In this document: piece by piece, positions 1-64,000 of the stretch
How the letters are laid out: every line of letters starts with the position of its first letter
Numbering within the stretch: the stretch's first letter is position 1
NCBI GenBank assembly: GCA_016699795.1
Contig: CP065011.1
Coordinates: forward strand, 78,168 to 142,167
Source: Candidatus Moraniibacteriota bacterium
GTDB lineage: Bacteria; Patescibacteriota; Minisyncoccia; Moranbacterales; GCA-2747515
Direction: 5' to 3'
Length of the DNA: 64,000 nt
The notes under the pieces: generated by a model
What the model was told of the DNA's origin: nothing
The model's database searches: none
What the model saw: the letters and a program-made list of their open reading frames with translations, nothing else
Translations under genes and position numbers: made by a program

Positions 1-761
1 TCTCGGTCAACACCTTCATTGCGAAAAAGCCTTCCAATTTCAAATACTTTTTCATACCCTCCTACAAGTAGACGTTTAAGAGCGAGCTCCAAAGAAATTC
101 GTAAATAAAAATCTCGATCCATTGCATTGTGTCTGGTAATGAAAGGTTCTGCATCTGCACCACCAGGGACATTTTCCAAAACGGGTGTCTGTACTTCCAA
201 AAATCCTTCCTTAGAAAGAAAATCTCGAACAGTTTTCCAAAAAATGTTTTTCCTAAAAAAAATATCTTTTGTTTCAGGATGAACAAGGAGATCCAAGTAT
301 CGTTTTCGAAGAAGTTCTTCTGTGTCTTTTATGCCAAAATGCTCACTTGGTATAGGACGTATTGTCTTGGAAAGCATACTCCATGAAGTTCCTTTTATTG
401 TTTTTTCTTCTTTCTTTGTAAGAAAAACTTTTCCAGAAACCTCTATAAAATCACCAATGTCTACACTTTTAGAAAAAAGTCGAAATGTTTCTCCGAGAGT
501 TTTTTCTTCAAAAAATATTTGCATTTTTCCACTAAGATCTTCTATATGCGCAAATGCAATTTTCCCCATTACACGAAGTGATCGGATCCTTCCTGCGATT
601 GTTACTTCACTTTCATTTTCAAAAAATTTCTTAAAAGATTCTTGAACATCTTCAATATTCTGCATCCTTTTTGTTTTTTCTGGATAAGGATTCATCCCAA
701 AATCCCGAAGTACTTGTAATTTTGCCCTTCTCCCTTCAATAATATCATCTCTCATACCCAT
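1..761 (-). CDS. lysS: Lysyl-tRNA synthetase (class II), N-terminal ~250 aa; the C-terminus lies beyond the left window edge
   Basis: Minus-strand translation from ATG at 759-761 reads [18 protein letters not shown]...[32 protein letters not shown] (OB-fold anticodon-binding domain). It continues ...[68 protein letters not shown], which carries class II LysRS motifs. The frame stays open to position 1. It is absent from the ORF track because the stop is off-window. Confidence 0.8.
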   Translation of the reverse strand, partial: [253 protein letters not shown]

Positions 762-1107
762 TTTCTTAAATACATTGATTTTTTAAAACATTTCCCATTA
801 AGAATATCCTACCGCACACACAAACAAAAAACAAGAAATATACCATCGCATAATCAGGATTTCATCAATTCAAATAAATAATAACACAAGGTTTTCCAAA
901 ACATTTCATGAATATTAACTAAAAAATATTCTTACTAAAATATAAACTATTAAAAATACATACTAAATTACTATTACTAAAAAATTCTATCAAAATGCAA
1001 ATCGTATTTAAAAATTTTAATACAAATGACTAGTTTTTTTCAATTATAAAAATTTATTTAATTCTCACAATTTGTAAAAATATTCATCAAGTATAAATCT
1101 TTAACTA

Positions 1108-2334
1108 TTAATTATTATATGGAGCATCTTTTTCTAAAAGCTTTTTATAGATTTCCTCCAAACGGTCCTTGTATATTTTTTCTTCAAGATCATTCACGCT
1201 TTGCAACGCTTTTTTGGAAACATTTTCAAGATTTTTCTGTTTCAAAACTTTTTTCATTACATGAGCTAAATCTTTAACATTTCCAAATTCAAAGAGGAAT
1301 CCATTCTCTCCATCAACTATTCTTTCTGTTATTCCTCCAATTCGCGAAGCAATCACGATCAATCCCTTTCCAAGAGCCTCTACCAAGGCGTAAGGCATAT
1401 TTTCATACCAAACAGAAGGAATAATAACAAGAGTAGTCAAGCCCATTTCTTCTGAGAGAGCTGTTTCTGAAAGATGTCCAAGAAATCGAACTCTATCAGA
1501 AACACCCAAGGAAACAGAAAGTTTTTCAAGATTTTTTCGTTCTGGACCATCTCCAGCAATAGTAAGAAAAAGTCCTTCGACAGAAACCATTGCTCGAAGA
1601 AGAACATCCACGCCCTTTTCAGAAGAAAGTCTTCCAGCATAAAGTGCTGAAGCATTTTTTTGATATGTATATTTAAAAGAAACACTATCTCTTTTGATAG
1701 GTTGAGAAAGGATTGTTATTTCTTTTTGAAATCCTCGTTCTTTAAATTTTTCTTTGAGAAATTTACTTGGAGAAAGTAAAATGTCTATTTTATTATAGAT
1801 ACCTATCAATGTATGGAAAAAGTTTTCGAAAGAACAGACCACACTCGAAGAAAAAGAATTTTGTACACATGTATCCAAAATACATTGAATGTTCCCTCCT
1901 TCCCAAATATGATCTCTCGAAAAAAGAGAATAGTTGGGACATACTAATTTATAGTCATGAAGCGTCATAACTATCGGAATATTTCTTTTTTTTAAGGTTG
2001 CTATAATTGAGGGAGAAATTTGATGATATATATTATGAAGATGTGCAATGTCCGGTTGAAATTTTTCCAAGAGCCTTTCTAAATTCCTTTGCGCTTCAAA
2101 ATTCCATAAAATCTTTCCCGTAAAACAAATACGATCTTGTATGCTATACTGTGTATGATAATCTACATTTTTTATAAAATAAGATTCCCATTCTGTTGGT
2201 TTATTCTGAGGATGTTGCATAGAAAAAAATGCTACCTCGTGACCCGCCTCAGAAAGAATCCGAGCCGTATCAAAATAGGCACGTTCAGCTCCTCCTCGAA
2301 GATAATGAAATTTATTAATCAAAAGTATTTTCAT
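1108..2334 (-). CDS. Glycosyltransferase family 4 (GT-B fold)
   Basis: 408 aa. N-terminal MKILLINKF..GGAERA and C-terminal EGxxxxxxEAL-like region (ENMPYALVEALGKGLIVIAS) are typical of GT4/GT1 enzymes. Confidence 0.7.
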   Translation of the reverse strand: MKILLINKFHYLRGGAERAYFDTARILSEAGHEVAFFSMQHPQNKPTEWESYFIKNVDYHTQYSIQDRICFTGKILWNFEAQRNLERLLEKFQPDIAHLHNIYHQISPSIIATLKKRNIPIVMTLHDYKLVCPNYSLFSRDHIWEGGNIQCILDTCVQNSFSSSVVCSFENFFHTLIGIYNKIDILLSPSKFLKEKFKERGFQKEITILSQPIKRDSVSFKYTYQKNASALYAGRLSSEKGVDVLLRAMVSVEGLFLTIAGDGPERKNLEKLSVSLGVSDRVRFLGHLSETALSEEMGLTTLVIIPSVWYENMPYALVEALGKGLIVIASRIGGITERIVDGENGFLFEFGNVKDLAHVMKKVLKQKNLENVSKKALQSVNDLEEKIYKDRLEEIYKKLLEKDAPYNN

Positions 2335-2354
2335 AATTCCATTCTAACGTATTT

Positions 2355-3743
2355 ATGAATAAAAGCATACCTTTCAAATTTTCCCTCTTCATGATTTTTT
2401 TAGCAGTATCTAGTGTTCTTTTTATAAGCCTTCTCATACTCAATTATCCCGTTTCTCAATCTTCTATTGTTTCTCTTTTCTCTCTTTTACCCTTCTTTCT
2501 TTTTGCCTTCCCATTTATCACCCTTGGTTTTCTTCTTATTGTTCGTCCGAGTCTCGATTACCTTTCGGATACATTTTATTTTTTTCTCCCCTTTGGCGAA
2601 GGTATGACCGTAACACTCGCTCAAGGATTCGGCTTGGGAGTTGTATTTCTTTCCCTTCTCTTTTTTCTTCGTTTTCGAAAAGCATTTCTCTCACACACAC
2701 TCTCAAGTTTTTTTCTCCTCCTCCTTTCTTGGGGTGCTTTTACACTTTCATACACCATAGATACAACACAAACTATGTATGAACTTTTCCGTTTATTGTC
2801 AATATTTTTTGTATTTTCTTTTTCTTATTATCTTATCGTAAACGAAAAGTCTTTTATTAAACTTCTTATTATTATTCTTGTCTCTTGTGTTATTCCTGTA
2901 TTCACAGCATGGACACAATTCGTGCTTGGAATTGGTTATACAGATGATGCTTTTTCTGTTCCCCGTATATACGGAACATTTGCACATCCAAATATTTTTG
3001 CTCTCTATCTTACTATTGCCATCGCCGCAGGATCTCTTCTTTTTCTCTTTATCAGAAAACCTCTTTACAAAATGTTTCTTGGATCAACATTATTCATTCT
3101 TCTTATAACTCTTTTCTTTACGTATTCCCGAGCAGCGTGGGGAACATTTTTTCTTTTTGCCATCCTTGTAATTTTCTATAAATATCCCAAATCACTTCCT
3201 TTTATTATTATTTTTCCCCTTATTGTATTTTTCATCTCTTCTCCTGTTCGCGATCGTGTAGAAGATGTTTTACACTTTTCTCAATCAAGCTCTCTCACCT
3301 GGCGTATAAACATTTGGACTGACACAATCTCCAAAACCCAAGAAGAAGGAAAAATTCTTCTTGGTTATGGCCTTAACACTTTTGAAGAAGTTGCTGAATC
3401 TTTACGGGGAATACGATTTGTCGTCAATGATCCTCATAGTGAATTTGTACGCTCATTTGTTGAAGGTGGGATTATTGGACTTCTCGTTTTCCTTATTTTT
3501 TCTCTCGCCCCTCTCATTATTTCTTGGAAGCAATTTCACATTACCTCCAAAGAAAAACTTACATCTCAGGATTCTCGTAAAAAAACTGTATTTTTCATTC
3601 TCTGGGCACTCCTTCTTTCACTTTTTTTCTTGAGTTTTACCGATCACGTTCTCCGCTCTACTATGGTTCAATGGTCGCTTTGGGCTCTTCTTGGTGGAGC
3701 ACTTCGTGTATATGTAAAACCTCCATCTTCCCTAAATGAATAA
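2355..3743 (+). CDS. O-antigen ligase / Wzy-like polysaccharide polymerase family membrane protein
   Basis: 462 aa with at least 10 predicted TM helices. Carries the conserved O-antigen-ligase-domain motif YSRAAWG followed by a large loop and further TM helices. Confidence 0.6.
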   Translation: MNKSIPFKFSLFMIFLAVSSVLFISLLILNYPVSQSSIVSLFSLLPFFLFAFPFITLGFLLIVRPSLDYLSDTFYFFLPFGEGMTVTLAQGFGLGVVFLSLLFFLRFRKAFLSHTLSSFFLLLLSWGAFTLSYTIDTTQTMYELFRLLSIFFVFSFSYYLIVNEKSFIKLLIIILVSCVIPVFTAWTQFVLGIGYTDDAFSVPRIYGTFAHPNIFALYLTIAIAAGSLLFLFIRKPLYKMFLGSTLFILLITLFFTYSRAAWGTFFLFAILVIFYKYPKSLPFIIIFPLIVFFISSPVRDRVEDVLHFSQSSSLTWRINIWTDTISKTQEEGKILLGYGLNTFEEVAESLRGIRFVVNDPHSEFVRSFVEGGIIGLLVFLIFSLAPLIISWKQFHITSKEKLTSQDSRKKTVFFILWALLLSLFFLSFTDHVLRSTMVQWSLWALLGGALRVYVKPPSSLNE

Positions 3744-3808
3744 TTTGTGTTAGATTATTCAATTACGTTATATTTTGATTTTTTAAAAAGTACTCTTATC
3801 TCACTACT

Positions 3809-4696
3809 ATGCAAAGGATTTTCTTTTTTCTTCTCACCAATATCGCGGTTATAGCAGTCGCTTCTCTCTTATTGAGCATTTTCAACATTGCGCCCTATCT
3901 CAGTGCTTCAGGAATAAATTATCAATCTCTCCTTATTTTTTCTGCTGTATTCGGATTTTCTGGATCAATCATTTCCCTTCTTATCTCTAAATGGATGGCA
4001 AAAAATGCCTTTGGTATAAAAATCATCCAGCAAGCAAAAACTCCTGAAGAACAGTTTATTTTTCAAACAGTGCAAACACTAGCGAGACAATCATCTCTTG
4101 GTATGCCTGAAGTAGGAATATACGATTCACCCGAAGCTAACGCATTTGCTACAGGTTGGAATCGAAATCATGCGCTTGTTGCTGTTTCCACAGGACTTCT
4201 TAATGGAATGGAAAAAGATGAAATAGAAGCGGTCTTGGGCCATGAAATTGCACATATCGCCAATGGCGATATGGTAACCCTCACACTCATTCAAGGAGTA
4301 GTAAATACCTTTGTTATTTTCTTTGCTCGAATCGCAGCTTATGCCGTTCAAGTCTTCTTTAGTAAAGATAATGAAGAGGAAGGAATAAGCACACTTGCCT
4401 ATTCTCTCACTTCCATTGTTTTTGAAATTCTTTTTGGAATCTTAGCAAGTATGATTGTTATGGCTTTTTCTCGACACAGGGAGTTTCGAGCTGACTCAGG
4501 AAGTGCAAAATTTCTGGGAAAAGAAAAAATGATCAAAGCCCTTCAAAAACTCGAGACCCTCCAAGATCGCCTTATCGATCCTCGAGGAAAGTCTTTTGCT
4601 ACTATGAAAATTTCTGACAAGCCTTCTGGATTTCTTTCTTTTTTTTCTAGTCATCCCCCACTCAAAGATCGGATAGAAGCCTTGAAAAAACAATAA
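3809..4696 (+). CDS. htpX: Zn-dependent membrane protease HtpX (M48 family)
   Basis: 295 aa. Two N-terminal TM helices, HEIAHIANGD (HExxH) zinc motif, and C-terminal TM plus conserved tail typical of HtpX. Confidence 0.85.
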   Translation: MQRIFFFLLTNIAVIAVASLLLSIFNIAPYLSASGINYQSLLIFSAVFGFSGSIISLLISKWMAKNAFGIKIIQQAKTPEEQFIFQTVQTLARQSSLGMPEVGIYDSPEANAFATGWNRNHALVAVSTGLLNGMEKDEIEAVLGHEIAHIANGDMVTLTLIQGVVNTFVIFFARIAAYAVQVFFSKDNEEEGISTLAYSLTSIVFEILFGILASMIVMAFSRHREFRADSGSAKFLGKEKMIKALQKLETLQDRLIDPRGKSFATMKISDKPSGFLSFFSSHPPLKDRIEALKKQ

Positions 4697-4702
4697 AAAA
4701 TA

Positions 4703-4729
4703 CCCCGTCTCATATCTGGACGGGGTTTT
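4703..4729 (+). terminator. Rho-independent terminator after htpX
   Basis: Stem ccccgtc / gacgggg with 9-nt loop, followed by TTTT; 6 nt after the TAA stop at 4694-4696. Confidence 0.6.
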
Positions 4730-5018
4730 AAAAATCTTTCAGTCATCTAAATTTTCTTCGGCAAACATTGCGCGCAAACCTTCCCACAAAAAAACCAAAG
4801 GAAAGAGAACGAGAAGAATGCCAAACACCAGAGCTATGTACCACCATGAATTACTCGGCTCACTCATTATATATCTCCAATACGTATCAAAAAACTTTTT
4901 TCACTCTAGCAGAAAAGGCTCGTAGAGAAAAGATCCCCTCTGAAATGAAAACCTTTTCATCAAAAGAAAAACCGCCGAAAGAAGTATCTTTCAACGGTTT
5001 AGTAAAAACTAGAGACTA

Positions 5019-5429
5019 CTAACTACACTGTCCGAACTTCCCTCTGAAAACGATAGGGACGTATCTTGTGGGATTTATGAATATTCCACAAGCAGTTTCG
5101 TCATCGGCAGTCCATGTGCCGGGCATTTCGTCTGAAAGACGATTTTTGCCATCCGTAACGATGTACGGTTTTCCGAATTCCATTTCTGAGCTCTTTTTTA
5201 CACATCCATGTAATCTACCCGTTTCTTCATTCACCCTACAGGCGAAGAAGTTTTTAGAGTTCCAAGAAGTTATCTTTTCCTTGTATATTTCGTTCCACAA
5301 CAATCCATCTGGAGTTGTCGCCGCGAAAACCTTCGAAGAAAAAAAGAGGAAGAGGAGAAGAATTCCTGTTATAAAGAGAAAAAGAGAGAAAGCCCCTCCG
5401 AACAAGTAGGGTGTATCGTATTTTTTCAT
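5019..5429 (-). CDS. Small secreted Cys-containing protein (signal peptide/TM, 4 Cys), uncharacterised
   Basis: 136 aa with N-terminal hydrophobic segment. Contains motifs DGLLW...TSW...CRVNEETGRLHGC...GKPYIV shared with the adjacent GC-rich gene at 5666-6079. Confidence 0.45.
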   Translation of the reverse strand: MKKYDTPYLFGGAFSLFLFITGILLLFLFFSSKVFAATTPDGLLWNEIYKEKITSWNSKNFFACRVNEETGRLHGCVKKSSEMEFGKPYIVTDGKNRLSDEMPGTWTADDETACGIFINPTRYVPIVFRGKFGQCS

Positions 5430-5665
5430 CTCTCACTCCTAGGCTCACTTGCCTAAAAAATATAAAAGAACATATTTGTCCGAAAAAATTCGGTACAGGT
5501 TTGGACAGAGAGATTGTATTCTCCGTATCCAAGACTTTATCGAATAAATAAAAAAGAAAATCGACAGAGAACAATACGAATACTATCTTCTATTCGGTAA
5601 ATTTTACCAAAAGAAAAATATTATTGTATGTTCTCTGACGATTAATCGAGACGATGTTCAGACGG

Positions 5666-6079
5666 TTATTTTACCGTCCAGTAATCGTCGGATCGGGCCT
5701 TGAACGACCCGACCACGCTCCCGGGCCCAATCATTTGGGTTCCAGGAGCGGACCCAGCCTCACCCCATGTTGATCCTCCGCAGAAGATCACGTATGGGAG
5801 TCCGCTCTGCATGGCAGAAGGAGGCCCACACTCAGTCATCGACGGGCGTCCATTTTCGGCGCGACAGATCTCGCAAAGAGATGGGTCATAAGGAATGACC
5901 CTTACTCCTTGGGAAGCCGCGGACCAAGAAGTTCCGTCGTAGCGTCCAGCGTGGGCCGGAGAGGCAAGGAGGAGGAGCAGAAACAGGGTTCCTACTATTG
6001 CCAGTGTGGCTATGAAGCCCCCAAAAGAAGCTTCCGCCCACGTCTCATCCTGCTGTTGCTGATTCTGAAAATAGTTCAT
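5666..6079 (-). CDS. Small secreted Cys-containing protein, GC-rich paralog of 5019-5429
   Basis: Start is reassigned to the in-frame ATG at 6077-6079 (MNYFQNQQQQ...), which has an AGGAG Shine-Dalgarno 6 nt upstream. The AT-rich part of the track ORF (to 6352) upstream is non-coding. TM segment, then DGTSW...CEICRAENGRPSMTEC...GLPYVIFCGG, matching the neighbour's motif spacing. Roughly 50% GC versus the ~33% background. Confidence 0.45.
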   Translation of the reverse strand: MNYFQNQQQQDETWAEASFGGFIATLAIVGTLFLLLLLASPAHAGRYDGTSWSAASQGVRVIPYDPSLCEICRAENGRPSMTECGPPSAMQSGLPYVIFCGGSTWGEAGSAPGTQMIGPGSVVGSFKARSDDYWTVK

Positions 6080-6253
6080 CTCGAACTCCTGGGGGTGTTT
6101 TCCCCTAAATATTGAAAAAGTACTTGTTCTCTCTTCCTTTTTGGGAAGATGATGGAATGACATCAACGATATCAATCCAATAATCTTTCGAAAAAAAGGA
6201 ATGCCCGGAAGCGAGAAAGAGATTATTCGAATACATCTCTCACGCTTCCTGGC

Positions 6254-6282
6254 AATATAGCACATCCTGACAATTTTGTCAA
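6254..6282 (-). promoter_or_regulatory. Sigma70-like promoter driving the GC-rich small gene, with a palindrome over the -35
   Basis: Minus-strand TTGACA (complement of 6277-6282), 17-nt spacer, TATATT (complement of 6254-6259). The inverted repeat TGACAAttTTGTCA (6268-6281) overlaps the -35. Confidence 0.45.
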
Positions 6283-6437
6283 GATATATACGGATTTTAC
6301 CGCGCACTTTCAAGGATATCCTTGAATTTTCTTTGAGAAAATCCTTTCTCAAAGCGGAAAGTCATACCTTCTTTCCCATTTTTTATCTTCTTTGATTCTT
6401 TACAATTTCCGTGTAAAGGTTATTTCCTTACCAACAA

Positions 6438-8114
6438 CTACCCAGAAAAAGAACCTAATGCACTTTCAATTCCTCCCGAAGAAGAAATTGTTATGTGCTG
6501 TTTCTCCTCATTATTGGAAGATGCAGTTTGTTGATCTGCGGCCCAACCAAACGGTGAGGAGGTTGACGTGTTATTGTGTTGATCAGCTTTATAATCCTTT
6601 ACAAAATGATTTTCATCACTCTGAGAGGATGGGACTGATTTTGCTTTCGGAGCTACAGCTTTCGCTTTCACACCGAGGTATTGCTGAGAGCTTCCGGCAT
6701 TGTCCGTAAGAGCCGTAGTAGCAACCTGCGAGTTAGCACGAAGCCAACCCAATCCAGCATTCCACTCGATCTCCACGATGAAGTGAGGATCGGGGAATTG
6801 TACACCTACACCGATGCGCCAGACATCGTCCTTCGTAGCGATTCCGGCAAGGATTTTACCCCCGATCGGATTACTGACCACGTCGCTGATATGCCAGATC
6901 CCCAGCGTAAGCTCGGGTTTGACATTCCAGTCTGCTCGATCTAATTCGAACCGAAGAATGGCGCCGACCACGAGTTTCCTTGCGGACTCATGATTGACAG
7001 GTGTTCCTTTCCAGAGAATGTCCGTTTTGTTACCACTAAGAGGAATATCCACCCATGGCATAAAACGAACAGTTACACCAGTCTGATCATCAATTTTGAA
7101 CCGCTCCCGAAGTTGCAAAGCGATTCGAAGATCCATACCATCGGCACGGAGCTTTTCTACCAGACCATCCTTGGAGTATCCACGAGTTGAGCCTTGTCCC
7201 GCAAGGACAACGAATTCAACCGCATCGATGTCACCGACCGGTCCACGACCTTCGATACCAACGCCGTAGAAATCAGAGACTTCCACCCATTCCTTATTAT
7301 TGAAACGAGCGGACTTACCTGCGATCGACGGACCCACCTTCCAGCCGTTTCCAACTGGGAAAAGGCACGAGAAACGGAGTGATCCGCTTTCTCCACGTTG
7401 CCCCATCTGAGCCCAAAGAGCACCTACGGCTTCACAACCAAGACTTTCTTGGGTAGGAGCGGGAGCTGGTGGCGTGGGAACTGTTACTGTGTTCCAAGCA
7501 ACGTTTCCACACCGCATGGCGATGTCAACCTGCTTGCTACCATTCATGGATGGGCATGCCCAAACCATGATGTCAGTACCACTGGCGTTTTGAGTCTTGC
7601 CCCAATTCCCCTTGCCCATAGCCATACCTTCCCAGGTAAAACCTATGGGACGAGCAACGGCCTGACACTTTCCAGAAACAAGATCTCCCCGAACCTGCTC
7701 CACTTCCGAACTCGAAAGTCCGAATTGAGACAGGCGACGAGATTGCTCTGAAGTGAGTTGCAATTCTTCCGTCTTGTGCCATTCTTTCCGGAGGCGAAGA
7801 GGAAGAAGAGAATCAGCGCCGACTTTCTTCCACTGGCGAATACCAGAGGAAGATTCCAGAACAACAGGAGATTGTTTCACAGAAGAAACGACTATTCCTG
7901 ATTCTGGAAGCGTGAGGGTTTGTCCAACGCGAATCGTGTGAGGAGCCTTAATCCCATTCGCTCTGGCAATTTCTTGCCAAGAAGTCTGGGATTTATTGGC
8001 GATTTTGATCAAGGAGTCACCCTTGACCACCGTGTACGTCCCCGCCGAAGCAAGGGGCGCGCCAACAACCGCGAGAAAAATTCCCGCGATGACGAGAAGT
8101 TTCCTAAACATCAT
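6438..8114 (-). CDS. LysM (peptidoglycan-binding) domain protein with signal peptide and large beta-rich C-terminal domain
   Basis: Start trimmed to MMFRKLLVIAGIFLAVVGAPLASA (signal peptide; GGGAGG just upstream), which avoids a 62-nt overlap with the upstream gene. Canonical LysM: YTVVKGDSLIKIANKSQTSWQEIARANGIKAPHTIRVGQTLTLP. The C-terminal ~400 aa show an alternating hydrophobic beta-strand-like pattern (VTVRFMPW, LVVGAILRFELD, WRIGVGVQFP, FIVEIEWNAGLGW). Lies in the GC-rich island. Confidence 0.6.
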   Translation of the reverse strand: MMFRKLLVIAGIFLAVVGAPLASAGTYTVVKGDSLIKIANKSQTSWQEIARANGIKAPHTIRVGQTLTLPESGIVVSSVKQSPVVLESSSGIRQWKKVGADSLLPLRLRKEWHKTEELQLTSEQSRRLSQFGLSSSEVEQVRGDLVSGKCQAVARPIGFTWEGMAMGKGNWGKTQNASGTDIMVWACPSMNGSKQVDIAMRCGNVAWNTVTVPTPPAPAPTQESLGCEAVGALWAQMGQRGESGSLRFSCLFPVGNGWKVGPSIAGKSARFNNKEWVEVSDFYGVGIEGRGPVGDIDAVEFVVLAGQGSTRGYSKDGLVEKLRADGMDLRIALQLRERFKIDDQTGVTVRFMPWVDIPLSGNKTDILWKGTPVNHESARKLVVGAILRFELDRADWNVKPELTLGIWHISDVVSNPIGGKILAGIATKDDVWRIGVGVQFPDPHFIVEIEWNAGLGWLRANSQVATTALTDNAGSSQQYLGVKAKAVAPKAKSVPSSQSDENHFVKDYKADQHNNTSTSSPFGWAADQQTASSNNEEKQHITISSSGGIESALGSFSG

Positions 8115-8844
8115 AACCTCCCGAGGATTTCTCCTCTTTTTTAGAACTTTCTTTCTTCTCTTCAAGAAGGTTTGGCTCTTTGAGGAGCGCGCACCCTATT
8201 TGAAGGACTTTGGGAAGGGCTCCAATGGGTCCATACATTATCGGTCCGAGAATATCGGATGACGATATAGACCCAAGCCCACAAATTGCTGACCGTTCTT
8301 TCCAATCGACAAGCGATGGGACCGAAACAGCGTTGAGTGCATCTTCTCCGAAAAGGAGTCTCGCTCCTGATCCCGGTATATCATCGGAGATAAACGGGAA
8401 CTCTCCTCCGAGATGAGCATATATATCCCGAAGCTCGGAAGCACTTAACTCCTTTGCCACAGGGACCATATACGCCTTACCTCGCGCGGAGATGACTTCC
8501 ACACCTCGGAACTCACTCGAAGAAAAAACATACCCTTTTTCTCCTTTCGGATAAAGAGAAATGTTTTGACCCGAGACGCGAGCTCGAAATGCCTTTCGGC
8601 AAATTTCGACCTGCTTTTTGTCAAGAGTCATGTACTGTTTGCACATAACCTCTCGTTTCACCTCCTTCGGAAGTGAAACCTCATATCCCTTTGCCGAATG
8701 AATCGGCGGAGGGGCCACAAATGTCGTGGCATTGGCAAGATATTCCATCTCACCACCACTCAGACCCAACGACTCACGAGGAGTCATTGGAGCGCATCCC
8801 GACGCGATAATCGCGACGAGAACAAGACTCAACCTATTATTCAC
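8104..8844 (-). CDS. Lipoprotein (lipobox LVAIIASGC), uncharacterised
   Basis: Start reassigned to GTG at 8842-8844 with GGAGG 6 nt upstream (...agagaGGAGGtttgttGTGaat). The AT-rich 5' part of the track ORF (to 8940) matches flanking non-coding composition. Signal peptide VNNRLSLVLVAIIASG-C. GC-rich composition. Confidence 0.45.
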   Translation of the reverse strand: MNNRLSLVLVAIIASGCAPMTPRESLGLSGGEMEYLANATTFVAPPPIHSAKGYEVSLPKEVKREVMCKQYMTLDKKQVEICRKAFRARVSGQNISLYPKGEKGYVFSSSEFRGVEVISARGKAYMVPVAKELSASELRDIYAHLGGEFPFISDDIPGSGARLLFGEDALNAVSVPSLVDWKERSAICGLGSISSSDILGPIMYGPIGALPKVLQIGCALLKEPNLLEEKKESSKKEEKSSGGYDV

Positions 8845-9000
8845 AACAAACCTCCTCTCTCTTTCGAGAGAAAAAATCAAAAAAAATTTTAAAAGTACTC
8901 GGATCAAAACTTCATATAAACTATGAAAGTGATCCCGCAAGGAGAGAAAAAGAATTTTCTCCCTTGTGCGGAAACATTCTCAAGCAATTCTTTCAATAAA

Positions 9001-9690
9001 CTATATATCGTAGATCAGACCGCCACGCGATTCCTTATTCTTCATTGGAGGAGCGAAAACTGAATAATCTGTTGTATCCACTTCTTGTTTATACCATATA
9101 CGAATAAAGAAAATGGCTATTCCAAGGATCATCCCAGCGATGCTTCCAAATATCAATTGCATTATGGTTGGATTCTGCTCCACAATAGGTCCTGATATAA
9201 GCTTTATCGATAATGACTCCGGTGGACCTGATCGAAATAATGTATTTTGATTAATAAGCACATCAGATATAGCCTTAGCAATACCAATAGCATCATTTCT
9301 GCTATCACGATATACAGTCACTTCAAGAATACCTGCATTCGATCTTTGTTTTACCTCTACAGTATTCTGCCATTCTTTTAAACGACTTCGTTCATCACCC
9401 GAGAAAGGCTCTCTTTCAAAATAATTTGTTCGAGAAGCCTCGTTAAGAAAAAGATCACTCATCACAGCTTCACGAAGAACATTTCCACTATATTCAGCAC
9501 TTTTAGAAAGTGTATAGAAGTCTTTAGAATCCTCACTGTGTTGCATTACAAGAAAATCTGTTCGAACTTTGTATGCATCAGGAACAAATATCAAAAGAAG
9601 AAAAACGAAAACGCCCCCAATAAGTGCTGAAAAAAATATATTTCCAACATTGTTACGGATATTCGTAAAAAACAGAGAATAGTAATACAT
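9001..9690 (-). CDS. Polysaccharide co-polymerase (Wzz/chain-length-determinant-like): TM1, external domain, Pro-rich segment, TM2
   Basis: 229 aa. N-terminal TM (FFSALIGGVFVFLLLIFV), soluble middle, then GPIVEQNPTIMQLIFGSIAGMILGIAIFFI near the C-terminus, which is PCP family topology. Confidence 0.45.
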   Translation of the reverse strand: MYYYSLFFTNIRNNVGNIFFSALIGGVFVFLLLIFVPDAYKVRTDFLVMQHSEDSKDFYTLSKSAEYSGNVLREAVMSDLFLNEASRTNYFEREPFSGDERSRLKEWQNTVEVKQRSNAGILEVTVYRDSRNDAIGIAKAISDVLINQNTLFRSGPPESLSIKLISGPIVEQNPTIMQLIFGSIAGMILGIAIFFIRIWYKQEVDTTDYSVFAPPMKNKESRGGLIYDI

Positions 9691-9808
9691 AATAAAGAGA
9701 GTTTTTTCAATAATGCTAACGGGCTACATTAGCACAACTTTTAATTTTTGTCAATAGTAACGACAAAAAACGCCTTATTAAAAACGTTTTATTTTTCTCT
9801 TTATTTCT

Positions 9809-11029
9809 CTATTCTGGTTGAGCACCAAGAACAACTGTAACTTTTTGTTCAATTCCTTGACGAACAAATGATACAGTCACTTCATCTTTTTCTTTAAAAT
9901 TACTCAAAACATTGGAAAGCGGATTTTCATAACTAATAGAAATATCATTTACCGAACGAATGATATCCCCATAGCGAAAACCAGCTTTTTGCGCAGGAGA
10001 ACCCAAAAGAACGACTGGAGAAAGAGGACTAGTCTTTTGTTCAAAAGACAACCAAGCGCCTGATTCTATATTTAAGTCATTTCTTTTTGCTATAGTCGGG
10101 GTAATGGATATATAAGACGCTCCAAAAAATGGAGGTTGATAGCTAGGATTTGCAACAACCCTTTGCATGCTTTTTTTCATATCATTTCCTCTCAAAACAT
10201 AAGGAAAACTCTGATCCCCTACCGTCCTAGTACCCAAGATACCCATTAATTCTCCCGTATAACTTAATACCGGAGAACCAGATCGTATATCTTTTTCTTC
10301 CAAAAAAGAAACTTCAAAAACTCCTTGATGTTTTTCGGTTGAAGAAGAGACCTTATTAGCCAAAGAAAAAGTTGGATTAAATGTTTTAATAACTCCAAAA
10401 TAAATCTCATTTTGATTCAAAATATCATTTTCTCCAAGAGCAATAACTTTTCTTCCGGAAGAAAAATCTTCAGAATCAGCAAAAACTACTGGAGTAAAAT
10501 TATCCCCAGATATTCGAAGATATAATAAATGAGAAAAAGAATCATATGCAAAAAATTTCGCATCAAAACGAGTTCCGTCAAAATCCATTATGTCATAAGT
10601 TGTCTCAGAAAAATCTAAAGAATCTGAAAAAGATGTAACCAATAAACCATCCGTAGTAAGAATTGTTCCTGTTAAAGAAAAAATTCTTTTTGTTAAAGCT
10701 TTTTCCTGCATCATAATATATACAATGGAATTGCTCACATTTTGAATAGAACGATCTAGTCGATCATCATCACGTATAATTATCTCTTCCCTATTGTTAA
10801 TAACTGTTGTATTTTCTTTTGCCGTTTCTAACAAAGAAAAATTTGAAAACATTTCTAAAGAAGCCAAAAATGGCAAAGCCAAACGAATGGAAAAAATCGA
10901 GACAATTCCAATAAAAAGAATAATCCCTATATATCGAAAGAGAAATCTAAAAATAAATACAGATTTTCGTAAAAAAGGAATCATATATATAAAGAATACA
11001 CGAAAAATAAAAAATATACAATAATACAA
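9809..11029 (-). CDS. Membrane-anchored trypsin-like serine protease (HtrA/S1C-like) with C-terminal PDZ domain
   Basis: 406 aa. N-terminal TM region; trypsin-fold core with Ser motif region IRSGSPVLSYTGELMGI; C-terminal PDZ-like (GFRYGDIIRSVND). Confidence 0.5.
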   Translation of the reverse strand: MYYCIFFIFRVFFIYMIPFLRKSVFIFRFLFRYIGIILFIGIVSIFSIRLALPFLASLEMFSNFSLLETAKENTTVINNREEIIIRDDDRLDRSIQNVSNSIVYIMMQEKALTKRIFSLTGTILTTDGLLVTSFSDSLDFSETTYDIMDFDGTRFDAKFFAYDSFSHLLYLRISGDNFTPVVFADSEDFSSGRKVIALGENDILNQNEIYFGVIKTFNPTFSLANKVSSSTEKHQGVFEVSFLEEKDIRSGSPVLSYTGELMGILGTRTVGDQSFPYVLRGNDMKKSMQRVVANPSYQPPFFGASYISITPTIAKRNDLNIESGAWLSFEQKTSPLSPVVLLGSPAQKAGFRYGDIIRSVNDISISYENPLSNVLSNFKEKDEVTVSFVRQGIEQKVTVVLGAQPE

Positions 11030-11089
11030 AAATAAGTACGCGATGCTTCCTTATTGATTTTAGATACATTAAAAGTTACACTAAGATTT

Positions 11090-11542
11090 ATGAGTATTCT
11101 CTGTGAAAACAAACGAGCCTTTCATGACTACACCCTTCTGGAAAAATATGTAGCTGGCTTAGCATTGACCGGACAGGAAGTAAAAGCTATAAAAAATCAT
11201 CAGATTAGTCTCAAAGGATCCTTTGTAACTTTTTCCAATAATGAAGCTTTCCTCACAAATGCCCATGTTAGCGCCTATAAAAACGCTGGGGAACTCCCCT
11301 CTTATGAACCAGAGCGTTCTAGAAAGCTTCTTCTCAAAAAGAAAGAAATTTCAAATCTTGTAGAAAAAAAACAAACACAGGGACTTACAGTTGTACCCAT
11401 AAAGATTTTCATTTCTAGACGTGGACTCCTTAAAATTGAAATAGCTCTCGCTCGAGGAAAGAAACAATTTGATAAACGTGCAGACATTGCAAAACGCGAA
11501 TCACAAAGAAGAATGCAGAGAATATCTTCGTCCTTGAATTGA
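11090..11542 (+). CDS. smpB: SsrA-binding protein SmpB
   Basis: ENKRAFHDYTLLEKYVAGLALTGQEVKAIKN...ISLKGSFV... matches SmpB. The likely start is the second in-frame ATG (MSILCENKRAFHDY); the track ORF begins at 11054. Confidence 0.8.
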   Translation: MSILCENKRAFHDYTLLEKYVAGLALTGQEVKAIKNHQISLKGSFVTFSNNEAFLTNAHVSAYKNAGELPSYEPERSRKLLLKKKEISNLVEKKQTQGLTVVPIKIFISRRGLLKIEIALARGKKQFDKRADIAKRESQRRMQRISSSLN

Positions 11543-11606
11543 AGTTCGGTATAGAGTATACTTTTTCCTAGAGTTAAAAATAGTATAAATAATAAAAAAG
11601 ATTTTT

Positions 11607-11978
11607 ATGAACGACGTTCAGACATTATTCGATCAAATGCAAAGTGCCAAAAAAGAACAGAAAGATATTAGAAAAGAATATAGAGATGCGCTTTCACACG
11701 ATTCAACGTATCAGCAATCGCTAGAAGATCTCAAAGTTCTTCGTGATAAGAAAAAACTTATTGAATCTGAAGTTCAATCTCAAATGGGAAATCGTTGGGA
11801 ACGAATGGATGACCTTAAAAGAGAAATTGCTAATGCACAAGAGATGATTTCAGATGCAACATTAAACGCTATCATGAAAGGCGAGTCTATAGCAATAAAA
11901 GACGAGTACGACACTGTATATGAGCCTCAATTCAATGTTACTTTCAAAAAAGCCGACGGCGTAAGAGACTTTCAATAA
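11607..11978 (+). CDS. Hypothetical coiled-coil protein
   Basis: 123 aa, charged/helical, no recognisable domain. Followed by a strong terminator. Confidence 0.4.
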   Translation: MNDVQTLFDQMQSAKKEQKDIRKEYRDALSHDSTYQQSLEDLKVLRDKKKLIESEVQSQMGNRWERMDDLKREIANAQEMISDATLNAIMKGESIAIKDEYDTVYEPQFNVTFKKADGVRDFQ

Positions 11979-11994
11979 AAATTCTCGAAAAAAA

Positions 11995-12026
11995 ACAGAC
12001 TTTGCACAATAAAGTCTGTTTTTTTA
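11995..12026. terminator. Bidirectional rho-independent terminator between convergent genes
   Basis: acagacttt / aaagtctgt stem with gcacaat loop. T-run on plus (ttttttt), and A-run upstream gives a U-run for the minus-strand transcript of 12097-14211. Confidence 0.6.
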
Positions 12027-12096
12027 TTTTCATTTCTTTCTATTACGAAATTTTCACAGATTTGCAATAAAAAATAGAAACTCTCATTAAATTCTT

Positions 12097-14211
12097 TTAT
12101 GTTGTCAAAACCACCCGGGAATCCATAATTATAGATCCCTCTCCTTTCTGACAAACCAGAAGAGGATTAATATCAATCTCTCTTATTTCAGGAAATATCT
12201 CCATTATATGAGCGATTCGGAAAACTGTTTCTATAAGAGAATCCTTATCTAAAATTTCTCCTCCTCGAGCACCTTCCAGAATAGGAAAAGATCGTAAAGA
12301 ATGAATCATATCAATAATATCTTGCCTAAAAATAGGCAAAACCCCAAAAGAAACATCTTTAAAAACCTCCACATAAACACCTCCAAGACCAACCATAATA
12401 ATTGATCCAAGAACTTTATCACGCTTTGCTCCAACTACCATATGAAGTCCTTTTTCTGGAGCCATTTCCATAACCATAATACCATCAATTCGTGCATAAG
12501 GTGCATTCATACGGACCACTTCTCCCATATTTTCAAATTCACGAACGACATCTTGAATCGGAATTCCTACGCGAACACCTCCTACATCTGTTTTATGAAG
12601 AATATCGGGAGAAACAATCTTCAACACAACTTTCTGACCAATCTCTTGTGCAAAAGATAATGCCTCTTGCGCATTTTCTACTATTTTAGATCGTAGCATA
12701 TGAAAACCAAGACTTTCTAAAAATGGACTAGCATACGCTTCGGGAAGTTCCAAAATATTCTTTTGTTGAAAATTACTCAAAATTAATCGGGAGTCATTTA
12801 TTTTTTGTGTTGAAAAATATTCGCCACTCACACGATCACTCTCGGCATTCTTCTTAAGAAATTGTCTTCTCTTTTCAATCAAGCCCAGAACAAATCCCGC
12901 TTCATTTGGATTTCCAGCGACATAAAGCCCTTCTTTTTCCAACAAGGCCACACCTTCAGAAACAAGATTTTTCCCCATAAAAACAGGAAGGATAATTTTA
13001 TTCGTTTCTTTAGATTTTTTTATAATAACTTGAGCTGTTTCTTTTACAGCTGTCATTGTTTGAGGAGTTAAAATAACACAGACTGCATAAACAGCCTCAT
13101 CTTTAAGAATATATTCAAGTGCTTTTTCATAACGATCAGCATGAGCGTCTCCTAAAATATCAACAGGATTTATAACACTTGCTGCTAGAGGAAAAGATTC
13201 TCGCAATTTATTTTTTGTTTCTTGAGAGAGCTCTGCCATTATAATTCCCTGTTCAGAAAGAGCATCCGTTGCCAACACACCAGGACCTCCAGCATTTGTT
13301 ATCACAGCGACGTCACCCTTTTCGAAAGTATTATCGTACAAAGAAAAGATTTTCATTGCCCAAAAAAGCTCTTCTACTCCAGAAACACGAAGGATCCCTG
13401 ATTGTCGGAATATAGCATCATACGTTTCATCATTCCCTGCAAGCGCCCCTGTATGAGAAGCACTCGCCATTGAACCTTCTTTCGTCTTTCCTGATTTGAG
13501 AATAATAACAGGCTTTTTCTTCCCCGAGGTCTGCATAAATTCAATGAACGCATCTATTTGTCGTAAATCTTCTGCATAAAGAGCAATAACATCTGTTTCT
13601 TCATCATTCATCAAATATTCCAAAAGTAAACGTTCTTCTAAAACAGTCTTATTTCCCGTACTTATAAATTTAGAAAAACCAATACCTTGCTCTTTGGCCC
13701 AATCCAAAACAGATGCGCATAAAGCACCACTCTGTGAAAGAAATGCAATATTTCCCTTCTTAGGAACAAGTGGTGCGAAAGAAGCATTAAGGCCAATATG
13801 TGGATTAAGAATTCCTAAACAATTAGGTCCCAAAAGTGCCATGTTATACTTTTTGGCAATATCTGAAAGTTCTTCTTCTCGAGCAATATTTCCAGACTCT
13901 CGAAAACCAGCAGAAATAACTATTACAGAATGAATTCCTTTCTCGCCACATTGAGTGAGTACTGTAGCCACAATTTTTGCAGGAACAATAATAATTGCAA
14001 GATCAATGGTGTGTGCAATATCATCCACGTCTGCATATACTTTTTTTCCAAAAAGTTCTTCTATTCTTGGGTTTACCAAAAAAACATCTCCTTCATACAA
14101 TCCTTCTACAATATTTTTCGCTACATCATTTCCCACACTTCCTTCTTCCCCAGAAGCACCAATAACAGCAACTGACCCAGGATGAAACATTTTTTTTATT
14201 TGCTCTTGCAT
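12097..14211 (-). CDS. Acetate--CoA ligase (ADP-forming) / NDP-forming acyl-CoA synthetase, fused alpha+beta
   Basis: 704 aa. N-terminal CoA-binding/succinyl-CoA-synthetase-like (PGSVAVIGASGEEGSVGNDV...), ligase-CoA domain and C-terminal ATP-grasp domain. Confidence 0.75.
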   Translation of the reverse strand: MQEQIKKMFHPGSVAVIGASGEEGSVGNDVAKNIVEGLYEGDVFLVNPRIEELFGKKVYADVDDIAHTIDLAIIIVPAKIVATVLTQCGEKGIHSVIVISAGFRESGNIAREEELSDIAKKYNMALLGPNCLGILNPHIGLNASFAPLVPKKGNIAFLSQSGALCASVLDWAKEQGIGFSKFISTGNKTVLEERLLLEYLMNDEETDVIALYAEDLRQIDAFIEFMQTSGKKKPVIILKSGKTKEGSMASASHTGALAGNDETYDAIFRQSGILRVSGVEELFWAMKIFSLYDNTFEKGDVAVITNAGGPGVLATDALSEQGIIMAELSQETKNKLRESFPLAASVINPVDILGDAHADRYEKALEYILKDEAVYAVCVILTPQTMTAVKETAQVIIKKSKETNKIILPVFMGKNLVSEGVALLEKEGLYVAGNPNEAGFVLGLIEKRRQFLKKNAESDRVSGEYFSTQKINDSRLILSNFQQKNILELPEAYASPFLESLGFHMLRSKIVENAQEALSFAQEIGQKVVLKIVSPDILHKTDVGGVRVGIPIQDVVREFENMGEVVRMNAPYARIDGIMVMEMAPEKGLHMVVGAKRDKVLGSIIMVGLGGVYVEVFKDVSFGVLPIFRQDIIDMIHSLRSFPILEGARGGEILDKDSLIETVFRIAHIMEIFPEIREIDINPLLVCQKGEGSIIMDSRVVLTT

Positions 14212-14251
14212 ATATTTTTCTAAAAGTCCCTATTTATGTATATTCACATTT

Positions 14252-15217
14252 TTAAACATTCTTCCACCAAGAAACATTTTCTTTATACCACCTTACGGTT
14301 TCTCTCAAACCTTCTTCGAGAGAAATGGAAGGCTCCCATTGTAAATCTTTTTTTATTTTTTCATAATTCATATCATAGCGAAAATCATGTCCAGGACGAT
14401 CAGATACATATTCAATCATTTCTTCATCAAAGCCCAAAATATTTAATAAAAGCAAAATAATTTCTTTATTTGTAGGTTGATTTCCTCCTCCGATACAATA
14501 CGTTTCACCAATCAAACCTTTCCGTATAATAACATTAATGGCACGACAATGATCTTTCACATAAAGCCAATCACGAATTTGATTTCCTTCTCCATAAAGA
14601 GGAATTTTTTTTCCATTTAAAACGTTTGTAATAGCCAAGGGAATAAGTTTTTCTGGATAATGAAATGGTCCGTAATTATTAGAACAATTTGAGAGTGTGA
14701 CAGGTAATCCATATGTCTCAAAATAAGCTCTCACAAAATGATCCGATCCAGCCTTTGATGCTGAATAAGGACTTCTTGGATTATAGGGAGTTTTTTCATC
14801 AAAAGCTTTCTCCTCAAGATGTAATGCTCCAAAAACTTCATCAGTAGACACATGATGAAAACGAGGAATACCCAATATTCGAGCAACTTCAAGAAGTGTC
14901 TGTGTTCCTAATACATTTGTTTTTACAAAAGAAGTTGCATCTGTAATAGAACGGTCCACATGAGATTCTGCTGCGAAATGAACAATCACATCCACATGAG
15001 CATTTTTCATTGAAAGTATAAGTTTCTCTTTATCACAAATATCTCCATGAATAAAAGAATATCGAGAATCTTCCTTCCAATTTTTAAGATTTTCAGGATT
15101 TCCAGCATACGTCAAAAGATCATAATTTATAACTTCATCTTGAGGATATTTTTCAAGAATGTAATGAATAAAATTTGATCCAATAAAACCACACCCACCA
15201 GTTACAAATAATTTCAT
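14252..15217 (-). CDS. rfbB: dTDP-glucose 4,6-dehydratase
   Basis: MKLFVTGGCGFIGSNFIHYIL... with Rossmann GxxGxxG. YxxxK short-chain dehydrogenase core and strong overall RmlB pattern. Confidence 0.85.
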   Translation of the reverse strand: MKLFVTGGCGFIGSNFIHYILEKYPQDEVINYDLLTYAGNPENLKNWKEDSRYSFIHGDICDKEKLILSMKNAHVDVIVHFAAESHVDRSITDATSFVKTNVLGTQTLLEVARILGIPRFHHVSTDEVFGALHLEEKAFDEKTPYNPRSPYSASKAGSDHFVRAYFETYGLPVTLSNCSNNYGPFHYPEKLIPLAITNVLNGKKIPLYGEGNQIRDWLYVKDHCRAINVIIRKGLIGETYCIGGGNQPTNKEIILLLLNILGFDEEMIEYVSDRPGHDFRYDMNYEKIKKDLQWEPSISLEEGLRETVRWYKENVSWWKNV

Positions 15218-15774
15218 AGTATTTTTCTTTGAAATTCCTTAAATGTCATACTTACTGCATCTTTTTTAGAAATAATAACTGCATTCTTTTCCATAGGCCA
15301 AGAAATAGCAATTGTTGGGTCATTCCAAAGAAGACTTCCTTCGCATTCCGGACTATACACATCAGTACATTTATAAGAAAAAATTGTATTATCCTCCAAT
15401 GCTATAAAACCATGAGCGAAACCAGGTGGAATCCAAAATTGTTTATGATTTTCTCCTGAAAGCTCCAAGCCAAACCATTTTCCAAACGTTTCAGATTTTG
15501 GTCGAATATCCACAGCAACATCCCAAACTCGACCAAAAAGAACGCTTACCAATTTCCCTTGTTCGTGGGGCTTTTTCTGAAAATGAAGACCCCGAATAAC
15601 TCCCCGATTCGATTGTGAAACATTATCTTGAACAAAAGAAAAATGGATACCTATTTCTTCTTGATAGCGATACGAGTTAAAAGACTCAAAAAAGAAACCC
15701 CTTTCATCTTTATAGATATCAGGAGTGAATACCAAAAGACCTTTAATAAATATTTCTTTTTTCCCCATATTCAT
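15214..15774 (-). CDS. rfbC: dTDP-4-dehydrorhamnose 3,5-epimerase
   Basis: 186 aa cupin. RGFFFESFN...RGLHFQ...HEQGKLV motifs of RmlC. 4-nt overlap with rfbB (translational coupling). Confidence 0.85.
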   Translation of the reverse strand: MNMGKKEIFIKGLLVFTPDIYKDERGFFFESFNSYRYQEEIGIHFSFVQDNVSQSNRGVIRGLHFQKKPHEQGKLVSVLFGRVWDVAVDIRPKSETFGKWFGLELSGENHKQFWIPPGFAHGFIALEDNTIFSYKCTDVYSPECEGSLLWNDPTIAISWPMEKNAVIISKKDAVSMTFKEFQRKIL

Positions 15775-15808
15775 TTCTCAAGAATACCCCAAAAAGCAAA
15801 AAAGAAAA

Positions 15809-15843
15809 AGGACTCATTCTAAAGAAGAGAATGAGTCCTTTTA
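15809..15843 (-). terminator. Rho-independent terminator for 15862-17235 (bidirectional hairpin)
   Basis: 12-bp perfect stem aggactcattct / agaatgagtcct, loop aaagaag. The minus-strand transcript is followed by a UUUUUCUUUUUU run. Confidence 0.6.
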
Positions 15844-15861
15844 GCGCACCAAGAAAAAATA

Positions 15862-17235
15862 TTATTTGCTTTCATTAAGAGTAATATCTCTATCCAAAAT
15901 TATTTCATGAAATTCTTTCTTTCCAGTTGAATCCATAATTTCTATTGCGTAAGGGACTTTCTTAAGACCTGCTTGTTTTTGAATTTTGAGATTATAAAAT
16001 TCTCCATCCAAGAAACTCGGAAGAGTATATTCGAACGTAAAAGTTTTCGAAGAATTTAAAGGAACTTGCACAAGTGTTCCGAAATATTTTTTCCCAAATT
16101 CATTTCCATACTGAACATCTTTAACAAGTCCCTGAGTTGATTCAAGCCAACTCCCTTCTGGAACATAGATACGGAGATATGATTGGTAGTCACCCGTTTT
16201 CCAATCTTTTGTTTTTCCATTGTGCGTATATGTTATCGAAAGAACAGCACGAGGTCTTTCCTTTGTAAAATCCAGGGAATATGAAACTTTTCTTTCTATA
16301 AGTCTATCACTTTTTAAAGCTCCTAAATTAGCATCTACCAATAAGAGATAATCATTCTTCCACGAAGAATCTGTAATACCGCCCCATGATCGTTCTTGAA
16401 TTATTTTATTCAAATAACTATCTTTAAAATAAAGTTGAATATCTTTGCTATATAAATCATCAAGAATCACTCTTGCCAATCGAATTTTCTTAGAAATATC
16501 TAAATCTCCTAATTGTGCCAAAACAGCTTTAGCGAGATCATTAAGCATAACTTTTCGATCGCCTCTTTTTATGCCCTGGTCCACAAATCCCTTTTCCACT
16601 TGATACTGTAATAATTCAATAGCATTTTCCGTTCCATATCTCCCAGGAAAGCCCTCTATTTCTACTGGACCAGTAATTTCAAGAGCGCTCAAAAGAACAT
16701 CTGTTGTTATACCAATAACACCATTAAATTTCTCTTCTCCCTTTCCCATCTCATAGAACATAAGAGCATTCTCTGCATTTGTTGGAAAATCAGGAGAATA
16801 ATTAGAATCTCGAAGTTTCCAAGAATCCACTCCCAAAGTCTCTTTCATTGGAAAAGGGGGTGAAATTATCGAGGGTATTCTTCCATCAAAATTCGCTGTA
16901 TCATGAACGGAAATATCTTTTACAAAACCATTCTTCACTTTTAAAACACCGAAAGAGCCAATAAAACCCCCTCCTGGTCGAAGTTCCCAGTAGTTTTGAA
17001 AAAGGAGAAGGTACGTTCTTTCAACATCATCATCCACCATAAGAAGATCCGCCAAGGAAACAACAGCTTCAATGTCCCCCTTAAATTCTTCAGACAAGGG
17101 AAGAAATTCCGCTGTTCGAGAAATCATACCAAAACCATTATTTTTTACTTCCAAGAAAAAATACCAACAAAAAAGAAAAATAACCGAAACCGTCCAAAAT
17201 ATAATCCAGAACCTTAAAGAATATTTTTTCGACAT
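15862..17235 (-). CDS. DUF4012 domain membrane-anchored protein
   Basis: 457 aa. N-terminal TM, then RPGGGFIGSFGVLKV... motif, the conserved GGFIGS core of DUF4012. Paralogous to the C-terminal domain of 40002-42953. Confidence 0.6.
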   Translation of the reverse strand: MSKKYSLRFWIIFWTVSVIFLFCWYFFLEVKNNGFGMISRTAEFLPLSEEFKGDIEAVVSLADLLMVDDDVERTYLLLFQNYWELRPGGGFIGSFGVLKVKNGFVKDISVHDTANFDGRIPSIISPPFPMKETLGVDSWKLRDSNYSPDFPTNAENALMFYEMGKGEEKFNGVIGITTDVLLSALEITGPVEIEGFPGRYGTENAIELLQYQVEKGFVDQGIKRGDRKVMLNDLAKAVLAQLGDLDISKKIRLARVILDDLYSKDIQLYFKDSYLNKIIQERSWGGITDSSWKNDYLLLVDANLGALKSDRLIERKVSYSLDFTKERPRAVLSITYTHNGKTKDWKTGDYQSYLRIYVPEGSWLESTQGLVKDVQYGNEFGKKYFGTLVQVPLNSSKTFTFEYTLPSFLDGEFYNLKIQKQAGLKKVPYAIEIMDSTGKKEFHEIILDRDITLNESK

Positions 17236-17282
17236 ATATATACAATTAGAAAGATAAATACAATAAAATTATGCACAAAAAT

Positions 17283-18332
17283 TTATATCATTTTTCCCCG
17301 GAGAAGATCATTAAGTCTTCGTTTATATTCTTCATTTGAAGGTTCTTTTTCTTCTCTCTCATTCAAAGACATCATCGCATGAGCATCTAATTCTAATAAC
17401 TCTTTTTTCAAAGATTCTTCTTCGAGAACATCATCATCAGCAATGGGAAGATTTATTGGAACATGTCCTTCTGGAGAAATTATTTTAGGGAAGTCTTCAT
17501 TTAAATCAATTTTCTTTTGAGATTTTTCCAGTGAGGGGGTTTCTTCTTTCAAAAAAGTTTCTTCTTCTTTTTTAACATCTTCTCGTTGTTGTAAAATATA
17601 TTTTTTTGTTTGATCCAAAAAATGAAAAGCCTCTAAAGAGCTTGGCATTTCCTTTTTCTTCCAAAAGTTTTTCCAAGAAAGTTCCTCTTTTTGAGGAATA
17701 TTACTTTTATCTTTATTCGCTTCAAAAGACTCCCATACAAGATTTTTTCGTCGAGAGAATAAGAATTTTTCTTTAGAAAGAAAAGAGCTCAAAAAAACCA
17801 TAAGGGAAGCCAAAAAAATACTCATCCAAAAACCAAAGAAAAATCCTTTATCATAAATATAGGGAGGTTCCAAAATATGAAGAGCAAAACGATCTTGAGT
17901 ATCATAATATTTACCACTTTCTGAAAGAAAGGTATTAGCAACTCCATACAAAAGCTGTCTTGTTTCAAATTCATCTTTCCCATAAGAAGAAATTCGCAAT
18001 GTATGAGCATATGTTTGTGTATGAATTCTTTGTTCCCATTTTTTCAAAGGATATTCATCATCCTGCTCATTCATTTCAATAAGTTCCTTAAGTTGAGGAT
18101 ATTTTTTTGTTACGGAAGAAATAAAATTTTTAGTTTGTGAAAAGACAGAAAGATTTTCAACAATCTTCTCAGTATTATCCAAATCACTCAAAGATTGAGG
18201 AATAAAAAGAAATACTATAGTTCCTTCATATCGAAAAAAGGTCGACTTCCAAATAAAAGAGGAAAGACTGAATATAAAAACAAAAAGAAGAAAAGAAAAA
18301 AAAGTTTTCATATATTTATAATTGACGAACAC
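17283..18332 (-). CDS. Hypothetical bitopic/PCP-like membrane protein with acidic coiled-coil C-terminal tail
   Basis: 349 aa. TM1 near the N-terminus, a ~150-aa loop, Pro-rich EPPYIYDKG, then TM2, then a charged C-terminus. Confidence 0.35.
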   Translation of the reverse strand: MFVNYKYMKTFFSFLLFVFIFSLSSFIWKSTFFRYEGTIVFLFIPQSLSDLDNTEKIVENLSVFSQTKNFISSVTKKYPQLKELIEMNEQDDEYPLKKWEQRIHTQTYAHTLRISSYGKDEFETRQLLYGVANTFLSESGKYYDTQDRFALHILEPPYIYDKGFFFGFWMSIFLASLMVFLSSFLSKEKFLFSRRKNLVWESFEANKDKSNIPQKEELSWKNFWKKKEMPSSLEAFHFLDQTKKYILQQREDVKKEEETFLKEETPSLEKSQKKIDLNEDFPKIISPEGHVPINLPIADDDVLEEESLKKELLELDAHAMMSLNEREEKEPSNEEYKRRLNDLLRGKMI

Positions 18333-19509
18333 TTTTTGAGTAAGAAACTTGCTGAGTAGCCTTATTCTTTTTCATTTTTTTTGCCAAAATTAAAGTTTCG
18401 TTATAAAGAGAAATTGTTCTTTTTGCAATGCGCCCAAAACCAAATTTACGATGAATACGCAATTTTGATTGTGTCAGAAATGTTGCAATCGTATTTTTGG
18501 GAACATTCAAGACATAAGCGAGTTTTTCAAAAAGTGCCATATCTCCCTCATAGGGCAATGCCATTCCTCGAAAACTAGAAGGAGTCTTTTCTGTCAAAAA
18601 AACAATTGGGATACCAAAACCAGCAGCATCTTCAACGGAACCAAAGAAAAAATCAGAATCACATTTTTCAACAACGCAAGCAATTGATTGGGATAAAAGA
18701 ACGTCCCTGTCTTTTCCATCTTCAAAAAACAGAAGAAGAGGTTGTGTAAGGGATAAAATTTCAGCAGCTGTCTTTTGTTCTTGAGATAAAGATTCCGTCA
18801 CAACAACCAGCGAGGTATTATTAGCAATTCTATTTGTTGCATATAATTTTTCAAAGGATCGAAGAAGGCTATGAAGGCCATCCGGATGAGAAGCAAAATC
18901 TGAAACACATACTATATAAGACTTTTGCTTTAATCCGATATTCTTCTTCTTTTCAAAAAATTCTTTTATTCTAGTTTCAGAAATTTCATATGACTTTCCT
19001 TTTGGAAGCAAAATACTCTTTGCTTGTGATATTTTTCTCACATAGCGAATGCTTCTTTCACTATCTGCAATTATCCCATAGCTAGAAGAAAGTGCCATTT
19101 GATAAAGCTTTTTCATCGTAAAAGTTTTCTTTTTAAAAAGAAAACTTTGATTGACTCTTCGAATAATCACAAGAGATGGTCGAAAAATATGAAGTAAAAG
19201 AGATCCTAATATGAATTGATCATTACAGACATCTACAATATCCGCTTTCACAGAAAATAAAAAAAGGAATCTTTTACATGAAATGAGTTTATTTTTAAAG
19301 AAAGAATTGGATTGTGGAAAACATTTAACAGAAAAAGAAGATCCTTTTTTTGAAAATTCATTCAAAAGAAATTTCTCTCGATGTATAGAATCAACGAGAC
19401 AAATTACTTTATGATTATCATCCAATAATTTTTGAAAAAAAATTGTATGAACAAAAGATGGTTGTGTAACCATCTTTTGGGAAGTCGATTCAAGAAAAAC
19501 AATCTTCAT
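18316..19509 (-). CDS. Divergent glycosyltransferase-like protein (GT-B-like)
   Basis: 397 aa. C-terminal GFGIPIVFLTEK...ALFEKLAYVL resembles the GT4 donor-binding half; the N-terminal half is weakly Rossmann-like. Confidence 0.4.
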   Translation of the reverse strand: MKIVFLESTSQKMVTQPSFVHTIFFQKLLDDNHKVICLVDSIHREKFLLNEFSKKGSSFSVKCFPQSNSFFKNKLISCKRFLFLFSVKADIVDVCNDQFILGSLLLHIFRPSLVIIRRVNQSFLFKKKTFTMKKLYQMALSSSYGIIADSERSIRYVRKISQAKSILLPKGKSYEISETRIKEFFEKKKNIGLKQKSYIVCVSDFASHPDGLHSLLRSFEKLYATNRIANNTSLVVVTESLSQEQKTAAEILSLTQPLLLFFEDGKDRDVLLSQSIACVVEKCDSDFFFGSVEDAAGFGIPIVFLTEKTPSSFRGMALPYEGDMALFEKLAYVLNVPKNTIATFLTQSKLRIHRKFGFGRIAKRTISLYNETLILAKKMKKNKATQQVSYSKSVRQL

Positions 19510-19569
19510 ATGTTCAGGAAAAAAATATAGCTACAAGAACTTTACACTATCTTTATTGAAAAAGTTTCT

Positions 19570-20538
19570 TTAGAAAATCTTCAAGATCGAAGATAATCCG
19601 CCAAATTCATTACTTTTATACGTATTATTTTTTTCCGTCACATTCTTCCAAGCTTTTTCTATACCTGAATTTCTCGAAATCCTTGCAAATCCGTAACGAT
19701 TATTTTCTTCAAAATTAACATTATCTATATTGGCATATCCCTTCGAGCCATAAGCATTTAACTCTAAACCTTCTCTATTGTTTTCATTAATATCACAATC
19801 AATAAGAGAAATATCAGAATTATCTAATACAGCAAGAACTCCACTTTTTTCATTTTCTTCAAAAGAACTATCTTCTGCCCACAATTCTACAGATTTAGAA
19901 AGGGCCATACCATTCCCATCATTCTTAGAAAAAGAACTTTTTATAAGAACAATTTTTCGATCTTCTTGAACATAAAGTCCAGACCATTCATTATTTCGAA
20001 TAATACTTTTTGAAATAGTTACTTCATATCTTTCATCTTTTGAGTCTGCACCCAAAACAAGTATTCCTTCTTTATCGTTATTTTGAACAATAACATTAGA
20101 GATTTCAGCTCGAGATTTTTTCTTTACAATAATTCCTTGTTTTCCATTTTCTACAGTAACACCAGAAAGTTTGGTTCCATGTTCCATATAGACAACAGTA
20201 TCATCATCGTCATCCGCCTTAATTGTAGTTTCGGAAGATCCTGCTCCAATAATTTGAGCATCTTCAGGAATATTTATATTTTCTTCATATTTCCCCTTAG
20301 CTACGTATATTTTCGTACCATCATTATCTTTTACTTGCTCAATTGCTTGAGAAATTGTTTTGAAGGGATGATTCTTGGAACCATTTTCTGTTCCAGAAGC
20401 ATTTTTATCAACATAGAGCTCTTTATAAGAATCACCGATTGCTAAAAAAGGAATCGCTAAAACTATTGCCATAAAGGCAAAAACACCCACACCAAAAGAC
20501 GTTTTCTTATTTGAAAAATAATTCATAAATAAAAACAC
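19570..20538 (-). CDS. Secreted right-handed parallel beta-helix repeat protein
   Basis: 322 aa. Signal/TM at the N-terminus. Repeated ~22-aa segments rich in N/G/S with conserved hydrophobic positions (IRNNEWSGLYVQ, FSKNDGNGMAL, INENNREGLEL), typical of PbH1 repeats. Confidence 0.55.
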   Translation of the reverse strand: MFLFMNYFSNKKTSFGVGVFAFMAIVLAIPFLAIGDSYKELYVDKNASGTENGSKNHPFKTISQAIEQVKDNDGTKIYVAKGKYEENINIPEDAQIIGAGSSETTIKADDDDDTVVYMEHGTKLSGVTVENGKQGIIVKKKSRAEISNVIVQNNDKEGILVLGADSKDERYEVTISKSIIRNNEWSGLYVQEDRKIVLIKSSFSKNDGNGMALSKSVELWAEDSSFEENEKSGVLAVLDNSDISLIDCDINENNREGLELNAYGSKGYANIDNVNFEENNRYGFARISRNSGIEKAWKNVTEKNNTYKSNEFGGLSSILKIF

Positions 20539-20658
20539 AATTAATTACAAAATATCAAAGTAATAACGTTCGAAGATAGCAGATAAAACGAAAAATGTCA
20601 AGACCTGCGTTATTGCAAAATCAAGTTAAGTTTAACGCACCTTTTTTTCCCTCCCCTC

Positions 20659-23253
20659 CTAATCCCCCACCGTAACCGTCATACTATGAGTAAGACGATT
20701 CCCTGCTTTATCTGTTACTTTGAGAGTAAGGGTGTAGATTCCATTTGAAACAGATTCAGGGATGATGAAGAAAGAATCTTTTTTGTTTGGTATCTTTTTC
20801 CATTCTTTATGATAGGGAGTGAGTTTTACTTGATAGGAGTCTATACCAGAGAAGTTATCTTTTGCAGGAAAGTCTATTCTTGTTCCTCTTGTTACGTTTT
20901 GTGTTTTTGGAAGTTCTGTTTTGAAGGTTGGAGCTTTTCTATCATAGATTACTTTAAACCATTGTGAGATGTCAGATTCATTTCCTGCTTCATCTATAAG
21001 TTTGATAGCATAGTGTCTTGAATCATTTTCTTTTTTTGGGAGAGAGTATTCCCAATTCCCATCTTTATCTATACGTGCAGTAGCTATTTTTCTTTTTGCT
21101 CCAAGATAGGTTCTTTGATACACAACGACAGTTCCATTCTTTGCTTCTTCATTCCTTCCTTTAAGTTTGGGACGTTCTTTTTGTGTATAGAAGGTTTCTC
21201 CTTCTTCTATGTTTGTTTTCTTTGTTCCTTTGAGTTCGAGAGTGATTTGAGATTTTGGTTCGAGGGTAGGTTCTTTTGTATCTATAGTAGTATCTTCTGA
21301 AGGAGATGTTTGTATGCTTGTACTATTTCCTACATTGTCTGTTGATCGTATGTATATGATGTGGTTTCCATCAGAGAGATTGGTGAGGGTGCAGGTGAAT
21401 GATTCTTCTTGTTCTTCAAAGAGAGAATCGTTTGAGGTGCATGGAGTCCATGATCCTGAGAGAGAGTCGAGTTGATACTCTACGTTTTGGATAGTTCCAT
21501 CAGTATCTTTTGTTGTTCCGGTAAGAATAAGAGTGGAATCATTGGTAAGAGGAGGGAGAGGGTTAAGAGTGAGGGAGGGATAGGTGAGGTCTATGGTGAA
21601 GGTGAAAGAAGATTCTTCTCCTTCTTTTGTGGTATTGGTATTGGAGTCAGTAGATCGTGTGTATATGGTATAGGTTCCATCTGTGAGTTCAGGAGTTGTG
21701 CAAGAGAAAGATTCTGATGCACTGTTAAAAGTTCCATCATCTGGGGTGCAGGGAGTCCAAGATCCGGAGGTAGAGTTGAGTTGGAATTCTACGGATTGGA
21801 TGGTACTAAGGAGATCAGTTGCTGTTCCGGTAAGAGTTGGTGTGGAGTCTGGGGTGGGAGTGGAGATGGGAGTGAGGGAGAGGGAGGGAGGAGTGGTGTC
21901 GTAAGAGAAGGCGGAGAGGAAAATGTCGGATCCTCCAAAACCCACCCCTGATTCATAGGGATCGGTAAAATCTCCATCACCGTTTAAATCAGCTATGTCG
22001 GTTATGCGACCCGTTATGTAAATATTTCCAGAAGAATTACTAATACTACTATAAACAAAATCATTTCCTACCCCTCCCAAACGTCTAGACCAGAGATATT
22101 CTCCAGAAGAAGTAAAGGCAGAAATAAAGGCATCTTGCCCCCCATACGGAACTCCGCCAGTTTCATTAACATCAAGAATATCTCCGTCACCATTAAGATC
22201 AGCTATGCCCGTTACGGATCCTGCTATATAAATATTTCTGGAAGTATCTCTACTACTAATATTCCAAATGTAATCGAAGCTCCCCCCTCCTAAACGTTTA
22301 GACCAAAGATATTCTCCAGAAGAAGTAAAGGCAGAAATAAAGGCATCTTGCCCCCCATACGGAACTCCGCCAGTTTCATTAACATCAAGAATATCTCCGT
22401 CACCATTAAGATCAGCATCACCAGTTATAAATCCTGTTACGTAAAGATTTCCAAAAAAATCAGTTATTACTTTATAATTAGTGTCTGTCTCTAATCCTCC
22501 TAAACGTTTAGACCAAAGATGTGTACCATCTGATGTAAAGGCGGAAAGAAAGGCATCCGGCTCTCCATACGGAGCTACGACAGTTTCATTGAAATCATTA
22601 GTATCACCATCGCCATTAAAATCAGCTGTACCCCTCGTTTGTCCTGAAATATAGATACCTCCAGAAAAATCCACAGAACTGCCTCGACCAGTATCTTGTT
22701 CTACCCCTCCCAAACGTTTAGACCAAAGATATTCTCCAGAAGAAGTAAAGGCAGAAATAAAGGCATCTTGCCCCCCATACGGAACTCCGCCAGTTTCATT
22801 AACATCAAGAATATCTCCGTCACCATTAAGATCAGCTATGCCCGTTACGGATCCTGCTACATAAAGATTTCCTGAGGAATCAAGAGTTATACTCGAACCA
22901 TTATCAGTTCCCGTTCCTCCAAGACGCTTTGACCAGAGATATGTTCCGTCTGAGGAAAAAACGGAGAAAAAAGCATCAGTTCCTCCGAATCCTATTCCTG
23001 ATTCATAGGGATCAGTAAAGTCTCCATCGCCATTTAAGTCAGCGTCTCCAGTAATATATTCTGCAACATACATATTTCCTGAGGAACCTATAGCTATGTA
23101 ATAACCAGTATCGCTCCCTGCTCCTCCCAACCGCTTTGACCACTCATGTGTGACCGTTGCTGCCTGAGCATACTGTGAAAGAAAAAAGAAAACAAAGAAT
23201 ATTCCGAAAAGTGTGGGGAGAAGATGTGATTTTTTATAAGAAAAAATTCTCAT
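20659..23253 (-). CDS. Large secreted SBBP-repeat beta-propeller protein with FG-GAP-like DxNGDGD calcium-binding inserts, PT-rich linker and C-terminal Ig-like domains
   Basis: 864 aa. Signal peptide, then ~6 repeats of LWSKRLGG.G.D.G..I..DSSGN.YV.G..TG.ADLNGDGD..D.NE.GG.PYGG.DAFISAFTS.G.YLW. Then TPISTPTPDSTPTLTGT linker, then two similar domains (TDGTYTIYTRSTDSNTN / SDGNHIIYIRSTDNVGN). Confidence 0.65.
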   Translation of the reverse strand: MRIFSYKKSHLLPTLFGIFFVFFFLSQYAQAATVTHEWSKRLGGAGSDTGYYIAIGSSGNMYVAEYITGDADLNGDGDFTDPYESGIGFGGTDAFFSVFSSDGTYLWSKRLGGTGTDNGSSITLDSSGNLYVAGSVTGIADLNGDGDILDVNETGGVPYGGQDAFISAFTSSGEYLWSKRLGGVEQDTGRGSSVDFSGGIYISGQTRGTADFNGDGDTNDFNETVVAPYGEPDAFLSAFTSDGTHLWSKRLGGLETDTNYKVITDFFGNLYVTGFITGDADLNGDGDILDVNETGGVPYGGQDAFISAFTSSGEYLWSKRLGGGSFDYIWNISSRDTSRNIYIAGSVTGIADLNGDGDILDVNETGGVPYGGQDAFISAFTSSGEYLWSRRLGGVGNDFVYSSISNSSGNIYITGRITDIADLNGDGDFTDPYESGVGFGGSDIFLSAFSYDTTPPSLSLTPISTPTPDSTPTLTGTATDLLSTIQSVEFQLNSTSGSWTPCTPDDGTFNSASESFSCTTPELTDGTYTIYTRSTDSNTNTTKEGEESSFTFTIDLTYPSLTLNPLPPLTNDSTLILTGTTKDTDGTIQNVEYQLDSLSGSWTPCTSNDSLFEEQEESFTCTLTNLSDGNHIIYIRSTDNVGNSTSIQTSPSEDTTIDTKEPTLEPKSQITLELKGTKKTNIEEGETFYTQKERPKLKGRNEEAKNGTVVVYQRTYLGAKRKIATARIDKDGNWEYSLPKKENDSRHYAIKLIDEAGNESDISQWFKVIYDRKAPTFKTELPKTQNVTRGTRIDFPAKDNFSGIDSYQVKLTPYHKEWKKIPNKKDSFFIIPESVSNGIYTLTLKVTDKAGNRLTHSMTVTVGD
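22094..22859. repeat. Three perfectly identical 110-bp intragenic repeats (two extend to 133 bp) inside the SBBP gene
   Basis: The sequence agatattctccagaagaagtaaaggcagaaataaaggcatcttgccccccatacggaactccgccagtttcattaacatcaagaatatctccgtcaccattaagatcagc occurs at 22094-22203, 22307-22416 and 22727-22836. Copies 1 and 3 stay identical to 22226/22859. A diverged copy lies at about 22516. Confidence 0.9.
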
Positions 23254-23413
23254 ATTTTTTTATTTCATTCTATTTTTTTACTTTCTCCTATTCTATCATA
23301 TTCATAAAAGAGAACAAAGAAATTGCATAAAAAAATTCTAAAACAAAAGACTATTTCTAAAAAGAGGAGGATATTTCTTTTTCATATACTGTGTATAATC
23401 TATAAAAAAGTAA

Positions 23414-23442
23414 TTGACATAATTTTTCTCACCTTCTATTCT
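23414..23442 (+). promoter_or_regulatory. Sigma70-like promoter for small membrane protein gene
   Basis: TTGACA (23414-23419), 17-nt spacer, TATTCT (23437-23442). The gene has a strong AAGGAG RBS 8 nt before the ATG. Confidence 0.4.
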
Positions 23443-23497
23443 TTATTCAGTACCAAGAGAGGATGGGTAATTCTTTTTTAAGACAAGGAGAATTCCC

Positions 23498-23692
23498 ATG
23501 CATTGCATCATAAAAAACATCTTTCTCGGAAGCGGAATAATCCTGTTTGCGGTACTAGTCTATCTAGCATCATTCAAACAAACAGAGATTCTTAGGACTC
23601 CTCTTTATGAGATATGGGTCCCACTTGTAATAGTGGTAGTTCTTTCCTTCATACTTGCTGGAATAAGAACTCCCACGAGCAAATGTCCCTAA
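23498..23692 (+). CDS. Small two-TM membrane protein (64 aa)
   Basis: Two hydrophobic helices (IFLGSGIILFAVLVYLA; VPLVIVVVLSFILAGI). Has its own promoter, SD and terminator. Confidence 0.4.
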   Translation: MHCIIKNIFLGSGIILFAVLVYLASFKQTEILRTPLYEIWVPLVIVVVLSFILAGIRTPTSKCP

Positions 23693-23733
23693 CGAAACAG
23701 CTGTCGGCGAATAGCTATTCGCCGACACCCTCA

Positions 23734-23759
23734 CCATTTCAAAAAGAAATGGTTTTTTT
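23734..23759 (+). terminator. Rho-independent terminator (ccatttc/gaaatgg + T7), preceded by a second perfect hairpin at 23703-23726
   Basis: 7-bp stem, aaaaa loop, then ttttttt. Upstream hairpin gtcggcgaata..tattcgccgac. Lies between convergent genes. Confidence 0.55.
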
Positions 23760-23795
23760 ATTTTATAAAAATCTACTCTTCTCATTCCCAGAAGA

Positions 23796-24413
23796 CTACA
23801 TCGTTCTTTTCTTCACCAAATAGATAGTTGTCATATATCCAACATTGGAAGGAAGATTGGAAGAGAAAATATCAAGATCATAAAGTGTCGCACAAACCAA
23901 AGGAGCAATCACCAATGAATTTTTTTCATATTTTCCATCACGAAGATTTTTTGCAGCAAGAGCTGTATCAGAAGCTTCTCGGAAAACGCACTGAGAAAAC
24001 ATATTTTGAAGAGCAATCTTATGTTCTTTAAGAGCCTGGGGATGTGAATAAAAAATTACAGGCCTCTTTATATCAATTACAGAATGGGAAAGAAGTGCGT
24101 GATCAAGTTGAAAATCTTGTTCATCTACTTTTTCAAAAGAATATTTTTGTATAGCTTTTTGAGTTTCTGCGACAAATCCAGAGCGAGATGATTTCCAAGC
24201 AAATGTTCCGTATTGAATATCTCCCCTTTCTAGTGATTTCAAAACATTTTCGGTTGTAATAAGATATTGAATATTACTATTTTTCCACCCGTATTTTGTA
24301 GCAAAGAAAAAACAAGCCCTTTCATTTGTACTTCCTTTATCCCCTTGTATACCGATACGCATACCATCCATAATTTTTTCTTCTCTATTCTTTTTTGATA
24401 CGCTCTTCATCAA
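23796..24413 (-). CDS. Prephenate dehydratase (PDT) catalytic domain protein, no ACT domain
   Basis: 205 aa. MRIGIQGDKGSTNERAC (cf. PDT N-terminus), FYSHPQALKEHKIAL (cf. conserved SHPQAL-QC motif) and a degenerate TRF-like region YMTTIYLV. The chain ends where an ACT domain would begin. Confidence 0.5.
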   Translation of the reverse strand: MMKSVSKKNREEKIMDGMRIGIQGDKGSTNERACFFFATKYGWKNSNIQYLITTENVLKSLERGDIQYGTFAWKSSRSGFVAETQKAIQKYSFEKVDEQDFQLDHALLSHSVIDIKRPVIFYSHPQALKEHKIALQNMFSQCVFREASDTALAAKNLRDGKYEKNSLVIAPLVCATLYDLDIFSSNLPSNVGYMTTIYLVKKRTM

Positions 24414-25348
24414 AAATTTGTGATTCGTACGGAGAGTCTATTATCGTTCTTTAGTACTTTGGTATTATTATAATCTATTGTAGCATCTTCTCGTATTTGA
24501 GCAGAAGCAATGTCTGATCGTAGTACATACGTATATTCAGGTATGTATTTTATTTTTGAATCTGAATCAAAGGAAGATTTTCGTAAAATTTCAGAAAATA
24601 GGGTACGAATTTCCAAGCCACTTTTTACTCCAGAAATTTTATTCCCAGGCCATATTTCATTAAGAAGGAGTAAGCCTTTCTTTTCCAAAATAGGATATAA
24701 ATTTTCCAAAAAATCATGAATTTTTTCATTAACTTTATCCGCATCTTTTAGCTCACCCACCATAAAATGGAATAAATTATTTGTACAAATAACATCAAAA
24801 GACTCTTTGTCGAAAGGAATTTCTCCTCCATCAGCAATACTAAAATTAATATCTTTCTCTTTTTGAGCCTTCTTATAGTGCGAAATATTTTTTACATCAA
24901 TATCAATAACAAAAATATCCGATTGAAGATTTAATTTTTTAGCAAAATCATAAAATTCCTGAGCGCTATATTTCCCATAGGATCCTACAAGGAGAAATTT
25001 TGGCTGATCCAAAGATTGAATTCTTTGTATTTCTTCTTGTCCCAAAAGTTCAAAGTATGTCGGCTCTGCAGCACCGAATGTTGAGCTAAAAATAACCTTT
25101 TCATTCTCGATATACCCACTTATTTGTGGAGGCTTTCCAAATAAATTACTATTATCCCGCATCATTTGATATTCAAGAGCAATTTCTCCAAAACTTTTTT
25201 TCAAAATTTCAGCTATTTTTTCTATAGATTCTCGATCTGAAAGCCCTGTTATATCTGTAATATCTTCAGGTCGTATATTCTGAGGAAAAGCCTCATAAGA
25301 AATCTCTTTTTCTTTTTCAATGTTATTTGGAGAGAAAAATTCTTTCAT
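24410..25348 (-). CDS. Class I SAM-dependent methyltransferase-like protein
   Basis: 312 aa. Motif I-like FLLVGSYGKY, acidic beta2 end FVIDID, and FDVICTNNLFHFM (post-II motif FDxIxxxxxxHH-like). ATGA overlap with the downstream PDT gene. Confidence 0.35.
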   Translation of the reverse strand: MKEFFSPNNIEKEKEISYEAFPQNIRPEDITDITGLSDRESIEKIAEILKKSFGEIALEYQMMRDNSNLFGKPPQISGYIENEKVIFSSTFGAAEPTYFELLGQEEIQRIQSLDQPKFLLVGSYGKYSAQEFYDFAKKLNLQSDIFVIDIDVKNISHYKKAQKEKDINFSIADGGEIPFDKESFDVICTNNLFHFMVGELKDADKVNEKIHDFLENLYPILEKKGLLLLNEIWPGNKISGVKSGLEIRTLFSEILRKSSFDSDSKIKYIPEYTYVLRSDIASAQIREDATIDYNNTKVLKNDNRLSVRITNF

Positions 25349-25434
25349 ATATATGCACTATTTTTTATTTAATGACTCCAGACTTATTATAAAATAGCCT
25401 TTCTTTGTTTTTTAATAAGAATACATTCTCTCTT

Positions 25435-26049
25435 TTATAAATCTTCTAACTTTTTTTGAAGAAAAAGAAGATCCTCAAAAAAAGGATTTTCTTTCCACTG
25501 AAGAAGTAAACTAGCTATTGTTTTTCTCATATGATTAAGTGTTTTTTCTTTAGAAACACTGAATCGTTCAAAAACAACATCGCCATCTTTAAAAATATCA
25601 GCCAAAAGCTCAGAAACATTTGCGATAACATCAGCAGATTTAACTAGAAGAGAATCTTTTGAAAATGTTTGAATATGTTCAAGTGCTTCTTTTTTTCTTT
25701 CATCCCAAGAAAGATTTCTATCATTTTCTGTTACACTATATACTAAGAAAGCAACTTCTTCTCCGAATCGTTCAGCAATTAAATCCTTATTAACTTTTTT
25801 ATAATCAGGACTATCTTCTATGGTATCGTGAAGTATTCCAGCAATAACAACTTCCTCTCGAGCTTGCGCTTGAGAAAGTAAAAACCCTACTGTTAATGGA
25901 TGAATAATATAAGGTATATCTTTCCCTTTTCGTCGTTGTTTCTGGTAAACTTCATGCGTTTTAAGTGCAAATCGAATGGCTTTTTGAATATTCATTGTAT
26001 AAATCATATATATCTCTCTATTTTTTATTATCCTATCCCTATTCTTCAA
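25435..26049 (-). CDS. HD-domain (p)ppGpp hydrolase-like protein (small alarmone hydrolase, RelA/SpoT HD only)
   Basis: 204 aa. KDIPYIIHPLTVGFLL...VIAGILHDTIEDS...ERFGEEVAFLVYSVTE matches the RelA/SpoT N-terminal HD hydrolase signature. Confidence 0.6.
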   Translation of the reverse strand: MKNRDRIIKNREIYMIYTMNIQKAIRFALKTHEVYQKQRRKGKDIPYIIHPLTVGFLLSQAQAREEVVIAGILHDTIEDSPDYKKVNKDLIAERFGEEVAFLVYSVTENDRNLSWDERKKEALEHIQTFSKDSLLVKSADVIANVSELLADIFKDGDVVFERFSVSKEKTLNHMRKTIASLLLQWKENPFFEDLLFLQKKLEDL

Positions 26050-26227
26050 TAAGCCCTTTTATCATAATACAGCCTAAAAGCAAAACCTTCCAATTATTTT
26101 TTTCTTAAAACAAATTTATAAATTCTCTATTTCTCCCCCTTCTCAAGCAAACTTTTTTTCAAATAAAAAAGCAGAAGGTATAGTTATTTTTTATAACCAT
26201 CTGCTTATAAAAGCTCTCGAGGCATAT

Positions 26228-26995
26228 TTAATAGAATTTTCTATTATAATATTCTCTCTTTAAATATGTTTTTTTAGTATCAGTTACTCTCCTGAAAAGA
26301 GTTACCCCACAATTAATTGGAAAAAATTTCCGATTATTGCAGAAAAATTTTTCAGGCTCTTTTTTTTCGAGAAATGCCATTATAGACAATAAAGTGATTT
26401 GATGTCCTATTATAAGTATATTCTGGTCAGTATATTCCTCCATAATAAGAATAAGCCAATCTCGTATTCTTTTAAAAGTATCTCTGGTACTCTCTCCTCC
26501 TGGATATTGATACTGATATGTTCCTTTATACTCACATAATCTCCTTTGTTCAGGATGAAGTGCGTAATAAATCTCTTTATCATTATAAAGAGTCTTAAGA
26601 CCATGCTCCTTTTCTCGAATTCGATATTCGTTAATAGTTGGCACAAATTGAAGCTGTTCCCAACCTCGAATTAAACCAAAAAGTGTTTCCTGAGTCCTAA
26701 GATAGGGGGAAACGAAAATAACATCAGGAAGACAGAGCTCCTTAGAAAGATTTTTCCCCACAATTTCCGATGTTGGACTCTCTGAGTCCACCAAGGGAAT
26801 ATCCTTATCATTGATTTCTAAAGGAAATTTTTTAGCAACCTCTTTTGCTAAAAACTGAGTTTTATAACTCTCTGGATTTTTTCTGTATTTTTTTAAGAAC
26901 TTCTTATAAAGAGGGTCTTTCTCCTTTTGCTTCCGAAGCTGATTATATACAGACACATCGTGTCTAATAAGAGTTATCGTTGCGGGTAAATTCAT
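26228..26995 (-). CDS. Histidine phosphatase superfamily (phosphoglycerate-mutase-like) protein
   Basis: TLIRHDVSVYN (RHG motif), SPYLRTQETL, and IIGHQITLLSI (second catalytic His). Confidence 0.55.
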   Translation of the reverse strand: MNLPATITLIRHDVSVYNQLRKQKEKDPLYKKFLKKYRKNPESYKTQFLAKEVAKKFPLEINDKDIPLVDSESPTSEIVGKNLSKELCLPDVIFVSPYLRTQETLFGLIRGWEQLQFVPTINEYRIREKEHGLKTLYNDKEIYYALHPEQRRLCEYKGTYQYQYPGGESTRDTFKRIRDWLILIMEEYTDQNILIIGHQITLLSIMAFLEKKEPEKFFCNNRKFFPINCGVTLFRRVTDTKKTYLKREYYNRKFY

Positions 26996-27144
26996 TTAGA
27001 AAACCTTCTCTTTTCTTCTCAAAGAACAATATCTTTAGGCTACTTCTTTTTTTATGTTAAATCAAGGATTAAATCTATTAAGACTCTAAAATCTTATACA
27101 TTAAAAAGGAGAAAAGATATGTTCTATCTTCTCTCCTTTATTCT

Positions 27145-27474
27145 TTACACCGAGATTCTCTCCAAAATTTCAGGGTAAACCATACCCTGAATTTCTTCCC
27201 CATCTAAAACCTCAATGGGAAAATGTAAAAATTCATTCGGAACAACTTCAAATTCTTCTGTTCCGAAAGCTTCTATAAGAACCAAGTCTAGTTCTTTTAT
27301 CCACTCAGAGTCCTGAATGGTGTTTTTAAAAGAAGGAGACTTCTTCGTTGGGGCTAATTGATAAGCCCAATATTCCTCTCCCCCTTTTTGCTTAGTAGAA
27401 AAGGATTTTTTTGCTATCATGCACAATAAACTACTGTACATGACTATTGTACCCGGCTGTAATTGCAGATGCAT
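27145..27474 (-). CDS. Hypothetical protein
   Basis: 109-aa ORF in host-like composition with no recognisable motif. Confidence 0.3.
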   Translation of the reverse strand: MHLQLQPGTIVMYSSLLCMIAKKSFSTKQKGGEEYWAYQLAPTKKSPSFKNTIQDSEWIKELDLVLIEAFGTEEFEVVPNEFLHFPIEVLDGEEIQGMVYPEILERISV

Positions 27475-27705
27475 TTCTTTTTCCTCAACCTAGAGGATGA
27501 ATGTTTTTTCTCGCAGAAAAAGCATTGCGGGAAAGCCTGCCAAAAATTCGGCACACGAAATTCAATACAAATATAAAATTTCCTGTGCTAAATTCTCGAT
27601 ATATTTTAAAACTTTTTATCTAAAAAAGCACAAATTCTAGAATTTGTCAACGACAATTCGAGTAATTTCAACAATTAATTATAAGTTGAATACTAAAAAT
27701 ATCTC

Positions 27706-27739
27706 GTAAAAAACGAAAAGGTCCCGTATAAACGGGGCC
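27706..27739 (-). terminator. Rho-independent terminator ending the ribosomal-protein array after rpsI
   Basis: Minus-strand transcript: ggccccgt-uuau-acgggacc hairpin followed by UUUUCGUUUUUU. 33 nt after the rpsI stop. Confidence 0.6.
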
Positions 27740-27771
27740 TTTAAAAAACGATTCTCAAAGAAAATAAATGC

Positions 27772-28239
27772 TTAACGTTTGCTCCATTGTGGTGCTCGTC
27801 GAGCTTTTTTAAGTCCTGGTTTCTTTCGTTCAACCTTACGAGCATTTCTCGTAATCATACCAGCAGATTTAAGTGTGGGTTTAAGACCAGCATCCATATT
27901 CACTAAAGCACGAGCCACTCCTAATCGAACAGCTTCTGCCTGACCTCGCATACCACCACCACGAACAACGCAAGTTACTCGAACCTTTCCCATAAATCCA
28001 GTAAATTCGAGAGGTCTCTTGGCTTGTTTTTTAAAATCAAGATTACTAAAATATTCTTCAAAATCAACTCCGTTGACGATAAGTGAAGATTCTTCATCCT
28101 TAACTTTTTCATCGTAAACTCTTACTTGAGCTACAGAAGTTTTTCGACGACCAATTCCAGGATAATATTTTTTCACTATTACCTTCTTTTCTTGATCATC
28201 TTTCGTAGTTTGTTGTGTCATTGTTGTTGTCATATACAT
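27772..28239 (-). CDS. rpsI: 30S ribosomal protein S9
   Basis: C-terminus ...GGGMRGQAEAVRLGVARALV...ARKVERKKPGLKKARRAPQWSKR. N-terminal ~25-aa extension. Confidence 0.9.
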   Translation of the reverse strand: MYMTTTMTQQTTKDDQEKKVIVKKYYPGIGRRKTSVAQVRVYDEKVKDEESSLIVNGVDFEEYFSNLDFKKQAKRPLEFTGFMGKVRVTCVVRGGGMRGQAEAVRLGVARALVNMDAGLKPTLKSAGMITRNARKVERKKPGLKKARRAPQWSKR

Positions 28240-28248
28240 TAAAACTCT

Positions 28249-28665
28249 TTATTCATGAGTAATGTGGATAGTATGAGCATGTTCTTCTCCAATATAGAGA
28301 AAAAGTCGATTCATACGATTCTGTTGAAGCTTATTTTTGGGAAGCATTCCTAAAACCGCTTTTTCAAAAATTCTTTTAGGATCACGGTCTTTTACTTCTT
28401 CATATCGAAGCGAAGTAAGTCCTCCAGGATATCCAGAATAATGATGGTACATTTTTTTTGTTTCTTTTCCTCCTGTTACTTGAATATTTTCCACATTAGT
28501 AACAACTACAAAATCTCCTCCATCAATATGTGGAGTGAATGAGGGGTGATGCTTTCCAATTAAAATCTGAGCGACTTTAGTTGCAAGACGACCAAGAACC
28601 TCGTCTTTAGCATCAAATAAATGATATTTCCGGGTGATTTGCTTCATACGTTCACAAAAAATCAA
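28249..28665 (-). CDS. rplM: 50S ribosomal protein L13
   Basis: WHLFDAKDEVLGRLATKVAQILIGKHHP... is an L13 signature. 4-nt overlap with rplQ. Confidence 0.9.
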   Translation of the reverse strand: MIFCERMKQITRKYHLFDAKDEVLGRLATKVAQILIGKHHPSFTPHIDGGDFVVVTNVENIQVTGGKETKKMYHHYSGYPGGLTSLRYEEVKDRDPKRIFEKAVLGMLPKNKLQQNRMNRLFLYIGEEHAHTIHITHE

Positions 28666-29030
28666 TCAACAAATTCTACCACTGCCATCTTAGCGCTATC
28701 ACTTTTTCTGGCAGGGAGTTTAGTTACACGAGTAAAACCACTAGTTCTTATTTCAAATCGTTTACGAAAATCATCATCAGCAAATTTTTCTACCGCCATC
28801 TTAGGAAGACGACTTGCCAAAAGACGCAATATAGCAACTTTTCTTTCCGGATCAGAAATTTTCTTAGCAATAGTAACCACACGATCAATTCGAGCCTTTA
28901 TTTCTTTAGCTTTTGCCTCTGTCGTTACAATACGTTCACGCTGAATAAGACTTCCCATGAGAGTCTTTAAAAGTGCTCGCCTCTGCGAACGAACTCTTCC
29001 GAATTTTCTTCCTTGACTACGATGTTTCAT
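28662..29030 (-). CDS. rplQ: 50S ribosomal protein L17
   Basis: MKHRSQGRKFGRVRSQRRALLKTLMGSLIQRERIVTT... Confidence 0.9.
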   Translation of the reverse strand: MKHRSQGRKFGRVRSQRRALLKTLMGSLIQRERIVTTEAKAKEIKARIDRVVTIAKKISDPERKVAILRLLASRLPKMAVEKFADDDFRKRFEIRTSGFTRVTKLPARKSDSAKMAVVEFVD

Positions 29031-29058
29031 AACTGTTTCTCAAATAATTCTTTTAGAA

Positions 29059-29757
29059 CTATTTTTCTTCTTTAGGTGAAATCAATGATTGGAATTGTTC
29101 AACGAGTATTTCTACTGAGCGATCAAATGCCTCTTTGGGAGTCATCACACCGTCGGTTTCAATATCTAATCGAACTCTTTCATAATCCGTTCTCTTTCCG
29201 ACGCGAACGTTATCGACCGTAAAATTTACACGCTTTACTGGAGTAAAAATAGCATCAATAGCAATAACTCCAATTTCTTTTTCAGGACGATCTTGCTGTT
29301 CTACAGGAACATAGCCAAGTCCTTTACGAACTTCTATTTCCATTTCGAACTGAGCTTTTTTGTCTGTAAGTGTAGCGATTACCTGGTCAGGATTCACTAC
29401 CTTTATATCAGAGGTTACTTTTATATCACCGGCTGTAACAACCTTTTCACCTTTTACTTTAACAGAAACTTTTACACTTTCTTCTCCGAGTACTTGAAAA
29501 CGAACTCGTTTCATATTGAGAAGAATTTGTATAATATCTTCACGAACATGTTCGATAGTCGAGAATTCATGTTGAACTCCTGAGATTTTTATAGAAACTG
29601 CTGCGGCCCCCTCAAGAGAAGAAAGAAGCACTCGTCGAAGAGCGTTTCCTAATGTTGATCCGTAGCCAGGATAACACCCGACTATTTCCACGGATCCGCG
29701 GAATTGATCATCTTCATGGTACTCTACTTTCTGAGGTGGGAGAATGGCGTATTTCAT
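29059..29757 (-). CDS. rpoA: DNA-directed RNA polymerase alpha subunit, N-terminal (dimerisation/assembly) domain only, 232 aa
   Basis: GYGSTLGNALRRVLLSSLEGAAAVSIKISGVQHEFSTIEHVREDIIQILLNMKRVRF matches alpha-NTD. The ORF ends 28 nt before rplQ, so no linker or alpha-CTD is encoded here. Confidence 0.85.
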   Translation of the reverse strand: MKYAILPPQKVEYHEDDQFRGSVEIVGCYPGYGSTLGNALRRVLLSSLEGAAAVSIKISGVQHEFSTIEHVREDIIQILLNMKRVRFQVLGEESVKVSVKVKGEKVVTAGDIKVTSDIKVVNPDQVIATLTDKKAQFEMEIEVRKGLGYVPVEQQDRPEKEIGVIAIDAIFTPVKRVNFTVDNVRVGKRTDYERVRLDIETDGVMTPKEAFDRSVEILVEQFQSLISPKEEK

Positions 29758-29796
29758 GGTAATGGCATTTTAGAAAATTACGCGAAAAAATTATAT

Positions 29797-30432
29797 TTAC
29801 TTAGAATAAAATTCAACAACTAATTGAGGATTGAAATCACCTTCAATATGATCACGAGTTGGCTGAGCAAGAACAATTCCTTCCCATTTCGATTCATCAA
29901 AAACCAACCATCCGGGTGTATCATTCTGACGAGTTTTTCGAGCTTCCTTCAAAAGAGTAAGGTATTTTTTCTCAACATTTTCTTTTCTTATAGCAATCGT
30001 ATCACCTACTTTTATTCTACAAGAAGGAATATCTGTCTTTTTCCCATTAAGGAGAAAAAAACCATGACTAACAAGCTGACGAGCTTGTGCTCGAGAAGTA
30101 GAAAATCCGAGACGATATACAACATTATCAAAACGTTCTTCCAAACGCTGTAAAAGTAAATCACCAGTAATACCTTCTTTTCCTTGAACTTCAGCAAAAT
30201 GTCTTCGAAACTGAGCCTCTAGAACACCATAAGCTCGTTTAATCTTTTGCTTCATTGCAAGTTGACGCCCAAATTCACTTGGAGCCTTTCCTCTCGCTTG
30301 TCCATGCATACCTGGAGCATATGGACGTCTTACCATTGCACATTTTGGAGTAAGACAACGATCTCCTTTCAAAAAGAGTTTCTCTCCTGCTCGTCGACAC
30401 AATACACATTTGGAATTAAGTTCTCTCGCCAT
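29797..30432 (-). CDS. rpsD: 30S ribosomal protein S4
   Basis: MARELNSKCVLCRRAGEKLFLKGDRCLTPKCAMVRRPYAPGMHGQ... (zinc-ribbon S4 plus S4 RNA-binding domain). Confidence 0.9.
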   Translation of the reverse strand: MARELNSKCVLCRRAGEKLFLKGDRCLTPKCAMVRRPYAPGMHGQARGKAPSEFGRQLAMKQKIKRAYGVLEAQFRRHFAEVQGKEGITGDLLLQRLEERFDNVVYRLGFSTSRAQARQLVSHGFFLLNGKKTDIPSCRIKVGDTIAIRKENVEKKYLTLLKEARKTRQNDTPGWLVFDESKWEGIVLAQPTRDHIEGDFNPQLVVEFYSK

Positions 30433-30491
30433 ATACTCTAGGAATTCACGATTATATAATTCTCACACTTTTCAGGAAACACTATTTCTCA

Positions 30492-30992
30492 TTATACTCG
30501 ACGAGGTCGTCTAGGTCGACAACCATTGTGAGCTATTGGTGTAATATCTTTAATAGAAAGAATTTCGAATCCATTATTTGCCAAAGATCGTATAGCAGAT
30601 TCTCGTCCACTCCCGACACCTTTCACAAAAACTTCTATTTCCTTCAACTGATGCTTTCGAACTTTTTCAGTCACATCTGCTACTACTTGGGTAGCTGCAT
30701 AAGGCGTAGATTTCTTTGCCCCTTTAAAGCCCAAAAGCCCACTACTTGACCAAGAAAGAACACCCCCCTGAGCATCACTCAACATAACCATAGTATTATT
30801 GTATGTACATTGGATGTGAGCTTGTCCGCGTAAAACTTGACGCTTTCCTCTTTGCTTTTTGGAAAGAGGAGTTGTTGCAGAAACAGTATTCGAAACAGAA
30901 TCAATAACGGATTCCTTCTCAACAGCTTTCACTTCTGAAACTTCTTCTTTCAAAGCTTCTTTTTCGCTCGTTTTATTCTTCTCTTCGGTCAT
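30492..30992 (-). CDS. rpsK: 30S ribosomal protein S11 with ~45-aa Lys/Glu-rich N-terminal extension
   Basis: ...AHIQCTYNNTMVMLSDAQGGVLSWSSSGLLGFKGAKKSTPYAAT...PHNGCRPRRPRRV. The core is 120 aa. Confidence 0.9.
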   Translation of the reverse strand: MTEEKNKTSEKEALKEEVSEVKAVEKESVIDSVSNTVSATTPLSKKQRGKRQVLRGQAHIQCTYNNTMVMLSDAQGGVLSWSSSGLLGFKGAKKSTPYAATQVVADVTEKVRKHQLKEIEVFVKGVGSGRESAIRSLANNGFEILSIKDITPIAHNGCRPRRPRRV

Positions 30993-31043
30993 AAAAACAT
31001 ATCAATTACAAAAATATATCGGGCACTTGGAATTTAAAATCTT

Positions 31044-31433
31044 TTATGTCTTTTCAGACGCTGATCTTCGACCACTACCCATTGTTCTTCGGACATTACC
31101 CCTAACTGTTCTTGTATTCGTCTTCGTTCTTTGTCCCCGAACAGGAAGCCCTTTTGAATGGCGCATACCTCGATATGATCCGATTTCTTTCAAACGACGA
31201 ATATTCATCTTTATTTCATGACGCAAATCACCCTCTACACGATGTTGTTTTTCTACAACATCTCTAAGTCGATTCACATCCTCTTCTGAAACATCTTTCA
31301 TTCTTGTGTCGGGATTTATACCAAGTTCAGCTAAAATTTTCTGACTTGTTGGAAGACCTATTCCATATACATAGGTAAGAGAAATTTCCACTCTCTTTTT
31401 ATCCGGCAAAGTTACTCCAGCAATACGAGCCAT
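31044..31433 (-). CDS. rpsM: 30S ribosomal protein S13
   Basis: [34 protein letters not shown]... Confidence 0.9.
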
Positions 31434-31474
31434 ATAGTTTATTAAGTAAGATTATCCTTTATTCTTTAAAATTC

Positions 31475-31588
31475 TTAACCTTGTCTTTGCTTATGCTTTG
31501 GAGTTATGCAAATAACATAAACACGTCCGCGTCTTCGAACAACTTTACAACGATCACATATTTTTTTCACAGATGCGCGAACCTTCAT
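31475..31588 (-). CDS. rpmJ: 50S ribosomal protein L36 (37 aa; missing from the ORF track because it is under 60 aa)
   Basis: Minus-strand ATG at 31586-31588. Translation [37 protein letters not shown], stop TAA at 31475-31477. C-x2-C-x12-C-x4-H zinc ribbon identical in pattern to bacterial L36. Confidence 0.85.
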
Positions 31589-31600
31589 ATATAATAATCA

Positions 31601-31819
31601 TTACAATCGTCTAGTAATTCTTCCTTTAGAGAGGTCATATGGACTCAGTTCTATAAGAACTTTGTCACCTGGCAATAATCTAATGTAATGCACTCTCATT
31701 TTTCCTGAAATATGAGCGAGAACCTCATGATCATTTTCGAGTTTTACACGAAACGTCGTACTCGGTAATGTCTCTAAAACAGTACCTTCTAAGACGATAA
31801 CGTCTTTTTTTTCTCCCAT
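31601..31819 (-). CDS. infA: Translation initiation factor IF-1
   Basis: [71 protein letters not shown]. Confidence 0.9.
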
Positions 31820-31855
31820 AGGGTGGTAAAAAATTGATTCTTCAATAACAAAAAA

Positions 31856-31886
31856 TGAAACCGTGTGTGTTTCATCGAATTTTTTT
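31856..31886. terminator. Hairpin + T-run in the infA 5' leader (candidate attenuator/terminator, works on both strands)
   Basis: tgaaac-cgtgtgt-gtttca, then tcgaa and ttttttt on plus. On minus the same stem is followed by uuuuuug. Sits between the putative infA promoter (~31959-31987) and the infA start. Confidence 0.3.
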
Positions 31887-31958
31887 CTCCGATGAATCTG
31901 AACTCGCTTTTTTTAAAAAAAATAGGCACTTCAGCGCATATATTCAAAGCGTATGTAC

Positions 31959-31987
31959 ACCTTAGACCGTACAAAAAGTTTTGTCAA
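31959..31987 (-). promoter_or_regulatory. Candidate promoter for the infA-rpsI ribosomal operon
   Basis: Minus strand TTGACA (complement of 31982-31987), 17-nt spacer, TAAGGT (weak -10). Leader ~135 nt. Confidence 0.25.
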
Positions 31988-32019
31988 GACCTACAGAGTT
32001 AACAGGAATAGGTAACACT

Positions 32020-32028
32020 TGGTATACT
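32020..32028 (+). promoter_or_regulatory. Extended -10 promoter (TGgTATACT) reading rightward into the 32040-32470 unassigned region
   Basis: ttggtatact is TG-n-TATACT. Possible -35 TTAACA 19 nt upstream. Divergent from the infA promoter. Confidence 0.35.
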
Positions 32029-32192
32029 ATGAGGTGACACCATTAACTATGAAAAAGAGTATTACCAATTTCGATAAGTTATATTCGAAAAAGAAAGTGT
32101 TTTATAACAATACAAAGATGGATAAAAAAAGAAAAAAGAGCATTATTAAAAAATTCAACAATGCTCTTTAGATAAAGATACTCTCCGTCTAT

Positions 32193-32218
32193 AGATATAG
32201 ACTTTAGATATAGACTTT
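32193..32218. repeat. 13-bp perfect tandem duplication (agatatagacttt x2) flanked by gtctat direct repeats
   Basis: gtctat-[agatatagacttt][agatatagacttt]-gtctat at 32187-32224. Also forms the partial palindrome gtctatagatatagac. Confidence 0.8.
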
Positions 32219-32223
32219 GTCTA

Positions 32224-32406
32224 TTATTTAATCTTATTCTCTTCCCTTAACTTTACGACTCCTAGATAACACGCTTCCTCGCAATCAGGGGCTCCACTAT
32301 GCCAGCCCTGACGCTCTCGGACCTTACAGCCAGAGCCACCAAGGAAATAACAAAGTTTCCTCTGCAAAGATTTGAGCTTTGCTTTTTCATTTCCTCTCTT
32401 CTTCAA
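32224..32406 (-). CDS. Possible small Cys4 protein (60 aa) in GC-richer patch. Coding status uncertain; alternatively a structured RNA
   Basis: ORF MKKRGNEKAKLKSLQRKLCYFLGGSGCKVRERQGWHSGAPDCEEACYLGVVKLREENKIK with AAGGAG 7 nt upstream of the ATG. C-x7-C...C-x3-C spacing. Local GC is clearly above the surrounding intergenic DNA. Confidence 0.3.
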   Translation of the reverse strand: MKKRGNEKAKLKSLQRKLCYFLGGSGCKVRERQGWHSGAPDCEEACYLGVVKLREENKIK

Positions 32407-32474
32407 TTTTTTTCTCCTTTTTTAAAGCTCTTTAACCCATTCAAAGAACTTATTCAATAAATACATTATTTTTA

Positions 32475-33629
32475 CTATTTTGTCAATACTAATTTTACTT
32501 CTTGAGCACATTTCCTCCAAGAATATTTCATAGAAACTTTCTTGGCTCTCAATATGATTTCTTCTCGCAATACCTTATCTTCCAATATCTCATTTAATGC
32601 TAAAGAGATTTCTTCAGGTCGAAAGGGGTCTACATAGAGAGCACCTTCTCTTGCAATCTCTCCAAGAGATGAGGAAGATGATGTGATAACTGGAACACCA
32701 CATTTCATTGCCTCTACTACCGGAAAACCAAAACCTTCGTACAAAGAAGGATAAAGAAATACAGTTGCTAAATTATAAAGTTTTTTCTTATCATCTTCAC
32801 AAATAAAACCTATGCGTCGAATATCTTTTTTGTATGGACTATCCTCAATTTCTTTTAGCATCTCCTCTTCTCTCCATCCCGAAGAGCCTGCAAGAATAAG
32901 TTGTACGGGAATGTCTTTTTTTATTTTTACACGTGATCTTCTATATGCGGTATATCCCCGAACAATAGCTTTTATATTTTTCCTCGGTTCAAATGTCCCC
33001 ATGTAAAGAATAAAACGATAAGGAAGTTTTAATTTATCCTTAAAAGTCAATAGATCCAAGTCATTTCGATTCATGATGCCATAGTTATTGGAAATTCCAC
33101 TATGAATAACATCTATCTTTTCTTCTTTTATTCCATAAAAACGAATAATATCATTTTTCGTTGAGTGAGAAACCGCGATTAAATTATTGGCTCGGAAAAA
33201 GAGCTGTCGTGGATTTACAAAAATATGCCACAGTCTTCGTTTTAAAGAAAAGGTTTGAGGATAAATATCAAAAGAAACATCATGAACAGTCAAAACGAAA
33301 CGGCATTTTGGTGAAACTGAAATAAATCCTAAATTTGGAGCAAAAAAAATATCTACCCCACCCATGAAAATATCTAAATACGGTCTTCGAAAATACCAAA
33401 GACAAAAATTAAGGATTTTATTGGGTATTTTTTTTCGACAAATGGTAACATTTTTATATTTTTCTACCCATGAAAAATCTGGGATATTTTGAAAAAAAGC
33501 ATTAAAAAAAAGAACAAATGTGTGCTCGGGTGATGATTCCACGAGTCTTGTTATCACATTTCGAGCATATTCTTCAACTCCTGTACACCTTCCTCCAGTA
33601 AAACACCGCGCATCAATTCCGATTTTCAT
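32475..33629 (-). CDS. Glycosyltransferase family 4
   Basis: MKIGIDARCF... N-terminus, and EGFGFPVVEAMKCGVPVITSSSSSLGEIA, the donor-binding motif of GT4. Confidence 0.7.
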   Translation of the reverse strand: MKIGIDARCFTGGRCTGVEEYARNVITRLVESSPEHTFVLFFNAFFQNIPDFSWVEKYKNVTICRKKIPNKILNFCLWYFRRPYLDIFMGGVDIFFAPNLGFISVSPKCRFVLTVHDVSFDIYPQTFSLKRRLWHIFVNPRQLFFRANNLIAVSHSTKNDIIRFYGIKEEKIDVIHSGISNNYGIMNRNDLDLLTFKDKLKLPYRFILYMGTFEPRKNIKAIVRGYTAYRRSRVKIKKDIPVQLILAGSSGWREEEMLKEIEDSPYKKDIRRIGFICEDDKKKLYNLATVFLYPSLYEGFGFPVVEAMKCGVPVITSSSSSLGEIAREGALYVDPFRPEEISLALNEILEDKVLREEIILRAKKVSMKYSWRKCAQEVKLVLTK

Positions 33630-33693
33630 ATTCTATGCTCTTATTATCATACGGCTATAAATCTCTTTTCTAGAAATACTGTCTTGAAAAAAT

Positions 33694-34311
33694 CTAACTT
33701 TCAAAATGAGTTCGGATACCAACACCCCACAACCCAAAAACAATTCCCACAGCCAACGCTCCCAAAAGTACTCGAGTCCATGGTATATGATAAGGGTATG
33801 TTATCGGCTTTTCTACAACAACTCGAAACCATGTAATATTTTTTTTAGACTCGTCAATATTTAGATTTGCCGTTCTCTCATTAAGAACTTTCTCTAAAGA
33901 AGTTGCAAGATCTTGGGCTATCTTCTCTGTTGCGGTAGTATATCGAACTTCTATGTATTGAGAAGAAAGACGCTTTGCTGAAAAAATCTTTGGCAATTCA
34001 TATTCCGCTGGCATAACAACACTTCTACCAATTCCAGAATAAATATCAGCAACAATACTTGGTGAAGCAAGCCAACGAACGAGCGTGTCAGCAAAACGCT
34101 CATCCGCTTGAAGCCTATAAAAGTCATCATAGTGATATTCTTCCGCCTGAGTTTCATTATGAACTCTACCCACATGAAGAGAAAGAACGGTTGTGTATCG
34201 AACTGGTTGCAAAAGAAGGAAAAGTACAACTATCCCCACTGTGGAAGCTACTATCAAAAAAAACATAAAATGATATTTTTTTAATTTAGCAATAAATTCT
34301 TTCAGTTCCAT
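33694..34311 (-). CDS. Polysaccharide co-polymerase (Wzz-like) family protein
   Basis: 205 aa. N-terminal TM, soluble domain, Pro-rich KPITYPYHIPWTRV, then C-terminal TM (LLGALAVGIVFGLWGVGI). Confidence 0.4.
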   Translation of the reverse strand: MELKEFIAKLKKYHFMFFLIVASTVGIVVLFLLLQPVRYTTVLSLHVGRVHNETQAEEYHYDDFYRLQADERFADTLVRWLASPSIVADIYSGIGRSVVMPAEYELPKIFSAKRLSSQYIEVRYTTATEKIAQDLATSLEKVLNERTANLNIDESKKNITWFRVVVEKPITYPYHIPWTRVLLGALAVGIVFGLWGVGIRTHFES

Positions 34312-34322
34312 ACAATATTCCT

Positions 34323-36623
34323 TTACTTTATAAAATTTCCATCTTTTTTCATTTGATCGAGTCGAACTGAAAGGATTTGTGAAACACCATCCTCCATAGT
34401 AACTCCATAAAGAACATCCGCTTTTTGCATAGTTTCTCGATTGTGAGTAATAACAATAAACTGAGTTCGCGACGAAAGAGTTCTTAATAAATTTCCAAAA
34501 CGCTTTGAGTTCGTTTCATCCAAAGAAGCCTCAACTTCATCAAGAAAGACAAAGGGTGGTGGATTATAAGAAATAATTGCAAAAAGAAGAGCCAAAGAAA
34601 CTAAAGATCTCTCTCCCCCAGAAAGAACGCCCAATTGATCTATTTTTTTCTTAGGAGGTTTTACAATGATATCGACACCCCACTTTGCATATTTTCTTTC
34701 ATTTATCAAAACTTCATCATATTCATCATAGAATTTATCCTCTTCCTCTTCTTGATCTTCAGAGAATTCTTTTACCTTTTCCAAACTTGCCGTACCACCA
34801 TCAAACATTAATGTAAAATATTTTCCAAATTCTTGATTTATTTTCTCAAAAGCTTCTGAAAAATCTTTCTCTATTCGAATATTCATTTCACGTATTACTT
34901 TTTCCAAAGAAATAACAGCTTGCTCAAGATCATTATGTTCACGAACAAGAAAAGAATATCGTTCATTAGTTTCTGAGTATTCCTGTGCAATCATAGGATC
35001 TATACCCCCTATCATAGCTAATTGAGATTTAAGTCTCTCTATAAAGCGAAATGTTTCATCATTCGCCTGTATATCTTCCCCAATTTCAAGAGCGAGCGAT
35101 TTTGGATCTCGACCCAGTTCTGATTGAATTTCCCTTTCTAAATCTTCTTTTCTGATTTCACATCGAGTAAAAGCAATTTTTTTCTCGTTAAAAGATTTTC
35201 TTACTTGATAAAGATTCTCCCGAATATTAACTATTTCTTTTTCGAGGGAAAAATAAAGAGTACTTGCATTTTTCGTATCTGCCTCCAAAAGAAGAATTTC
35301 TTTTTCTTTTTTAAGAATTTCTTTTTCTTTTTTAAGAATTTCTCTAGAAAATTCTTGAACCTGTTCTTCTCCTTTTTGAATCTTTTCCTCAAAAAATTTC
35401 CTTTCTTTTTCTAAAATTTCTTTTTCTCTTCCAATTCGAACCGTTGATTGAGCACAATCTTCATAAAGAGAATCTATTTCTTCAAGAAAATTATCAAGAA
35501 ACTTTTTTCTCTCTTCCAAAGAAACTTTTTTTTCTCTTCCAAAGATTATATTCATTTCTTGAAAAGATTTTTTGAGACTCAAAAGTCGCTTCCTCACAAA
35601 AGGAAGATCCACAGGAATGACATCAAAAATTCTCTGATGATTCTTTCTTTCTTTTTCAACATCGATCATTCCCTGACATTGAGATCTCTTTCTTTCAAAT
35701 TCGGAAATTTCTCTTCTTAATAATGCGATCTTTTTTTGAAGTAAATTACTCTGAGAAGTTTCTTGCATTTTGTTTGAAACCGAACTTTGTTGAGAAATAT
35801 ATTTTTGTAATTTTTGTTCCAATACATTCTCCTCCTTTTCTAAAATTAAAAGTATAGATTGAAATTCTTCATATTCACAAGAAAATCTTTTCCACAAAAC
35901 TCTATAATAGGATGATTGGATAATACGAAGTTGATCTTCAATTTCTCTTCTTTGTTCAGCACGTTTTGATTGACGTTTCAAAATACGCAATCTCGGTTCT
36001 ATTTCTTCAATAAGCTTCCCTGTTATAAGAAGATTTTCTCTTGTTGTTATAAGTCTTTTTATCGAACGGTCCCGTTTTATTTGATAAGGTTTCACACCAG
36101 CAGCTTCTTCTAAAATACTTCTTCGCTCCATCGATGAAGCTGATAATATTGCATCAGACATCCCTTGGTTAAGAACGCATTGACTTTCTTTTCCAATACC
36201 GATAGAAGCAAAAAGGTCAATAACATCTAAAAGTCTAACTTGCGTTCCATTTATAAGATATTCTCCTTCTCCGCTTTTATAAATCTTTCTTGTTACCAAA
36301 ACATCCTGATAATCAACATCCATCTTTTTGTCTGAATTATCAAAGACAAGAGTTACTGTTCCAGAGCTCATCATTGATCTCTTTTTCGAACCAGAGAAGA
36401 TAACATCATGGGATTTTTTTGCACGAAGACTTTTTGTAGATTGTTCACCCATAACCCAGCGAAGAGCATCTACAATATTTGATTTTCCAGAACCATTCGG
36501 ACCCACAATAGCTGTCACACCAATACGATCAGGATCTCGATCTTTTTGTAAAACACAAAAAAAGAGCTCTGTTTTAGTAGCAAAAGATTTAAAACCATTT
36601 AAAATTATTTTTTGTAAATACAT
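34323..36623 (-). CDS. smc: SMC-family chromosome segregation ATPase, short form (766 aa, no obvious hinge)
   Basis: N-terminus KIILNGFKSFATKT...IVGPNGSGKSNIVDALRWVMGEQS (SMC head, Walker A). C-terminus LSGGERSLVSLALLFAI...FLDEVEASLD (signature plus Walker B). Long coiled coil between. Much shorter than canonical ~1150-aa SMC. Confidence 0.65.
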   Translation of the reverse strand: MYLQKIILNGFKSFATKTELFFCVLQKDRDPDRIGVTAIVGPNGSGKSNIVDALRWVMGEQSTKSLRAKKSHDVIFSGSKKRSMMSSGTVTLVFDNSDKKMDVDYQDVLVTRKIYKSGEGEYLINGTQVRLLDVIDLFASIGIGKESQCVLNQGMSDAILSASSMERRSILEEAAGVKPYQIKRDRSIKRLITTRENLLITGKLIEEIEPRLRILKRQSKRAEQRREIEDQLRIIQSSYYRVLWKRFSCEYEEFQSILLILEKEENVLEQKLQKYISQQSSVSNKMQETSQSNLLQKKIALLRREISEFERKRSQCQGMIDVEKERKNHQRIFDVIPVDLPFVRKRLLSLKKSFQEMNIIFGREKKVSLEERKKFLDNFLEEIDSLYEDCAQSTVRIGREKEILEKERKFFEEKIQKGEEQVQEFSREILKKEKEILKKEKEILLLEADTKNASTLYFSLEKEIVNIRENLYQVRKSFNEKKIAFTRCEIRKEDLEREIQSELGRDPKSLALEIGEDIQANDETFRFIERLKSQLAMIGGIDPMIAQEYSETNERYSFLVREHNDLEQAVISLEKVIREMNIRIEKDFSEAFEKINQEFGKYFTLMFDGGTASLEKVKEFSEDQEEEEDKFYDEYDEVLINERKYAKWGVDIIVKPPKKKIDQLGVLSGGERSLVSLALLFAIISYNPPPFVFLDEVEASLDETNSKRFGNLLRTLSSRTQFIVITHNRETMQKADVLYGVTMEDGVSQILSVRLDQMKKDGNFIK
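35295..35336. repeat. Perfect 21-bp tandem duplication inside smc coiled-coil region
   Basis: aatttctttttcttttttaag x2 (35295-35315, 35316-35336). Encodes KEKEILK-KEKEILK. Confidence 0.85.
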
Positions 36624-36699
36624 ATATCTGAGAGTGATCTTTTCATTTCAAACAAAAGTAACACATTCCGCACCTCTCCGACAATAATACTTCATTTCT

Positions 36700-37395
36700 T
36701 TAAAGCCATGACTTTTTCTCCAAAGCTAATCGAGCGGCATTTCGTTGCGCTTCTTGTTTTGAAGGGCCCGCCCCTTCAGCAATAAGTTCATTTCCGAGAT
36801 AAGCACCCACGACAAAAACCCGATCATGATCCGGTCCATTGGAAGAAAGTTCTTTATACGTGGGAGTTATACCCACTATTTCTTGAGCTTTTTCTTGGAA
36901 ATAACTTTTTGAATCTAAATAGAGCTTTTTTTCTAAAACTTCAGCCAAACGAGATATGATAAAACGTTCAACGAATTTTTTCGCCTCTTCATAACCCTTG
37001 TCTAAATAAATAGCTCCGATTATGGCTTCCACAGCATTAGCAAGAATGTATTGTCGCGCTCGACCAACATCCCTTGCTTCCCCTCTACTCATAAGAAGTT
37101 GGGGCTCTATATTAAGACTATTAGCAACACTTGATAACATTTCACCACAAACCAAAGCAGCTCTCCAAGAAGTCATTTCTCCTTCAGGATTCGGATAGGT
37201 ATCATATAAATATCTCGTCACTACTAACTCTAAGACAGCATCCCCCAAAAATTCCAATCGTTCATTATGATCAAGCGCATACGAACGATTCTCGTTAAGG
37301 TATGATCGGTGAGTAACTGCTTGTTGATAAAGGTCAATATTATTTGGTTCTACACCAAAAGATTCAAAATAAACAAGTATATCTTTCTTTGTCAT
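36700..37395 (-). CDS. rnc: Ribonuclease III
   Basis: ERLEFLGDAVLELVVTRYLY (RNase III signature), with C-terminal dsRBD. Start taken at MTKKDILVYFESFG (the track ORF extends 18 codons further). Confidence 0.85.
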   Translation of the reverse strand: MTKKDILVYFESFGVEPNNIDLYQQAVTHRSYLNENRSYALDHNERLEFLGDAVLELVVTRYLYDTYPNPEGEMTSWRAALVCGEMLSSVANSLNIEPQLLMSRGEARDVGRARQYILANAVEAIIGAIYLDKGYEEAKKFVERFIISRLAEVLEKKLYLDSKSYFQEKAQEIVGITPTYKELSSNGPDHDRVFVVGAYLGNELIAEGAGPSKQEAQRNAARLALEKKSWL

Positions 37396-37486
37396 AACTA
37401 AAAAGTTTCTCAGCTCGCGCTTGATTTCCATGCGCCAACAGATAAACAAATGTTTTTCAAAAAAAATTGATTAAAAAACTTTTCTT

Positions 37487-38017
37487 TTATTCACTCTCTT
37501 CTTTTTGTAAAGGATCTTCCGATTTAATAGTAAAGATACCTTTTTTTTCAAGTCTTTCTCTGTTCTTTTGAGAATCATCGTCTTTCATAGGCTCTCCCAT
37601 TTCTCGATATATTGTTCCCAAAACGCCATTTACAAAACGAAATGAACTATCCCCTCCAAATGTCTTAGCTAATTCTATAGATTCATTTATAGCAACTTTA
37701 GGTGGAACTTCTTCATAATTTCCAAATAGCAATTCATAAATACCCAAACGAAGAATCGCCCTATCAACAGCCGCAATCTTTTCAACTGGCCATTCAGGTG
37801 CGCATTTAGATATAAATACGTCGATTTGAGAAATATTTTCAATAACTCCAAAAACAATTCTTCCTGCAAGATCTGAATCTTCTACGCCAGGAGCGAATTG
37901 TTCAACATTTCGACTCAAAATGGATTTCATTTCACGATTCTTTCCTAGCAAAGCATAAAAATCCCATTCAAAGAGAGATTGCATTGCTAAGGATCGTTGG
38001 AGATGGCGATTTGCCAT
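37487..38017 (-). CDS. nusB: Transcription antitermination factor NusB
   Basis: [17 protein letters not shown]...[17 protein letters not shown]... is NusB helical-fold conservation. C-terminal ~35-aa extension. Confidence 0.8.
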
Positions 38018-38058
38018 AAAATAAAGAACTTATACCACTAAATATTACAAAAAACAAT

Positions 38059-38241
38059 TTATTCTTTGCTAGAAATAACTTGTCGTCCACGATAAGTTCC
38101 ACATTCAACACATGCTCGATGAGGAACTGTTTTAGAACCACAACTCTTACAGGGAACAACGCTAGGGGTCTTAAGCACGCTATTATGGCTTCTTCTTCTA
38201 TCACGTCTTGAACTCGTGTGTCGTCTTTTTGGTACTGACAT
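38059..38241 (-). CDS. rpmF: 50S ribosomal protein L32 (zinc-ribbon type)
   Basis: MSVPKRRHTSSRRDRRRSHNSV...CKSCGSKTVPHRACVECGTYRGRQV. Confidence 0.85.
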   Translation of the reverse strand: MSVPKRRHTSSRRDRRRSHNSVLKTPSVVPCKSCGSKTVPHRACVECGTYRGRQVISSKE

Positions 38242-38313
38242 AGATTCGCTTAAATTAACATTTCAAAGACATAATAACATACTTTTTCAAAAAAGCAATA
38301 TCTCAAATATTCC

Positions 38314-39978
38314 TTACATTTCACGTAAGTCTCCCTCTTCTCGAACAAGCGCTAATGTCTTTGCCTTACCGAAAAGACGAGAATAAACCTTTTTTCGAAA
38401 ATCACAAAATTCTTCAATACGAAGCCAATGACTCATTATTATATATGCTATAACCCCAATTGAACCAGCAAAAAAAAGACGTCCAAAAACTTCCCAAAAA
38501 GTATTAAGGTCAGTGATACTTCCCCAAAACAATTTCATAATCTGAACACATACTCCCGAAACAAAAACTGCTAAAAGCATAGGAAATATATTTAAAGATA
38601 CGCCAGTTTTTTTATCCATCCAGCCACTCCCCACACGCCTTCTTAAAAAGAAAAAGAGGAGAAAGATTTGAACGATACTCGCAAATGAAAAAGCAATGGC
38701 CAAAGAATAAACACCCCATATTTTCCATGTTAAAAGAATGCCTATGATATTTATACATTGCGAAAAAAGAGCAACAAAGAAAGGCGTTTTTGTGTCCTCT
38801 AGAGAATAAAAAGCGCGTATAGTAAGAGGAAGAAGGCTTTGTGCGAATAAACTTATAGAAAGAAGGCCTAAAACTTGAAATGTTCTTGTTGTATCTTCCC
38901 AATTAAAAACTCCGGAACCAAGAACAACTCGAACTAATTCTGCTCGAAGTAAAATAAGGAAAACAGAAGCAGGAATAACAAAATATAATATTCGACGTGC
39001 AGTTCCTATGAAAATATGTCGAAAATTTTCCATATTTTCTTCATCAACAGATGCACTTAATTTTGGAAATGCAGCAACAGCAAAAGATACTCCAATAATA
39101 GCTAAAGGAATACTTTGAAAATTATTAGCAAAATTAAATACAGCAAGAGATCCCGATACCATTATTGAAGCAAATAAAGTAATTATCCAAAAATGTATTT
39201 GTGAAGATGCAATCGAAAAAATTTGAGGAAACATAAGAAGTAATATCTTTTTTATTTTTGGATTTTTCCATGGAAATGCATAAGGACATTGAAAACGATA
39301 GCCACTTCGAACAACGGATATTGCCTGTATAAAAAAATGAAGTATCGATCCCATTACAACACCCCAAGCAAGACCAGAAGACCCAAATTTTTCAGAAAAA
39401 AACAGAATACCAAAAATAATTCCAATATTATACAAAATTGGTGCTATCGCATAAGCAAGAAATGATCTCTTAGAAATGAGCACACCCCCAAAAACAGCAC
39501 TCGCACCCAAAAATATTGGGCTAAGGAGCATTATTCTTGTCAGTTCTATCGTTGCTTCCAATTTTTGCCCCGAAAAACCAGGAGCTACCGCATAAACGAA
39601 AAAAGGCATGCAAAGAAAAGAAATTAAAGCAAAAAAAGTTATAGCCCCAACCAAAAGCAAAAGAAAATCGGATGTTAATTTCCATGCTTCTTCAAAATCA
39701 TCTTTTGCATAAATTTTCGAAAAGACAGGTATAAAAGCAGCACTTAAAGCACCTAAAACAAGTATTCCGTAAAGAAAATCTGGGATTCGAAATGATGCAT
39801 AATAAACATCAAGAACGTCTCCAGCTCCAAAAGTAGAAGCTAATAATCTATCTCGGATAAGCCCAAGAATTCGACTTAATATTCCGAATATAGCCAAAAT
39901 CAAAGCAGCTCCGGCTACTGTAGATATCGGCCGAGAAAAATGAGAAAACCAATCTAAGAAAAAAATTCTATGAATCAT
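38314..39978 (-). CDS. murJ: Lipid II flippase MurJ (MviN)
   Basis: 554 aa, ~14 TM. N-terminal ILSRILGLIRDRLLASTFGAGDVLDVYYASFRIPDFLY is the MurJ signature. Confidence 0.8.
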   Translation of the reverse strand: MIHRIFFLDWFSHFSRPISTVAGAALILAIFGILSRILGLIRDRLLASTFGAGDVLDVYYASFRIPDFLYGILVLGALSAAFIPVFSKIYAKDDFEEAWKLTSDFLLLLVGAITFFALISFLCMPFFVYAVAPGFSGQKLEATIELTRIMLLSPIFLGASAVFGGVLISKRSFLAYAIAPILYNIGIIFGILFFSEKFGSSGLAWGVVMGSILHFFIQAISVVRSGYRFQCPYAFPWKNPKIKKILLLMFPQIFSIASSQIHFWIITLFASIMVSGSLAVFNFANNFQSIPLAIIGVSFAVAAFPKLSASVDEENMENFRHIFIGTARRILYFVIPASVFLILLRAELVRVVLGSGVFNWEDTTRTFQVLGLLSISLFAQSLLPLTIRAFYSLEDTKTPFFVALFSQCINIIGILLTWKIWGVYSLAIAFSFASIVQIFLLFFFLRRRVGSGWMDKKTGVSLNIFPMLLAVFVSGVCVQIMKLFWGSITDLNTFWEVFGRLFFAGSIGVIAYIIMSHWLRIEEFCDFRKKVYSRLFGKAKTLALVREEGDLREM

Positions 39979-40001
39979 TATTATTCTCCTATCCTAGGGA
40001 T

Positions 40002-42953
40002 TTATTCAAAAACAGCTCCAAAAAACATATCCGTATCCCAATCAAAGGTTTTTCCTATAAGTTCCCCTTCTTTTGATTCTTCGATATTTTTATTTCTATA
40101 TAAAATATCCCATTTTTCTGGATATTGCAAAGTATAGGAGTATTTTCTTCCCATATTTCCCGATTGTTTTTGTGCAAGTAAAGAAAAAGATTTAATCTTC
40201 TGAGAACTTTTTTCTTGAACTCGGAAAGGTAAAATATACGTATACGTAACAGTTACTTCTTCTTTTGGACTCACGTAAACCCAATTTCCAAAAACAGTCT
40301 TTCCAGATTCTTCAAAAATTTGAGTCCCTGAATCATCCCGTATCATAGTAGATTCAATGTGAGAAACGGTTTCATCTGAAGTAAAGCCTAGCGTTTTATA
40401 ATCAAGTGGATTTCGGATTGCTTCTCGAGTATGTCCCGTAACAGAAATTAATTGAGATCCTTTTGGTACGTATACACGGAGATAATCAGCGTTAACACCA
40501 TTATACCATTGATACTCCGTATCTCCTCCATTATGTTTTCGATGTATGGATACCGTGTTTTGAATAGATCCATCTTCCATAATCTTCGATTCATGTCGAA
40601 CATCTTCTTCTATAACCTTATCTGTTTTAAAGCCATTAATATTTGAATGAATAATATTTAAATAATCATAATCCGTTTCTAAAATATCGCCAGACCAACC
40701 GGAAGATTCATAAAGAGTTTGGATCTTTTCGTTTCGTGAATACAAAAGAATATGTTTTTCACTCAAAGAATGAATCATTAAGGAAAGTATAGCAGAAACC
40801 CCCTCTTCACGTACATTCAAGAATAATTTTTCTATAAGAAGTGAAGAAAGCTCACCAAGGATTTTTTTTGGACGATTTTCTTTTGGATCATAACCTTCTT
40901 CAACTTCATATTGAATAAGGTCCATAAAATTTTCAGCATCAATAGTCACCTCATATTCTGGAATATCGATAGGGCCTGAAATTTGCAATAATCGCTCTAA
41001 TACTTTTGGCGTAATAGCAATAACACCATCCACGGTTGGTCCCCCTCCTTTTTCATAGAAATACATTGCTTTTTCTGCTGAAAGAGGAAAATGTGGGAAC
41101 CAATTGCTATCATGAAGACTCCATCCAGCGCTAATTTTTCTTATAGGTTCAGGAGGGATGGTATCTACTCGAAGCTGACCATCAGGATTAAAAACATCGT
41201 CCACAAAAAACTTTCGGATATGTCCCTTTTCAACATCAAGAAAACCGTAACTTCCTATAAAACCACCAGTAGCTCTCACTTCATGAGTATTCTGAAAAAG
41301 AAAGAGATATTTTCTAGGACCATTAGCCCCTACCATATCAGAAAATGCTTCCATATTCTCAACATAATGATCTGTTAAAGAAATAATCTCAGGAAGAGAT
41401 GATTTGAGAAGAAGAAATAATTCTCGCTTTTCCTCTGGTAAATGATCTATCTGTATATTCTCAGTCTGTTTTTGAGCTTCAACAAGATATAAACGCGCCT
41501 CTGCAATATTTTTTGAAAATTCTTCCAAAAAAACAATAAATGTTGTGTCTTCTGGATTTTTTGATGTAATAGCATCTCCTGTTTCCAACAAAAGTCTCGC
41601 CGAAGCGCTCATACTTTTTCCTGCGTAAGACAAATTCATTGCAATTTCCAAGGCACTTTTTCCCGAAGATATTTTTGAAATAAAAGGTATAGACAAATAA
41701 GATCCCCCAAGAATACCAGCCCAATCATTAAATTGAGTAGAAAGATTTTCAAATTGTTTCCCCGCATCATTAAAATAATTTTCGGATGAAAGGAAATCGA
41801 GTTCTTTCATTTTTTCCACAGCAAACATAGCATCGTCCAAACCTTCTGTACTCACTCCCAAAACATACTGCTCTAAAGCGAGTCCTCTGAAAAGAAAAAT
41901 GCCTGAAAATACAAAAATAAATACAACCGCTGAAGAAAGTGCAAAAGGTTTTATACTTAAGAAAGAAAAATTTTCTCTTTTTTTTATTCTCTTATTCTTA
42001 TTTTTATAAAAAGATTGTATTGAGGATTTATTCAAAAAATACTTTCTTGCATTAAAAAAACCTAAAAATATACTCTCTTTCTTCTTTTCTTTAAGGGAAA
42101 GTTCTGGGGTTATTTTTTTAATAGGAAATGTTGCAAGTTCTTTCTTGTGTTCTTTCTCGGTTTTCTTGAAAAGTGAGAAAAGTGAACGTTTCTCTGGTTT
42201 AGGTAAAGAGATTGAGGGCGCTTTCCATGGAAGTGTTGTTTTATCTTCTTTTTTTAGCTCCTTCGATTGGATTACTTGTGAGAAAAGGGATACCTTTTTT
42301 AATTCTTTGGGAGGTGGAACAGGAATTCCTCCAAAAAAATATCCTGTTTCTCTTAAGCCCAGAGAAGGCTTCGAGGATCTACTTTTCAAAGAATTTTCCC
42401 CTTTCTTCAAAGCCCATTCTTTATTTATACTCTCAAATTCGGGTTTTTGAATTTTTATTTCTTCTGAAGAAAAAATATTTTTTTCAAGAATCTTCTTTTT
42501 TTTCAACAACGATACTTCTTTTCTTTCATGAGAAAAGATGCTATCTTTTTCTTCACTATAAAACACTTTATTCTTTATAGTTTTTTCTTCTTTTTTAAGA
42601 TTATGAACAATCTTAATTTTGTGTTCATTTTTTTCAAGAGCCTTCTTTGAAATCACTCTATTCTCCTCTACTTTTTGCTCTTTAATCTGAAATAATTTCT
42701 CTATATCAGTATCCGCTCCAACTCGAATACCTTTAAAAATAATTTTTTTCTTATTTTCCTCTTCCTTATTTTCTTTAGAAATAATTATCTCGCGATTTAT
42801 AACTTTCGTTTTTTCCAATTTTATTATTTCTTTTTCATTTGAGACCAATTCTTTTTTCAAGGAAATATCATTTTGAGAATAGAAAAAACCCCTCTTTTGA
42901 GTTTTTTTAGGGCCCATGCTATCGATATTCACTATTTTCTTTTTCTTTTCCAC
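40002..42953 (-). CDS. Large DUF4012-domain membrane protein with a ~340-aa Lys/Glu-rich cytoplasmic N-terminus
   Basis: 983 aa. Low-complexity K/E-rich N-terminal third, single TM (AVVFIFVFSGIFLF), then extracellular domain containing RATGGFIGSYGFLDVEKG and a downstream region paralogous to 15862-17235. Confidence 0.6.
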   Translation of the reverse strand: MEKKKKIVNIDSMGPKKTQKRGFFYSQNDISLKKELVSNEKEIIKLEKTKVINREIIISKENKEEENKKKIIFKGIRVGADTDIEKLFQIKEQKVEENRVISKKALEKNEHKIKIVHNLKKEEKTIKNKVFYSEEKDSIFSHERKEVSLLKKKKILEKNIFSSEEIKIQKPEFESINKEWALKKGENSLKSRSSKPSLGLRETGYFFGGIPVPPPKELKKVSLFSQVIQSKELKKEDKTTLPWKAPSISLPKPEKRSLFSLFKKTEKEHKKELATFPIKKITPELSLKEKKKESIFLGFFNARKYFLNKSSIQSFYKNKNKRIKKRENFSFLSIKPFALSSAVVFIFVFSGIFLFRGLALEQYVLGVSTEGLDDAMFAVEKMKELDFLSSENYFNDAGKQFENLSTQFNDWAGILGGSYLSIPFISKISSGKSALEIAMNLSYAGKSMSASARLLLETGDAITSKNPEDTTFIVFLEEFSKNIAEARLYLVEAQKQTENIQIDHLPEEKRELFLLLKSSLPEIISLTDHYVENMEAFSDMVGANGPRKYLFLFQNTHEVRATGGFIGSYGFLDVEKGHIRKFFVDDVFNPDGQLRVDTIPPEPIRKISAGWSLHDSNWFPHFPLSAEKAMYFYEKGGGPTVDGVIAITPKVLERLLQISGPIDIPEYEVTIDAENFMDLIQYEVEEGYDPKENRPKKILGELSSLLIEKLFLNVREEGVSAILSLMIHSLSEKHILLYSRNEKIQTLYESSGWSGDILETDYDYLNIIHSNINGFKTDKVIEEDVRHESKIMEDGSIQNTVSIHRKHNGGDTEYQWYNGVNADYLRVYVPKGSQLISVTGHTREAIRNPLDYKTLGFTSDETVSHIESTMIRDDSGTQIFEESGKTVFGNWVYVSPKEEVTVTYTYILPFRVQEKSSQKIKSFSLLAQKQSGNMGRKYSYTLQYPEKWDILYRNKNIEESKEGELIGKTFDWDTDMFFGAVFE

Positions 42954-42984
42954 AAGACGTAATATTTCTTGTTCTTTTACTATT

Positions 42985-44124
42985 CTACTCTTTCGATGTT
43001 TGTGTGTACACCCGATGAATTATATGAATGAAACTCCTCCATTTATACTTTTTCACCTGCTCATATCCCCTACGAATACATCGATTTCGAACATCTTCAT
43101 TATCTAAAACCATTCTCATTGCCCGCCCTAGAGAATTCTGATCCTTAACATCACAATACAAAGATGCTCTTCCTTGAATTTCCGGCATAGCACTTATTCG
43201 AGAACTTATCACAGGAATTCCTCTTGCCATTGCTTCCAAAGGAGGAAGGCCACATCCTTCATAAAGAGAAACAAACGTAAATGCTTTTGCCTCCCTATAA
43301 AGAACATCTAAAATATCATCACTTACTTCCCCCACAAATATAATAATTTTTTCTTCCATAGCTTCAGAAAAAAATTCCTGAAGACGTTTATAAAAAATAT
43401 CTATTTTTCCCACAAGAACAAGACAAATATCATCTCTTTTTATTGAAAGAAATGCCTCTATAAGATTCGAAAGATTCTTATGTGGGTAAGCATTTCCTAC
43501 ATAAAGAAGATACGGTTTTAGTATACCACATTTTTTCAATATATCTGAATAGTCTGATGAATTTTTTAAATCTCTCTTTATAAGAGAAAAAAAGGGTTGA
43601 TACGCTACAGTAATTTTTTCTTTTGGAAGAAACGGATAATGAGAAATAATATCTTTCTTTGAAAATTCCGACACCGTTAATATATGAGAAGCTCTTTTTA
43701 AGGAAGTACGTAAAATATATTTATATGCATAAAATTTAAATATATAAAAAAAGAAAAATAATGTTGAATTTTTTTGATGAGTGCTGTGTCGAAGAAGAAT
43801 AAGATCATGAATTGTAACCACAAAAGTTCTTCGATAAAAAATAGGAACATTAAAATGTAAAAAATGAACCAGATCAAGTTTATATCTTCGAAGTATTTTC
43901 GGCATTAAAAATTGCTCTCGAAATCCATACCACGGAATATCGGCAAGAATTTTATGAAATCGATCATTTTTTGGTATATATTCAGAAAAATTTTGACTAC
44001 GCAAGAAAATAAAATATTCATTCTCTCTGTCCTCTAATTCCAGATAATGAATAAGTTGTTGTGTGTATCGACCAAGACCTTTTCCAAGTTTTCCATAGAA
44101 TCTCGCATCAATACCTATTCGCAT
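42985..44124 (-). CDS. Glycosyltransferase family 4
   Basis: MRIGIDARFYGKLGKGLGRY...EGCGLPPLEAMARGIPVISS. Start trimmed to the internal ATG (track start 44199 would overlap the upstream gene by 53 nt). Confidence 0.7.
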   Translation of the reverse strand: MRIGIDARFYGKLGKGLGRYTQQLIHYLELEDRENEYFIFLRSQNFSEYIPKNDRFHKILADIPWYGFREQFLMPKILRRYKLDLVHFLHFNVPIFYRRTFVVTIHDLILLRHSTHQKNSTLFFFFYIFKFYAYKYILRTSLKRASHILTVSEFSKKDIISHYPFLPKEKITVAYQPFFSLIKRDLKNSSDYSDILKKCGILKPYLLYVGNAYPHKNLSNLIEAFLSIKRDDICLVLVGKIDIFYKRLQEFFSEAMEEKIIIFVGEVSDDILDVLYREAKAFTFVSLYEGCGLPPLEAMARGIPVISSRISAMPEIQGRASLYCDVKDQNSLGRAMRMVLDNEDVRNRCIRRGYEQVKKYKWRSFIHIIHRVYTQTSKE

Positions 44125-44146
44125 AGAACAAAAAATAAGAGGTGAT

Positions 44147-45433
44147 TCAATTTTTCTTGGGAAGAAGTGTTTCAATAGCTTTGTCCAGTTGTGGATCACG
44201 ATCTTTTTGATAATCCTCTTCTGTCATGAGGACTTCTATTTCAGGTGAAATCCCTTCTTTATCTATATGTTCACCTGAAGGGGTTAGCCATTTAGCTATT
44301 GTTATTTTTGCAGCTGTTTTTTGAGGCAAAGGAACAAGTTCTTGCACGGAACCTTTTCCAAAACTTTTCTCTCCTATTAAGGTAACGTCTTCTCTATGAT
44401 GTTTCAAAGCTCCTGCTAAAATTTCTGAAGCACTCGCACTCCCTCTATTAATAAGAATAACCATTGGCATTTTAGAAAGATATTCTGTCTCCGTTGTTTT
44501 TGTTGAACGTAATTCATTTCTTTTTCCACTTCCGTCTTCTTCAATAACAACAATTGATCCAGGATTGATCATCATACTTGCTATTTCAACCGCTGTAGAA
44601 AGATATCCTCCTGGATTATTACGAAGATCAATAACTAATGATTTCATATTTGCCATTCGAGCATTCCCTACAGCAACACGAAATTCTTGAAGTGTTTTTT
44701 CTCCAAACTGTCGAATTTCAATTAATGCTACATCATCACGCATTTCCAGAACAACACTCTCTACTTTTATAGTTTCACGAACTATACTCACATCAATCGT
44801 TTTTGACGCTCCTTCTCGAATAATAGTCAAAACGACTTCCGTTCCTTTTACTCCTCGTATCTTCGATACGGACTCCACAAGGCCCATATCTGTGATATCT
44901 TCTTTATTTACAGCAATAATAATATCTCCCGATCGAAGTCCCGCGCGATCAGCTGGAGACTCTTTTAGCGGGGCCACTACGGTCAATAATTCATTCTTTT
45001 TTTCTAATTCAGCACCAATTCCTTCAAACTCTCCTGATATACTTTGATCAAATTCTTTATTTTCTTCAGGATCGAAAAAAGTTGTATAAGGATCTCCTGT
45101 AGCATGGAACATTCCTTCTATAGCACCATAAATTATCTCTTGATTATTTATTTTTTTAGTATCCACAAATTTTTCCTTGAGAATATCCCATGATTTCCAA
45201 AATAAAGAAAAATCTGCGTCAAAATTCGAAGGGTTACAGGAAGAATTATCTCCAAAAGCAAAAGAAGATAAAGATGTTCCTAAACCACCTTCTTTTCCTT
45301 GTGTATATCCATAACGATATACACCGAAAAATGAAATAAAAAGAATAACCCAAAATAAAAAATATCGTAAAAAAAGAAATCTTTCTTTATTCTTTGGGGA
45401 GGTTTGCATTGTTTCTTGGGTATGATTTTCCAC
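44147..45433 (-). CDS. Carboxyl-terminal processing protease (S41, CtpA/Prc-like) with PDZ domain
   Basis: PDZ (GLRSGDIIIAVNKEDI), then ILINRGSASASEILAGALKHH and a catalytic Ser/Lys dyad region. N-terminal TM. The true start may be the internal M at ~45409. Confidence 0.75.
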   Translation of the reverse strand: MENHTQETMQTSPKNKERFLFLRYFLFWVILFISFFGVYRYGYTQGKEGGLGTSLSSFAFGDNSSCNPSNFDADFSLFWKSWDILKEKFVDTKKINNQEIIYGAIEGMFHATGDPYTTFFDPEENKEFDQSISGEFEGIGAELEKKNELLTVVAPLKESPADRAGLRSGDIIIAVNKEDITDMGLVESVSKIRGVKGTEVVLTIIREGASKTIDVSIVRETIKVESVVLEMRDDVALIEIRQFGEKTLQEFRVAVGNARMANMKSLVIDLRNNPGGYLSTAVEIASMMINPGSIVVIEEDGSGKRNELRSTKTTETEYLSKMPMVILINRGSASASEILAGALKHHREDVTLIGEKSFGKGSVQELVPLPQKTAAKITIAKWLTPSGEHIDKEGISPEIEVLMTEEDYQKDRDPQLDKAIETLLPKKN

Positions 45434-46214
45434 GGTATTTCCAAAAATATTTTAACGCACTATCTATATGTATCCATGTTAGTTTATTCCATAAAAGCGA
45501 TCGAATCAACCCCCCATTTGCACTTCCCTTTCCGTGAAAATGATAAATTCTTGCTTTAGGGAAATAAATAACTTTTTTTCCAATCTCCCAGTATCTTCTA
45601 CACAAATCAGTATCTTCAAAATACATAAAAAATCGAGAATCAAAACCTCCTATTTTTTTCACTTCCCTACGTCGAACCATCATTGCAGATCCCATTATCC
45701 AATCAGGTTCAGAAATTTCATCATTTCCGAATTCTTTCATTGTAAATTGTTCTAAATGTTTTTTGGCGAAAGCAAGCTTTCCCAAAAAAGTTCGTCGATA
45801 AAGAACCGTTATGGGACTATAAAAACGAAATCGCGTATTTTGAACAGATCCATCAAAATTTAAAACCTTTGGTGCAACCAATCCAACATCCGGATTCTTA
45901 TCTAAATACATACCGAGATTTATAAGAGCCTCCTGATCTATAATAGAATCATAGTTAATAAAAAAAATGTAGTCTCCTCGAGCGTGTTTAAGTCCACAAT
46001 TAGCAAGAGCTCCCATTCCAACATTTTTTTTATGAGGGAAAAAGTGAATATTTGGAAAATCTTCCCGCATCATCATTTCCGTATCTTCTTCAGTTTCAGA
46101 ATCAGCCACAATAATTTCCGCCTCAAGACCTTTCGTTGCAGACATCGCATTTCGAACACACCGAGAAAGCATCTGGGCATTCTTATAACTATTGATAGCA
46201 ACAGTATATTTCAT
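45387..46214 (-). CDS. Glycosyltransferase family 2
   Basis: YTVAINSYKNAQMLSRCV...FINYDSI (DxD region)...FFMYFEDTDLCRR, the classic GT2 (GT-A) motifs. Confidence 0.7.
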   Translation of the reverse strand: MKYTVAINSYKNAQMLSRCVRNAMSATKGLEAEIIVADSETEEDTEMMMREDFPNIHFFPHKKNVGMGALANCGLKHARGDYIFFINYDSIIDQEALINLGMYLDKNPDVGLVAPKVLNFDGSVQNTRFRFYSPITVLYRRTFLGKLAFAKKHLEQFTMKEFGNDEISEPDWIMGSAMMVRRREVKKIGGFDSRFFMYFEDTDLCRRYWEIGKKVIYFPKARIYHFHGKGSANGGLIRSLLWNKLTWIHIDSALKYFWKYRGKSYPRNNANLPKE

Positions 46215-46237
46215 ATTATAAAACTCTCATTTTTGTA

Positions 46238-47440
46238 TTATTTTTGAGAACTTTTTTCTTTATCTACAGCGCCATCTTCTTTAGGAAGAAATGATTGAAA
46301 CATTTCACGAATACGGTCATAGGAGTCCCCTCGAGGAAGAAGAATATATCCAGCGTCTCCTGTATTTTCAGGAGCATAAAGAAGACCTTCTTCAGAATTT
46401 TCTAAAACTTTTTGAGGTATATCTTGTTTATCTTGAAAAGATTGAACGAACTCAAAAAACTTCTTCATTTCCCACAATTGAAGATCCGTTCTAAGATTAT
46501 TTCCAAGAGCATCGAGTATTGCATTTACTTTATCTATATCAGTAACCAGGCCCAAAGAAAAAGCTTTCTCTTTTAATAGCTTAATAACTTCTTGTTGGCG
46601 TCTTGCTCGATCGAAATCGCTAGAAGTAACTCGTGAACGAACATAGCATAAAGCCTGCTCTCCATTTAAAGTATTCTTTCCTGCTGGAACTCTAAAAATA
46701 CCTCCGCATTCCTCTTCTGCGTTATAACACAAAGGATACCTAGCACTTATTTTTCCAGTTTTTTTACTTATTTTTTCTTGATAATTCCCAGAAGGAACAG
46801 TGAAGACATTTGCATCACAAACACGTTCTTCATGAAACTGTAATGGTTCAATAAATTCATTTTCTAAAACAATTTCTATACCACCAAGAGCATCGATAAG
46901 TTCTTCAAAAGCTTTAAAATCAATACGAATAGCATAATGTATTTCTTGACCAAGAATATCAGAAAGGACAGTTTTCATATATTGCAAACCTTCTCCTTCA
47001 CCTTTCTCTTCTCCTAATGTATGTATAGCATTTATTTTTACTCTATTCGTTGTTTCAGGAACAGCCACCTGAAGATCTCGAGGTATACTCACCAAAGAAA
47101 CTGACCCTGTTTTATTGATACTTACTATCATTATAGTATCCGAAAGAAGTCCACCCCCCTCAACTCCCAAACCACGCATACCAAGAAGGACAATATTTGT
47201 TCGACCTTCTTCGGTAGATTTAAGCTCATCAGAAACGCCAGGCAATGATCGAAAGAGACTATTCATAACTCCAGCATTAGGAGCTATTTTTATAATTGTT
47301 TTTCCAAACCAAAAAAAGATCACCAACAAAAGAAGAAAAAATACAGCTATTACACTAATGATTATTTTCTTTTTCTTAGAAAATTTTTCTTTCTTTTGAT
47401 CGGTATTATTTTGCAATTTCTTTGTTCTTGTTAAAATCAT
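46238..47440 (-). CDS. LytR-CpsA-Psr (LCP) family glycopolymer transferase
   Basis: N-terminal TM. NIVLLGMRGLGVEGGGLLSDTIMIVSINKTGSVSLVSIPRDL is the LCP core signature. Confidence 0.75.
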   Translation of the reverse strand: MILTRTKKLQNNTDQKKEKFSKKKKIIISVIAVFFLLLLVIFFWFGKTIIKIAPNAGVMNSLFRSLPGVSDELKSTEEGRTNIVLLGMRGLGVEGGGLLSDTIMIVSINKTGSVSLVSIPRDLQVAVPETTNRVKINAIHTLGEEKGEGEGLQYMKTVLSDILGQEIHYAIRIDFKAFEELIDALGGIEIVLENEFIEPLQFHEERVCDANVFTVPSGNYQEKISKKTGKISARYPLCYNAEEECGGIFRVPAGKNTLNGEQALCYVRSRVTSSDFDRARRQQEVIKLLKEKAFSLGLVTDIDKVNAILDALGNNLRTDLQLWEMKKFFEFVQSFQDKQDIPQKVLENSEEGLLYAPENTGDAGYILLPRGDSYDRIREMFQSFLPKEDGAVDKEKSSQK

Positions 47441-47467
47441 AAAAAAATATTTATATAAAAATCACTC

Positions 47468-48604
47468 TTACATTTTATGGTATACTTCCGCAAGCATTTG
47501 AGCTGATTTCTTCCAATTAAAAAGCTTTTTTCTCTCAGAACCTTTTTCCCGAAGAGACTGAGAAAAATGCTTGTCTATGATGACACGATAAAGAGATTCC
47601 GTCAATATTTCTTTTTTAAAGGGAACAAACAAGGCAGCATTTTCAGCCACTTCTCTATAAGGAGGGATATCAGAAACTACAAGAGGAATATTTCGAGCCA
47701 TTGCTTCAAGAAGAGGTAATCCGAAGCCCTCATAGAGAGAAACACTCACAATAGTATCAGAAAGATCCATAATAATTTTAAGATCCTCCTCTGGGATATA
47801 TCCCAGGAAGAGAACGCTTTTTTGAAGCTTATATTTTATAATGGTCTCCTCGATAGATGTGTCGAAATGATACGACTTTTTTGATCCTGTAAACACCAAT
47901 GCCACATCTGGAATTTTTTTTAAAAGTTGAGAAAATGCTACCAAAAGAAATGGTATATTTTTTCGAGGCTGAAGAGTTCCTATGTGGAAAATAAATTTTT
48001 TCGGTAATATATATTTCTTTTTTACTTCTTCTTTCTGAAAATTAGTAGAAATATCTTGTCCATATACGTCCTCTACAGCATTAGGAATAACAAATATTTT
48101 TTCAGATTTTATTCGATAATAATGTATCAATTCTTCTTTTGTAAATTCTGAAACAGCAATAATCGCCGAAGAACGTTCAATACTTTTTGGAATAAGTGTT
48201 TGAAGAAAAAATCTATCTTTGTAAGAAAGATATTCGGGGTATCGTGCAAAAGAAATATCATGAATATGCGTTATCATCTTTGTCTTTTTTGGTATCCCCC
48301 ATGGAAGAATATATTGAGTATGATAAATATCTAGATCTAATTTTCTTGCAGCATTTTGAGCAGAAAAAGCATTCCATAAAAATTTATTTCCATTTCCACA
48401 TTGATACAAAGAAGTATCTCTAAAAGCTTTTACTCCTAAACGATTTTCTAAGATTTTTATTTCTTCTTCTGTTCGATCATCCAAAAGAAATCGAAAAGAG
48501 TCTTCTTCGCTTACCAGAGGAAGATATTTTGCTAAATGAAAAAATACTGTTTCATCACCAGTTCTATTCTTTCCTACATTTCGGATATCTAATCCAATTT
48601 TCAT
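47468..48604 (-). CDS. Glycosyltransferase family 4
   Basis: MKIGLDIRNVGKNRTGDETV... and C-terminal EGFGLPLLEAMARNIPLVVSDI. Confidence 0.7.
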   Translation of the reverse strand: MKIGLDIRNVGKNRTGDETVFFHLAKYLPLVSEEDSFRFLLDDRTEEEIKILENRLGVKAFRDTSLYQCGNGNKFLWNAFSAQNAARKLDLDIYHTQYILPWGIPKKTKMITHIHDISFARYPEYLSYKDRFFLQTLIPKSIERSSAIIAVSEFTKEELIHYYRIKSEKIFVIPNAVEDVYGQDISTNFQKEEVKKKYILPKKFIFHIGTLQPRKNIPFLLVAFSQLLKKIPDVALVFTGSKKSYHFDTSIEETIIKYKLQKSVLFLGYIPEEDLKIIMDLSDTIVSVSLYEGFGLPLLEAMARNIPLVVSDIPPYREVAENAALFVPFKKEILTESLYRVIIDKHFSQSLREKGSERKKLFNWKKSAQMLAEVYHKM

Positions 48605-48618
48605 ACTAATGTAAAATT

Positions 48619-50241
48619 TTAATTTACTTTCTTTCTGGGATCATCGGATTGAGAAGACTTTTCATACAAAAGAGGCACTACCAAACCCAACCACATCCAA
48701 AGCATACCCAAAAATTCTGCAGAATTAAAGAAGTTAAATATTCCCACTACACAAAAAGTAGAAAAAATTCCGTATCCAATAATTCTCGTTGATCGTTTTC
48801 TCGAAAAAATACTTTGAAAAATACTCCGCACTATATCACCAAAAATAAAAAATAAACCTATTACACCCAATAATCCTGATCCTATAGCAATATTTAAGAA
48901 GATATTACTTGCATTAAGTATTTCTCCTCTCCCGTCATATCCAAAAAGAAATTCCATCGAACCCCAACCCACACCAAAAAAACCGTATTCACGAAGAGCT
49001 TGAAAAGACTTCATCCATACGTTTTTTCGTTCAGAGACATTTGGATCATTTCTAAAAACGCGAGTAACGAATTTTCCTAGAGACTCTTCTTTTTCTCTTT
49101 CTTCTAAATTAATGTGATAACAACCCATTTTACTTAATTCTTCCAAAGAATATGTTAAATTTTCTGAAAAAATCATTTCTTTCTGACATGAAATAGTTAT
49201 TTCTTGAAGGCCAGAAATGCTTGATTGAAAACGATTTTGAAGTTCGAAATGAGTAAGGGGAATTATACGTACATAAAGGATTGCCACAAGAAAAAAAAGG
49301 AGGAGAAAGCCTATTTTCTGCATACTTTTCATCCCGTATTCCAAAAATGAAAAAATAAATAGAATTATCAAGCCAAAGGAGGAAGCTAGCCAAGCGCTTC
49401 GCGAAACGCTAATAATAAGTGCAACACAAACAAATAACAAAGCAATTCCTATAATTATAAAAAATAATTTTTTTTGATACTTTTCTCGAAAAAAAAGAAA
49501 GGTGTGCACAAGTAAAATCAATGCTAATGCCATTCCCAATCCAAACCAATCTGGTTCAGAAAAGAATCCATTAGGACGTCCTGGCATACTTTCGGATGGA
49601 AATGTCCAATGCTGAAGAAATGCTATATTTTGAAATATTCCCCAACAGGCCAACAAGAAAAAATCAAAAATAATCCAAGGAAAAAGAGAGAAAACATCTT
49701 TCTTCGTACGAAAATTCCAACGAATTATTCCATACATAAAAAGAAAAGAAAGCATAATAATACTGAGTCGAAAACTTTCTTGAAAAAACGGAGAAAAAAA
49801 AGAAGAAAGTAAGCTTCCTATCCCCAAAAGGAGAACTCCCCCATCAATAAATCTAAAATGAAACGGTATTGTATTTATTTTCTTACATTTTAAATGAGGA
49901 AATAAATTTTGAAATTTCAATTGTATATTTTTTCGTTCAAAAATGAAAAAACGAATACATGAAGAAAAAAATAAAGACAATGCAAAAAATTGATAAGGAC
50001 GCAAAGAAAATGATACGGATTCAGGAAGAAAATTTATTATTTCAAAAACACTCGACACTACAAAAATTGAAAGTGCTTGTTTAAAAAAGAATAAAGAAAA
50101 TAGGAAAAAAATAAAGAAAAAAAGAACACTCAACCAAAAAGGAAAAGATATCTCAAGAAAAGAGATTCCTCCAAGAAAAAGGCCTATTCCTAGTGTAAGA
50201 AAAATAGAAAGTATTTTTCCTGTTTTCAAAAAAAATATCAT
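48619..50241 (-). CDS. O-antigen ligase / Wzy-like polymerase family membrane protein (second copy)
   Basis: 540 aa, many TM helices. IISVSRSAWLASSFGLIILF parallels the YSRAAWG motif of 2355-3743, with a large extracytoplasmic loop. Confidence 0.55.
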   Translation of the reverse strand: MIFFLKTGKILSIFLTLGIGLFLGGISFLEISFPFWLSVLFFFIFFLFSLFFFKQALSIFVVSSVFEIINFLPESVSFSLRPYQFFALSLFFSSCIRFFIFERKNIQLKFQNLFPHLKCKKINTIPFHFRFIDGGVLLLGIGSLLSSFFSPFFQESFRLSIIMLSFLFMYGIIRWNFRTKKDVFSLFPWIIFDFFLLACWGIFQNIAFLQHWTFPSESMPGRPNGFFSEPDWFGLGMALALILLVHTFLFFREKYQKKLFFIIIGIALLFVCVALIISVSRSAWLASSFGLIILFIFSFLEYGMKSMQKIGFLLLFFLVAILYVRIIPLTHFELQNRFQSSISGLQEITISCQKEMIFSENLTYSLEELSKMGCYHINLEEREKEESLGKFVTRVFRNDPNVSERKNVWMKSFQALREYGFFGVGWGSMEFLFGYDGRGEILNASNIFLNIAIGSGLLGVIGLFFIFGDIVRSIFQSIFSRKRSTRIIGYGIFSTFCVVGIFNFFNSAEFLGMLWMWLGLVVPLLYEKSSQSDDPRKKVN

Positions 50242-50263
50242 ATTTCACAAATATACTTAGACA

Positions 50264-51463
50264 CTAGACCTTCACATTCGCAAATAATATATCAACAAAG
50301 CGTTCCCAAGAAAAAAGTTGGGATCTCAAAATTCCCCGCCGACGTAATTCTTTTCGAAGATTCTCATCTTTCATTATTTCTCGCATTGCATCGGCGATAC
50401 CATTAATACTTCCATCGCAATATCGAGCAGCGTCCCCCGCAACCTCACCAAGAGAGGTTTTTTTGGTAGTAATAACAGGTGTTCCTGCATACATAGCCTC
50501 TAAGACCGGCATTCCAAATCCCTCATACAAAGAAGGAAAAATGAAACACATTGATTCACTATAAAGTGCGCTTATATCATTTTGAGGTACATTTCCAAGG
50601 ATTTTTACACGATCTCTTAAGCCTAATTCTCGAACAAGAGTTTCCACATCTACAATGAGTGGTGCTAAATGAGGAAGAAGAGTTCCGGATAAGACAAGAT
50701 GAGGAATGCTTCTTCGATCACCATCATCATCTGCTAATAATTTATATGCTCGAATAACCGATTCGACATTTTTTCGGACCTCGAAACCTCCAGAATAGAA
50801 AAAATATTGCTTTGGGAGTGCGTAATGATTTCTCACAAGAGAAGCCTTTTCTTTTGTTACCGGCTCAGAGAATAAAGGGTTTACAGCGATCAATGCTAAA
50901 GAAATTTTATCCGGAGCTATATTTAATTTTTGGATAAGATCTTTTTCTGTATGCTTCGAAACTGACAGAATACGATCAGATTTTTTGATACCAGATTTTA
51001 CACTTTTCCACGAAAAACGCTTTCTCATATTATTCGTATATCCATCCACAACCTCTGGAATAATGTCATGCACCACCATAGCATGAGAAATCCGAGAAAA
51101 AGAAGAAAATGTCGTTGCACTTTGATATAAACTTATAAAAGCATCCAGAGTGTCTTTTTTTGCTTGTTTAGGAATGGCCCATTTTTCAAAAAGCCATTTT
51201 CTTATAAGATCATCTCTCTTATACACTACCTCAGGGACTCTTTTTAGAAAACTTTTTGAAACACCTGTAGCTTCATCTTTTTCCAAATAAAGAAAAAAAG
51301 AAACGTCCTTTGCGTCAACTCTTTTATTATGGGCAAAAATATAGAAATCTCTTTTTGAAATTTCACGCAAAACATTCACCGTTACCTGACCTATTCCAGT
51401 ATACGGCTTACGAAGAAATGAAGCATTGATTCCTATTCTATACATATTTTTAGTATACTCCAT
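50264..51463 (-). CDS. Glycosyltransferase family 4
   Basis: MYRIGINASFLRKPYTGIGQ... and EGFGMPVLEAMYAGTPVITT. Confidence 0.7.
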   Translation of the reverse strand: MEYTKNMYRIGINASFLRKPYTGIGQVTVNVLREISKRDFYIFAHNKRVDAKDVSFFLYLEKDEATGVSKSFLKRVPEVVYKRDDLIRKWLFEKWAIPKQAKKDTLDAFISLYQSATTFSSFSRISHAMVVHDIIPEVVDGYTNNMRKRFSWKSVKSGIKKSDRILSVSKHTEKDLIQKLNIAPDKISLALIAVNPLFSEPVTKEKASLVRNHYALPKQYFFYSGGFEVRKNVESVIRAYKLLADDDGDRRSIPHLVLSGTLLPHLAPLIVDVETLVRELGLRDRVKILGNVPQNDISALYSESMCFIFPSLYEGFGMPVLEAMYAGTPVITTKKTSLGEVAGDAARYCDGSINGIADAMREIMKDENLRKELRRRGILRSQLFSWERFVDILFANVKV

Positions 51464-51499
51464 TTCCGTCTACATCACAACGAAAATATCTAAAGAATA

Positions 51500-52987
51500 T
51501 TACCAATTAACTGAAAATATAATATCAGGAGAATTCCAGTCACCCTCAAAACCCTCTCCTTTAGAATCAGCTCCATCATAACCCACAGAATAAAGTATTT
51601 TTCTTTCTTTATTGTATTTTAAATCATTTCCATCAAAAGGATCTTTGGAAATTTCGGGCAAATATTGAGGAACTAATTCCTTTAATGTTTCAGGATAGTA
51701 ACCCTTTTGATGATAGAAATATTTTAAAGCCAAAGTTATTTCAGAAGCTCCTACAAAAACATCTTCCTCACATCGTTTTTCCATAAGATCAAAAGGATCT
51801 ATTCCGTAGGTATAAACAAGTTTTTTTCCAATACTATTTTCTTCAAAATATAACTGTATTTGTTCTGCTGGTGATTTTGATTTGTCAAAAAAATTAGATT
51901 CTACACAAAGAGCATCAACTTCGCGTATAAAAATTCTTGTATTCTGAGCGAAAATGTTTCTCGTTTTATTCGGTTTAAAATGATAGGTATTTTTTAATTT
52001 TTCAGAAAAATCTTCTTGATATTCAGCTTCTTTTTGAAAAATTGACGAGATCATTCCTGGATTTCCCTCAGAAAGCGTGGCTATCGCCAAAGCTTGCCCA
52101 TGATATTCTGATTTAAAAGCTGAAATAATTGCTATTTCATTACGAGAATAACGATGTATCTCTTCGAGATATTGTTCCCATTCAATATCCACAGGTCCAG
52201 CGAGAATAAATATTTTTCGAGCAGCATTCATACCCACTTCCTTCATTGCACGTGCGGATAAATATTCTATCGTCGTACATTGAGACTCTTCAATCAATTG
52301 AGCAATACGAATTGATTTCATTGTTTCTTCTATAGCCTCGTCATATTTCTTTTCTTGCATAAGCACAAAAGCACGAAGTGTTTGTAATTGAGCTACATAT
52401 TCCCACGCTACTGCTAGAGAAGAAAAATCAAAATCTTCCATAGTGATACTATCTGGATTGAAAAATCGAGGATTTTGATATTTTAATTTTTCAGAAGCTT
52501 GTGAAAAAAGATTTAGAGCATGTTCGTATTTAATTGATAATTCTTTAATAAAAGACTCCTCGACTACAGCACCTTTGATCATTTTTTTAATAACATCTTT
52601 TTCTTCGGTTGTAAGTGAAAAAGATTCTTCTAATTCAAGAAGTTGATAATAAGCATTTTCTTCTTTTGAAATTTCAATTTTTCGCCAACGAACATCTGAA
52701 TCATCTACCAATTCATCATCGTGAGAAAATTTCTCAATCAAAAAAGGTCGAAAAAAAACAAAAAAAATACCCAAAAACAAAAAGAGGATAATAAAAAATA
52801 ATATAATATTGTTCTTTTTTTTTCCCTTTTTAAGATTTTTTGGTTTTGATGGAAATATCTCCAAAGGAATATCGATAACATCATCGAATCCAGGAGTCTC
52901 TTTTTTCTCTCCAAAATTTTTCATACATTTCTTTCTGAAATTTTTCCTTTCTCGGTATTCTCTCAATATTTTCAAATATTCATTCAA
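51500..52987 (-). CDS. Hypothetical membrane-anchored protein with a type II secretion pseudopilin (GspG)-like C-terminal domain
   Basis: 495 aa. Basic N-terminus, one TM (IILFFIILFLFLGIFFVFF), helical middle. C-terminus GYYPETLKELVPQYLPEISKDPFDGNDLKYNKERKILYSVGYDGADSKGEGFEGD resembles the GspG/T4 pseudopilin globular domain, but no prepilin-peptidase leader. Confidence 0.35.
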   Translation of the reverse strand: MNEYLKILREYRERKNFRKKCMKNFGEKKETPGFDDVIDIPLEIFPSKPKNLKKGKKKNNIILFFIILFLFLGIFFVFFRPFLIEKFSHDDELVDDSDVRWRKIEISKEENAYYQLLELEESFSLTTEEKDVIKKMIKGAVVEESFIKELSIKYEHALNLFSQASEKLKYQNPRFFNPDSITMEDFDFSSLAVAWEYVAQLQTLRAFVLMQEKKYDEAIEETMKSIRIAQLIEESQCTTIEYLSARAMKEVGMNAARKIFILAGPVDIEWEQYLEEIHRYSRNEIAIISAFKSEYHGQALAIATLSEGNPGMISSIFQKEAEYQEDFSEKLKNTYHFKPNKTRNIFAQNTRIFIREVDALCVESNFFDKSKSPAEQIQLYFEENSIGKKLVYTYGIDPFDLMEKRCEEDVFVGASEITLALKYFYHQKGYYPETLKELVPQYLPEISKDPFDGNDLKYNKERKILYSVGYDGADSKGEGFEGDWNSPDIIFSVNW

Positions 52988-53171
52988 TCACAAAGAAATA
53001 CTCTTCGGTAACAAAGTTTTACAAAAGTTTTTCAAAATACAAAAAATAGTAACTGAAAATATCCTATTGTTTATCTCTAACCTTTCTAAGAACCTATCTA
53101 AAGTCTTTGATTTTAAAATATAGTTCTATTTCCTTCTTTTTTGGCTTCAAGTAAAAATGAAACCGAAACTG

Positions 53172-53244
53172 TGGACCCGAGAGGACTCGAACCCCCCACC
53201 TCCTCGGTGCAAACGAGGCGCTCTACCAGATGAGCTACGGGCCC
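53172..53244 (-). tRNA. tRNA-Ala (anticodon UGC), 73 nt, CCA not encoded
   Basis: Reverse complement GGGCCCGTAGCTCATCTGGTAGAGCGCCTCGTTTGCACCGAGGAGGTGGGGGGTTCGAGTCCTCTCGGGTCCA. 7-bp acceptor stem with the G3:U70 alanine identity pair, D-arm GCTC/GAGC, anticodon loop TTTGCAC, T-loop TTCGAGT, discriminator A. Confidence 0.9.
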
Positions 53245-53347
53245 AAAACATATATACTATCTTCTTTACAACTAAAAATATATACTGTTTTTCTCACAAT
53301 ATCAAGAGCTCTCATTCTTTACAAGCTATATTGAAAAAATATAAGTA

Positions 53348-54535
53348 TTAAATTTTTTTCTCACGTCGTACAATATTCAAAATAAGAGCTATTATTATAA
53401 TACCCACAAGAAGAATCGAGGCAGGTAATATCCAAACATTCCGCTCCAAAAATCTATTTTCAAGGCTATCACATTCATCACCAATAGTATCCCTATCCGA
53501 ATCTACTTGAGCACGATTGGGAATATCTCGACAATTATCTTCAGCATTTATGACACCGTCTTTATCGAAATCTTCACAAGCATCTCCCAAATAATTATTA
53601 TTCACATCTTTTTGGTCTGCATTTGAAACATTCACACAATTATCTTTCTCATCTTCAATACCATCACGATCAAAATCAGCTTTTTCATATAAGATATTCT
53701 TTGATTTCACTCCAATAGTATTGAGTGACAAAAAGTCATTCCCCTTCAAAAAAGGCATTTCTTTTGTATAAGGCGCTATATTTCTATCTGCGTCCACAAA
53801 AATACGATATTCTCGATTAGGTTGAGCAAGAAATCGAACATTTTCTTTTTGTATTATTTGGACCTCCTCAAAATAAGGATTGATTTCTGTAAGGCGAAGA
53901 GGTTGTGCGTGTCTCATAGTAATAAAGAATGTCTGCGCTTTTGTCGGTGGAAATGGTGTTATTCGAGATTCTAATTTTTTCTCTGCTACTATAATTTTTT
54001 CTTCTCCATTTATTTGAGCTGTTATCTTAATCGTTTCAGGCAAAGCCACGTAGCGATCTAAGTGTAAGGCAAATGAACTTATAAGAGTCGGCTCCAAAAA
54101 TTGTATCGCCACCTTACTCTGAGCTATTTCCCCATCCCCGTCTATAGGAAACTCTTCATATCTATCATAACGATTATCACTCAAATAAGATTTTGATATT
54201 CCATCTTTTTGAACCTCAAATCCTTTTTTATTTTCATTTATACGTGTAAACAGAGACGATCCTTCTCGAATCATTTCTTTATTAGCATCCAAAGAAAAAA
54301 CAGCAATCTCTCTAGATGCCTGCGTATCTACTTCCACAGGGACTTGCACTATAGTAGGAACTGAAATATTGATCGATGGAATAATATACATCGAACGAAA
54401 TGCCGAAATCGTCTCCTTATCAGATTCTTTAGCATCTTCAGCACGAACACTATATGAAAATCCTCCCCCCGAAAAAACAAAAAACAAAAGTAAAAAACTC
54501 CAATTCTTCATCGCAAAACCTTGAGAAAATTTCAT
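53348..54535 (-). CDS. Secreted protein with thrombospondin type-3 (Ca-binding DxDxDG) repeats and C-terminal TM anchor
   Basis: Signal peptide. The C-terminal region DRDGIEDEKDNCVNVSNADQKDVNNNYLGDACEDFDKDGVINAEDNCRDIPNRAQVDSDRDTIGDECD carries TSP3-like repeats. Final TM ILPASILLVGIIIIALILNIV. Confidence 0.5.
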   Translation of the reverse strand: MKFSQGFAMKNWSFLLLFFVFSGGGFSYSVRAEDAKESDKETISAFRSMYIIPSINISVPTIVQVPVEVDTQASREIAVFSLDANKEMIREGSSLFTRINENKKGFEVQKDGISKSYLSDNRYDRYEEFPIDGDGEIAQSKVAIQFLEPTLISSFALHLDRYVALPETIKITAQINGEEKIIVAEKKLESRITPFPPTKAQTFFITMRHAQPLRLTEINPYFEEVQIIQKENVRFLAQPNREYRIFVDADRNIAPYTKEMPFLKGNDFLSLNTIGVKSKNILYEKADFDRDGIEDEKDNCVNVSNADQKDVNNNYLGDACEDFDKDGVINAEDNCRDIPNRAQVDSDRDTIGDECDSLENRFLERNVWILPASILLVGIIIIALILNIVRREKKI

Positions 54536-54573
54536 ATTTTTATAGTAAAGAATATTACTTTATTTTGAAAAAA

Positions 54574-56466
54574 TTATACGCTCAAATCTTTTTTCTTTGA
54601 TTTGTGCATAGAAGCTCCGATAAGAATCAATCCTATAATAAATGAAGTGATAATTCGTGCGACCATTTCCATTTCCCAAAATTCAATAACAAAAAATCTC
54701 AATAAAACTCCAATAATAATAGCCATTCCAAACTTAGCTATATATTTTTTATCATTAGATTCTACTGCTCCATAGAGAATACCACCAATCACAGCAAAAA
54801 GAATAAGTGATGCCATGCTGGCGAAATGATAATTCGGAATAATTATATGAAGCGAGAACCATATAAAAAACATCGTGTAAAAAACAAACATACTCGCATG
54901 AATCAATACCAAAATCCTTGATTCTTTATTCTCCCAAGAAAAAGATCGATAAAATGTTACCGCTACTGAAGCAAATAGCATCGCAAACAAACCAAATACG
55001 AACATTGATTTTGTGGGAAATTCTTTGCAGTAAGAAGGAATGGTTGGTGCGATTTCTTTATAGCCGTAACCGTCATCATACAAATCGATTGAATTCCTAG
55101 AAAGTTCCCATTCATCCATCCGTTGATCGTAATAACGGCATTCTATATACCGAGAAATTTTATAAGCATCTTCTTGAAAAGATAGTGCTACGGGCCACAT
55201 AAGAAGAATCGTAGGGATAACAATAAGTTTTTTATCAATTTTTTCACCAAAAACCATAGCGCTAACAATTGTTAAACCTACCAATTCAAAAGCAAGTACC
55301 AAAGTAAACATCGACCCTGAAAGAAATTCACCTGTCGCTCCTATCAAAAGCGCCAAAGAAATAGCTCCGTACATAAATGTGGGAACTGCTATGTGTGTCA
55401 AACGATAGACCCCGTAAGAAGTTATGACATATATAAAAGCTCCTAATATATAAGCAAGTCCTACAAAATCTTCTGGAACTACCAATTGCATCCAAAAAAA
55501 GAAAGCAATACCCGTAAGAAATGCTACAACATAATCACTTATTTCTATTTTCTCCGTTTTGATAATGGAAGAAAGATTTGAAACAAAGAATGTTACCAAA
55601 AGCAATATTACAAAAATAAAATTTGGTAATGAGGGTTCGATCTCAAAAGATGCGATACCGGAATATAATAAAACCCCTATAATCGAAATTACTATCATCA
55701 TTCTCCATTTCAAAATAAAATCAAGCCAAATCGTTCCCAATGAAAGAAAAAAGAAATAAACAAAAAGCACCTCTAAATCAATATAATTATAGACAAAAGC
55801 AGGTGCAATAAAACCAAGTATAGAAGCGGATATCGCTAATTCTTTTATCTTAAAAACAGCAGAAAGAGATGAAATATAGATAACTACCAAAAACATTACC
55901 AACAAAGCTGTGATCGATCCATAAAATTCATATAAAGCCATTCCAGAGAAAATAGAAATATAAAAAGAAATCGCACCCCCCAAAAGAAAAGCAACACCTT
56001 GTTTCAAAACTTTTTGAAGACGATAAGTTCCGAAAAGAATAAGTGCGAAGCCAAACATCACTCCAAGAAAAACTCTCCCAACAGGCCCTATCCAAGCATT
56101 CACAAATGCATAGGTAACCAGCCAAATAATCGAAAGTACGAGAAGACTTACTCCAATTTTTATAAGCCAGTTTCCTTGTGAAAACTGATTCTCCAGAAAA
56201 CCATATTGTATTTTTTGGTTATTCACGTGAGAGGAATCCGAAAGCACTTCAACGCTTTCATTTAAGACAGGCTCTATTTTTTTCTCTTCAGAGAGAGATG
56301 TTTCGTTTTTTATTTCCACAAAAGGATCATTTTTCAATAGCTCTTTCGTAGAAAATTCTTGAGACTTCAATATCTGCTCTATTGTATTCAAACGTTTATT
56401 CGTTTTATTGATAAAAGCAAGGAAGAGTACTATCCCAACAAGAACTATGAGAATAATGAATGACAT
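54574..56466 (-). CDS. Polytopic membrane protein (about 16 TM helices), DUF2339-like
   Basis: 630 aa. One N-terminal TM, a soluble region, then a long series of hydrophobic helices. No catalytic motif recognised. Confidence 0.35.
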   Translation of the reverse strand: MSFIILIVLVGIVLFLAFINKTNKRLNTIEQILKSQEFSTKELLKNDPFVEIKNETSLSEEKKIEPVLNESVEVLSDSSHVNNQKIQYGFLENQFSQGNWLIKIGVSLLVLSIIWLVTYAFVNAWIGPVGRVFLGVMFGFALILFGTYRLQKVLKQGVAFLLGGAISFYISIFSGMALYEFYGSITALLVMFLVVIYISSLSAVFKIKELAISASILGFIAPAFVYNYIDLEVLFVYFFFLSLGTIWLDFILKWRMMIVISIIGVLLYSGIASFEIEPSLPNFIFVILLLVTFFVSNLSSIIKTEKIEISDYVVAFLTGIAFFFWMQLVVPEDFVGLAYILGAFIYVITSYGVYRLTHIAVPTFMYGAISLALLIGATGEFLSGSMFTLVLAFELVGLTIVSAMVFGEKIDKKLIVIPTILLMWPVALSFQEDAYKISRYIECRYYDQRMDEWELSRNSIDLYDDGYGYKEIAPTIPSYCKEFPTKSMFVFGLFAMLFASVAVTFYRSFSWENKESRILVLIHASMFVFYTMFFIWFSLHIIIPNYHFASMASLILFAVIGGILYGAVESNDKKYIAKFGMAIIIGVLLRFFVIEFWEMEMVARIITSFIIGLILIGASMHKSKKKDLSV

Positions 56467-56567
56467 ACACTATTATTTAAATATAAAATACAATTTTATG
56501 ATATACTAAAATAAAGAAAATAACTATACGTGAATAACTTTTTTATTCTTTAAATATTTATAAAATT

Positions 56568-57173
56568 ATGCTTTCTTCAAAAAAAATATTTATCATTTCC
56601 ATTACTGTATTTTTCCTATTTACAGCATTTTCTGGGATTATGTATTATTACAGCGTCCGCGATGAATCAACCAAAAATTCTCTAACCTCTGAAGATAATT
56701 CAAAACAAATGAGTCAGGAAAAAGAAAATGAAATCATTCCTGAACCAAAAGAAAATCTTTCTAATAACATAAATGAAAATCAAATACCACCTATTCCATT
56801 AGACAATGCTTGCGAAACGCTTCTTGTGCACGAGTCCCTCATTGAAAGAGAAAAACTTCTTCTTATGATTCGAAATGATTTATCTTCCGGAGGAAAAGCG
56901 AAATATATAGCTCAAACCTATCAAGGAAATGAACCTCTTGATGAAGATGCTTGTGCTATATACATAGCGTTCCTTCTTGATAAACAAGACTCTTGTCTCG
57001 CCGATGCTCCTCGAGAAGCCAGACCACATACTCTAAACAAAGATACGAAATGCGAAATGCGTTATGAAACACTCGAACAAAATATAGAAACAGCTCTCCA
57101 ACAAATGTTTGGTTTTTCTGAAATATACCCAAAAATAACTATCCTTAATGTTTTTGAGTGGCTTTCTTTTTAA
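56568..57173 (+). CDS. Hypothetical secreted/membrane-anchored protein
   Basis: 201 aa, N-terminal TM, 6 Cys. The only sizeable plus-strand gene in the right half. Confidence 0.35.
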   Translation: MLSSKKIFIISITVFFLFTAFSGIMYYYSVRDESTKNSLTSEDNSKQMSQEKENEIIPEPKENLSNNINENQIPPIPLDNACETLLVHESLIEREKLLLMIRNDLSSGGKAKYIAQTYQGNEPLDEDACAIYIAFLLDKQDSCLADAPREARPHTLNKDTKCEMRYETLEQNIETALQQMFGFSEIYPKITILNVFEWLSF

Positions 57174-57206
57174 AAAGTTATATTTCTATTGTAACTTTAC
57201 AAAAAC

Positions 57207-57227
57207 ACTCCTTTTACAAAAAGGAGT
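57207..57227. terminator. Bidirectional hairpin terminator between convergent genes
   Basis: actcctttt / aaaaggagt 9-bp stem. The minus-strand transcript is followed by UUUUUG, which terminates the rlmN-RNHCP unit. Confidence 0.45.
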
Positions 57228-57293
57228 TATTATCAATTTAGAGCATTCATCCCCTCTTTTTTTAATTTTTCATTCCCAGACTTTTTTCTGTTT

Positions 57294-57629
57294 TTATTTT
57301 CGGAAAAGTCGTTCAATATTTTTTTTCATAAGAGCGATAACGCAATCCATATCATCATCCTCGGAAAGTTTATTTCGTGATTGGTACTCACACAGAATAC
57401 AACGGTGTATAACGAAATTTTCTCCTTTTTTCTGAAAAATATCCACAGGCTCCATCATTCCTTCACATGATTCCAGACGATCGCCTGGATATATGTCCAC
57501 ATGACATCCCCACAAACATTTTGAACAATGATTCGTGTACCCATTCCCACGAACAAAGAATCCACAATGTTTACAAGTAAAATCTTCCTTATTTCGTTTA
57601 AATTTTTTACTTTCCATAAAGGTCATCAT
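57294..57629 (-). CDS. RNHCP-domain zinc-binding protein
   Basis: 111 aa. FTCKHCGFFVRGNGYTNHCSKCLWGCHVD...HRCILCEY is the C/H-rich RNHCP-family pattern. 23-nt overlap with rlmN. Confidence 0.55.
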   Translation of the reverse strand: MMTFMESKKFKRNKEDFTCKHCGFFVRGNGYTNHCSKCLWGCHVDIYPGDRLESCEGMMEPVDIFQKKGENFVIHRCILCEYQSRNKLSEDDDMDCVIALMKKNIERLFRK

Positions 57630-58659
57630 TCTTCTTTTTATTTACCACAAGCTGTCCACACGCTGCCGCTATATCTTGGCCCATCGATTTTCGAACAGTA
57701 GCCACAACACCTCTTTGTCTTAGATATTCACGAAAATTCTCAATTCTTTGACTAGGCTGAAAATTAGTGTCAGTAGCATTGTAAGGAATAAGATTAACTC
57801 GAACTTTCCCTAACTTTCTAGAAAAATGTAGAAGTTTTTCAGCATATATTTCTGTATCATTTACTCCCCCAAGAAGAACATATTCAAATGTTAAATGTCG
57901 TCTTCTTTGATCATATACTTCGAAATATCGTTTTGCCCACAGAGAAAGTTTTTTCAAAAATCCCTCATAAGAAGAAGGCATGAGTAAATTTCTCATTTTC
58001 TCATCCGCACTATGCAGAGAAACCGCAAGACGAACATTTGGCCACGTTTTATCTGTAAGAATTTTTTCAAGCATAGGCAAGAGTCCTACAGTAGAAACAG
58101 TAATTCTTGTAGCTCCAATATCTGCATAAGAAAGAAACATATCGATCGAACGTTTTACCGATTTATAATTAGCAAGAGGCTCACCCATGCCCATAAAAAC
58201 AATATTTGTTATCTTTCCTTCCAATTTTTTTTCATCACAATATTTTTTCCAAAAACGATATTGATCAACGATCTCATCTTCATTTAAGTTTCGAATAAAT
58301 CCCATGGAACCAGTAGCGCAGAATGAGCATTTCATAGCACAACCAACTTGAGAAGAAACACATATAGTCCAATGACCTCGAGCATTTTTCATCAAAACCG
58401 TTTCTATTTTTGCTCCGTCAAAGATAGAAGAAAGGATTGCTTTATGTGTATCACCCCTTTCTCCTGAAAATATCTTATTAGTATCCCACAATAACCAAGT
58501 TAACTTTTCTTGCATCAATATTCGAATATCTTTAGGGAAAACGGTTATTTCATCAAAATTTTTCAAATTCTGTGAAAATAAAGCTTCAAAAAATTGCTTT
58601 TCTCGAAAAGACTTTTTCTCGGGCCAAATTTTTTCTAGTAATTGAATCCTGTTTTCCAT
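57607..58659 (-). CDS. rlmN: Radical-SAM 23S rRNA m2A2503 methyltransferase RlmN (RlmN/Cfr family)
   Basis: VSSQVGCAMKCSFCATGSMGFIRNL (CxxxCxxC), plus C-terminal conserved Cys and GQL motifs. Confidence 0.8.
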   Translation of the reverse strand: MENRIQLLEKIWPEKKSFREKQFFEALFSQNLKNFDEITVFPKDIRILMQEKLTWLLWDTNKIFSGERGDTHKAILSSIFDGAKIETVLMKNARGHWTICVSSQVGCAMKCSFCATGSMGFIRNLNEDEIVDQYRFWKKYCDEKKLEGKITNIVFMGMGEPLANYKSVKRSIDMFLSYADIGATRITVSTVGLLPMLEKILTDKTWPNVRLAVSLHSADEKMRNLLMPSSYEGFLKKLSLWAKRYFEVYDQRRRHLTFEYVLLGGVNDTEIYAEKLLHFSRKLGKVRVNLIPYNATDTNFQPSQRIENFREYLRQRGVVATVRKSMGQDIAAACGQLVVNKKKNDDLYGK

Positions 58660-58783
58660 AAAAATATTTTCTATTCTTCAACCAAAATGCCACAGATTAA
58701 GAAAAAAATAAAGTCTTTATTCTTTTCAAAGAAAAAAGAGCTGAAAAAAAATCAACTCTTTTTAAAAAAACGATGACTTGGAT

Positions 58784-59611
58784 TTATTCGTAACTTTCCA
58801 TAAAAGTACGAAATTTCTCCAATTCATACCGAGCAATCTTATCGAAATTATTGCATTTAGAAGCAAAAGGTGCCTCTTCGAGAGAGGTTACTACTATACC
58901 CAGACCGCGATCGTCTCTCCCGGCTGAAATAATAGGATTATTCTCTCTACTAAGAGTTACCTTAGAAAGAAACATCGGCATTTCTTCTATAATTTTTCGC
59001 AGTTGGAAAACCTCCTCTGGAAATCCCCCTTCTACAAAAATAGAGCAATTCCCATAAATATTCCATTTTTCAACAACTTGACGAGCTACATAAGCATAGA
59101 GAGGTTCTCCTCCAGCAAGAGCTCTCCCCTGAAATTCATCCGATCCAGAATGAGAAGTTCGACAGAGAACCATTATTCCTTTTTCTCTTCTTTCAAGGAT
59201 TGCATTGAGAGATTTCATTCCCAAGTAAGGATTCACAGTGATAGCATCCACTCCCAAAACATCAAATGCATAATGTCCGAAGTTAGTAACTGCTCTAGGA
59301 GAGTTATTTAGACGAGCATCCAAAATAATTGGAACGTTTGGGGCCAAAGAATGAATATTTCTCACCGTTTGAAGAAGTGCTTCAATACCCTGAACTCCCC
59401 ATATTTGATAGAAAATAACATCGAGTTTATATGCGCACACAAGGTCTTTCGTTGCTTGTATGATTTTTCGATTAAATGCTTCTACAACATTCGTAACGAA
59501 AAATGGCTGAAACTCTTGATATCTATCTTTCACACAACGAGGAATCCGGTACAAATCGCCATCAAGCTCCACGCAAATGAATTTACCTTGAAACCATTGA
59601 GCTTCCAACAT
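58784..59611 (-). CDS. Orotidine-5'-phosphate decarboxylase type 2-like protein (catalytic residues possibly substituted)
   Basis: 275 aa. FICVELDGDL (cf. LCVGLDP), IILDARLNNSP (cf. DxKxxD(I)G), VDAITVNPYLG (cf. DAVTVSPYLG of type-2 PyrF). Confidence 0.5.
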   Translation of the reverse strand: MLEAQWFQGKFICVELDGDLYRIPRCVKDRYQEFQPFFVTNVVEAFNRKIIQATKDLVCAYKLDVIFYQIWGVQGIEALLQTVRNIHSLAPNVPIILDARLNNSPRAVTNFGHYAFDVLGVDAITVNPYLGMKSLNAILERREKGIMVLCRTSHSGSDEFQGRALAGGEPLYAYVARQVVEKWNIYGNCSIFVEGGFPEEVFQLRKIIEEMPMFLSKVTLSRENNPIISAGRDDRGLGIVVTSLEEAPFASKCNNFDKIARYELEKFRTFMESYE

Positions 59612-60107
59612 TTATTTCGCGAAAATTACGATTCATTTTTCTCTCCACTGAAAGTTATTCTTAAAAAAGTACCCTATAAAATGTCTTGCATTTCATATCC
59701 AAGAAATCCTATCAGAAAGAAAAAGAAAAATCAAAAAAACAGCGACATTTCTTTTTAAGAAACACCGCTAAAAAATAAGAAAGCTAAGATAACACCGTTA
59801 TGTCTAATAAGTTTTATTAATGAGAGAAGGTGTATGCACTACCATATTAGCCACAAAACTCATGGTAGTGTAGAACATTAAGGAAGTTATGATTGTTGGA
59901 TTCCAATACCAATAATATGTATCCACGATATTCTCCTTTGCTTCATTTGAAGCTTTTTAGAACGGTTAAATGAACCCTCTTTCCTGCAAATCGAGTATAT
60001 AACACAATTCTTATAAAAGAAAATAAAGTGTTTTAAAAAATGGACTTATTTACAAACCCCCACCTTCACAAGGGAAACAAGAGAGAAAGGATTCATTCTC
60101 TCCCCTC

Positions 60108-63100
60108 CTACCCTCCCGTCCAAGCAAAGATTTCTTTGAAGTTCTTTATGATGAGTTCTACAACAGATTCTTTTGTTTGTGGTGTAAGGGTGATGTAGTC
60201 TTTGGTTATGGTTTCATTCCCACTCAGATCTTTTACTATGACTTTGTAAGAGTAGAGAGTTCCTGGTTTCCAAGAGGTGAGTACAATGATGTGATTCTTT
60301 GTTGGGGAAGAACTTACATTCACTGTTTTTTCTTCTCCTGCTCTTCCTTCTTTGTAGATGAGGGAGGAAGAAGCATCTTCATCTGTTTGCCAGTTAATAA
60401 TCATTTGTACTTTTCCGTTTTGTGAAAGAGCGGAGTCGGTAGAGACTCTTTCTACTGTAGGAGAAGTTTCATCTTTTTGCATAGTGAATTCTATCTCATC
60501 AGAGAGAGTTTCATTTCCCATATCATCTCTGACTCGTACAGTAAGAACGTAGTTTTCTCCAGGAGTGAGTTCTTTGAGGGTGAGGGAGTGAGTTTGGAGG
60601 AGGGAGGGATTTCCTTCACTCTTTTGATCTTCTTCTTTGTTTTTGTTTTTGTAGGTTACAAGAGAGTCGGTAAGAGTATCAGTAAGGAAGTTTACTTTTG
60701 CTTCTCTGTCTGAAAGAACTTCTATCTTGATTTCTTTGATTTGTGGTGGAGACTTTGGTTCAAAGGTAGAGTCGGAAGAAGAGAAGAGATTTTTTGATTC
60801 ATCTTCTCCTTTTACTCGGAAGTGGTAGGTAGAGTTTTCTAAAAGATTGTTTATGATAATTTCATGATCTTTTTTGAGTTCTTCACTTTTTCTTGTTTGT
60901 CCATAGTTTTCTGTGTTTCCATATTCAACAATAGAGGTAGTGGGAGTGGAAGTTTTCCATGTGATAGTTGTTTCCCCTATTTGTTTGGAAGAAGCTTTAA
61001 TGGAAGAGATGGAAGAAGGAGATTGCGTTTGGAAGGTTTGTTGGGAGGAGGTGCCTATGTTTCCGGCGGTGTCGTAGGAAAGTGCAGAATAATAGTATTT
61101 TGTAGATGGGATGAGACCTCGTAGGGTTACGCTATGCGCTGTGGAAAATTTAGTAGGATTTTTATTTACCAAATCATCTCCCGCCATATTTCCATACTCT
61201 TTTACACTCCCATAACTCACCAAACTATTCCCCACTTCATCCGTCTCCCAACTGACGACTGCACTCTCTCCTGTAATGTCTTTGACTTTGACTCCTGAGA
61301 TAGAGGGAGGAGTAGATTCTGCTTGTTCACTTCCACTGTCTACTTGTTTGAGTTTTGTTGTGAAGCTTTTTTCTTCACTCTCTATGAGGGTTCCAAGATT
61401 ATCTTCACAAAGAAGTTTGTAGAAGTAGGTTGTGTTAAAGATGAGTCCTCCAAGATGCAGGGAATGGAGTGTGTCATAGATTCCTGTCGCTTCTGTTTGA
61501 GGAACTTCTTGGTAGTTTCTTGATTGGGTTCCATATTCAAGGATGCAGTTTGCTGCTTGATCCGTCTGGAAGGTTATGACTGCTTTTTGATCAGTGAGTA
61601 CTTTAGGAGGATCACTGATAGTATGAATCTTTGAAAGAGGTGCATGATTGTATTCTGGATCTAAGGTTGTTTTCATTGTTTGTATATCACTCTGTGATTC
61701 GTTTTGATTGATATCTTTAACACTCACTTGATATTCATACTCTGTATCAGGAGTAAGAGTATCGAGTACCCTGTAGTGAGATCTATCGTATGTTGTTCCT
61801 TGTTCTGTTTGTGTGAAGGTAAGGCTTCCTTTTTTTCTGTACTGAAGGAGGAAGGATGCTTCTTCATCTGTGTTTGCTGTAATAACTGCTTTGTCATTTG
61901 AGATAAGAGATGTTTGAAGATTCGTTATGGTAGGAGGTGTTTCGTCGAGTGTTGTAGAGAATTGAAAATAGTTTCCTCCATTATTGTCATTGGCAATGTT
62001 TCCTTGTGAGTCGGTGGAGGTAACGTAGAAATAGTAGGTGGTTCCTTGAGTAAGAGCATCTAAGGTTACTTGATGATTTTTTGTAAGAACACTTGATCCG
62101 GAGAGAGTGATAGGATCGATAAGAGATCCATTCTTGTTTTCACTGTAATGGAGTACAGAGTCTGCAGGGACATTCGTATTCCAGAATATGGTTGCTTGTG
62201 TGTTAGAAGCACTTGATACCGCTACACCACTGATAGAAGGTCCAGGATTCGTTGTGACTTCATATCCATTGCCATTATTGTCATTGACTCCGGTATTGCC
62301 TTGAGGATCAGTAGAGGCAACTCTAAAGAAGTAGGGAGTGTTTGGTGTGAGGTTGGTAAGAGTGACTCTATGAAGTCCTGATTGTGCTTGGGTGTCAGCA
62401 TAGGTAGAGACTCCTGTTTGTTTGGTATAGGTGTTGGGAGTGGTTGCATATTCTACACGAGAGTCAGAGAGTTCATCTGTTTCCCATGTGATAGTTACGG
62501 TTGTGGTGTCTTTAGATTCTACGGTTACGTTTTGTAGAACAGGAGGGGTTTGATCTGATCCTCCTCCACCTTCTCCGAAGTCTTGAATACCATTTGCTTT
62601 CATCGTAACGGTTTGTGAGAAGAAAGAAACATTTCCTGGTGTGTCTGTTGTCTTTGCTTTGTAGGTGTAGAGAATGTCTGGTTGTGGGGTAGCATCAGTA
62701 AGGAAGTTTGTTGTTCTTGAGGTTATGATATTTTGAAGCGTATAGGTAGTAGCGTCATCACTTCTATAGAGTTTGTAGTTTCCGAATCCTGTTGGAGGTT
62801 CTTCTATTGTTTTGAATCCTACGAAGGCTCGGTATTCTGGAGGGGTAAGAAGCATATTACTCGTATCTTGAGAAATGACTCGTGTAGGAGTTTCTGGAGT
62901 AGTTGTGTGTATGGTTTGTGTTTCATTCCCGTATTGATCTTTGAAGCGAGTATAGACAATGTCGGGATCAGTTTCGAGTTTTATTGTTACCGTTGCATTA
63001 AAAGGTTCCCAAGGAGAGTTGGTAAGGTTTTCGTCAAGAGAAATCTTCATCTGTGTTGGAGAGTCATCACTGACTCCAAGAGTAAGAACAGATGTGGTGG

Positions 63101-64000
63101 AGGGAATGGTGAGGTCTTGAGTGGAAGCATCAACAAGGAGGGAGGGATTGGTGGGAGTTTTTGTATCGAGGGTAAAGGTATTTGATTCAGCTCGTGCGAT
63201 ATTATTCGCTCCTTCATTGTCACTTACGGTTACACGGATTTTTGCATTGGTAAGATAGAAAGATTCACTTACGAGAGAAGGAGTCCAGGTAGCACTGTGT
63301 GTTGTGTACGTATCTTGATTCACTGTTTTGTTTTGTATATCTTCGGGAGCTAGAGTATTGGAAGCGATATTGATCCAACTACTTCCATTGTAGTATTCAA
63401 AGCTCGGAGTAACTATTCCTGGAGTATTGGTTCCGGTATTGGTATCTTCATCTTTTGTTTCGTACGTGATAGTTACTGTTTTATCAGTATTGGGAGTAGT
63501 GGTTACATTTTGAATCATAGGGAAAGCATTCACAACATAGCCTACTTTTACATCATCGACTTGAGGTTGAGAAAGAAGGTCAGGAGAAGAAAGATCTACT
63601 TTGTATTGAAAGAAGCGATCTTCAAAGATATCTTTCATATCTTGAGGGATAGCACTGGCTGTGCAACTTACCGTTGTATTGTTTTTTGTACAATGTGTAG
63701 TAAGAGAAGAGGGAGTAGATTGTGCTATTTGTATCCAGGGGGAAGAAGAAAGATTTCCTTTCGTTCCTGCAGTTTTGAGAGAAAGAGTTACTGAAGAACC
63801 TGTTGGGAGTATTTCATTTTCTTTCCATTCTATTGTTCCCATGACATTAGCATCACTACTGGAATCAAATGCTGAAGAGATAAGAGAACCAGCAAGGTAT
63901 CCAGATTTAAGTGAACCTGCGCTTCCATCAGTTGCAGGTGCGGTAGCTCCTTTTGTTCCTCCGAGTGTTTGAATCGTTTGATTGGTAAATGTTTTGTTTT
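60108..64000 (-). CDS. Giant secreted surface protein with ~10 fibronectin-III-like repeats; N-terminus beyond the right window edge (over 1290 aa)
   Basis: The reading frame is open from 60108 to position 64000; the track reports only the first in-window ATG at 63842. Repeated ~100-aa modules of pattern VTITWETDE..S.VEYG....Y......T.H.VTL..L.P.T.YYFRV.S.D..GN. C-terminus ...ELIIKNFKEIFAWTGG. Confidence 0.6.
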   Translation of the reverse strand, partial: NKTFTNQTIQTLGGTKGATAPATDGSAGSLKSGYLAGSLISSAFDSSSDANVMGTIEWKENEILPTGSSVTLSLKTAGTKGNLSSSPWIQIAQSTPSSLTTHCTKNNTTVSCTASAIPQDMKDIFEDRFFQYKVDLSSPDLLSQPQVDDVKVGYVVNAFPMIQNVTTTPNTDKTVTITYETKDEDTNTGTNTPGIVTPSFEYYNGSSWINIASNTLAPEDIQNKTVNQDTYTTHSATWTPSLVSESFYLTNAKIRVTVSDNEGANNIARAESNTFTLDTKTPTNPSLLVDASTQDLTIPSTTSVLTLGVSDDSPTQMKISLDENLTNSPWEPFNATVTIKLETDPDIVYTRFKDQYGNETQTIHTTTPETPTRVISQDTSNMLLTPPEYRAFVGFKTIEEPPTGFGNYKLYRSDDATTYTLQNIITSRTTNFLTDATPQPDILYTYKAKTTDTPGNVSFFSQTVTMKANGIQDFGEGGGGSDQTPPVLQNVTVESKDTTTVTITWETDELSDSRVEYATTPNTYTKQTGVSTYADTQAQSGLHRVTLTNLTPNTPYFFRVASTDPQGNTGVNDNNGNGYEVTTNPGPSISGVAVSSASNTQATIFWNTNVPADSVLHYSENKNGSLIDPITLSGSSVLTKNHQVTLDALTQGTTYYFYVTSTDSQGNIANDNNGGNYFQFSTTLDETPPTITNLQTSLISNDKAVITANTDEEASFLLQYRKKGSLTFTQTEQGTTYDRSHYRVLDTLTPDTEYEYQVSVKDINQNESQSDIQTMKTTLDPEYNHAPLSKIHTISDPPKVLTDQKAVITFQTDQAANCILEYGTQSRNYQEVPQTEATGIYDTLHSLHLGGLIFNTTYFYKLLCEDNLGTLIESEEKSFTTKLKQVDSGSEQAESTPPSISGVKVKDITGESAVVSWETDEVGNSLVSYGSVKEYGNMAGDDLVNKNPTKFSTAHSVTLRGLIPSTKYYYSALSYDTAGNIGTSSQQTFQTQSPSSISSIKASSKQIGETTITWKTSTPTTSIVEYGNTENYGQTRKSEELKKDHEIIINNLLENSTYHFRVKGEDESKNLFSSSDSTFEPKSPPQIKEIKIEVLSDREAKVNFLTDTLTDSLVTYKNKNKEEDQKSEGNPSLLQTHSLTLKELTPGENYVLTVRVRDDMGNETLSDEIEFTMQKDETSPTVERVSTDSALSQNGKVQMIINWQTDEDASSSLIYKEGRAGEEKTVNVSSSPTKNHIIVLTSWKPGTLYSYKVIVKDLSGNETITKDYITLTPQTKESVVELIIKNFKEIFAWTGG

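What the first reader, a model, noticed from the sequence alone, without database searches (positions are those of the whole stretch)
22094..22859. Homogenised 110-133 bp perfect repeats inside the SBBP/FG-GAP surface protein gene
Three copies are 100% identical over 110 bp, and two are identical over 133 bp, spaced about 212 and 420 bp apart. A diverged copy lies between them, and the protein repeats elsewhere are only moderately similar. This implies recent intragenic gene conversion or slipped recombination. It could be a substrate for expansion or contraction of propeller blades, giving antigenic or size variation of a Ca-binding surface adhesin.
Basis: seen in the sequence. Interest (0 to 1): 0.5.

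Follow-up and report, generated by a model that had tools for sequence, protein, structure and literature searches.

The report
Recent gene conversion between propeller blades
Three of the six repeat units of a secreted beta-propeller protein gene, in an uncultivated Moraniibacteriota (CPR) bacterium, share a stretch of 110-133 bases that is letter-for-letter identical; this is the footprint of recent copying between repeats within one gene, which is real but is a familiar way for repetitive surface-protein genes to evolve.

Summary
Exact repeats of 133, 125 and 110 bp link three of the six ~210-bp units of an 864-aa gene on the minus strand (20659-23253). The other unit pairs are only 52-73% identical, and these are the only exact repeats of 30 bp or more in the 64-kb window apart from one 31-bp tandem. 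A permutation test gives P<1e-4. Only the C-terminal ~60% of each unit is identical, and the end points differ between pairs. This points to at least two short-patch gene-conversion events rather than duplication of whole units.

The protein (NCBI QQS61403.1, Moraniibacteriota MAG) has a signal peptide, an SBBP beta-propeller and an Ig-like stalk. The tract covers the blade-connecting DLNGDGD loop and the next two strands.

- This gene has six units, whereas seven is the mode in homologues.
- A paralogue in the same genome has seven identical units and a C-terminal 311 aa identical to this protein.
- Two distant relatives carry their own 129-bp and 92-bp exact tracts over the same part of the unit.

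All tract offsets are multiples of three, so unequal crossover between them would stay in frame. Variation within a population could not be tested. This is an ordinary kind of event and a clean example of it.

The parts
20659..23253 (-). Gene for an 864-aa secreted SBBP beta-propeller / Ig-like protein (NCBI QQS61403.1, MAG Candidatus Moraniibacteriota).
   Evidence: ORF list and translation. Pfam SBBP 82 bits plus Big_13, Big_7 and Y_Y_Y. 100% match to P0001 = QQS61403.1 on a 1,186,598-bp contig.
23161..23253 (-). Signal peptide (aa 1-31, ...YAQA|ATVTHE). There is no lipobox cysteine.
   Evidence: Read directly from the translation. The cleavage site is an inference from the AxA motif.
21883..23142 (-). 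Six ~70-aa SBBP units: R1 22936-23142, R2 22726-22935, R3 22516-22725, R4 22306-22515, R5 22093-22305, R6 21883-22092.
22712..22859 (-). Converted tract, copy in unit R2. It is identical to the R5 copy over 22727-22859 and to the R4 copy over 22712-22836. It encodes (GSVTGI)ADLNGDGDILDVNETGGVPYGGQDAFISAFTSSGEYL(WSKRL).
22292..22416 (-). Converted tract, copy in unit R4 (125 bp identical to R2, 110 bp identical to R5).
22094..22226 (-). Converted tract, copy in unit R5 (133 bp identical to R2). Near-identity continues to 22068, giving 159 nt with 2 mismatches.
22517..22626 (-). Unconverted counterpart of the tract in unit R3 (about 72% identical, with a mixed substitution spectrum).
21898..21993 (-). 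Loop-plus-strand segment of R6 that resembles that of R1 (22948-23043). It is 76% identical in nucleotides. The ADLNGDGDFTDPYESGxGFGG stretch matches at 20 of 21 residues. In the 37 codons compared (ADLNGDGD loop plus flanks), 14 differ synonymously. It serves as an internal contrast to the recent tract.
20662..21882 (-). Ig-like stalk: two OmpL47-type/Big_7 domains, then Big_13 and a Ca_tandemer-like region. The last 311 aa (20662-21594) are identical in protein sequence to paralogue QQS60844.1, which lies elsewhere on the chromosome.

Best explanation
This is a real chromosomal gene of a Moraniibacteriota (CPR) bacterium. It encodes a secreted protein with an SBBP-type beta-propeller head on an Ig-like stalk. 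The 110-133-bp identical stretches are footprints of recent, short-patch, non-reciprocal homologous recombination (gene conversion) between the ~210-bp blade-coding units R2, R4 and R5. At least two events are needed, because the end points differ.

Each tract runs from the conserved ADLNGDGD motif to the conserved WSKRLGG motif of the next unit. It therefore overwrites the blade-connecting loop, which is a probable blade-bridging Ca2+ site by analogy with CylK, together with the two inner strands of the next blade. The outer strands of each unit keep their old, diverged sequence.

The three in-frame identical tracts now provide homology for unequal crossover that would remove or add 1, 2 or 3 blades. 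The gene has six units in a family where seven is the mode, so one such contraction may already have happened.

Shown: the identity, its statistical significance, its mosaic structure, the protein architecture, and the unit counts in homologues and in the paralogue. Inferred: the recombination mechanism, the Ca2+ role of the loop, the loss of a blade, and any phenotypic variation.
For: - The exact repeats and their coordinates are established.
- Identity is 100% in the tract against 0.52-0.73 between units elsewhere, and the N-terminal parts of R2/R4/R5 are only 0.59-0.63 identical.
- The permutation test gives 0 of 10,000.
- End points differ and a near-identical extension exists.
- Internal contrast: the R1/R6 loop is conserved in protein but has 14 synonymous codon differences in 37 codons, so selection on the protein does not keep synonymous sites identical.
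- Codon usage is native, with GC3 0.28 against 0.17-0.28 in most neighbouring genes.
- Independent genes show the same thing over the same sub-unit segment: P0005 has a 129-bp exact tract covering GDADLNGDGD...YQWSKR, and P0083 has a 92-bp tract covering YVAG...WQR.
- Seven units is the mode in homologues (46 proteins), and ours has six.
- The paralogue in the same genome, P0002, has seven identical units.
Against: - No reads, strains or close orthologues were available, so neither the recency in absolute time nor any variation in copy number has been observed.
- How the MAG was assembled could not be verified.
- The position of the supposedly lost blade cannot be located, because the units show no positional orthology with those of 7-unit homologues.
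- CylK lacks the DLNGDGD motif itself, so Ca2+ binding by this loop rests on the motif and on topology only.
Confidence: 0.82

Rival explanations
1. Assembly or polishing artefact. The three tracts are similar but not identical in the organism, and were made identical, or a unit was dropped, by repeat collapse or by short reads mis-mapped during polishing.
For: The sequence is a MAG. Paralogue P0075 differs from this gene by a 1-nt CCC-to-CC frameshift, which could be a sequencing error. Pereira and Lupas warn that blade counts in identical repeats are hard to assemble (PMC9218822).
Against: Polishing can erase only a few differences between copies that are already near-identical. It cannot turn about 60-70% identity into 100% over 110-133 bp with sharp, pair-specific borders. 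Every unit has a unique N-terminal part, so order and number are anchored by unique sequence. The same assembly resolves seven protein-identical 70-aa units in P0002 on a single 1.19-Mb contig, which suggests reads long enough to span such arrays. Independent assemblies of relatives show equivalent tracts.
Confidence: 0.05
2. Recent duplication of whole blades, by unequal crossover or slippage, followed by very fast divergence of the N-terminal part of each unit, for example under diversifying selection.
For: Blade amplification is the common route to repetitive propellers (PMC9218822). Paralogue P0002 is such a case.
Against: The N-terminal parts of R2/R4/R5 are 59-63% identical at nucleotide level, no closer than any other pair and including synonymous sites, while the adjoining tract has zero changes. 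The copies are not all adjacent, since R3 lies between R2 and R4. The borders differ between pairs.
Confidence: 0.05
3. The identity is kept by selection on the nucleotide sequence itself, for example an embedded RNA or DNA element or a DGR template/variable-region pair.
For: None was found. This was considered only because exact identity of non-adjacent segments can mark functional elements.
Against: Rfam at gathering threshold finds nothing in the gene. The copies have no adenine-specific mismatches, and the diverged R3 copy differs by a mixed spectrum of substitutions. The segment is ordinary blade-coding sequence, homologous to the other units.
Confidence: 0.02

Closest known systems
Highly repetitive ('locally' and 'globally' repetitive) beta-propellers produced by ongoing blade amplification and differentiation (Pereira and Lupas 2022, PMC9218822; Afanasieva et al. 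2019, PMC6805158)
   Same: Blades within one propeller are identical at protein and DNA level. Blade numbers deviate from the family median. Paralogue P0002, with seven identical blades, is a textbook 'globally repetitive' case. This gene has consecutive units R4/R5 at 73% and R2/R5 at 81% aa identity, which exceeds their 60% criterion locally.
   Different: Here the identity covers only part of each unit and links non-adjacent units, with different borders for each pair. That indicates patchy conversion between old, diverged blades rather than fresh amplification of a whole blade. The SBBP family is not mentioned in that survey.
CylK C-terminal seven-bladed beta-propeller (PDB 7ron/7fh6; Braffman et al. 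2022, PMC8916777)
   Different: CylK is a cytoplasmic or secreted alkylating enzyme with an N-terminal beta-roll domain and seven blades, and it lacks the DLNGDGD motif. Identity is 24-27%. Nothing suggests that the present protein is an enzyme.
Tandem-repeat surface proteins whose repeat number changes by homologous recombination (for example the group B streptococcal alpha C protein/Rib and staphylococcal Aap/SasG; from my own knowledge, not checked here)
   Same: A secreted protein with DNA-identical, in-frame repeats that can recombine to change its length.
   Different: Those repeats are independent beads on a string, so any number of them folds. Here the repeats are blades of a closed toroid, so a change in number alters or breaks the fold. 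Variation between strains has not been shown here.
Leptospira SBBP-repeat lipoprotein LipL53 family (NCBIfam NF047494) and OmpL47-type domains (NF047446)
   Same: It shares the SBBP units and the OmpL47-type beta-barrel domain (56 bits against a cut-off of 40).
   Different: The LipL53 equivalog score is 79 against a cut-off of 400. There is no lipobox cysteine, and the organism is different.

Membership tests
SBBP beta-propeller repeat proteins (Pfam PF06739) | Sequence match to the SBBP repeat above Pfam's gathering score | tested here: met
   82.2 bits against a cut-off of 20.5. The source's own name is 'SBBP repeat-containing protein'.
SBBP beta-propeller repeat proteins (Pfam PF06739) | Beta-propeller fold built from four-stranded blades | tested here: met
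SBBP beta-propeller repeat proteins (Pfam PF06739) | Seven blades (the family's name; also the mode among homologues) | tested here: not met
FG-GAP / integrin-alpha type propeller (Pfam PF01839, PF13517) | Match to FG-GAP repeat models | tested here: not met
   No FG-GAP or VCBS family at E<=0.01. FG-GAP genes lie next to the SBBP genes in the relatives' loci L002/L003, but not here.
Locally highly repetitive beta-propellers (Pereira and Lupas 2022) | Consecutive blades with more than 60% pairwise identity embedded among diverged blades | tested here: met
   R4/R5 are 73% identical (consecutive), R2/R5 81% and R2/R4 79%. Other pairs are 48-62%. The criterion is as stated in PMC9218822.
Locally highly repetitive beta-propellers (Pereira and Lupas 2022) | Origin by amplification of a whole blade | tested here: not met
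   Identity is confined to the C-terminal ~60% of the unit, and the N-terminal parts are at background divergence.
Gene-conversion tracts (operational definition as in Sawyer's GENECONV test) | Run of concordant polymorphic sites between two paralogous segments that is longer than permutation allows | tested here: met
   Runs of 64-82 sites, 0 of 10,000 permutations, for the three pairs only.
Cassette-based antigenic variation loci (pilE/pilS or vlsE type) | One expression site plus promoterless silent cassettes nearby | tested here: not met
   tblastn finds no further copy or fragment in the 64-kb window. The two paralogues are full-length genes with their own signal peptides, far away on the chromosome.
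Repeat-number-variable surface proteins | Different repeat numbers among strains or among reads of one population | not testable with these tools
   No reads. The exact protein and its paralogue are absent from the contig index. There is no close relative in genome contigs or metagenome contigs.
Diversity-generating retroelement target | Template and variable repeats that differ at adenines of the template | tested here: not met
   The copies are identical, and the R3 copy differs by a mixed spectrum.
LipL53-family lipoprotein (NCBIfam NF047494) | Score above the equivalog cut-off, and a lipobox | tested here: not met
   79 bits against a cut-off of 400. There is no Cys at the signal-peptide cleavage site.

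The most novel reading that the evidence does not exclude
In this CPR bacterium the gene belongs to a three-member, recombination-driven family of surface proteins. The members share a signal peptide and a DNA-identical Ig-like stalk but carry interchangeable propeller heads: a six-unit mosaic SBBP head, a freshly amplified SBBP head of seven identical blades, and a PQQ-like head. Under this reading, intragenic and intergenic conversion and unequal crossover change blade number and loop identity at appreciable frequency within the population. That would give an episymbiont with a 1.19-Mb genome a way to vary its host-attachment surface. The six-unit gene would then be a contraction allele caught soon after the event.
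Probability: 0.12. Interest if true: 0.6.

Novelty: new member of a known kind. Interest (0 to 1): 0.3.

Why it matters
The locus is a clean, statistically unambiguous example of partial-blade gene conversion inside a beta-propeller gene. It sits in a genome that also holds a paralogue with seven identical blades and an identical stalk. It therefore shows side by side the two processes thought to drive propeller evolution, namely homogenisation or amplification and differentiation, and it does so in a reduced CPR genome. If long reads showed heterogeneity in blade number, the locus would be a tractable case of fold-level size variation in a surface protein of an uncultivated episymbiont. If they do not, it is ordinary concerted evolution of repeats.

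Tried and rejected
1. DNA of the paralogues. The look-up of encoding contigs has no record of P0001 or P0002. The genome-contig scan found only a 42%-identical Ig-domain hit in a Limnocylindria MAG, and the metagenome scan found only a 27% hit. DNA-level comparison with the paralogues, and any comparison between strains, was therefore impossible. The only DNA-level information came from P0075's frameshifted tail, which matches the +1 frame of this gene with one difference.

2. Provenance of the MAG. Two literature searches did not identify the assembly, so the sequencing technology remains unverified.

3. Locating the missing blade. Scoring each of the six units against units 1-7 of 43 seven-unit homologues showed no positional orthology. 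MAFFT's placement of the gap inside R4 is therefore not meaningful.

4. Testing AlphaFold's bias towards seven-fold geometry. A single-sequence prediction failed (pLDDT 36), and coordinates cannot be inspected, so whether the six-unit ring closes remains open.

5. Horizontal transfer as the cause of the gene's high G+C (0.40-0.47 against about 0.30 in the flanks). This was rejected, because the excess is at codon position 2 and GC3 is native.

6. DGR, RNA-element and silent-cassette explanations were rejected.

7. Promoter and terminator scans around the gene gave nothing beyond chance.

Full report
**1. The observation**

An exhaustive scan for exact matches in 21800-23300 gives three maximal repeats.
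- 22094-22226 equals 22727-22859 (133 bp).
- 22292-22416 equals 22712-22836 (125 bp).
- 22094-22203 equals 22307-22416 (110 bp).

The repeat finder and TRF see a 210-bp period with 3.7 copies at 76%. In the whole 64-kb window the only other exact repeat of 30 bp or more, direct or inverted, is a trivial 31-bp tandem.

**2. The gene**

The repeats lie in a minus-strand ORF, 20659-23253, of 864 aa. The product is identical to NCBI QQS61403.1, 'MAG: SBBP repeat-containing protein [Candidatus Moraniibacteriota bacterium]', on a single 1,186,598-bp contig.

The protein has three parts.
- A signal peptide ending in an AQA|A site, with no lipobox cysteine (read from the sequence).
- Six ~70-aa units, each beginning WS(K/R)RLGG, spanning aa 38-457.
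- An Ig-like stalk with OmpL47-type/Big_7, Y_Y_Y and Big_13 domains and an NCBIfam Ca_tandemer match.

Pfam gives SBBP at 82 bits and no FG-GAP match.

The neighbouring genes are ordinary CPR chromosome content: a beta-helix protein, DUF4012, a sugar epimerase, prephenate dehydratase, ribosomal protein S9, MurJ and an SMC-like protein. The gene's G+C (0.40-0.47 against about 0.30 in the flanks) comes from codon position 2. GC3 is 0.28 against 0.17-0.28 in most neighbouring genes, so the codon usage is native.

**3. Anatomy of the identity**

A codon alignment of the six units shows that units R2, R4 and R5 share the sequence for ADLNGDGDILDVNETGGVPYGGQDAFISAFTSSGEYL without a single nucleotide difference. 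Their N-terminal parts are only 59-63% identical, no closer than any other pair (range 0.52-0.73).

The borders differ between pairs.
- R2/R5 identity begins 23 nt further 5' in the gene sense, within GSVTGI. Past the 133-bp exact run it continues with 2 mismatches in 26 nt, giving 159 nt in all.
- R2/R4 identity begins at the ADL codons and runs 15 nt into the next unit (WSKRL).

At least two events are therefore needed.

A permutation of the 134 polymorphic columns gives runs of 64-82 concordant sites for these three pairs. This was reached in 0 of 10,000 permutations. All twelve other pairs have runs of 4-9 sites.

There is an internal contrast. The equivalent loops of R1 and R6 are almost identical in protein (20 of 21 residues) but differ synonymously at 14 of 37 codons. 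Protein-level constraint therefore does not keep synonymous sites identical in this gene.

Unit R3, the 'diverged copy', is 72% identical to the tract and differs by a mixed substitution spectrum.

**4. Structure**

An AlphaFold2 model of aa 32-470, built with 42 homologues, is confident: pLDDT 88.8, pTM 0.87 and 24 strands.

The closest solved structure is the seven-bladed propeller of CylK.
- phmmer gives E 5e-28.
- Foldseek gives E 9e-23.

The strand pattern places the 24-residue loop with DLNGDGD between the last strand of one blade and the first strand of the next. In CylK the blade-connecting loops hold a Ca2+ ion at each junction (PMC8916777). CylK lacks the DLNGDGD motif itself, so Ca2+ binding here is an inference.

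The converted tract thus covers the blade-connecting loop plus the next two strands (DAFISAF and YLWSKRLGG). The unconverted part covers the two remaining strands.

**5. Six blades in a seven-blade family**

A unit HMM finds exactly six units here. Seven is the mode among the 120 best homologues (46 proteins), and double propellers have about 14.

Which unit might be missing cannot be determined, because the units show no positional orthology.

All three offsets between tracts (213, 420, 633) are multiples of three. Unequal crossover between them would therefore delete or add 1-3 blades in frame. I regard one past contraction as plausible (about 0.4-0.5) but unproven.

**6. The family in the same genome**

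Two paralogues lie elsewhere on the contig and not in the window.

QQS60844.1 (P0002, 941 aa) has seven units that are identical in protein sequence: a 399-aa run repeats at offset 70. Its last 311 aa but two are identical to aa 554-864 of this protein, with a sharp border at IDLTYPSL.

QQS61606.1 (P0075) has a similar signal peptide, a PQQ-like propeller, and 72 aa identical to aa 551-622 of this protein. It then shifts frame. Its tail equals the +1-frame translation of this gene except for one synonymous-site change, so the DNA is near-identical and differs by a CCC-to-CC deletion.

Recombination therefore also homogenises modules between genes in this genome.

**7. Relatives**

- The gene for P0005 (51% identical over the aligned 61% of the query, a different assembly) has its own 129-bp exact repeat at offset 627. 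It covers GDADLNGDGD...YQWSKR, the same part of the unit. It also has tracts of 63, 63 and 59 bp.
- P0004 has at most 44 bp of exact repeat.
- P0083 has a 92-bp tract covering YVAG...WQR.
- At protein level, 5 of the 120 proteins (this one, its paralogue P0002 and three other homologues) have an identical tract of 40 aa or more, and 29 have one of 20-39 aa.
- In the relatives' loci, the C-terminal module of an FG-GAP gene on one contig is 95% identical over 565 bp to that of the SBBP gene on the other contig.

Patchy homogenisation anchored on the two conserved motifs is thus a recurrent trait of the family, though not a universal one.

**8. Comparison with what is known**

Pereira and Lupas (PMC9218822) describe 'globally' and 'locally' repetitive propellers in most propeller lineages. 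Their cases include DNA-identical blades, deviating blade numbers and disrupted genes. They attribute these to continuous amplification from single blades. SBBP is not mentioned in that paper.

P0002 fits their global class. The window gene meets their local criterion, with R4/R5 at 73% identity. It differs in that only part of each blade is identical, and in that non-adjacent blades are linked. This indicates conversion between old blades rather than amplification.

Repeat-number variation of surface proteins through recombination is well known from other bacteria (my own knowledge, not checked here).

**9. Verdict**

The phenomenon is a new member of a known kind. Assembly or polishing artefact, whole-unit duplication followed by divergence, and nucleotide-level functional elements are each unlikely, for the reasons given under rival explanations. 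Population-level variation and a role as an adhesin remain untested.

Noticed in passing
outside the window (same 1,186,598-bp contig): proteins P0002 = QQS60844.1 and P0075 = QQS61606.1: P0002 has seven protein-identical 70-aa SBBP units, and its C-terminal 311 aa are identical to window aa 554-864. P0075 has a PQQ-like propeller on the same stalk module and is frameshifted by one base (CCC to CC) relative to the window gene. The three genes therefore share modules across the chromosome.
   Followed up: partly
window 23247-23292: An 18-bp tandem repeat (2.6 copies, consensus TTCTCCTATTTTTTTAT on the + strand) overlaps the start codon and the region just upstream of the SBBP gene. In gene orientation it reads as repeated A-rich/AGGAGA-like segments. 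Its significance is unknown.
   Followed up: no
window 6438-8165 (-): A 575-aa LysM-domain protein has GC3 0.45, far above the 0.17-0.28 of most other genes sampled in the window. It may be foreign, or it may be compositionally unusual because of low-complexity repeats.
   Followed up: no
window 35292-35343 (inside the SMC-like gene 34323-36623): A 31-bp exact repeat at offset 21, that is, a short in-frame tandem duplication inside the coiled-coil ATPase gene.
   Followed up: no
window 60108-63842 (-): A 1244-aa protein with four Pur_ac_phosph_N-like and several Fn3 domains. It is another large, repetitive, probably surface-exposed protein. Homologues with this architecture plus Big_13 appeared among the hits to the SBBP protein's stalk (for example P0069, P0071, P0078).
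   Followed up: no
L002 5234-5794 versus L003 7859-8423: In the relatives' loci (ENA ERZ25039503), an FG-GAP propeller gene sits directly upstream of the SBBP gene. The 3' end of the FG-GAP gene on one contig is 95% identical over 565 bp to the 3' end of the SBBP gene on the other contig. This shows the same sharing of stalk modules between different propeller heads.
   Followed up: partly
L002 6001-8079 (gene for P0005): The units show a three-unit periodicity (1~4, 2~5, 3~6; exact tracts at offset 627). This suggests a three-blade segmental duplication in that relative. No such periodicity is seen in the window gene.
   Followed up: partly
window 15862-17235 and 40002-42953: Two DUF4012 proteins (457 and 983 aa) lie in one 64-kb window, both close to cell-envelope genes.
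   Followed up: no

What the first reader, a model, noticed from the sequence alone, without database searches (positions are those of the whole stretch)
29059..29757. RNA polymerase alpha subunit lacks the C-terminal domain
rpoA encodes only 232 aa, the alpha-NTD, and ends 28 nt before rplQ. No linker or alpha-CTD (~80 aa in typical bacteria) is encoded here. Without alpha-CTD, UP-element recognition and class I activator contacts would be absent. This is consistent with a minimal transcription regulatory repertoire.
Basis: seen in the sequence. Interest (0 to 1): 0.5.

Follow-up and report, generated by a model that had tools for sequence, protein, structure and literature searches.

The report
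RNA polymerase alpha without C-terminal domain
This Moranbacteria (candidate phyla radiation) genome encodes an RNA polymerase alpha subunit with only the N-terminal assembly domain, and the same loss of the promoter- and activator-contacting C-terminal domain turns out to be conserved across several whole lineages of these ultra-small bacteria.

Summary
rpoA (29059..29757, minus strand) is a 232-aa ORF. It ends with TAG 28 nt before rplQ and contains only the alpha N-terminal domain (Pfam PF01000 + PF01193, no PF03118). No alpha-CTD is found in any frame of the 64-kb window.

It is not an artefact. The nearest relative, from a different sample, has the same 232-aa gene with the stop at the same codon (dN/dS 0.075). 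Of the 120 closest homologues, 72 lack the CTD. Of these, 36 end in a short acidic stub like this one. The other 36 keep the acidic linker and end in a Lys-rich patch.

Among 78 complete rpoA genes from GTDB species representatives, 22 lack the CTD. All 22 fall in the candidate phyla radiation (CPR) part of the tree, in at least three lineages: a Magasanik/Uhr/Jacksonbacteria clade, part of Moranbacteria, and one other.

The most likely reading is an RNA polymerase whose alpha is an assembly scaffold only. It would have no UP-element reading and no class I activation.

I could not test for a stand-alone CTD or a second rpoA in the remaining 1.12 Mb of the genome.

CTD-less alpha is already reported for Hodgkinia, Tremblaya and Euglena plastids. 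It is asserted in one sentence for Parcubacteria. This is therefore a new, better-documented member of a known kind.

The parts
29059..29757 (-). rpoA, 232 aa. It encodes the RNA polymerase alpha N-terminal (dimerisation and beta/beta' assembly) domain only, followed by an 8-9 residue tail (LISPKEEK). There is no linker and no alpha-CTD. The protein is identical to GenBank QQS61412.1.
   Evidence: ORF. Pfam PF01000 + PF01193 only. TIGR02027 253.7 bits, above its cut-off of 227.8, but covering only model positions 10-212 of 298. PDB alignments cover the NTD only. AlphaFold2 model pLDDT 86.6, last helix 207-223. Foldseek TM 0.87-0.92 to alpha-NTD chains. Identity to QQS61412.1.
29059..29061 (-). 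TAG stop codon of rpoA. A second in-frame stop (TAA) lies two codons downstream.
   Evidence: Sequence. The stop is at the homologous codon in relative L081.
29031..29058 (-). 28-nt rpoA-rplQ spacer, too short to encode anything.
   Evidence: The spacers in relatives are equally short (L081 19 nt, L083 22 nt).
28662..29030 (-). rplQ (ribosomal protein L17), immediately downstream of rpoA.
   Evidence: PF01196, E 5.1e-22.
29797..30432 (-). rpsD (ribosomal protein S4), immediately upstream of rpoA.
   Evidence: PF00163 + PF01479.
30492..31819 (-). Upstream genes of the same cluster: rpsK (30492..30992), rpsM (31044..31433), rpmJ (31475..31588), infA (31601..31819).
   Evidence: Pfam S11, S13, L36, IF-1. 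ORFs.
27772..28665 (-). Downstream genes of the cluster: rplM (28249..28665) and rpsI (27772..28239).
   Evidence: Pfam L13, S9. The same gene order is seen in L081 and L083.

Best explanation
rpoA here is an intact gene under selection for a naturally truncated alpha subunit consisting of the N-terminal domain alone. Two copies would dimerise and nucleate assembly of beta and beta', as in every bacterial RNA polymerase. The enzyme would have no flexibly tethered alpha-CTDs. It therefore could not read UP elements or be recruited by activators that touch alpha-CTD. Promoter recognition would rest on sigma-DNA contacts, and any regulation on factors contacting sigma, beta/beta' or alpha-NTD.

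The truncation is an inherited lineage trait produced by reductive evolution in CPR bacteria. Within Moranbacteria three forms exist: full-length alpha, alpha with the acidic linker plus a Lys-rich end, and alpha with only a short stub. This genome has the stub form. The order in which these forms arose is not resolved.

Shown here: the domain content, the absence of a CTD in the window, purifying selection, and the clade-wide distribution. Inferred: assembly competence, and the loss of UP-element and class I functions.
For: Domain content. The NTD is complete. The two arginines corresponding to E. coli R44/R45 are invariant in a 41-sequence alignment; their role in beta binding is from my own knowledge.

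No CTD elsewhere nearby: a CTD profile built from 48 Moranbacteria CTDs plus E. coli, run against 1099 six-frame segments of the window with filters off, gives a best E of 0.33 at 6.9 bits.

Not an artefact: the protein equals GenBank QQS61412.1 on a single 1,186,598-bp contig. The 87%-identical gene from SRR14932664 has the same length and stop position. It shows dS 1.14, dN 0.086 and dN/dS 0.075.

Lineage trait: of the 120 nearest homologues (61-100% identity), 48 have linker + CTD, 36 have linker + Lys-rich end, and 36 have a stub of at most 19 aa. These classes cluster on an NTD tree.

Wider distribution: 22 of 78 complete rpoA genes from GTDB representatives lack the CTD, all in the CPR part of the tree. 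Bootstrap support is 97% for the Moranbacteria clade, 84% for L010 + the Nealsonbacteria group, and 63% for the all-CTD-less Magasanik/Uhr/Jackson clade.

No local gene fission: there were zero CTD hits in 365 kb around the 22 CTD-less genes, while 10 of 10 positive controls were detected.

Biochemical precedent: C-terminally truncated alpha assembles into RNAP, binds DNA and sustains slow growth of B. subtilis for hours (PMC4495994).
Against: Only 64 kb of a 1.19-Mb genome could be searched. A stand-alone alpha-CTD gene, a protein carrying an alpha-CTD-like domain, or a second full-length rpoA paralogue elsewhere is not excluded.

Alpha-CTD is regarded as essential in E. coli and probably B. 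subtilis (PMC4495994), so complete absence calls for some compensation that I did not identify.

No transcription data exist for this organism. The relationships among the three forms within Moranbacteria are unresolved: bootstrap support is 12% for the four sampled CTD-bearing sequences forming a clade and 0% for the CTD-less ones.
Confidence: 0.85

Rival explanations
1. The alpha-CTD function is still present but encoded elsewhere in the genome. It could be a stand-alone CTD gene after gene fission, a CTD-like domain fused to another protein, or a second full-length rpoA paralogue (Francisella has two alpha genes).
For: The remaining ~1.12 Mb of the genome could not be searched; look-ups of this genome failed and it is not among the GTDB representatives scanned.

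Alpha-CTD domains do occur outside rpoA in public data, as proteins made of 4-11 tandem PF03118 repeats.

Two short contigs show an alpha-CTD ORF or remnant next to rplQ without an NTD (L085, L099).
Against: There is no CTD in the window and none in 365 kb around 22 other CTD-less rpoA genes.

Of 39 metagenome loci with a Moranbacteria-type CTD, 36 have it in frame with an NTD. Two are too short to tell because the contig is cut, and one is an IS-disrupted remnant without a start codon.

Most of the short CTD hits that I inspected from the 1.84-billion-protein library carry the end of the NTD, so they are fragments of rpoA rather than separate genes.

No other protein among the 120 best rpoA hits comes from the 1,186,598-bp contig.

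The occurrence of all three forms (CTD, Lys-rich end, stub) among close relatives fits loss in place, not relocation.
Confidence: 0.08
2. The short ORF is a sequencing or assembly artefact (frameshift, premature stop or misjoin) or a recent pseudogene, and the real organism has a normal ~320-aa alpha.
For: Such artefacts exist in related data. L084 has an in-frame TAA inside the NTD that splits rpoA into 189- and 139-aa pieces.
Against: rplQ starts 28 nt after the stop, so no coding space for ~90 missing residues exists in any frame.

Identical gene length and stop position occur in two other samples (L081, L082).

dN/dS is 0.075 over a synonymous divergence of 1.14.

72 CTD-less homologues come from NCBI, JGI, ENA and Logan sources.
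Confidence: 0.02
3. The lineage has replaced alpha-CTD with a different upstream-DNA-contacting device. Examples would be the Lys-rich or AT-hook-like tails seen on alpha in relatives, or an extension on sigma or another RNAP-associated protein. In that case some upstream A/T-tract sensing survives without a CTD.
For: 36 of 36 intermediate-length Moranbacteria alphas carry 5-8 Lys/Arg in a 12-residue window near the C-terminus, after an acidic linker. About 15 of 21 alphas in the independent Magasanik/Uhr/Jackson clade have 7 or more.

One tail (L022, KRGRPRK) hits the Pfam AT_hook model at 16.3 bits, against a cut-off of 17.4.

The two sister sequences P0003 and P0007 (76-77% identical to this protein) still have short Lys-rich ends.
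Against: This genome's alpha has no basic patch at all; its tail is LISPKEEK with net charge 0. For this organism the device would therefore have to sit on another protein, for which there is no evidence in the window. The binding function of the tails is untested, and low-complexity charged tails can evolve neutrally.
Confidence: 0.1

Closest known systems
Canonical bacterial RNA polymerase alpha subunit (RpoA; TIGR02027 / PRK05182; E. coli alpha, 329 aa)
   Same: The NTD is orthologous: 38-44% identity to solved alpha chains, the same fold (TM ~0.9), and the same operon position between rpsD and rplQ.
   Different: It ends at about the equivalent of E. coli residue 238. The inter-domain linker and the ~80-aa alpha-CTD (PF03118) are missing.
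Engineered C-terminal truncations of alpha: E. coli alpha(1-235), from my own knowledge of Igarashi and Ishihama 1991, and B. subtilis RpoA-del (PMC4495994)
   Same: The domain content is essentially the same. These truncations assemble into RNAP and support basal, activator-independent transcription.
   Different: Those are laboratory constructs that do not support normal viability. Here the truncation is the natural, conserved state.
CTD-less alpha subunits of extremely reduced insect endosymbionts (Hodgkinia, Tremblaya) and of Euglena chloroplasts (PMC8321222 and references therein)
   Same: Natural loss of alpha-CTD with retention of the NTD, in reduced genomes with few regulators.
   Different: This is a different phylum (CPR/Patescibacteria, Moranbacteria) with a ~1.2-Mb genome. 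It is not an intracellular endosymbiont genome of 0.14 Mb. The NTD is fully intact rather than eroded. The loss is shared by whole clades and comes with Lys-tailed intermediate forms.
The published one-sentence statement that alpha-CTD loss 'is also present in Parcubacteria' (PMC8321222)
   Same: The same phenomenon in the same superphylum.
   Different: The cited source (Nelson and Stegen 2015, PMC4508563) lists rpoA only as a core gene. It does not mention RNA polymerase domains in the text or supplements held. No distribution, intermediate forms or selection analysis had been published in the library searched.
Archaeal Rpo3 (subunit D) and eukaryotic Rpb3/AC40
   Same: They are homologous assembly-platform subunits that naturally lack any alpha-CTD-like appendage.
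   Different: This protein is of the bacterial type. The archaeal subunit D model scores only 27.3 bits against a cut-off of 153.

Membership tests
Bacterial RNAP alpha subunit (RpoA) | N-terminal domain made of the Rpb3/Rpb11-type dimerisation domain (PF01193) with the RpoA insert domain (PF01000) | tested here: met
   PF01000 at 114.2 bits and PF01193 at 71.4 bits, both above cut-off. Foldseek TM 0.87-0.92 to alpha-NTD chains.
Bacterial RNAP alpha subunit (RpoA) | C-terminal domain (PF03118, helix-hairpin-helix) joined by a flexible linker | tested here: not met
   No PF03118 hit at E<=1. NCBIfam models are matched only to positions ~230 of 298-344. Only 8-9 residues follow the NTD.
Bacterial RNAP alpha subunit (RpoA) | Reaches the curated equivalog score | tested here: inconclusive
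   TIGR02027 scores 253.7, above its cut-off of 227.8. All eight PRK05182 sub-models fall below their cut-offs, for example 271.4 against 277, because the CTD part is missing.
Bacterial RNAP alpha subunit (RpoA) | Conserved operon position rpsM-rpsK-rpsD-rpoA-rplQ | tested here: met
   The same order is seen in relatives L081 and L083.
Bacterial RNAP alpha subunit (RpoA) | Forms the alpha2 dimer and assembles beta and beta' | not testable with these tools
   Inferred from the complete, conserved NTD and from truncation experiments in model bacteria (PMC4495994).
Naturally CTD-less alpha subunits (Hodgkinia, Tremblaya, Euglena plastid) | Alpha gene retained with the NTD but without any alpha-CTD, as a heritable state rather than an error | tested here: met
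   The same truncation is seen in independent samples, with dN/dS 0.075. 72 of the 120 nearest homologues are CTD-less.
Naturally CTD-less alpha subunits (Hodgkinia, Tremblaya, Euglena plastid) | No alpha-CTD encoded anywhere else in the genome | tested here: inconclusive
   None in the 64-kb window.
Archaeal Rpo3/subunit D | Reaches the score of the subunit D equivalog (NF001988) | tested here: not met
   27.3 bits against a cut-off of 153.

The most novel reading that the evidence does not exclude
Loss of alpha-CTD may be the normal state of entire class-level CPR lineages, not a curiosity of one genome. These include a Magasanik/Uhr/Jacksonbacteria clade and a large part of Moranbacteria, and the loss has happened at least three times. 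In many of these lineages the folded CTD would be functionally replaced by a minimal Lys-rich or AT-hook-like tail on the old acidic linker, which still touches A/T-rich upstream DNA. This genome would be the endpoint with neither. That would mean a substantial fraction of bacterial diversity initiates transcription without a module textbooks treat as universal and essential.
Probability: 0.3. Interest if true: 0.7.

Novelty: new member of a known kind. Interest (0 to 1): 0.5.

Why it matters
Alpha-CTD is treated as a universal and, in model organisms, essential part of bacterial RNA polymerase. A 2025 survey calls it 'ubiquitously present across all Bacteria' (PMC12531629). It is the target of UP elements and of most class I activators.

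A conserved, selected NTD-only alpha shows that bacteria with ~1-Mb genomes, outside the extremely reduced insect endosymbionts, can do without it. Close relatives carry a full CTD, a Lys-rich tail or nothing. That offers a natural comparison for asking what alpha-CTD is really needed for, and how promoters and regulators change when it is lost.

There are practical consequences too. Annotation rules that require full-length rpoA scores, and comparative studies that assume a CTD, will mishandle these lineages.

Tried and rejected
1. Retrieving the source genome. Exact look-ups of RpoA and L17 found nothing. The GTDB-representative scan did not contain this genome or close kin; the best match was 55% identical. 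A whole-genome search for a CTD was therefore impossible.

2. Searching for stand-alone CTD genes with a CTD profile against 1.84 billion representatives. Most of the short hits I inspected carry the end of the NTD, so they are N-truncated rpoA pieces. The top hits are unrelated tandem-CTD repeat proteins. Following one candidate (P0147) led to a 1.5-kb contig with a truncated atpD upstream, probably a chimera.

3. The literature trail for 'alpha-CTD loss in Parcubacteria'. The cited paper does not contain the claim.

4. Promoter and terminator consensus scan of the operon. Promoter-like sites were no more frequent than in shuffles (11 found, 13.8 expected), so it says nothing about UP elements.

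5. Rfam and tRNA scans of the window to find rRNA promoters for an UP-element check. The window has no rRNA genes.

6. Resolving the order of the three forms within Moranbacteria. The NJ bootstrap does not resolve it.

7. Read-through or frameshift extension of rpoA. Rejected from the sequence itself.

Full report
**1. The observation**

The window carries, on the minus strand, the gene cluster infA (31601..31819), rpmJ (31475..31588), rpsM (31044..31433), rpsK (30492..30992), rpsD (29797..30432), rpoA (29059..29757), rplQ (28662..29030), rplM (28249..28665) and rpsI (27772..28239).

rpoA is an ATG-initiated ORF of 232 codons. Its stop is TAG (plus-strand 'cta' at 29059-29061). The rplQ start codon occupies 29030-29028, so the spacer is exactly 28 nt. 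Two codons after the TAG there is an in-frame TAA. No other minus-strand ORF of at least 40 aa lies between rpoA and the end of rplQ. There is therefore no coding room for a linker and CTD by frameshift, read-through or overlap.

**2. Domain content**

Pfam reports only the RpoA insert domain (PF01000, residues 56-172, 114 bits) and the Rpb3/Rpb11-type dimerisation domain (PF01193, residues 30-222, 71 bits). RNA_pol_A_CTD (PF03118) is not reported even at E<=1.

NCBIfam rpoA equivalogs align residues ~3-230 to model positions ~4-235 of 298-344. TIGR02027 passes its cut-off (253.7 against 227.8). The PRK05182 sub-models fall short because a third of each model is unmatched.

All 60 PDB matches are alpha subunits. 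The alignment to E. coli alpha covers query 6-227 against residues 9-233 of 329.

An AlphaFold2 model built on a 41-sequence alignment has mean pLDDT 86.6. Its last helix is 207-223, followed by a low-confidence tail. It superposes on alpha-NTD chains with TM 0.87-0.92.

The protein is a complete alpha-NTD plus the tail LISPKEEK.

**3. Is a CTD hiding nearby?**

I built a profile from the CTDs of 48 related full-length proteins plus E. coli alpha-CTD. I searched it, with all filters off, against the 1099 stop-to-stop segments of at least 30 aa in the six frames of the window. The best hit is E = 0.33 at 6.9 bits, which is noise.

**4. Source and reality of the truncation**

The protein is identical to GenBank QQS61412.1, 'MAG: Candidatus Moraniibacteriota bacterium', on a single 1,186,598-bp contig.

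The nearest relative (P0002, 87% identity) occurs on contigs from two other sequencing runs. It has the same 232 codons and the stop at the homologous position, in the same gene order. Between the two genes dS = 1.14, dN = 0.086 and dN/dS = 0.075. The gene, including where it ends, has been kept by purifying selection across substantial divergence.

**5. The relatives fall into three classes**

Among the 120 best database hits (61-100% identity over the NTD; sources NCBI, JGI, ENA, Logan), the sequence after the conserved '...QFSSL' falls into three classes:

- **A, 48 proteins of 309-341 aa.** A ~31-aa acidic linker (35% Asp/Glu) followed by a CTD. One member, P0094, has a divergent CTD that only just reaches PF03118 (24.0 bits against a cut-off of 23.8).
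- **B, 36 proteins of 246-287 aa.** The acidic linker is retained but ends in a Lys-rich patch such as APKKAKKKKEE. There are 5-8 Lys/Arg in the best 12-residue window, with a median of 6 residues from there to the C-terminus.
- **C, 36 proteins of 230-244 aa.** Only a 6-19-residue, mostly acidic stub. The window's protein belongs here.

On a neighbour-joining tree of the NTDs the classes form coherent groups. P0094 sits at the base of the class B group. The window's protein groups with P0002. Its next neighbours, P0003 and P0007, still carry short Lys-rich ends.

**6. Beyond Moranbacteria**

A scan of one genome per GTDB species returned 80 rpoA loci. Of the 78 ORFs not cut by a contig end, 56 have a CTD and 22 do not.

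All 22 fall in the CPR part of the NTD tree, which has 82% bootstrap support. They include records labelled Magasanikbacteria, Uhrbacteria, Jacksonbacteria and 'Patescibacteria group'. They also include 10 MAGs labelled 'uncultured Gammaproteobacteria' that cluster tightly with Magasanik- and Uhrbacteria and are evidently mislabelled.

On the tree, 21 of them form one all-CTD-less clade (bootstrap 63%). Moranbacteria form a separate clade (97%) that contains all three classes. L010 (~235 aa) groups with CTD-bearing Nealsonbacteria-like sequences (84%). That implies at least three independent losses. The order of events inside Moranbacteria is not resolved: bootstrap is 12% for the four sampled CTD-bearing sequences forming a clade and 0% for the CTD-less ones.

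About 15 of the 21 alphas in the large CTD-less clade again end in a basic cluster after an acidic stretch. One of them (L022...KPVRKRGRPRKIKEK...) matches the Pfam AT-hook motif at 16.3 bits, just under the 17.4 cut-off.

**7. Relocation versus loss**

In 365 kb of sequence around the 22 CTD-less genes the CTD profile finds nothing. It finds the CTD inside rpoA in all 10 control loci.

Of 39 metagenome loci carrying a Moranbacteria-type CTD, 36 have it in frame with an NTD (seven of these open frames run into the contig start). Two are too short to tell because the contig is cut. One (L099) is a special case described below.

A search of the CTD profile against 1.84 billion representative proteins produced short hits. 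Most of those I inspected still carry the end of the NTD, so they are fragments of rpoA.

I found no family of stand-alone CTD genes. I could not search the other ~1.12 Mb of this genome. That remains the main gap.

**8. Mechanism**

Shown: the gene encodes a complete, conserved assembly domain and nothing else.

Inferred from established work: alpha-NTD suffices for dimerisation and for assembly of beta and beta'. Alpha-CTD is what binds UP elements and class I activators (PMC8321222; PMC4495994).

In B. subtilis, RNAP containing C-terminally truncated alpha forms, binds DNA, elongates and supports growth at about half the normal rate for hours. Ribosomal and secondary-carbon-source genes are down-regulated.

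The most likely picture for this organism is an RNAP whose promoter recognition is entirely sigma-mediated. Any regulators would act through sigma, beta/beta' or alpha-NTD, or as repressors.

The Lys-rich tails in relatives suggest that some lineages keep a crude, non-specific grip on upstream DNA. This genome has lost even that.

**9. What is known**

Natural loss of alpha-CTD is described for Hodgkinia and Tremblaya and noted for Euglena plastids. The same paper states in one sentence that it 'is also present in Parcubacteria' (PMC8321222). However, the reference it cites contains no statement about RNA polymerase domains in its text or the supplements held.

Full-text searches combining CTD, RNA polymerase or rpoA with Patescibacteria, Parcubacteria or CPR found nothing else. 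A 2025 comparative study still describes alpha-CTD as ubiquitous in Bacteria.

**10. Verdict**

The finding is real and correctly interpreted. It is a new, well-supported member of a known kind (CTD-less alpha in reduced genomes).

- the loss is conserved under selection;
- it is shared by whole CPR lineages;
- it has occurred several times;
- it is accompanied in many relatives by a basic C-terminal tail whose function is an open and testable question.

Noticed in passing
Related proteins P0003, P0007, P0015-P0119 (class B) and loci L022, L024-L028, L030, L032, L036-L041, L044: Many CTD-less alpha subunits keep the acidic linker and end in a Lys/Arg cluster (for example APKKAKKKKEE or EKPKRKARKKTKKEE). 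This arose in at least two separate CPR clades. The L022 tail (KRGRPRK) nearly reaches the Pfam AT_hook cut-off (16.3 against 17.4 bits). It may be a minimal replacement for binding of alpha-CTD to A/T-rich upstream DNA.
   Followed up: partly
L099 (JGI Ga0101944_10018577): 1543-3201, 3851-4093, 4125-4478: An IS110-family transposase (PF01548 + PF02371; GC 44% against 33% in the flanks) lies directly upstream of an alpha-CTD remnant that has no usable start codon. rplQ follows the remnant. No NTD lies within 3.8 kb upstream. Either an IS insertion has cut rpoA between the NTD and CTD, which would be a possible route to CTD loss, or the assembly was misjoined at the IS.
   Followed up: partly
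Proteins P0121, P0122, P0128, P0136 (from the representative library): These proteins consist of 4-11 tandem RNA_pol_A_CTD (PF03118) repeats. Several have an N-terminal signal-like hydrophobic segment; P0121 is 1031 aa with 11 repeats. Their organisms and function are unknown. They show that the alpha-CTD fold is used outside RNA polymerase.
   Followed up: partly
L085 (ENA 1479-bp contig): 2-871, 883-1134, 1150-1479: A C-terminally truncated atpD is followed by an 83-aa alpha-CTD ORF with its own ATG (P0147) and then rplQ. It looks like a stand-alone CTD gene, but the truncated atpD and the very short contig suggest a chimeric assembly.
   Followed up: partly
L084 (GCA_964603325.1, CAZRUH010000001.1): 3419-4420: rpoA is split into 189-aa and 139-aa ORFs by an in-frame TAA at the conserved '...GKRTD-Y-DK...' position. 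This is a nonsense mutation or a sequencing error, and it is the kind of artefact the window's gene is not.
   Followed up: yes
Loci L022, L024-L027, L031, L033, L036, L038, L039 (and L002, L006, L015, L018, L019, L021): MAG records titled 'uncultured Gammaproteobacteria' carry rpoA genes that cluster inside the Magasanik/Uhrbacteria clade. Records titled 'uncultured Candidatus Saccharibacteria' cluster with Kaiser/Nealsonbacteria-like sequences. The record titles appear to be taxonomically wrong.
   Followed up: partly
window 30492..30992 (-) and 27772..28239 (-): Ribosomal proteins S11 (166 aa) and S9 (155 aa) have N-terminal extensions of ~55 and ~29 residues before the Pfam domain starts. 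The S11 extension is acidic and low-complexity.
   Followed up: no
window 4001..10000 and 60001..64000: GC content rises to 0.41-0.475 at 4-10 kb, against ~0.33 elsewhere. This region has several ORFs without Pfam hits and a 575-aa LysM protein. GC skew turns positive at 20-22 kb and 60-64 kb; the latter region encodes a 1244-aa protein with purple-acid-phosphatase-N and fibronectin-III repeats. These may be acquired or compositionally atypical surface-protein genes.
   Followed up: no
window 40002..42953 (-) and 15862..17235 (-): Two DUF4012 proteins (983 and 457 aa) sit among many glycosyltransferase, Wzy-type ligase and MurJ genes. Much of the window is devoted to cell-envelope glycan synthesis.
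   Followed up: no

Follow-up and report, generated by a model that had tools for sequence, protein, structure and literature searches.

Does the stretch of DNA between a glycosyltransferase gene and infA in a Candidatus Moraniibacteriota (CPR) genome hold a protein gene, a structured RNA, or only decaying intergenic sequence? The stretch in question occupies positions 31820-32474 of the window, by which we mean the whole 64 kb of DNA that was analysed, and it is bordered by two minus-strand genes:

32475..33629, minus strand: GT4-family glycosyltransferase (GT) gene (Pfam Glycos_transf_1, 2.5e-29), upstream neighbour of the small gene described below
31601..31819, minus strand: infA, encoding IF-1 (PF01176, matched on the identical gene in contig L001), downstream neighbour in this genome only

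The bL36 gene stands separately at 31475-31588. Our findings indicate that, in all probability, the minus strand of this region carries a compact, self-contained unannotated gene and a lineage-specific spacer with the upstream signals of infA. The signal for the gene comes from comparative data and not from the open reading frames themselves, as detailed in the following sections.

A conserved four-cysteine reading frame

The features on which the gene rests are a small open reading frame (ORF) and the site ahead of it:

32224..32406, minus strand: very probable unannotated protein-coding gene, 60 aa plus TAA stop, TTG start, MKKRGNEKAKLKSLQRKLCYFLGGSGCKVRERQGWHSGAPDCEEACYLGVVKLREENKIK (ORF list and homologue P0121)
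32414..32419, minus strand: Shine-Dalgarno sequence AAGGAG, 7 nt ahead of the TTG (in the sister species, AGGAGG 8 nt ahead of an ATG)

The preliminary description of this DNA had reported a minus-strand frame of 60 codons preceded by AAGGAG, and both were recovered here, the frame at 32406..32224 and the motif at 32419..32414, exactly 7 nt upstream. A translation initiation signal was found in both species. The length of the ORF alone is within chance, since ORFs of at least 60 codons occurred in 23% of dinucleotide shuffles of the region and ATG ORFs of at least 40 codons in 41% of them. No gene was called over the ORF in the identical contig L001, and the 60-aa sequence was not found by a word-indexed search of a 5.8-billion-protein collection. 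The predicted product is a protein of 6.9 kDa, basic (pI 9.7) and hydrophilic, with a net charge of +7 in its N-terminal 18 residues, in which neither a signal peptide nor a membrane segment was detected.

A phmmer search of 1.84 billion representative proteins returned a sole credible match, P0121, a protein of 68 aa with 59% identity (E=1.2e-12); the other two matches were repeat proteins and were set aside. P0121 is encoded on 12 contigs of a sister species, and the DNA of its ORF is identical in the 10 places shown, which come from 10 different samples. Alignment of the two proteins revealed 30 invariant columns, including all four cysteines, with the invariant blocks FLGGxGC, RERQxW, APxCEEAC and GVVK, and the cysteine spacing C19-x7-C27-x14-C42-x3-C46 is identical in both species. 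The two family members are also similar in composition, with pI values of 9.65 and 9.89, GRAVY values of -0.89 and -0.62, and a maximum hydropathy of 0.46.

Searches for further members gave no addition to this pair. The word-indexed protein search with P0121 returned only P0121 itself, two pattern scans of unannotated DNA in the GTDB species genomes gave no match, and no homologous small ORF was present at the loci of more distant GT orthologues (L003-L013). A 68-aa ORF with four cysteines at the same position in L009 proved unrelated (BLASTP E=1.7; hhalign probability 0.1), and two GAPDCEEAC matches from a pattern scan of JGI metagenomes (L024 and L025) were rejected as spurious, each lying inside a larger gene on the opposite strand.

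Selection was analysed as one pairwise comparison between the two species, with the coding signature computed over 44 core codons of a full alignment of 51. Within these 44 codons, nucleotide identity (61%) is lower than amino-acid identity (66%, 29/44), and the differences are distributed over the three codon positions as 13/11/27 (chi-square p=0.011). Synonymous sites are saturated (pS 0.87), against a pN of 0.25, and the full 51-codon alignment contains 19 codon pairs that differ and are nonetheless synonymous. The frame of the ORF is the sole one open in both species, the five other frames showing stops or 8-20 identities. When the same 51 substitutions were placed at random, 15.4±2.2 identical residues were retained, with a maximum of 25 in 20,000 trials, as compared with the 29 observed (P<5e-5), and 7% of the trials were free of stops. 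This pattern, read from the two aligned sequences, argues that the small gene is protein-coding and under purifying selection at the protein level. We consider it very probable that the four-cysteine ORF is a genuine unannotated protein gene, so far found in two related Moranbacteria species only.

Signals around the small gene

Several sequence elements on the minus strand frame the ORF, and most of them have a counterpart in the sister species:

32458..32486, minus strand: candidate promoter, TTGACA (32486..32481), 17 nt, TATTTA (32463..32458), overlapping the last GT codons and stop
32425..32451, minus strand: conserved hairpin AAGUUCUUUGA-AUGGG-UUAAAGAGCUU between promoter and Shine-Dalgarno sequence (fold -9.3 kcal/mol, z -3.1)
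32193..32218, either strand: perfect 13-bp tandem duplication, two copies of AGATATAGACTTT (TRF 32192-32218, period 13, 2.1 copies, 100% match)
32120..32169, minus strand: predicted intrinsic terminator, a 16-bp hairpin (32169..32135) followed by UUUUUUCUUUUUUU (scan; -16.5 kcal/mol, z -6.4)

The -10 element of the candidate promoter is weak (3/6), a point against the gene, as are the TTG start and the high GC3 of the core (see below), and the promoter scan did not list this site in the window; the aligned promoter of the sister species, TTGACA-17-TATATT with a TG extension, matches at 11/12 positions. The hairpin that follows has a more stable counterpart in the sister species (-15.3 kcal/mol, z -4.7), and its block is about 80% identical between the two species, against saturated synonymous sites. 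As read from the sequence, the two departures of this hairpin from a palindrome form G·U pairs in the minus-strand RNA only. The hairpin may represent either a stem-loop in the 5' UTR of the small gene or a structure belonging to the end of the GT gene.

The tandem duplication had been described earlier as perfect and flanked by direct repeats, and this account holds, with GTCTAT at 32187-32192 and 32219-32224. The duplication belongs to the small gene's 3' UTR, and together with the GTCTAT on either side it makes up short palindromes (fold z -2.2). In the sister species the related sequence, GGTCTTTATATTAG, occurs once, where it codes for the C-terminal tail of the longer ORF. The terminator of the sister species stands in the same relative place with an unrelated sequence (-17.7 kcal/mol, z -5.0, followed by the U-run UUUUUGAUUUCUU), so that a stable hairpin with a U-tract downstream of the gene, as in intrinsic termination, was found in both species. 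Terminator-like sites are enriched in the region, with five sites as compared with 0.7±0.8 in shuffles.

Transcription would be expected to start from the promoter within the 3' end of the GT gene and to proceed through the 5' hairpin, AAGGAG and the TTG at 32406 into the 60 codons, after which the RNA would continue through a 3' UTR with the 13-bp microduplication to the strong hairpin and U-tract at 32169..32120. This predicted layout, namely a promoter at the GT 3' end, a 5' hairpin, a Shine-Dalgarno sequence, the ORF and an intrinsic terminator, appears to be common to both species.

Linkage to the glycosyltransferase and not to infA

The location beside infA had suggested a ribosome-associated function, a proposal that fails once the second species is compared. 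In the sister species the small gene follows the orthologous GT gene, whose product is 72% identical to the GT of the window, and precedes a tRNA synthetase gene, not infA. In the 10 places shown, every contig that reaches far enough upstream has the P0121 gene directly 3' of the GT gene. The small gene is linked to a cluster encoding an SMC protein, a Wzz-like protein and the GT4 enzyme rather than to infA, and the adjacency to infA is a lineage-specific junction. Because this conserved cluster is present in many Moranbacteria without the small ORF, the GT is best regarded as a housekeeping envelope enzyme.

The infA-proximal part of the region is a lineage-specific non-coding spacer (31820..32119, minus strand), presumed to hold the promoter and 5' UTR of infA. 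A candidate infA promoter consists of TTGACA (31987..31982), 17 nt and TAAGGT. No Rfam match was obtained for the spacer, its folding energy is ordinary (MFE z -0.48), and it showed no similarity to any compared locus; look-ups with the exact infA and rpmJ sequences, directed at the infA loci of relatives, returned no record.

Alternative readings of the region

The feature that stands out in the region is a patch at 32258-32345 with 58% GC, as compared with 35% for the window and 33% for the region, in agreement with the GC-rich patch reported previously. Among 88-nt windows this content ranks in the top 0.57%, and elsewhere in the 64 kb only six places attain it, one of them a tRNA gene. If the patch specified a structured non-coding RNA resembling SRP or 6S RNA, an infA/alpha operon leader or a novel sRNA, and the ORF were incidental, this would account for such a composition at a level shared with a tRNA, for the promoter-like and terminator-like sites that flank the patch on both strands, for a GC3 of the core (0.44) that exceeds the norm of the genome (0.23 for the long genes of the window; the core of the sister species has 0.26), and for the two pairs that RNAalifold finds changed on both sides in a 3' sub-hairpin. 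However, the sole Rfam match in the whole window at the gathering score was tRNA-Ala at 53172-53244, and at E<=10 no match in the region overlapped 32250-32350, those elsewhere being discarded as noise (Plastid-psbA-2 at the hairpin of the terminator, freshwater-2 at the Shine-Dalgarno sequence). The patch has no unusual stability (MFE z-scores of 0.02 on the minus and -1.14 on the plus strand), the three-way fold predicted for the window is not kept in the sister species, and the two-species consensus over 102 nt has energies of -8.6 (minus strand) and -2.35 kcal/mol (plus strand). Moreover, change at third codon positions with retained amino acids is a pattern that constraint on an RNA does not give. 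The resemblance to domain IV of the bacterial small SRP RNA (RF00169) that had been pointed out is real as far as the letters go, an AGGUCCG-like string, AAGGUCCG on the minus strand, being followed by a GNRA-like GAGA, but cmscan gave no match at E<=10, the bases next to the tetraloop, judged from the sequence, do not pair as in SRP RNA, and this segment of the window evolves as coding sequence. An RNA gene at this place is very improbable, and the GC-rich patch corresponds to the Cys-, Gly-, Arg-, Ala- and Pro-rich core of the 60-aa coding sequence.

On the plus strand, two features had been singled out previously:

31999..32028, plus strand: promoter-like sequence TTAACA, 18 nt, TG-n-TATACT (10/12 with the TG present; consensus match only)
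32049..32171, plus strand: Lys-rich ORF of 40 aa, from ATG 32049 to a stop at 32169-32171, judged spurious

The first had been called a perfect extended -10, and TGGTATACT with its TG is indeed present at 32020-32028, although its hexamer TATACT matches at 5/6 positions. The second had been given 42 codons with an end at 32177; the ORF exists, but both figures are slightly off, its length being 40 aa, or 50 aa if read from TTG 32019. This ORF has no Pfam match and no counterpart that aligns in the sister species, and ORFs as long as this arise often in shuffles. It is spurious, its 3' half being the complement of the terminator hairpin and its T-run, and the Lys-rich ORF and a plus-strand terminator-like hairpin at 32364-32382 most probably arise as side effects of the signals and the coding sequence on the minus strand. 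If instead this hairpin ended a transcript begun at 31999-32028, the region would form a sense/antisense pair, in which an antisense transcript of some 350 nt regulates the small gene or serves as the functional product. The promoter match with its TG extension and the hairpin with its T-run are compatible with this reading, as is the folding of the plus-strand span 32030-32395 (z -2.8). Nevertheless, the palindromes behind that folding signal, namely the stem of the terminator and the 3' UTR duplication, fold equally well on either strand. The plus-strand terminator-like hairpin falls within codons 9-15 of the small gene, a stretch in which the codons for Lys and Leu are mutual reverse complements. 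No similar antisense promoter was listed when the sister locus was scanned, and the species do not align downstream of the terminator. An antisense RNA is a highly improbable explanation. Another possibility is that intergenic sequence is decaying here, at the site of a rearrangement, and that ORFs, repeats and promoter-like sites arose by chance. The frequency of long ORFs in shuffles, the lack of enrichment of promoter-like sites (6, as compared with 4.1±2.0 in shuffles), the lineage-specific GT|infA junction and the infA-proximal 300 nt, which lack matches or folding signal, all favour it. For the region as a whole, decay is nonetheless very unlikely, given that the ORF, the Shine-Dalgarno sequence, the 5' hairpin and the position of the terminator are kept despite saturated synonymous sites, and that terminator-like sites exceed those of the shuffles. 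For 31820-32119, the promoter of infA excepted, it may be the correct reading.

Predicted properties and possible role of the product

For the protein-coding gene supported above, we infer from its sequence a basic, cytosolic, metal-binding microprotein. The product would stay in the cytosol, where its four cysteines may bind one metal centre, Zn2+ or a small Fe-S cluster, around which the core would fold; the basic N-terminal helix could then contact a nucleic acid or a protein partner. No family was matched in Pfam or NCBIfam at E<=10 by either member, PADLOC and PHROGs searches gave no match, and a PDB profile search gave only a tick evasin (E=0.74); the neighbouring genes offered no pointer to a function either. 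AlphaFold2 run on the two-sequence alignment gave a pLDDT of 58, and a Foldseek comparison with the PDB yielded only matches to C5a at E>2, which were discarded as noise. A literature search on cysteine-rich small proteins of CPR bacteria returned nothing relevant.

Comparison with known systems suggests partial likenesses. The ORF had been proposed to encode a small zinc-ribbon protein; a conserved, selected coding gene is supported here, whereas the zinc ribbon is not, as neither the CxxC knuckles nor a Pfam, NCBIfam or PDB match was found. Like zinc ribbons and the zinc-binding ribosomal proteins (bL36, bL31, bL32, bL33 and bS14), the product falls within about 40-70 aa and is basic and predicted to be cytosolic, and it shares with small Cys4 zinc proteins, which are often missed by gene callers, four conserved cysteines as the sole obvious structural determinant. 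However, the ligands of zinc-ribbon proteins form two CxxC/CxxH knuckles, in contrast to the C-x7-C-x14-C-x3-C arrangement seen here, which agrees with none of the metal sites compared, and the gene has no linkage to ribosomal genes in the sister species. Thioredoxin-like [2Fe-2S] ferredoxins and NuoE-type sites bind their cluster through C…C…C-x3-C within a thioredoxin fold of about 100 aa or longer. The last ligand pair C-x3-C and the total of four cysteines are common to both, as a lead only, but the ferredoxins are longer, with longer spacers, and the product gave no match to their Pfam models. Lineage-restricted orphan sORFs are similarly short and narrow in distribution, missed by annotation in one genome, and provided with their own Shine-Dalgarno sequence and terminator; purifying selection and the invariant Cys4 motif lift the present gene above a merely predicted sORF.

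Double-glycine leaders and S-glycosylated glycocins offer a further possible likeness. The ORF could in that case encode a cysteine peptide in precursor form, of a double-glycine bacteriocin or glycocin-like type, destined to be secreted or modified; cleavage would follow FLGG, and the GT might be the modifying enzyme. An invariant L-G-G does follow a charged, helix-prone N-terminus of 20 residues, cysteine pairs occupy the C-terminal part, and the gene always adjoins a glycosyltransferase. Yet this GT is a GT4 enzyme in a conserved cluster common to many Moranbacteria that lack the ORF, no peptidase-ABC exporter is among the listed neighbours in the sister species, the invariant C19 would fall in the leader, and the most conserved blocks straddle the putative cleavage site, so that a peptide precursor seems highly doubtful. 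For the metal-binding microprotein, a more specific proposal is that it was recently born or acquired in one small clade of Moranbacteria and serves as a functional accessory of the SMC/Wzz-like/GT4 envelope cluster, for instance as a regulator or partner of the GT, its four cysteines (C-x7-C-x14-C-x3-C) being of a type not in family or structure databases. We regard this proposal as speculative and rather unlikely as a whole.

Significance

The comparison of the two species illustrates that an eye-catching island of high GC, in a genome otherwise rich in AT, can be coding rather than structured RNA. The finding is otherwise ordinary and has no bearing on a long-standing open question. It would add one real gene to the annotation of a CPR genome, and it would define an orphan family of small Cys4 proteins with two members, whose invariant motif may be used to find more.

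Identification of the small gene

To judge from comparison with a sister species, the minus-strand ORF at 32406..32224, between a GT4 glycosyltransferase (GT) gene and infA, is a real, unannotated and narrowly distributed microprotein gene. As described preliminarily, it has 60 codons, with AAGGAG exactly 7 nt upstream; its cysteines are spaced C-x7-C-x14-C-x3-C, and the GC-rich patch at 32258-32345 is likewise present (58% GC, top 0.57% of 88-nt windows). Taken alone, the ORFs and promoter-like sites of the region are within chance: ORFs of at least 60 codons occur in 23% of dinucleotide shuffles, and promoter-like sites number 6 against 4.1±2.0 expected. Terminator-like sites are enriched (5 versus 0.7±0.8).

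Because the 60-aa ORF had no words in common with 5.8 billion predicted proteins, the search was routed via the neighbouring GT. P0002, its closest homologue at 72% identity, is encoded on the short contig L002, whose last 57 bases hold the start of an ORF, MPVKSRRAVLKELQKKKCF, preceded by AGGAGG and matching the N-terminus of the window ORF. When 1.84 billion representative proteins were searched in full with HMMER, one credible match emerged, P0121 of the sister species (68 aa, E=1.2e-12, 59% identity), which begins with exactly the MPVKSRRAVLKELQKKKCF peptide of L002. P0121 occurs on 12 contigs; the 10 occurrences listed, each from a separate sample, have identical ORF DNA, and P0121 directly follows the GT wherever the contig reaches that far upstream. 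Gene order on L014, a contig of 39.6 kb, runs SMC, 204-aa protein, GT, P0121, class II tRNA synthetase.

Coding or structured RNA

The two proteins share 30 invariant columns, including all four cysteines and the motifs FLGGxGC, RERQxW, APxCEEAC and GVVK. In the 44 core codons (132 columns) of this one two-sequence comparison, identity is 61% for nucleotides and 66% for amino acids, differences at codon positions 1/2/3 number 13/11/27, pS is 0.87 (saturated) and pN 0.25, and the remaining five frames contain stops or far fewer identities. Random redistribution of the 51 substitutions over the 132 columns left 15.4±2.2 identical residues (maximum 25 in 20,000 trials) versus 29 observed, with a stop-free outcome in only 7% of trials. 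A structured RNA had also been considered plausible for the patch, which contains a stretch vaguely reminiscent of SRP RNA. At the gathering score the sole Rfam match in the whole window is a tRNA-Ala outside the region, and at E<=10 no match overlaps the patch, nor was an SRP, 6S, RNase P, tmRNA or leader family found; in folding stability the patch does not exceed shuffled sequence (z 0.02 minus strand, -1.14 plus strand), and RNAalifold on the window and sister sequences (n=2) gave no shared multi-helix fold (-8.6 kcal/mol minus, -2.35 plus). Given protein-level conservation and no multi-helix RNA fold of the patch common to both species, the aligned sequences identify the patch as coding; the alternative of a small four-cysteine protein is borne out, and the ncRNA or SRP reading is not supported. 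The GC content of the patch is mostly due to codons for Gly, Ala, Arg, Pro, Cys and Trp (GC1 of the core 0.65, GC2 0.53); core GC3 is 0.44 in the window versus 0.23 in long genes and is not raised in the sister species (0.26). Islands of at least 58% GC over 88 nt also occur at 5659-6042 and 7179-8112, within a 228-aa ORF (no Pfam match) and a 575-aa LysM-domain protein; their deviant composition could point to a foreign origin or to a bias in amino acids.

Gene architecture

All genes flanking the small gene are on the minus strand, and signals were located on both sides of it.

Features of the locus (window coordinates unless L014 is named)
32475-33629, minus: GT4 glycosyltransferase, right-hand neighbour
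32486..32481, minus: TTGACA (-35, perfect) of the candidate promoter, followed by 17 nt and TATTTA (-10, weak), aligned with the sister promoter
32169..32135 plus U-run, minus: terminator, strong hairpin (z -6.4) 3' of the stop codon
L014 5250-5284: sister terminator, hairpin and U-tract (z -5.0) 3' of the stop codon
31987..31959, minus: candidate infA promoter, TTGACA-17-TAAGGT
31601-31819, minus: infA, left-hand neighbour

The sister promoter is near-consensus (TTGACA-17-TATATT with TG extension) and lies within the last codons of the sister GT. In both species a hairpin stands between promoter and SD (z -3.1 in the window, -4.7 in the sister), in a block about 80% identical despite the saturated synonymous sites. 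Since the two departures from a perfect palindrome in the window are G·U pairs that exist only in minus-strand RNA, the two sequences hint at an RNA stem rather than a DNA operator. The terminators are unrelated in sequence. The perfect 13-bp tandem duplication reported earlier is found at 32192-32218, in the 3' UTR of the small gene; the sister has a single related copy, coding for its longer C-terminal tail, and the duplication looks like a lineage-specific slippage event. The tails of the ORFs (32224-32406; L014 5001-5207) diverge, the window stop coming 8 codons earlier, and what corresponds to the final codons of the sister ORF has become the duplicated 13-bp unit of the window's 3' UTR.

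The Lys-rich ORF listed with these features exists, but ends 6 nt sooner than described (32049-32171, 40 aa); it was rejected as a gene candidate, its 3' half being the strand opposite the terminator hairpin with its T-run, and the region having no alignment in the sister species. The extended -10 TGGTATACT at 32020-32028, called perfect, is present with a 5/6 hexamer and TTAACA 18 nt upstream. The 300 nt from terminator to infA showed no similarity to any fetched locus and no folding or Rfam signal, and we regard it as a spacer in which the presumed infA promoter lies. The infA start ATGGGAGAAAAAAA (31806-31819, minus) recurs 74 nt upstream as ATCGGAGAAAAAAA (31880-31893, 13/14), where it occupies the loop of a 9-bp hairpin predicted for the presumed 5' UTR of infA; the small gene's SD region (32407-32420) forms a third, related copy. 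The palindrome AAGACGTTATCGTCTT at 31791-31806, within infA codons 4-10, was flagged as a plus-strand terminator-like site because a T-run follows, and is probably incidental.

Linkage and distribution

The GT has 100% identity to a protein encoded on a 1.19-Mb contig of a Candidatus Moraniibacteriota MAG, so the window comes from a CPR bacterium, here of 35% GC. The Logan contig L001 matches the region base for base, with no gene called between GT and infA. Upstream of the GT lie a Wzz-like 205-aa protein and an SMC protein; after infA come rpmJ, rpsM, rpsK, rpsD, rpoA and rplQ. At 27772-36623 this block from infA to rplQ, not headed by the usual secY-adk-map, abuts the SMC/Wzz-like/GT4 cluster. 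In both species the small gene comes after the GT, and the next gene is infA in the window versus a tRNA synthetase in the sister, which undercuts the ribosomal association suggested from the proximity of infA. Because the GT of relatives precedes miaA (L003, L007) or a tRNA synthetase (L014), gene order marks the junction as a lineage-specific rearrangement point, and the infA adjacency, so read, is without functional clue.

More distant Moranbacteria retain the SMC/Wzz-like/GT block, followed by opposite-strand miaA (L003, L007), unrelated sequence (L010-L013) or a different four-cysteine ORF (L009); none of these loci holds a homologue of the small protein, and scans of unannotated DNA of GTDB species genomes and JGI metagenomes gave no further members, so that, as far as can be seen, the family is confined to two sister species. 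The L009 ORF (6229-6435, plus strand, 68 aa, directly after the orthologous GT) has the pattern C-x2-C-x15-C-x3-C with GW between the cysteine pairs and no detectable similarity to what the window encodes (BLASTP E=1.7; hhalign probability 0.1); the likeness could be a coincidence, or the ORF an analogue by position. In related species, several independent contigs (L010-L013, L002) stop about 60-170 nt past the GT stop codon, which suggests strain variation or assembly-breaking sequence just downstream of the GT.

Possible role of the protein

Searches of Pfam, NCBIfam, PADLOC, PHROG and PDB sequences gave no match to the small protein, and an AlphaFold2 model on the two-sequence alignment was unreliable (pLDDT 58), its Foldseek matches being noise. 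The protein (6.9 kDa, pI 9.65, GRAVY -0.89) has no hydrophobic segment, and the net charge over residues 1-18 is +7. These properties, together with the four invariant cysteines, lead us to infer a protein that would stay cytosolic and whose core would fold about a single metal centre, either Zn2+ or a small Fe-S cluster; a basic helix at its N-terminus would make contact with nucleic acid or with a partner protein. The label of zinc ribbon given preliminarily does not suit it, the cysteine spacing being different. The C-x3-C pair may resemble thioredoxin-like [2Fe-2S] sites, and the LGG may resemble double-glycine leaders. The gene is not of a surprising kind; its use lies in annotation, and as an orphan four-cysteine family it is of mild interest.

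Follow-up and report, generated by a model that had tools for sequence, protein, structure and literature searches.

DUF4012 proteins in conserved envelope-glycan modules of a Moranbacteria genome: a predicted LCP-like fold and a candidate role in glycopolymer assembly

Introduction

LCP phosphotransferases ligate polymers and neither polymerize nor export them. Hallmarks of these enzymes are conserved Arg and Asp residues, whose ligands are Mg2+ and the pyrophosphate on the lipid-linked donor, and a hydrophobic tunnel for the polyprenyl chain.

DUF4012 (Pfam PF13196) is a family of 13,747 clusters at 50% identity, with several copies present even in 1-Mb CPR genomes. Its link to polysaccharides has been published previously: in the eps cluster of Bifidobacterium longum 105-A, BL105A_0406 lies between a priming glycosyltransferase and Wzz, the trio is conserved among bifidobacteria, and BL105A_0405 to BL105A_0407 are listed among the predicted transmembrane proteins (PMC5412050). 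BL105A_0406 itself is annotated merely as an "auxiliary/envelope protein," and no mutant or structural analysis of this gene is reported there (PMC5412050). DUF4012 also shares its monoderm/CPR distribution with other envelope families, and belongs with the families enriched in CPR (PMC6744442). Literature searches for PF13196 / IPR025101 returned nothing, and one combining LCP with Patescibacteria returned nothing relevant.

The window analyzed here, a stretch of 64,000 nucleotides, comes from the chromosome of a Candidatus Moraniibacteriota bacterium (Moranbacteria, CPR/Patescibacteria), an uncultured organism with a tiny genome.

Results

Gene content and organization of the window

The glycan gene content of the window (Table 1) is ordinary for a monoderm-type envelope. 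It falls into three envelope-glycan modules that are separately conserved in Moranbacteria and lie side by side here by happenstance: module i, in the order beta-helix protein, GT4, PCP-like protein, short DUF4012 and rfbC/rfbB; module ii, in the order GT4, long DUF4012 and MurJ; and module iii, in the order GT4, Wzy_C, GT4, LCP, GT2 and S41. Chance does not account for the gene order, since each module is found with its genes arranged alike in other Moranbacteria. The preliminary description had treated the 19 kb at 32475-51463 as one very large glycopolymer assembly locus. Gene content and conserved synteny bear out a wall-glycopolymer pathway; the single dedicated operon or locus is rejected, as the genes for SMC, RNase III and NusB, which that description did not name, interrupt the stretch. 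Further, the LCP/Wzy module and the GT4–DUF4012–MurJ module lie ~240 kb apart in genome JBGSQF01; the 19-kb stretch is a juxtaposition of modules. A promoter and terminator scan gave no enrichment over shuffled sequence and did not resolve operon boundaries.

Table 1. Features of the window. All listed glycan, PCP-like, DUF4012 and housekeeping genes lie on the minus strand.
Feature	Position (strand)	Module	Evidence and remarks
GT4 / Wzy_C pair	1108-3743 (-)		Further pair
PCP-like, two TMs	9001-9690 (-)		CpsC-family-like
rfbB	14252-15217 (-)	i	dTDP-rhamnose pathway, downstream of short DUF4012; Pfam 1.4e-82
rfbC	15214-15774 (-)	i	dTDP-rhamnose pathway, downstream of short DUF4012; Pfam 7.6e-70
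Short-form DUF4012	15862-17235 (-)	i	457 aa; PF13196 82.8 bits, 4.5e-23
PCP-like, two TMs	17283-18332 (-)	i	TMs 10-28 and 163-181; K/E-rich cytoplasmic tail
Divergent GT4-like glycosyltransferase	18316-19509 (-)	i	No Pfam match itself
Right-handed beta-helix protein	19570-20538 (-)	i	Secreted or anchored; Pfam Beta_helix 1.3e-27; first gene of module
GT4	32475-33629 (-)		Pfam
PCP-like, two TMs (third)	33694-34311 (-)		205 aa
SMC	34323-36623 (-)		Housekeeping
RNase III	36700-37449 (-)		Housekeeping
NusB	37487-38017 (-)		Housekeeping
MurJ/MOP-family flippase	38314-39978 (-)	ii	Pfam MurJ 7.7e-86; conserved downstream partner of long DUF4012
Long-form DUF4012	40002-42953 (-)	ii	983 aa; PF13196 107.8 bits, 8.8e-31
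GT4	42985-44199 (-)	ii	Pfam; conserved upstream partner of long DUF4012
S41+PDZ protease	44147-45433 (-)	iii	Pfam
GT2	45387-46214 (-)	iii	Pfam
LCP	46238-47440 (-)	iii	Pfam; canonical LCP of the window
GT4	47468-48604 (-)	iii	Pfam
Wzy_C	48619-50241 (-)	iii	Pfam
GT4	50264-51463 (-)	iii	Pfam

Most individual assignments of the preliminary description are matched by Pfam: the GT2, Wzy_C, LCP, MurJ, S41 and 983-aa DUF4012 proteins of the 19-kb stretch, and the upstream rfbBC pair, second DUF4012 protein and beta-helix protein. Five GT4 enzymes had been counted in that stretch, where Pfam gives four. The glycosyltransferase also named upstream lacks a Pfam match of its own, but its orthologues, in L001 and other loci, hold the same module position and match the GT4 family. 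Scattered among the upstream glycan genes (9001-20538) are genes for an HtrA-like protease and for an ADP-forming acyl-CoA synthetase.

Taken by function, the window holds Wzx/Wzy-type parts: a MurJ flippase, two Wzy_C proteins, three PCP-like proteins and an LCP ligase. A scan for a priming phosphoglycosyl transferase covered 60 ORFs of the window, all 100 aa or longer (the other ORFs in this size range are mostly short and nested in longer ones), and gave no Bac_transf or MraY-type match; the gene for such an enzyme may lie in another part of the genome.

The order and orientation of module i are kept over dozens of genomes at ~50% protein identity. The position of the beta-helix gene is conserved in 25 loci, and the order short DUF4012, rfbC, rfbB is found repeatedly in many. 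Module iii is compact, with 14-27 bp between its first five genes and an overlap between GT2 and S41; the same order occurs in L087 and L088, and GT4 orthology agrees.

For module ii, the comparison comprised the window and two other Moranbacteria genomes or contig sets (L002/L003 and L004/L005), all of which contain the trio of GT4, long DUF4012 and MurJ. Between the GT4 of the window trio and its counterparts, which immediately precede long DUF4012 in L002 and L004, identity is 48-49%. The GT4 at 32475-33629 is 44% identical to GT4b of L004, where this orthologue lies directly upstream of the trio. It is conceivable, if quite improbable, that the long DUF4012 works with MurJ in peptidoglycan (lipid II) metabolism, and not on a secondary glycopolymer: the trio is the tightest conserved one, it comes after mreBCD-PBP2 in L002, and its flippase scores as a bona fide MurJ (7.7e-86). 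However, the GT4 partner and GT4 neighbors are foreign to canonical lipid II synthesis, homologues in Actinobacteria and bifidobacteria occur in EPS clusters, and MurJ-family flippases, members of the MOP superfamily, are able to flip other polymers too.

PCP-like proteins

All three proteins described earlier as Wzz-like have the topology of PCPs, with two TMs around an extracytoplasmic domain and a Pro-rich segment before TM2. Profile matches are weak: none of the three reaches the curated cut-off of a Wzz or CpsC model, and none matches Pfam Wzz. The protein at 9001-9690 matches NCBIfam TIGR01006 (CpsC) at E=1.1e-7 and 31.5 bits, against a cut-off of 296. That at 17283-18332 is tied to it by iterated search and hhalign only. 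The third, at 33694-34311, has no Pfam or NCBIfam match; it consists of a TM, ~140 aa, a Pro-rich motif and a second TM, and hhalign aligns it to the profiles of the other two at 84-87% probability, including the Pro-rich motif before TM2.

Two DUF4012 paralogues

Both DUF4012 proteins lie above the Pfam gathering threshold (28 bits), and both are predicted to cross the membrane once, with a cytoplasmic N-terminus and an extracytoplasmic C-terminus. They share 31% identity over the whole ectodomain (aa 39-423 of the short form) and are paralogues, each with its own orthologous group and its own module. The short form consists of an N-terminal TM (10-28), an alpha/beta domain (~70-290) and a beta-sandwich (295-447); its orthologues are ~456 aa long, at 50-77% identity across Moranbacteria. 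The long form begins with a K/E-rich cytoplasmic N-terminus (aa 1-335) and a TM (337-355), followed on the outside by a helical bundle of ~190 aa, an alpha/beta domain (~547-750) and a C-terminal beta-sandwich (~763-983). Translation may in fact begin at Met13, given that the database lists an identical protein at 971 aa. Its orthologous group is separately conserved in Moranbacteria, at 750-1070 aa. Among eight long members of the family searched for domain fusions, DUF4012 alone was found.

DUF4012 neighborhoods beyond this genome

The profile search of genome contigs matched Moranbacteria and Parcubacteria loci only, and tblastn against plasmids was used for further, cross-phylum context. 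The gene order in B. longum is priming glycosyltransferase, DUF4012, Wzz. Five actinobacterial plasmids carry DUF4012 in polysaccharide context, often directly after a priming sugar transferase; this is the order in R. qingshengii and Streptomyces NBC_00467, and in Streptomyces NBC_01320 an O-antigen-ligase cluster and a pair of genes for a tyrosine autokinase and an LMW-PTP adjoin DUF4012. In the examined regions of B. longum, Rhodococcus and Streptomyces, the annotation within +/-9 kb of DUF4012 lists no LCP gene. The polysaccharide context proposed in the preliminary description applies to both window copies, B. longum and the five plasmids, but not to 24 of the 78 related CPR loci, in which no recognizable glycan gene lies within three genes.

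Those 24 loci, the aaRS, ClpB or histidine kinase genes that adjoin some of these non-glycan paralogues, and E. eligens, where the nearest polysaccharide genes begin only ~7.5 kb away, are what one would expect if co-localization carried no functional meaning and arose by chance in compact, envelope-gene-rich CPR genomes. Such an explanation is very improbable, given the order and orientation conserved across dozens of genomes at ~50% protein identity, and the recurrent, independent placement of DUF4012 beside priming transferases, Wzz and tyrosine kinases in Actinomycetota.

Predicted fold and conserved residues

Structure prediction of the ectodomain, suggested at the outset as a check, gave AF2 models with pLDDT of 88.5 for the long form and 89.4 for the short (pTM 0.85). 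In both, a conserved ectodomain of ~390 aa comprises an alpha/beta domain with a predicted LCP-like fold and then the beta-sandwich. A Foldseek search of the PDB with the short-form model returned Cps2A as its top three matches (E ~1e-4, 232-237 aligned columns), and LCP phosphotransferases are the sole structural relatives of the alpha/beta domain there. The preliminary description had put DUF4012 forward as a polymerization or export component; the fold points elsewhere, to LCP ligases. As LCP proteins are the only structural relatives, a late transfer or ligation step would be the expected one.

Sequence comparison does not recover this relationship. Neither protein has a Pfam or NCBIfam match to LCP (PF03816 / TIGR00350), and neither has a PDB sequence match at E<=1. 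In hhalign, probability was at most 3% in every variant tried (full alignments, domain-trimmed, cross-phylum DUF4012, and LCP profiles plus three PDB LCP sequences). Alignments at low stringency follow the linear order expected from structure, but are non-significant and provide no evidence. In a forced, likewise non-significant alignment, the arginines of the LCP YVRSR helix are not kept, with QVE or Y in their place.

It is possible that the LCP likeness reflects a generic alpha/beta fold, and that DUF4012 is some other extracytoplasmic glycan enzyme, such as a polymerase, transglycosylase, hydrolase/lyase or modifier. We regard this as improbable. The missing arginine motif would fit, as would the coexistence of a canonical LCP and two Wzy_C proteins in the window and the likeness of the beta-sandwich to carbohydrate- or substrate-holding domains (4g2a, OST1 and the M1-aminopeptidase N-domain); yet no glycoside hydrolase, lyase or transferase fold occurs among the structural matches to the alpha/beta domain, and Wzy_C polymerases are already encoded nearby.

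Five residues (E84, R86, G89, G90 and G93) are invariant across CPR, Firmicutes and Actinomycetota and fall in the signature motif FQ[NT]xxExRxxGGxxG. A further seven (D/N143, N145, D171, K228, N303, K308 and D310) are nearly invariant across the same phyla. Together these residues would mark a likely active site. They also bear on whether DUF4012 might be a non-catalytic extracytoplasmic scaffold or adaptor, an "auxiliary envelope protein" that pairs with PCP/Wzz and aids chain-length control or export. This role, which we consider unlikely though worth weighing, would account for the PCP-like gene directly upstream of the short DUF4012, here and in ~45 related loci, for the neighboring Wzz in B. 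longum, for the helical-bundle extension and disordered, PCP-tail-like K/E-rich cytoplasmic tail of the long form, and for the lack of a sequence match to any enzyme family. However, strict (for some, near) invariance of E84, R86, D/N143, K228, K308 and D310 over three phyla is seen more typically in catalytic or ligand-binding sites than in scaffolds, and no homology was detected between the long-form helical bundle and PCP ectodomains.

Discussion

DUF4012 is probably an extracytoplasmic component of glycopolymer assembly. Our fuller proposal, which is more tentative, is that it may be an LCP-like extracytoplasmic enzyme acting on polyprenyl-pyrophosphate-linked glycans. We infer its substrate, chemistry and acceptor as follows: DUF4012 would act at the outer face of the membrane, on glycans carried by polyprenyl pyrophosphate, and would most likely transfer or ligate the finished glycan to its acceptor, whether peptidoglycan or some other part of the envelope. 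Partners of the short form would be its PCP, a GT4 and the dTDP-rhamnose enzymes; those of the long form would be a GT4 and the MurJ-family flippase. Counting against an LCP-like role are the canonical LCP already present in the window, the CPR paralogues without glycan neighbors and the failure of sequence profiles to join DUF4012 to LCP.

A broader reading is possible but doubtful: DUF4012 could be a deeply diverged, ancient lineage within the LCP superfamily and a second widespread class of polyprenyl-pyrophosphate-glycan transferase, serving as the dedicated ligase for Wzy-type capsules, EPS and wall glycans. Its range would take in Actinomycetota, many Firmicutes, Chloroflexi/Cyanobacteria and CPR. 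If true, this would account for the anchoring of polymers where a cluster has no cpsA-type LCP gene.

The association of DUF4012 with polysaccharides is already known; the predicted LCP-like fold would give this large uncharacterized family a testable role. EPS/capsule loci of bifidobacteria, Rhodococcus and Streptomyces carry DUF4012, and an LCP-like transferase would fill in the ligation step in many polysaccharide pathways of Actinobacteria and CPR, including the examined regions without an LCP gene. It would also open a route to the study of the envelope in uncultured CPR bacteria and suggest residues for mutation in tractable hosts: E84 and R86 of the FQNxxExRxxGG motif, K228, K308 and D310.

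Comparison with known systems

BL105A_0406 of the B. longum 105-A eps cluster (PMC5412050) belongs to the same Pfam family as the window proteins, in another phylum.

With Gram-positive Wzx/Wzy loci, the window shares GT4/GT2 glycosyltransferases, a Wzy_C polymerase or ligase-like protein, PCP-like proteins, an LCP ligase, a MOP-family flippase and dTDP-rhamnose genes. The window departs from those loci in several ways: its glycan genes form at least three modules, with housekeeping genes in between; no priming transferase or tyrosine kinase was found in it; its PCPs have diverged greatly; and its flippase is of the MurJ type.

With the LCP phosphotransferases (Cps2A, TagT/U/V, LcpA, MsrR), DUF4012 has in common, by prediction, the alpha/beta fold. 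It differs in having no detectable sequence or profile similarity to them, in its signature motif, in the LCP arginine cluster that it does not conserve, and in an additional C-terminal beta-sandwich that bears several of its invariant residues.

Gene content and modular organization

The window has a G+C content of ~33% and carries nearly all of its genes on the minus strand; its gene content is what is ordinarily seen for an envelope of monoderm type. G+C rises to 42-47% over 4000-8200, where a 575-aa LysM protein (6438-8165) lies among ORFs without family matches. GC skew is negative across the window and turns positive at just two places, each coding for a giant surface protein built of repeats: one of 864 aa and SBBP/Big_13 type (20659-23253), the other of 1244 aa, in which the Pur_ac_phosph_N/fn3 repeat occurs eight times (60108-63842). 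Pfam recovers the GT2, Wzy_C, LCP (LytR-CpsA-Psr), MurJ, S41 protease and 983-aa DUF4012 genes that the preliminary description placed in 32475-51463, as well as rfbB/rfbC, the second DUF4012 gene and the beta-helix protein upstream; it finds four GT4 genes in the interval rather than five. The additional upstream glycosyltransferase (18316-19509) has no Pfam match of its own, although its orthologues are GT4. Pfam scans of 60 of the window's ORFs of ≥100 aa found no priming phosphoglycosyl transferase.

Features of the window and the evidence for their assignment
Feature	Coordinates	Strand	Basis or remark
GT4	1108-2334	-	Divergent from the next gene; outside 32475-51463
Wzy_C	2355-3743	+	Divergent from the preceding gene; outside 32475-51463
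PCP-like protein	9001-9690		No Pfam match
rfbB/rfbC	14252-15774	-	Pfam
Short DUF4012, 457 aa	15862-17235	-	Pfam
PCP-like protein	17283-18332		No Pfam match
Beta-helix protein	19570-20538	-	Pfam
rpoA ORF	29059-29757		Only 232 aa; Pfam matches confined to the N-terminal and insert domains, alpha C-terminal domain undetected
GT4	32475-33629	-	Pfam
PCP-like protein	33694-34311		No Pfam match
SMC, RNase III, NusB	34323-38017	-	Inside 32475-51463; absent from the preliminary description
SMC-family ORF	34323-36623		Only 766 aa, far below typical bacterial SMC; tight cluster NusB, RNase III, SMC, PCP-like, GT4
MurJ	38314-39978	-	Pfam
Long DUF4012, 983 aa	40002-42953	-	Pfam
GT4	42985-44199	-	Pfam
S41/PDZ protease	44147-45433	-	Pfam
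GT2	45387-46214	-	Pfam
LCP protein	46238-47440	-	Pfam
GT4	47468-48604	-	Pfam
Wzy_C protein	48619-50241	-	Pfam
GT4	50264-51463	-	Pfam
tRNA-Ala	53171-53244		
Thrombospondin type-3 repeat protein	53348-54535		C-terminal TM helix; weak similarity to MtsC and Omp28-related models
DUF2339 protein, 630 aa	54574-56466		Polytopic membrane protein; adjoins the thrombospondin-repeat protein
RNHCP-domain (111 aa) and radical-SAM (350 aa) proteins	57294-58659		RNHCP gene overlaps the radical-SAM end; small, conserved-looking pair

The three proteins first described as Wzz-like all have the topology of a polysaccharide co-polymerase (PCP), a ~140-aa ectodomain flanked by two TM helices, and iterated searches with hhalign link them to each other at 84-100% probability, the 100% figure being partly circular because two iterated profiles have sequences in common; Pfam matches are lacking, and NCBIfam gives one of the three a sub-threshold CpsC-family match.

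The interval 32475-51463 had been taken for a single very large assembly locus. Instead, the gene neighbourhoods of homologues reveal three separately conserved units in the window, each in its own order. Module i (beta-helix, GT4, PCP, short DUF4012, then rfbC and rfbB) recurs in Moranbacteria with its genes all on the same strand, in dozens of genomes. Module ii (GT4, long DUF4012, MurJ) is seen in the window and in both other genomes or contig sets examined; the window's GT4 at 42985 is an orthologue, 48-49% identical, of the GT4s upstream of the long form in those two, and the GT4 at 32475 is an orthologue of the next-upstream GT4 in L004, a locus carrying this module. Module iii (GT4, Wzy_C, GT4, LCP, GT2, S41, in some cases GT4) has identical order in two homologous loci, L087 and L088. 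Modules ii and iii abut in the window as a nine-gene co-directional block (51463 to 38314; gaps ≤31 bp or overlaps) and lie ~240 kb apart in the related genome JBGSQF01. The 19 kb thus consist of modules placed side by side, together with housekeeping genes (SMC, RNase III and NusB), and are not one dedicated locus.

Architecture and fold of DUF4012

Each DUF4012 copy lies within a conserved module of glycan genes, and both proteins are membrane-anchored with a conserved extracytoplasmic ectodomain. The short form is 100% identical to a protein encoded on a 1.19-Mb Candidatus Moraniibacteriota contig, which places the source of the window among the CPR/Patescibacteria. On sequence comparison they are paralogues, each representing its own orthologous group (~456 aa for the short form, 750-1070 aa for the long). 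Their 31% identity spans short-form residues 39-423, so the conserved unit is a ~390-aa ectodomain rather than the 144-aa Pfam domain. Further paralogue groups (460-490 aa) occur in these same genomes, among Moranbacteria and Parcubacteria (loci L047, L049, L054-L057, L060-L084), some after a ~500-aa protein with 10-12 TM helices that had no Pfam match in the two copies scanned (L049, L055). The family is large, with 13,747 clusters at 50% identity, and none of the eight long members scanned has an informative domain fusion.

AlphaFold2 models of both proteins are confident. The short form (pLDDT 89.4, pTM 0.85) is predicted to have an N-terminal TM helix, an alpha/beta domain (~70-290) and a beta-sandwich (295-447); the long form (pLDDT 88.5) has in addition 335 cytoplasmic residues rich in K and E (22% Lys) and a ~190-aa helical bundle between TM helix and alpha/beta domain. 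Residues invariant among 185 CPR sequences include N81, E84, R86, G89, G90, G93, D143, N145, E214, K228, N303, K308, D310 and R355. Across CPR, one Firmicute and five Actinomycetota proteins, E84, R86, G89, G90 and G93 are strictly invariant, giving the signature FQ[NT]xxExRxxGGxxG (one of the six outgroup sequences has E in place of Q80), and D/N143, N145, D171, K228, N303, K308 and D310 are nearly conserved.

By these models, LCP is the closest known fold of the alpha/beta domain. Structure matches 3okz, 9gn3, 3pe5 and 3owq rank above TagU (6uf6), TagT (3mej) and BrpA (9cy9); no alpha/beta family other than LCP appears among the best 60, the remaining matches (4g2a, OST1, M1-aminopeptidase N-domains, PIG-T) being due to the beta-sandwich. 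Foldseek independently places Cps2A entries first (E ~1e-4, probability 1.0, 232-237 aligned columns). DUF4012 matches no PDB sequence, and hhalign against LCP gives ≤3% probability in every alignment variant, although the low-stringency alignments follow the order of strands and helices that would be expected. Homology is thus plausible but unproven, and it is not obvious that the LCP arginine cluster is kept. The Moranbacteria LCP proteins themselves, that of the window (46238-47440) among them, have a ~50-aa insertion after the GGV strand and before the YVRSR helix, with four invariant cysteines (C208, C238, C245, C265); LCPs in the PDB do not have it.

Proposed role and genomic context

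We infer, tentatively, that DUF4012 proteins take polyprenyl-PP-linked glycans once these have been flipped and act on them as LCP enzymes do. That they are glycan enzymes of another kind is unlikely. A PCP-like gene lies immediately 5' of the short form in ~45 loci; that DUF4012 is a non-catalytic scaffold tied to the PCP seems rather doubtful, the predicted ectodomain being probably ligand-binding or catalytic. As an LCP-like protein, the short form with its PCP partner would serve a polymer that contains rhamnose. For the long form, the substrate would be what its GT4 partners make, once the neighbouring MurJ-family protein has flipped it; a lipid II-related role beside that MurJ is quite improbable.

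The link between DUF4012 and polysaccharides is already known: in the eps cluster of B. longum 105-A, a member of the family is flanked by the priming transferase and Wzz (PMC5412050), and the family is among those common to CPR and monoderm phyla (PMC6744442). To these published contexts we add five actinobacterial plasmid examples. The gene immediately 5' of DUF4012 encodes a "sugar transferase" in both R. qingshengii and Streptomyces NBC_00467; in Streptomyces NBC_01320, DUF4012 is flanked by a tyrosine-autokinase/LMW-phosphatase pair and a GT/O-antigen-ligase cluster; and on two Rhodococcus plasmids it adjoins an NRPS gene, with polysaccharide genes 3-8 kb away. The polysaccharide setting first proposed from the window's two copies thus recurs in B. 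longum and on these plasmids, and the homologues examined do not refute it. It is, however, a strong tendency and not a rule, because the closest polysaccharide genes begin ~7.5 kb off in E. eligens, 24 of 78 CPR loci have no recognisable glycan gene inside three genes, and some of the further CPR paralogues stand beside genes for an aminoacyl-tRNA synthetase, for ClpB or for a histidine kinase.

The LCP-like two-domain architecture suggested by the models, the cross-phylum invariant motif seen in the alignments and the split of paralogues into separately conserved modules appear new, being described in none of the papers found to mention DUF4012. A big uncharacterised envelope family thereby gains a concrete, testable hypothesis, based on fold similarity alone. 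A CpsA-like ligase role would fit the adjacency to priming transferase, Wzz and tyrosine kinase genes in the Actinomycetota clusters, and the finding of no annotated LCP gene in the five plasmid regions (±9 kb). The comparison behind this reading of the position of DUF4012 is the streptococcal cpsA-E arrangement.
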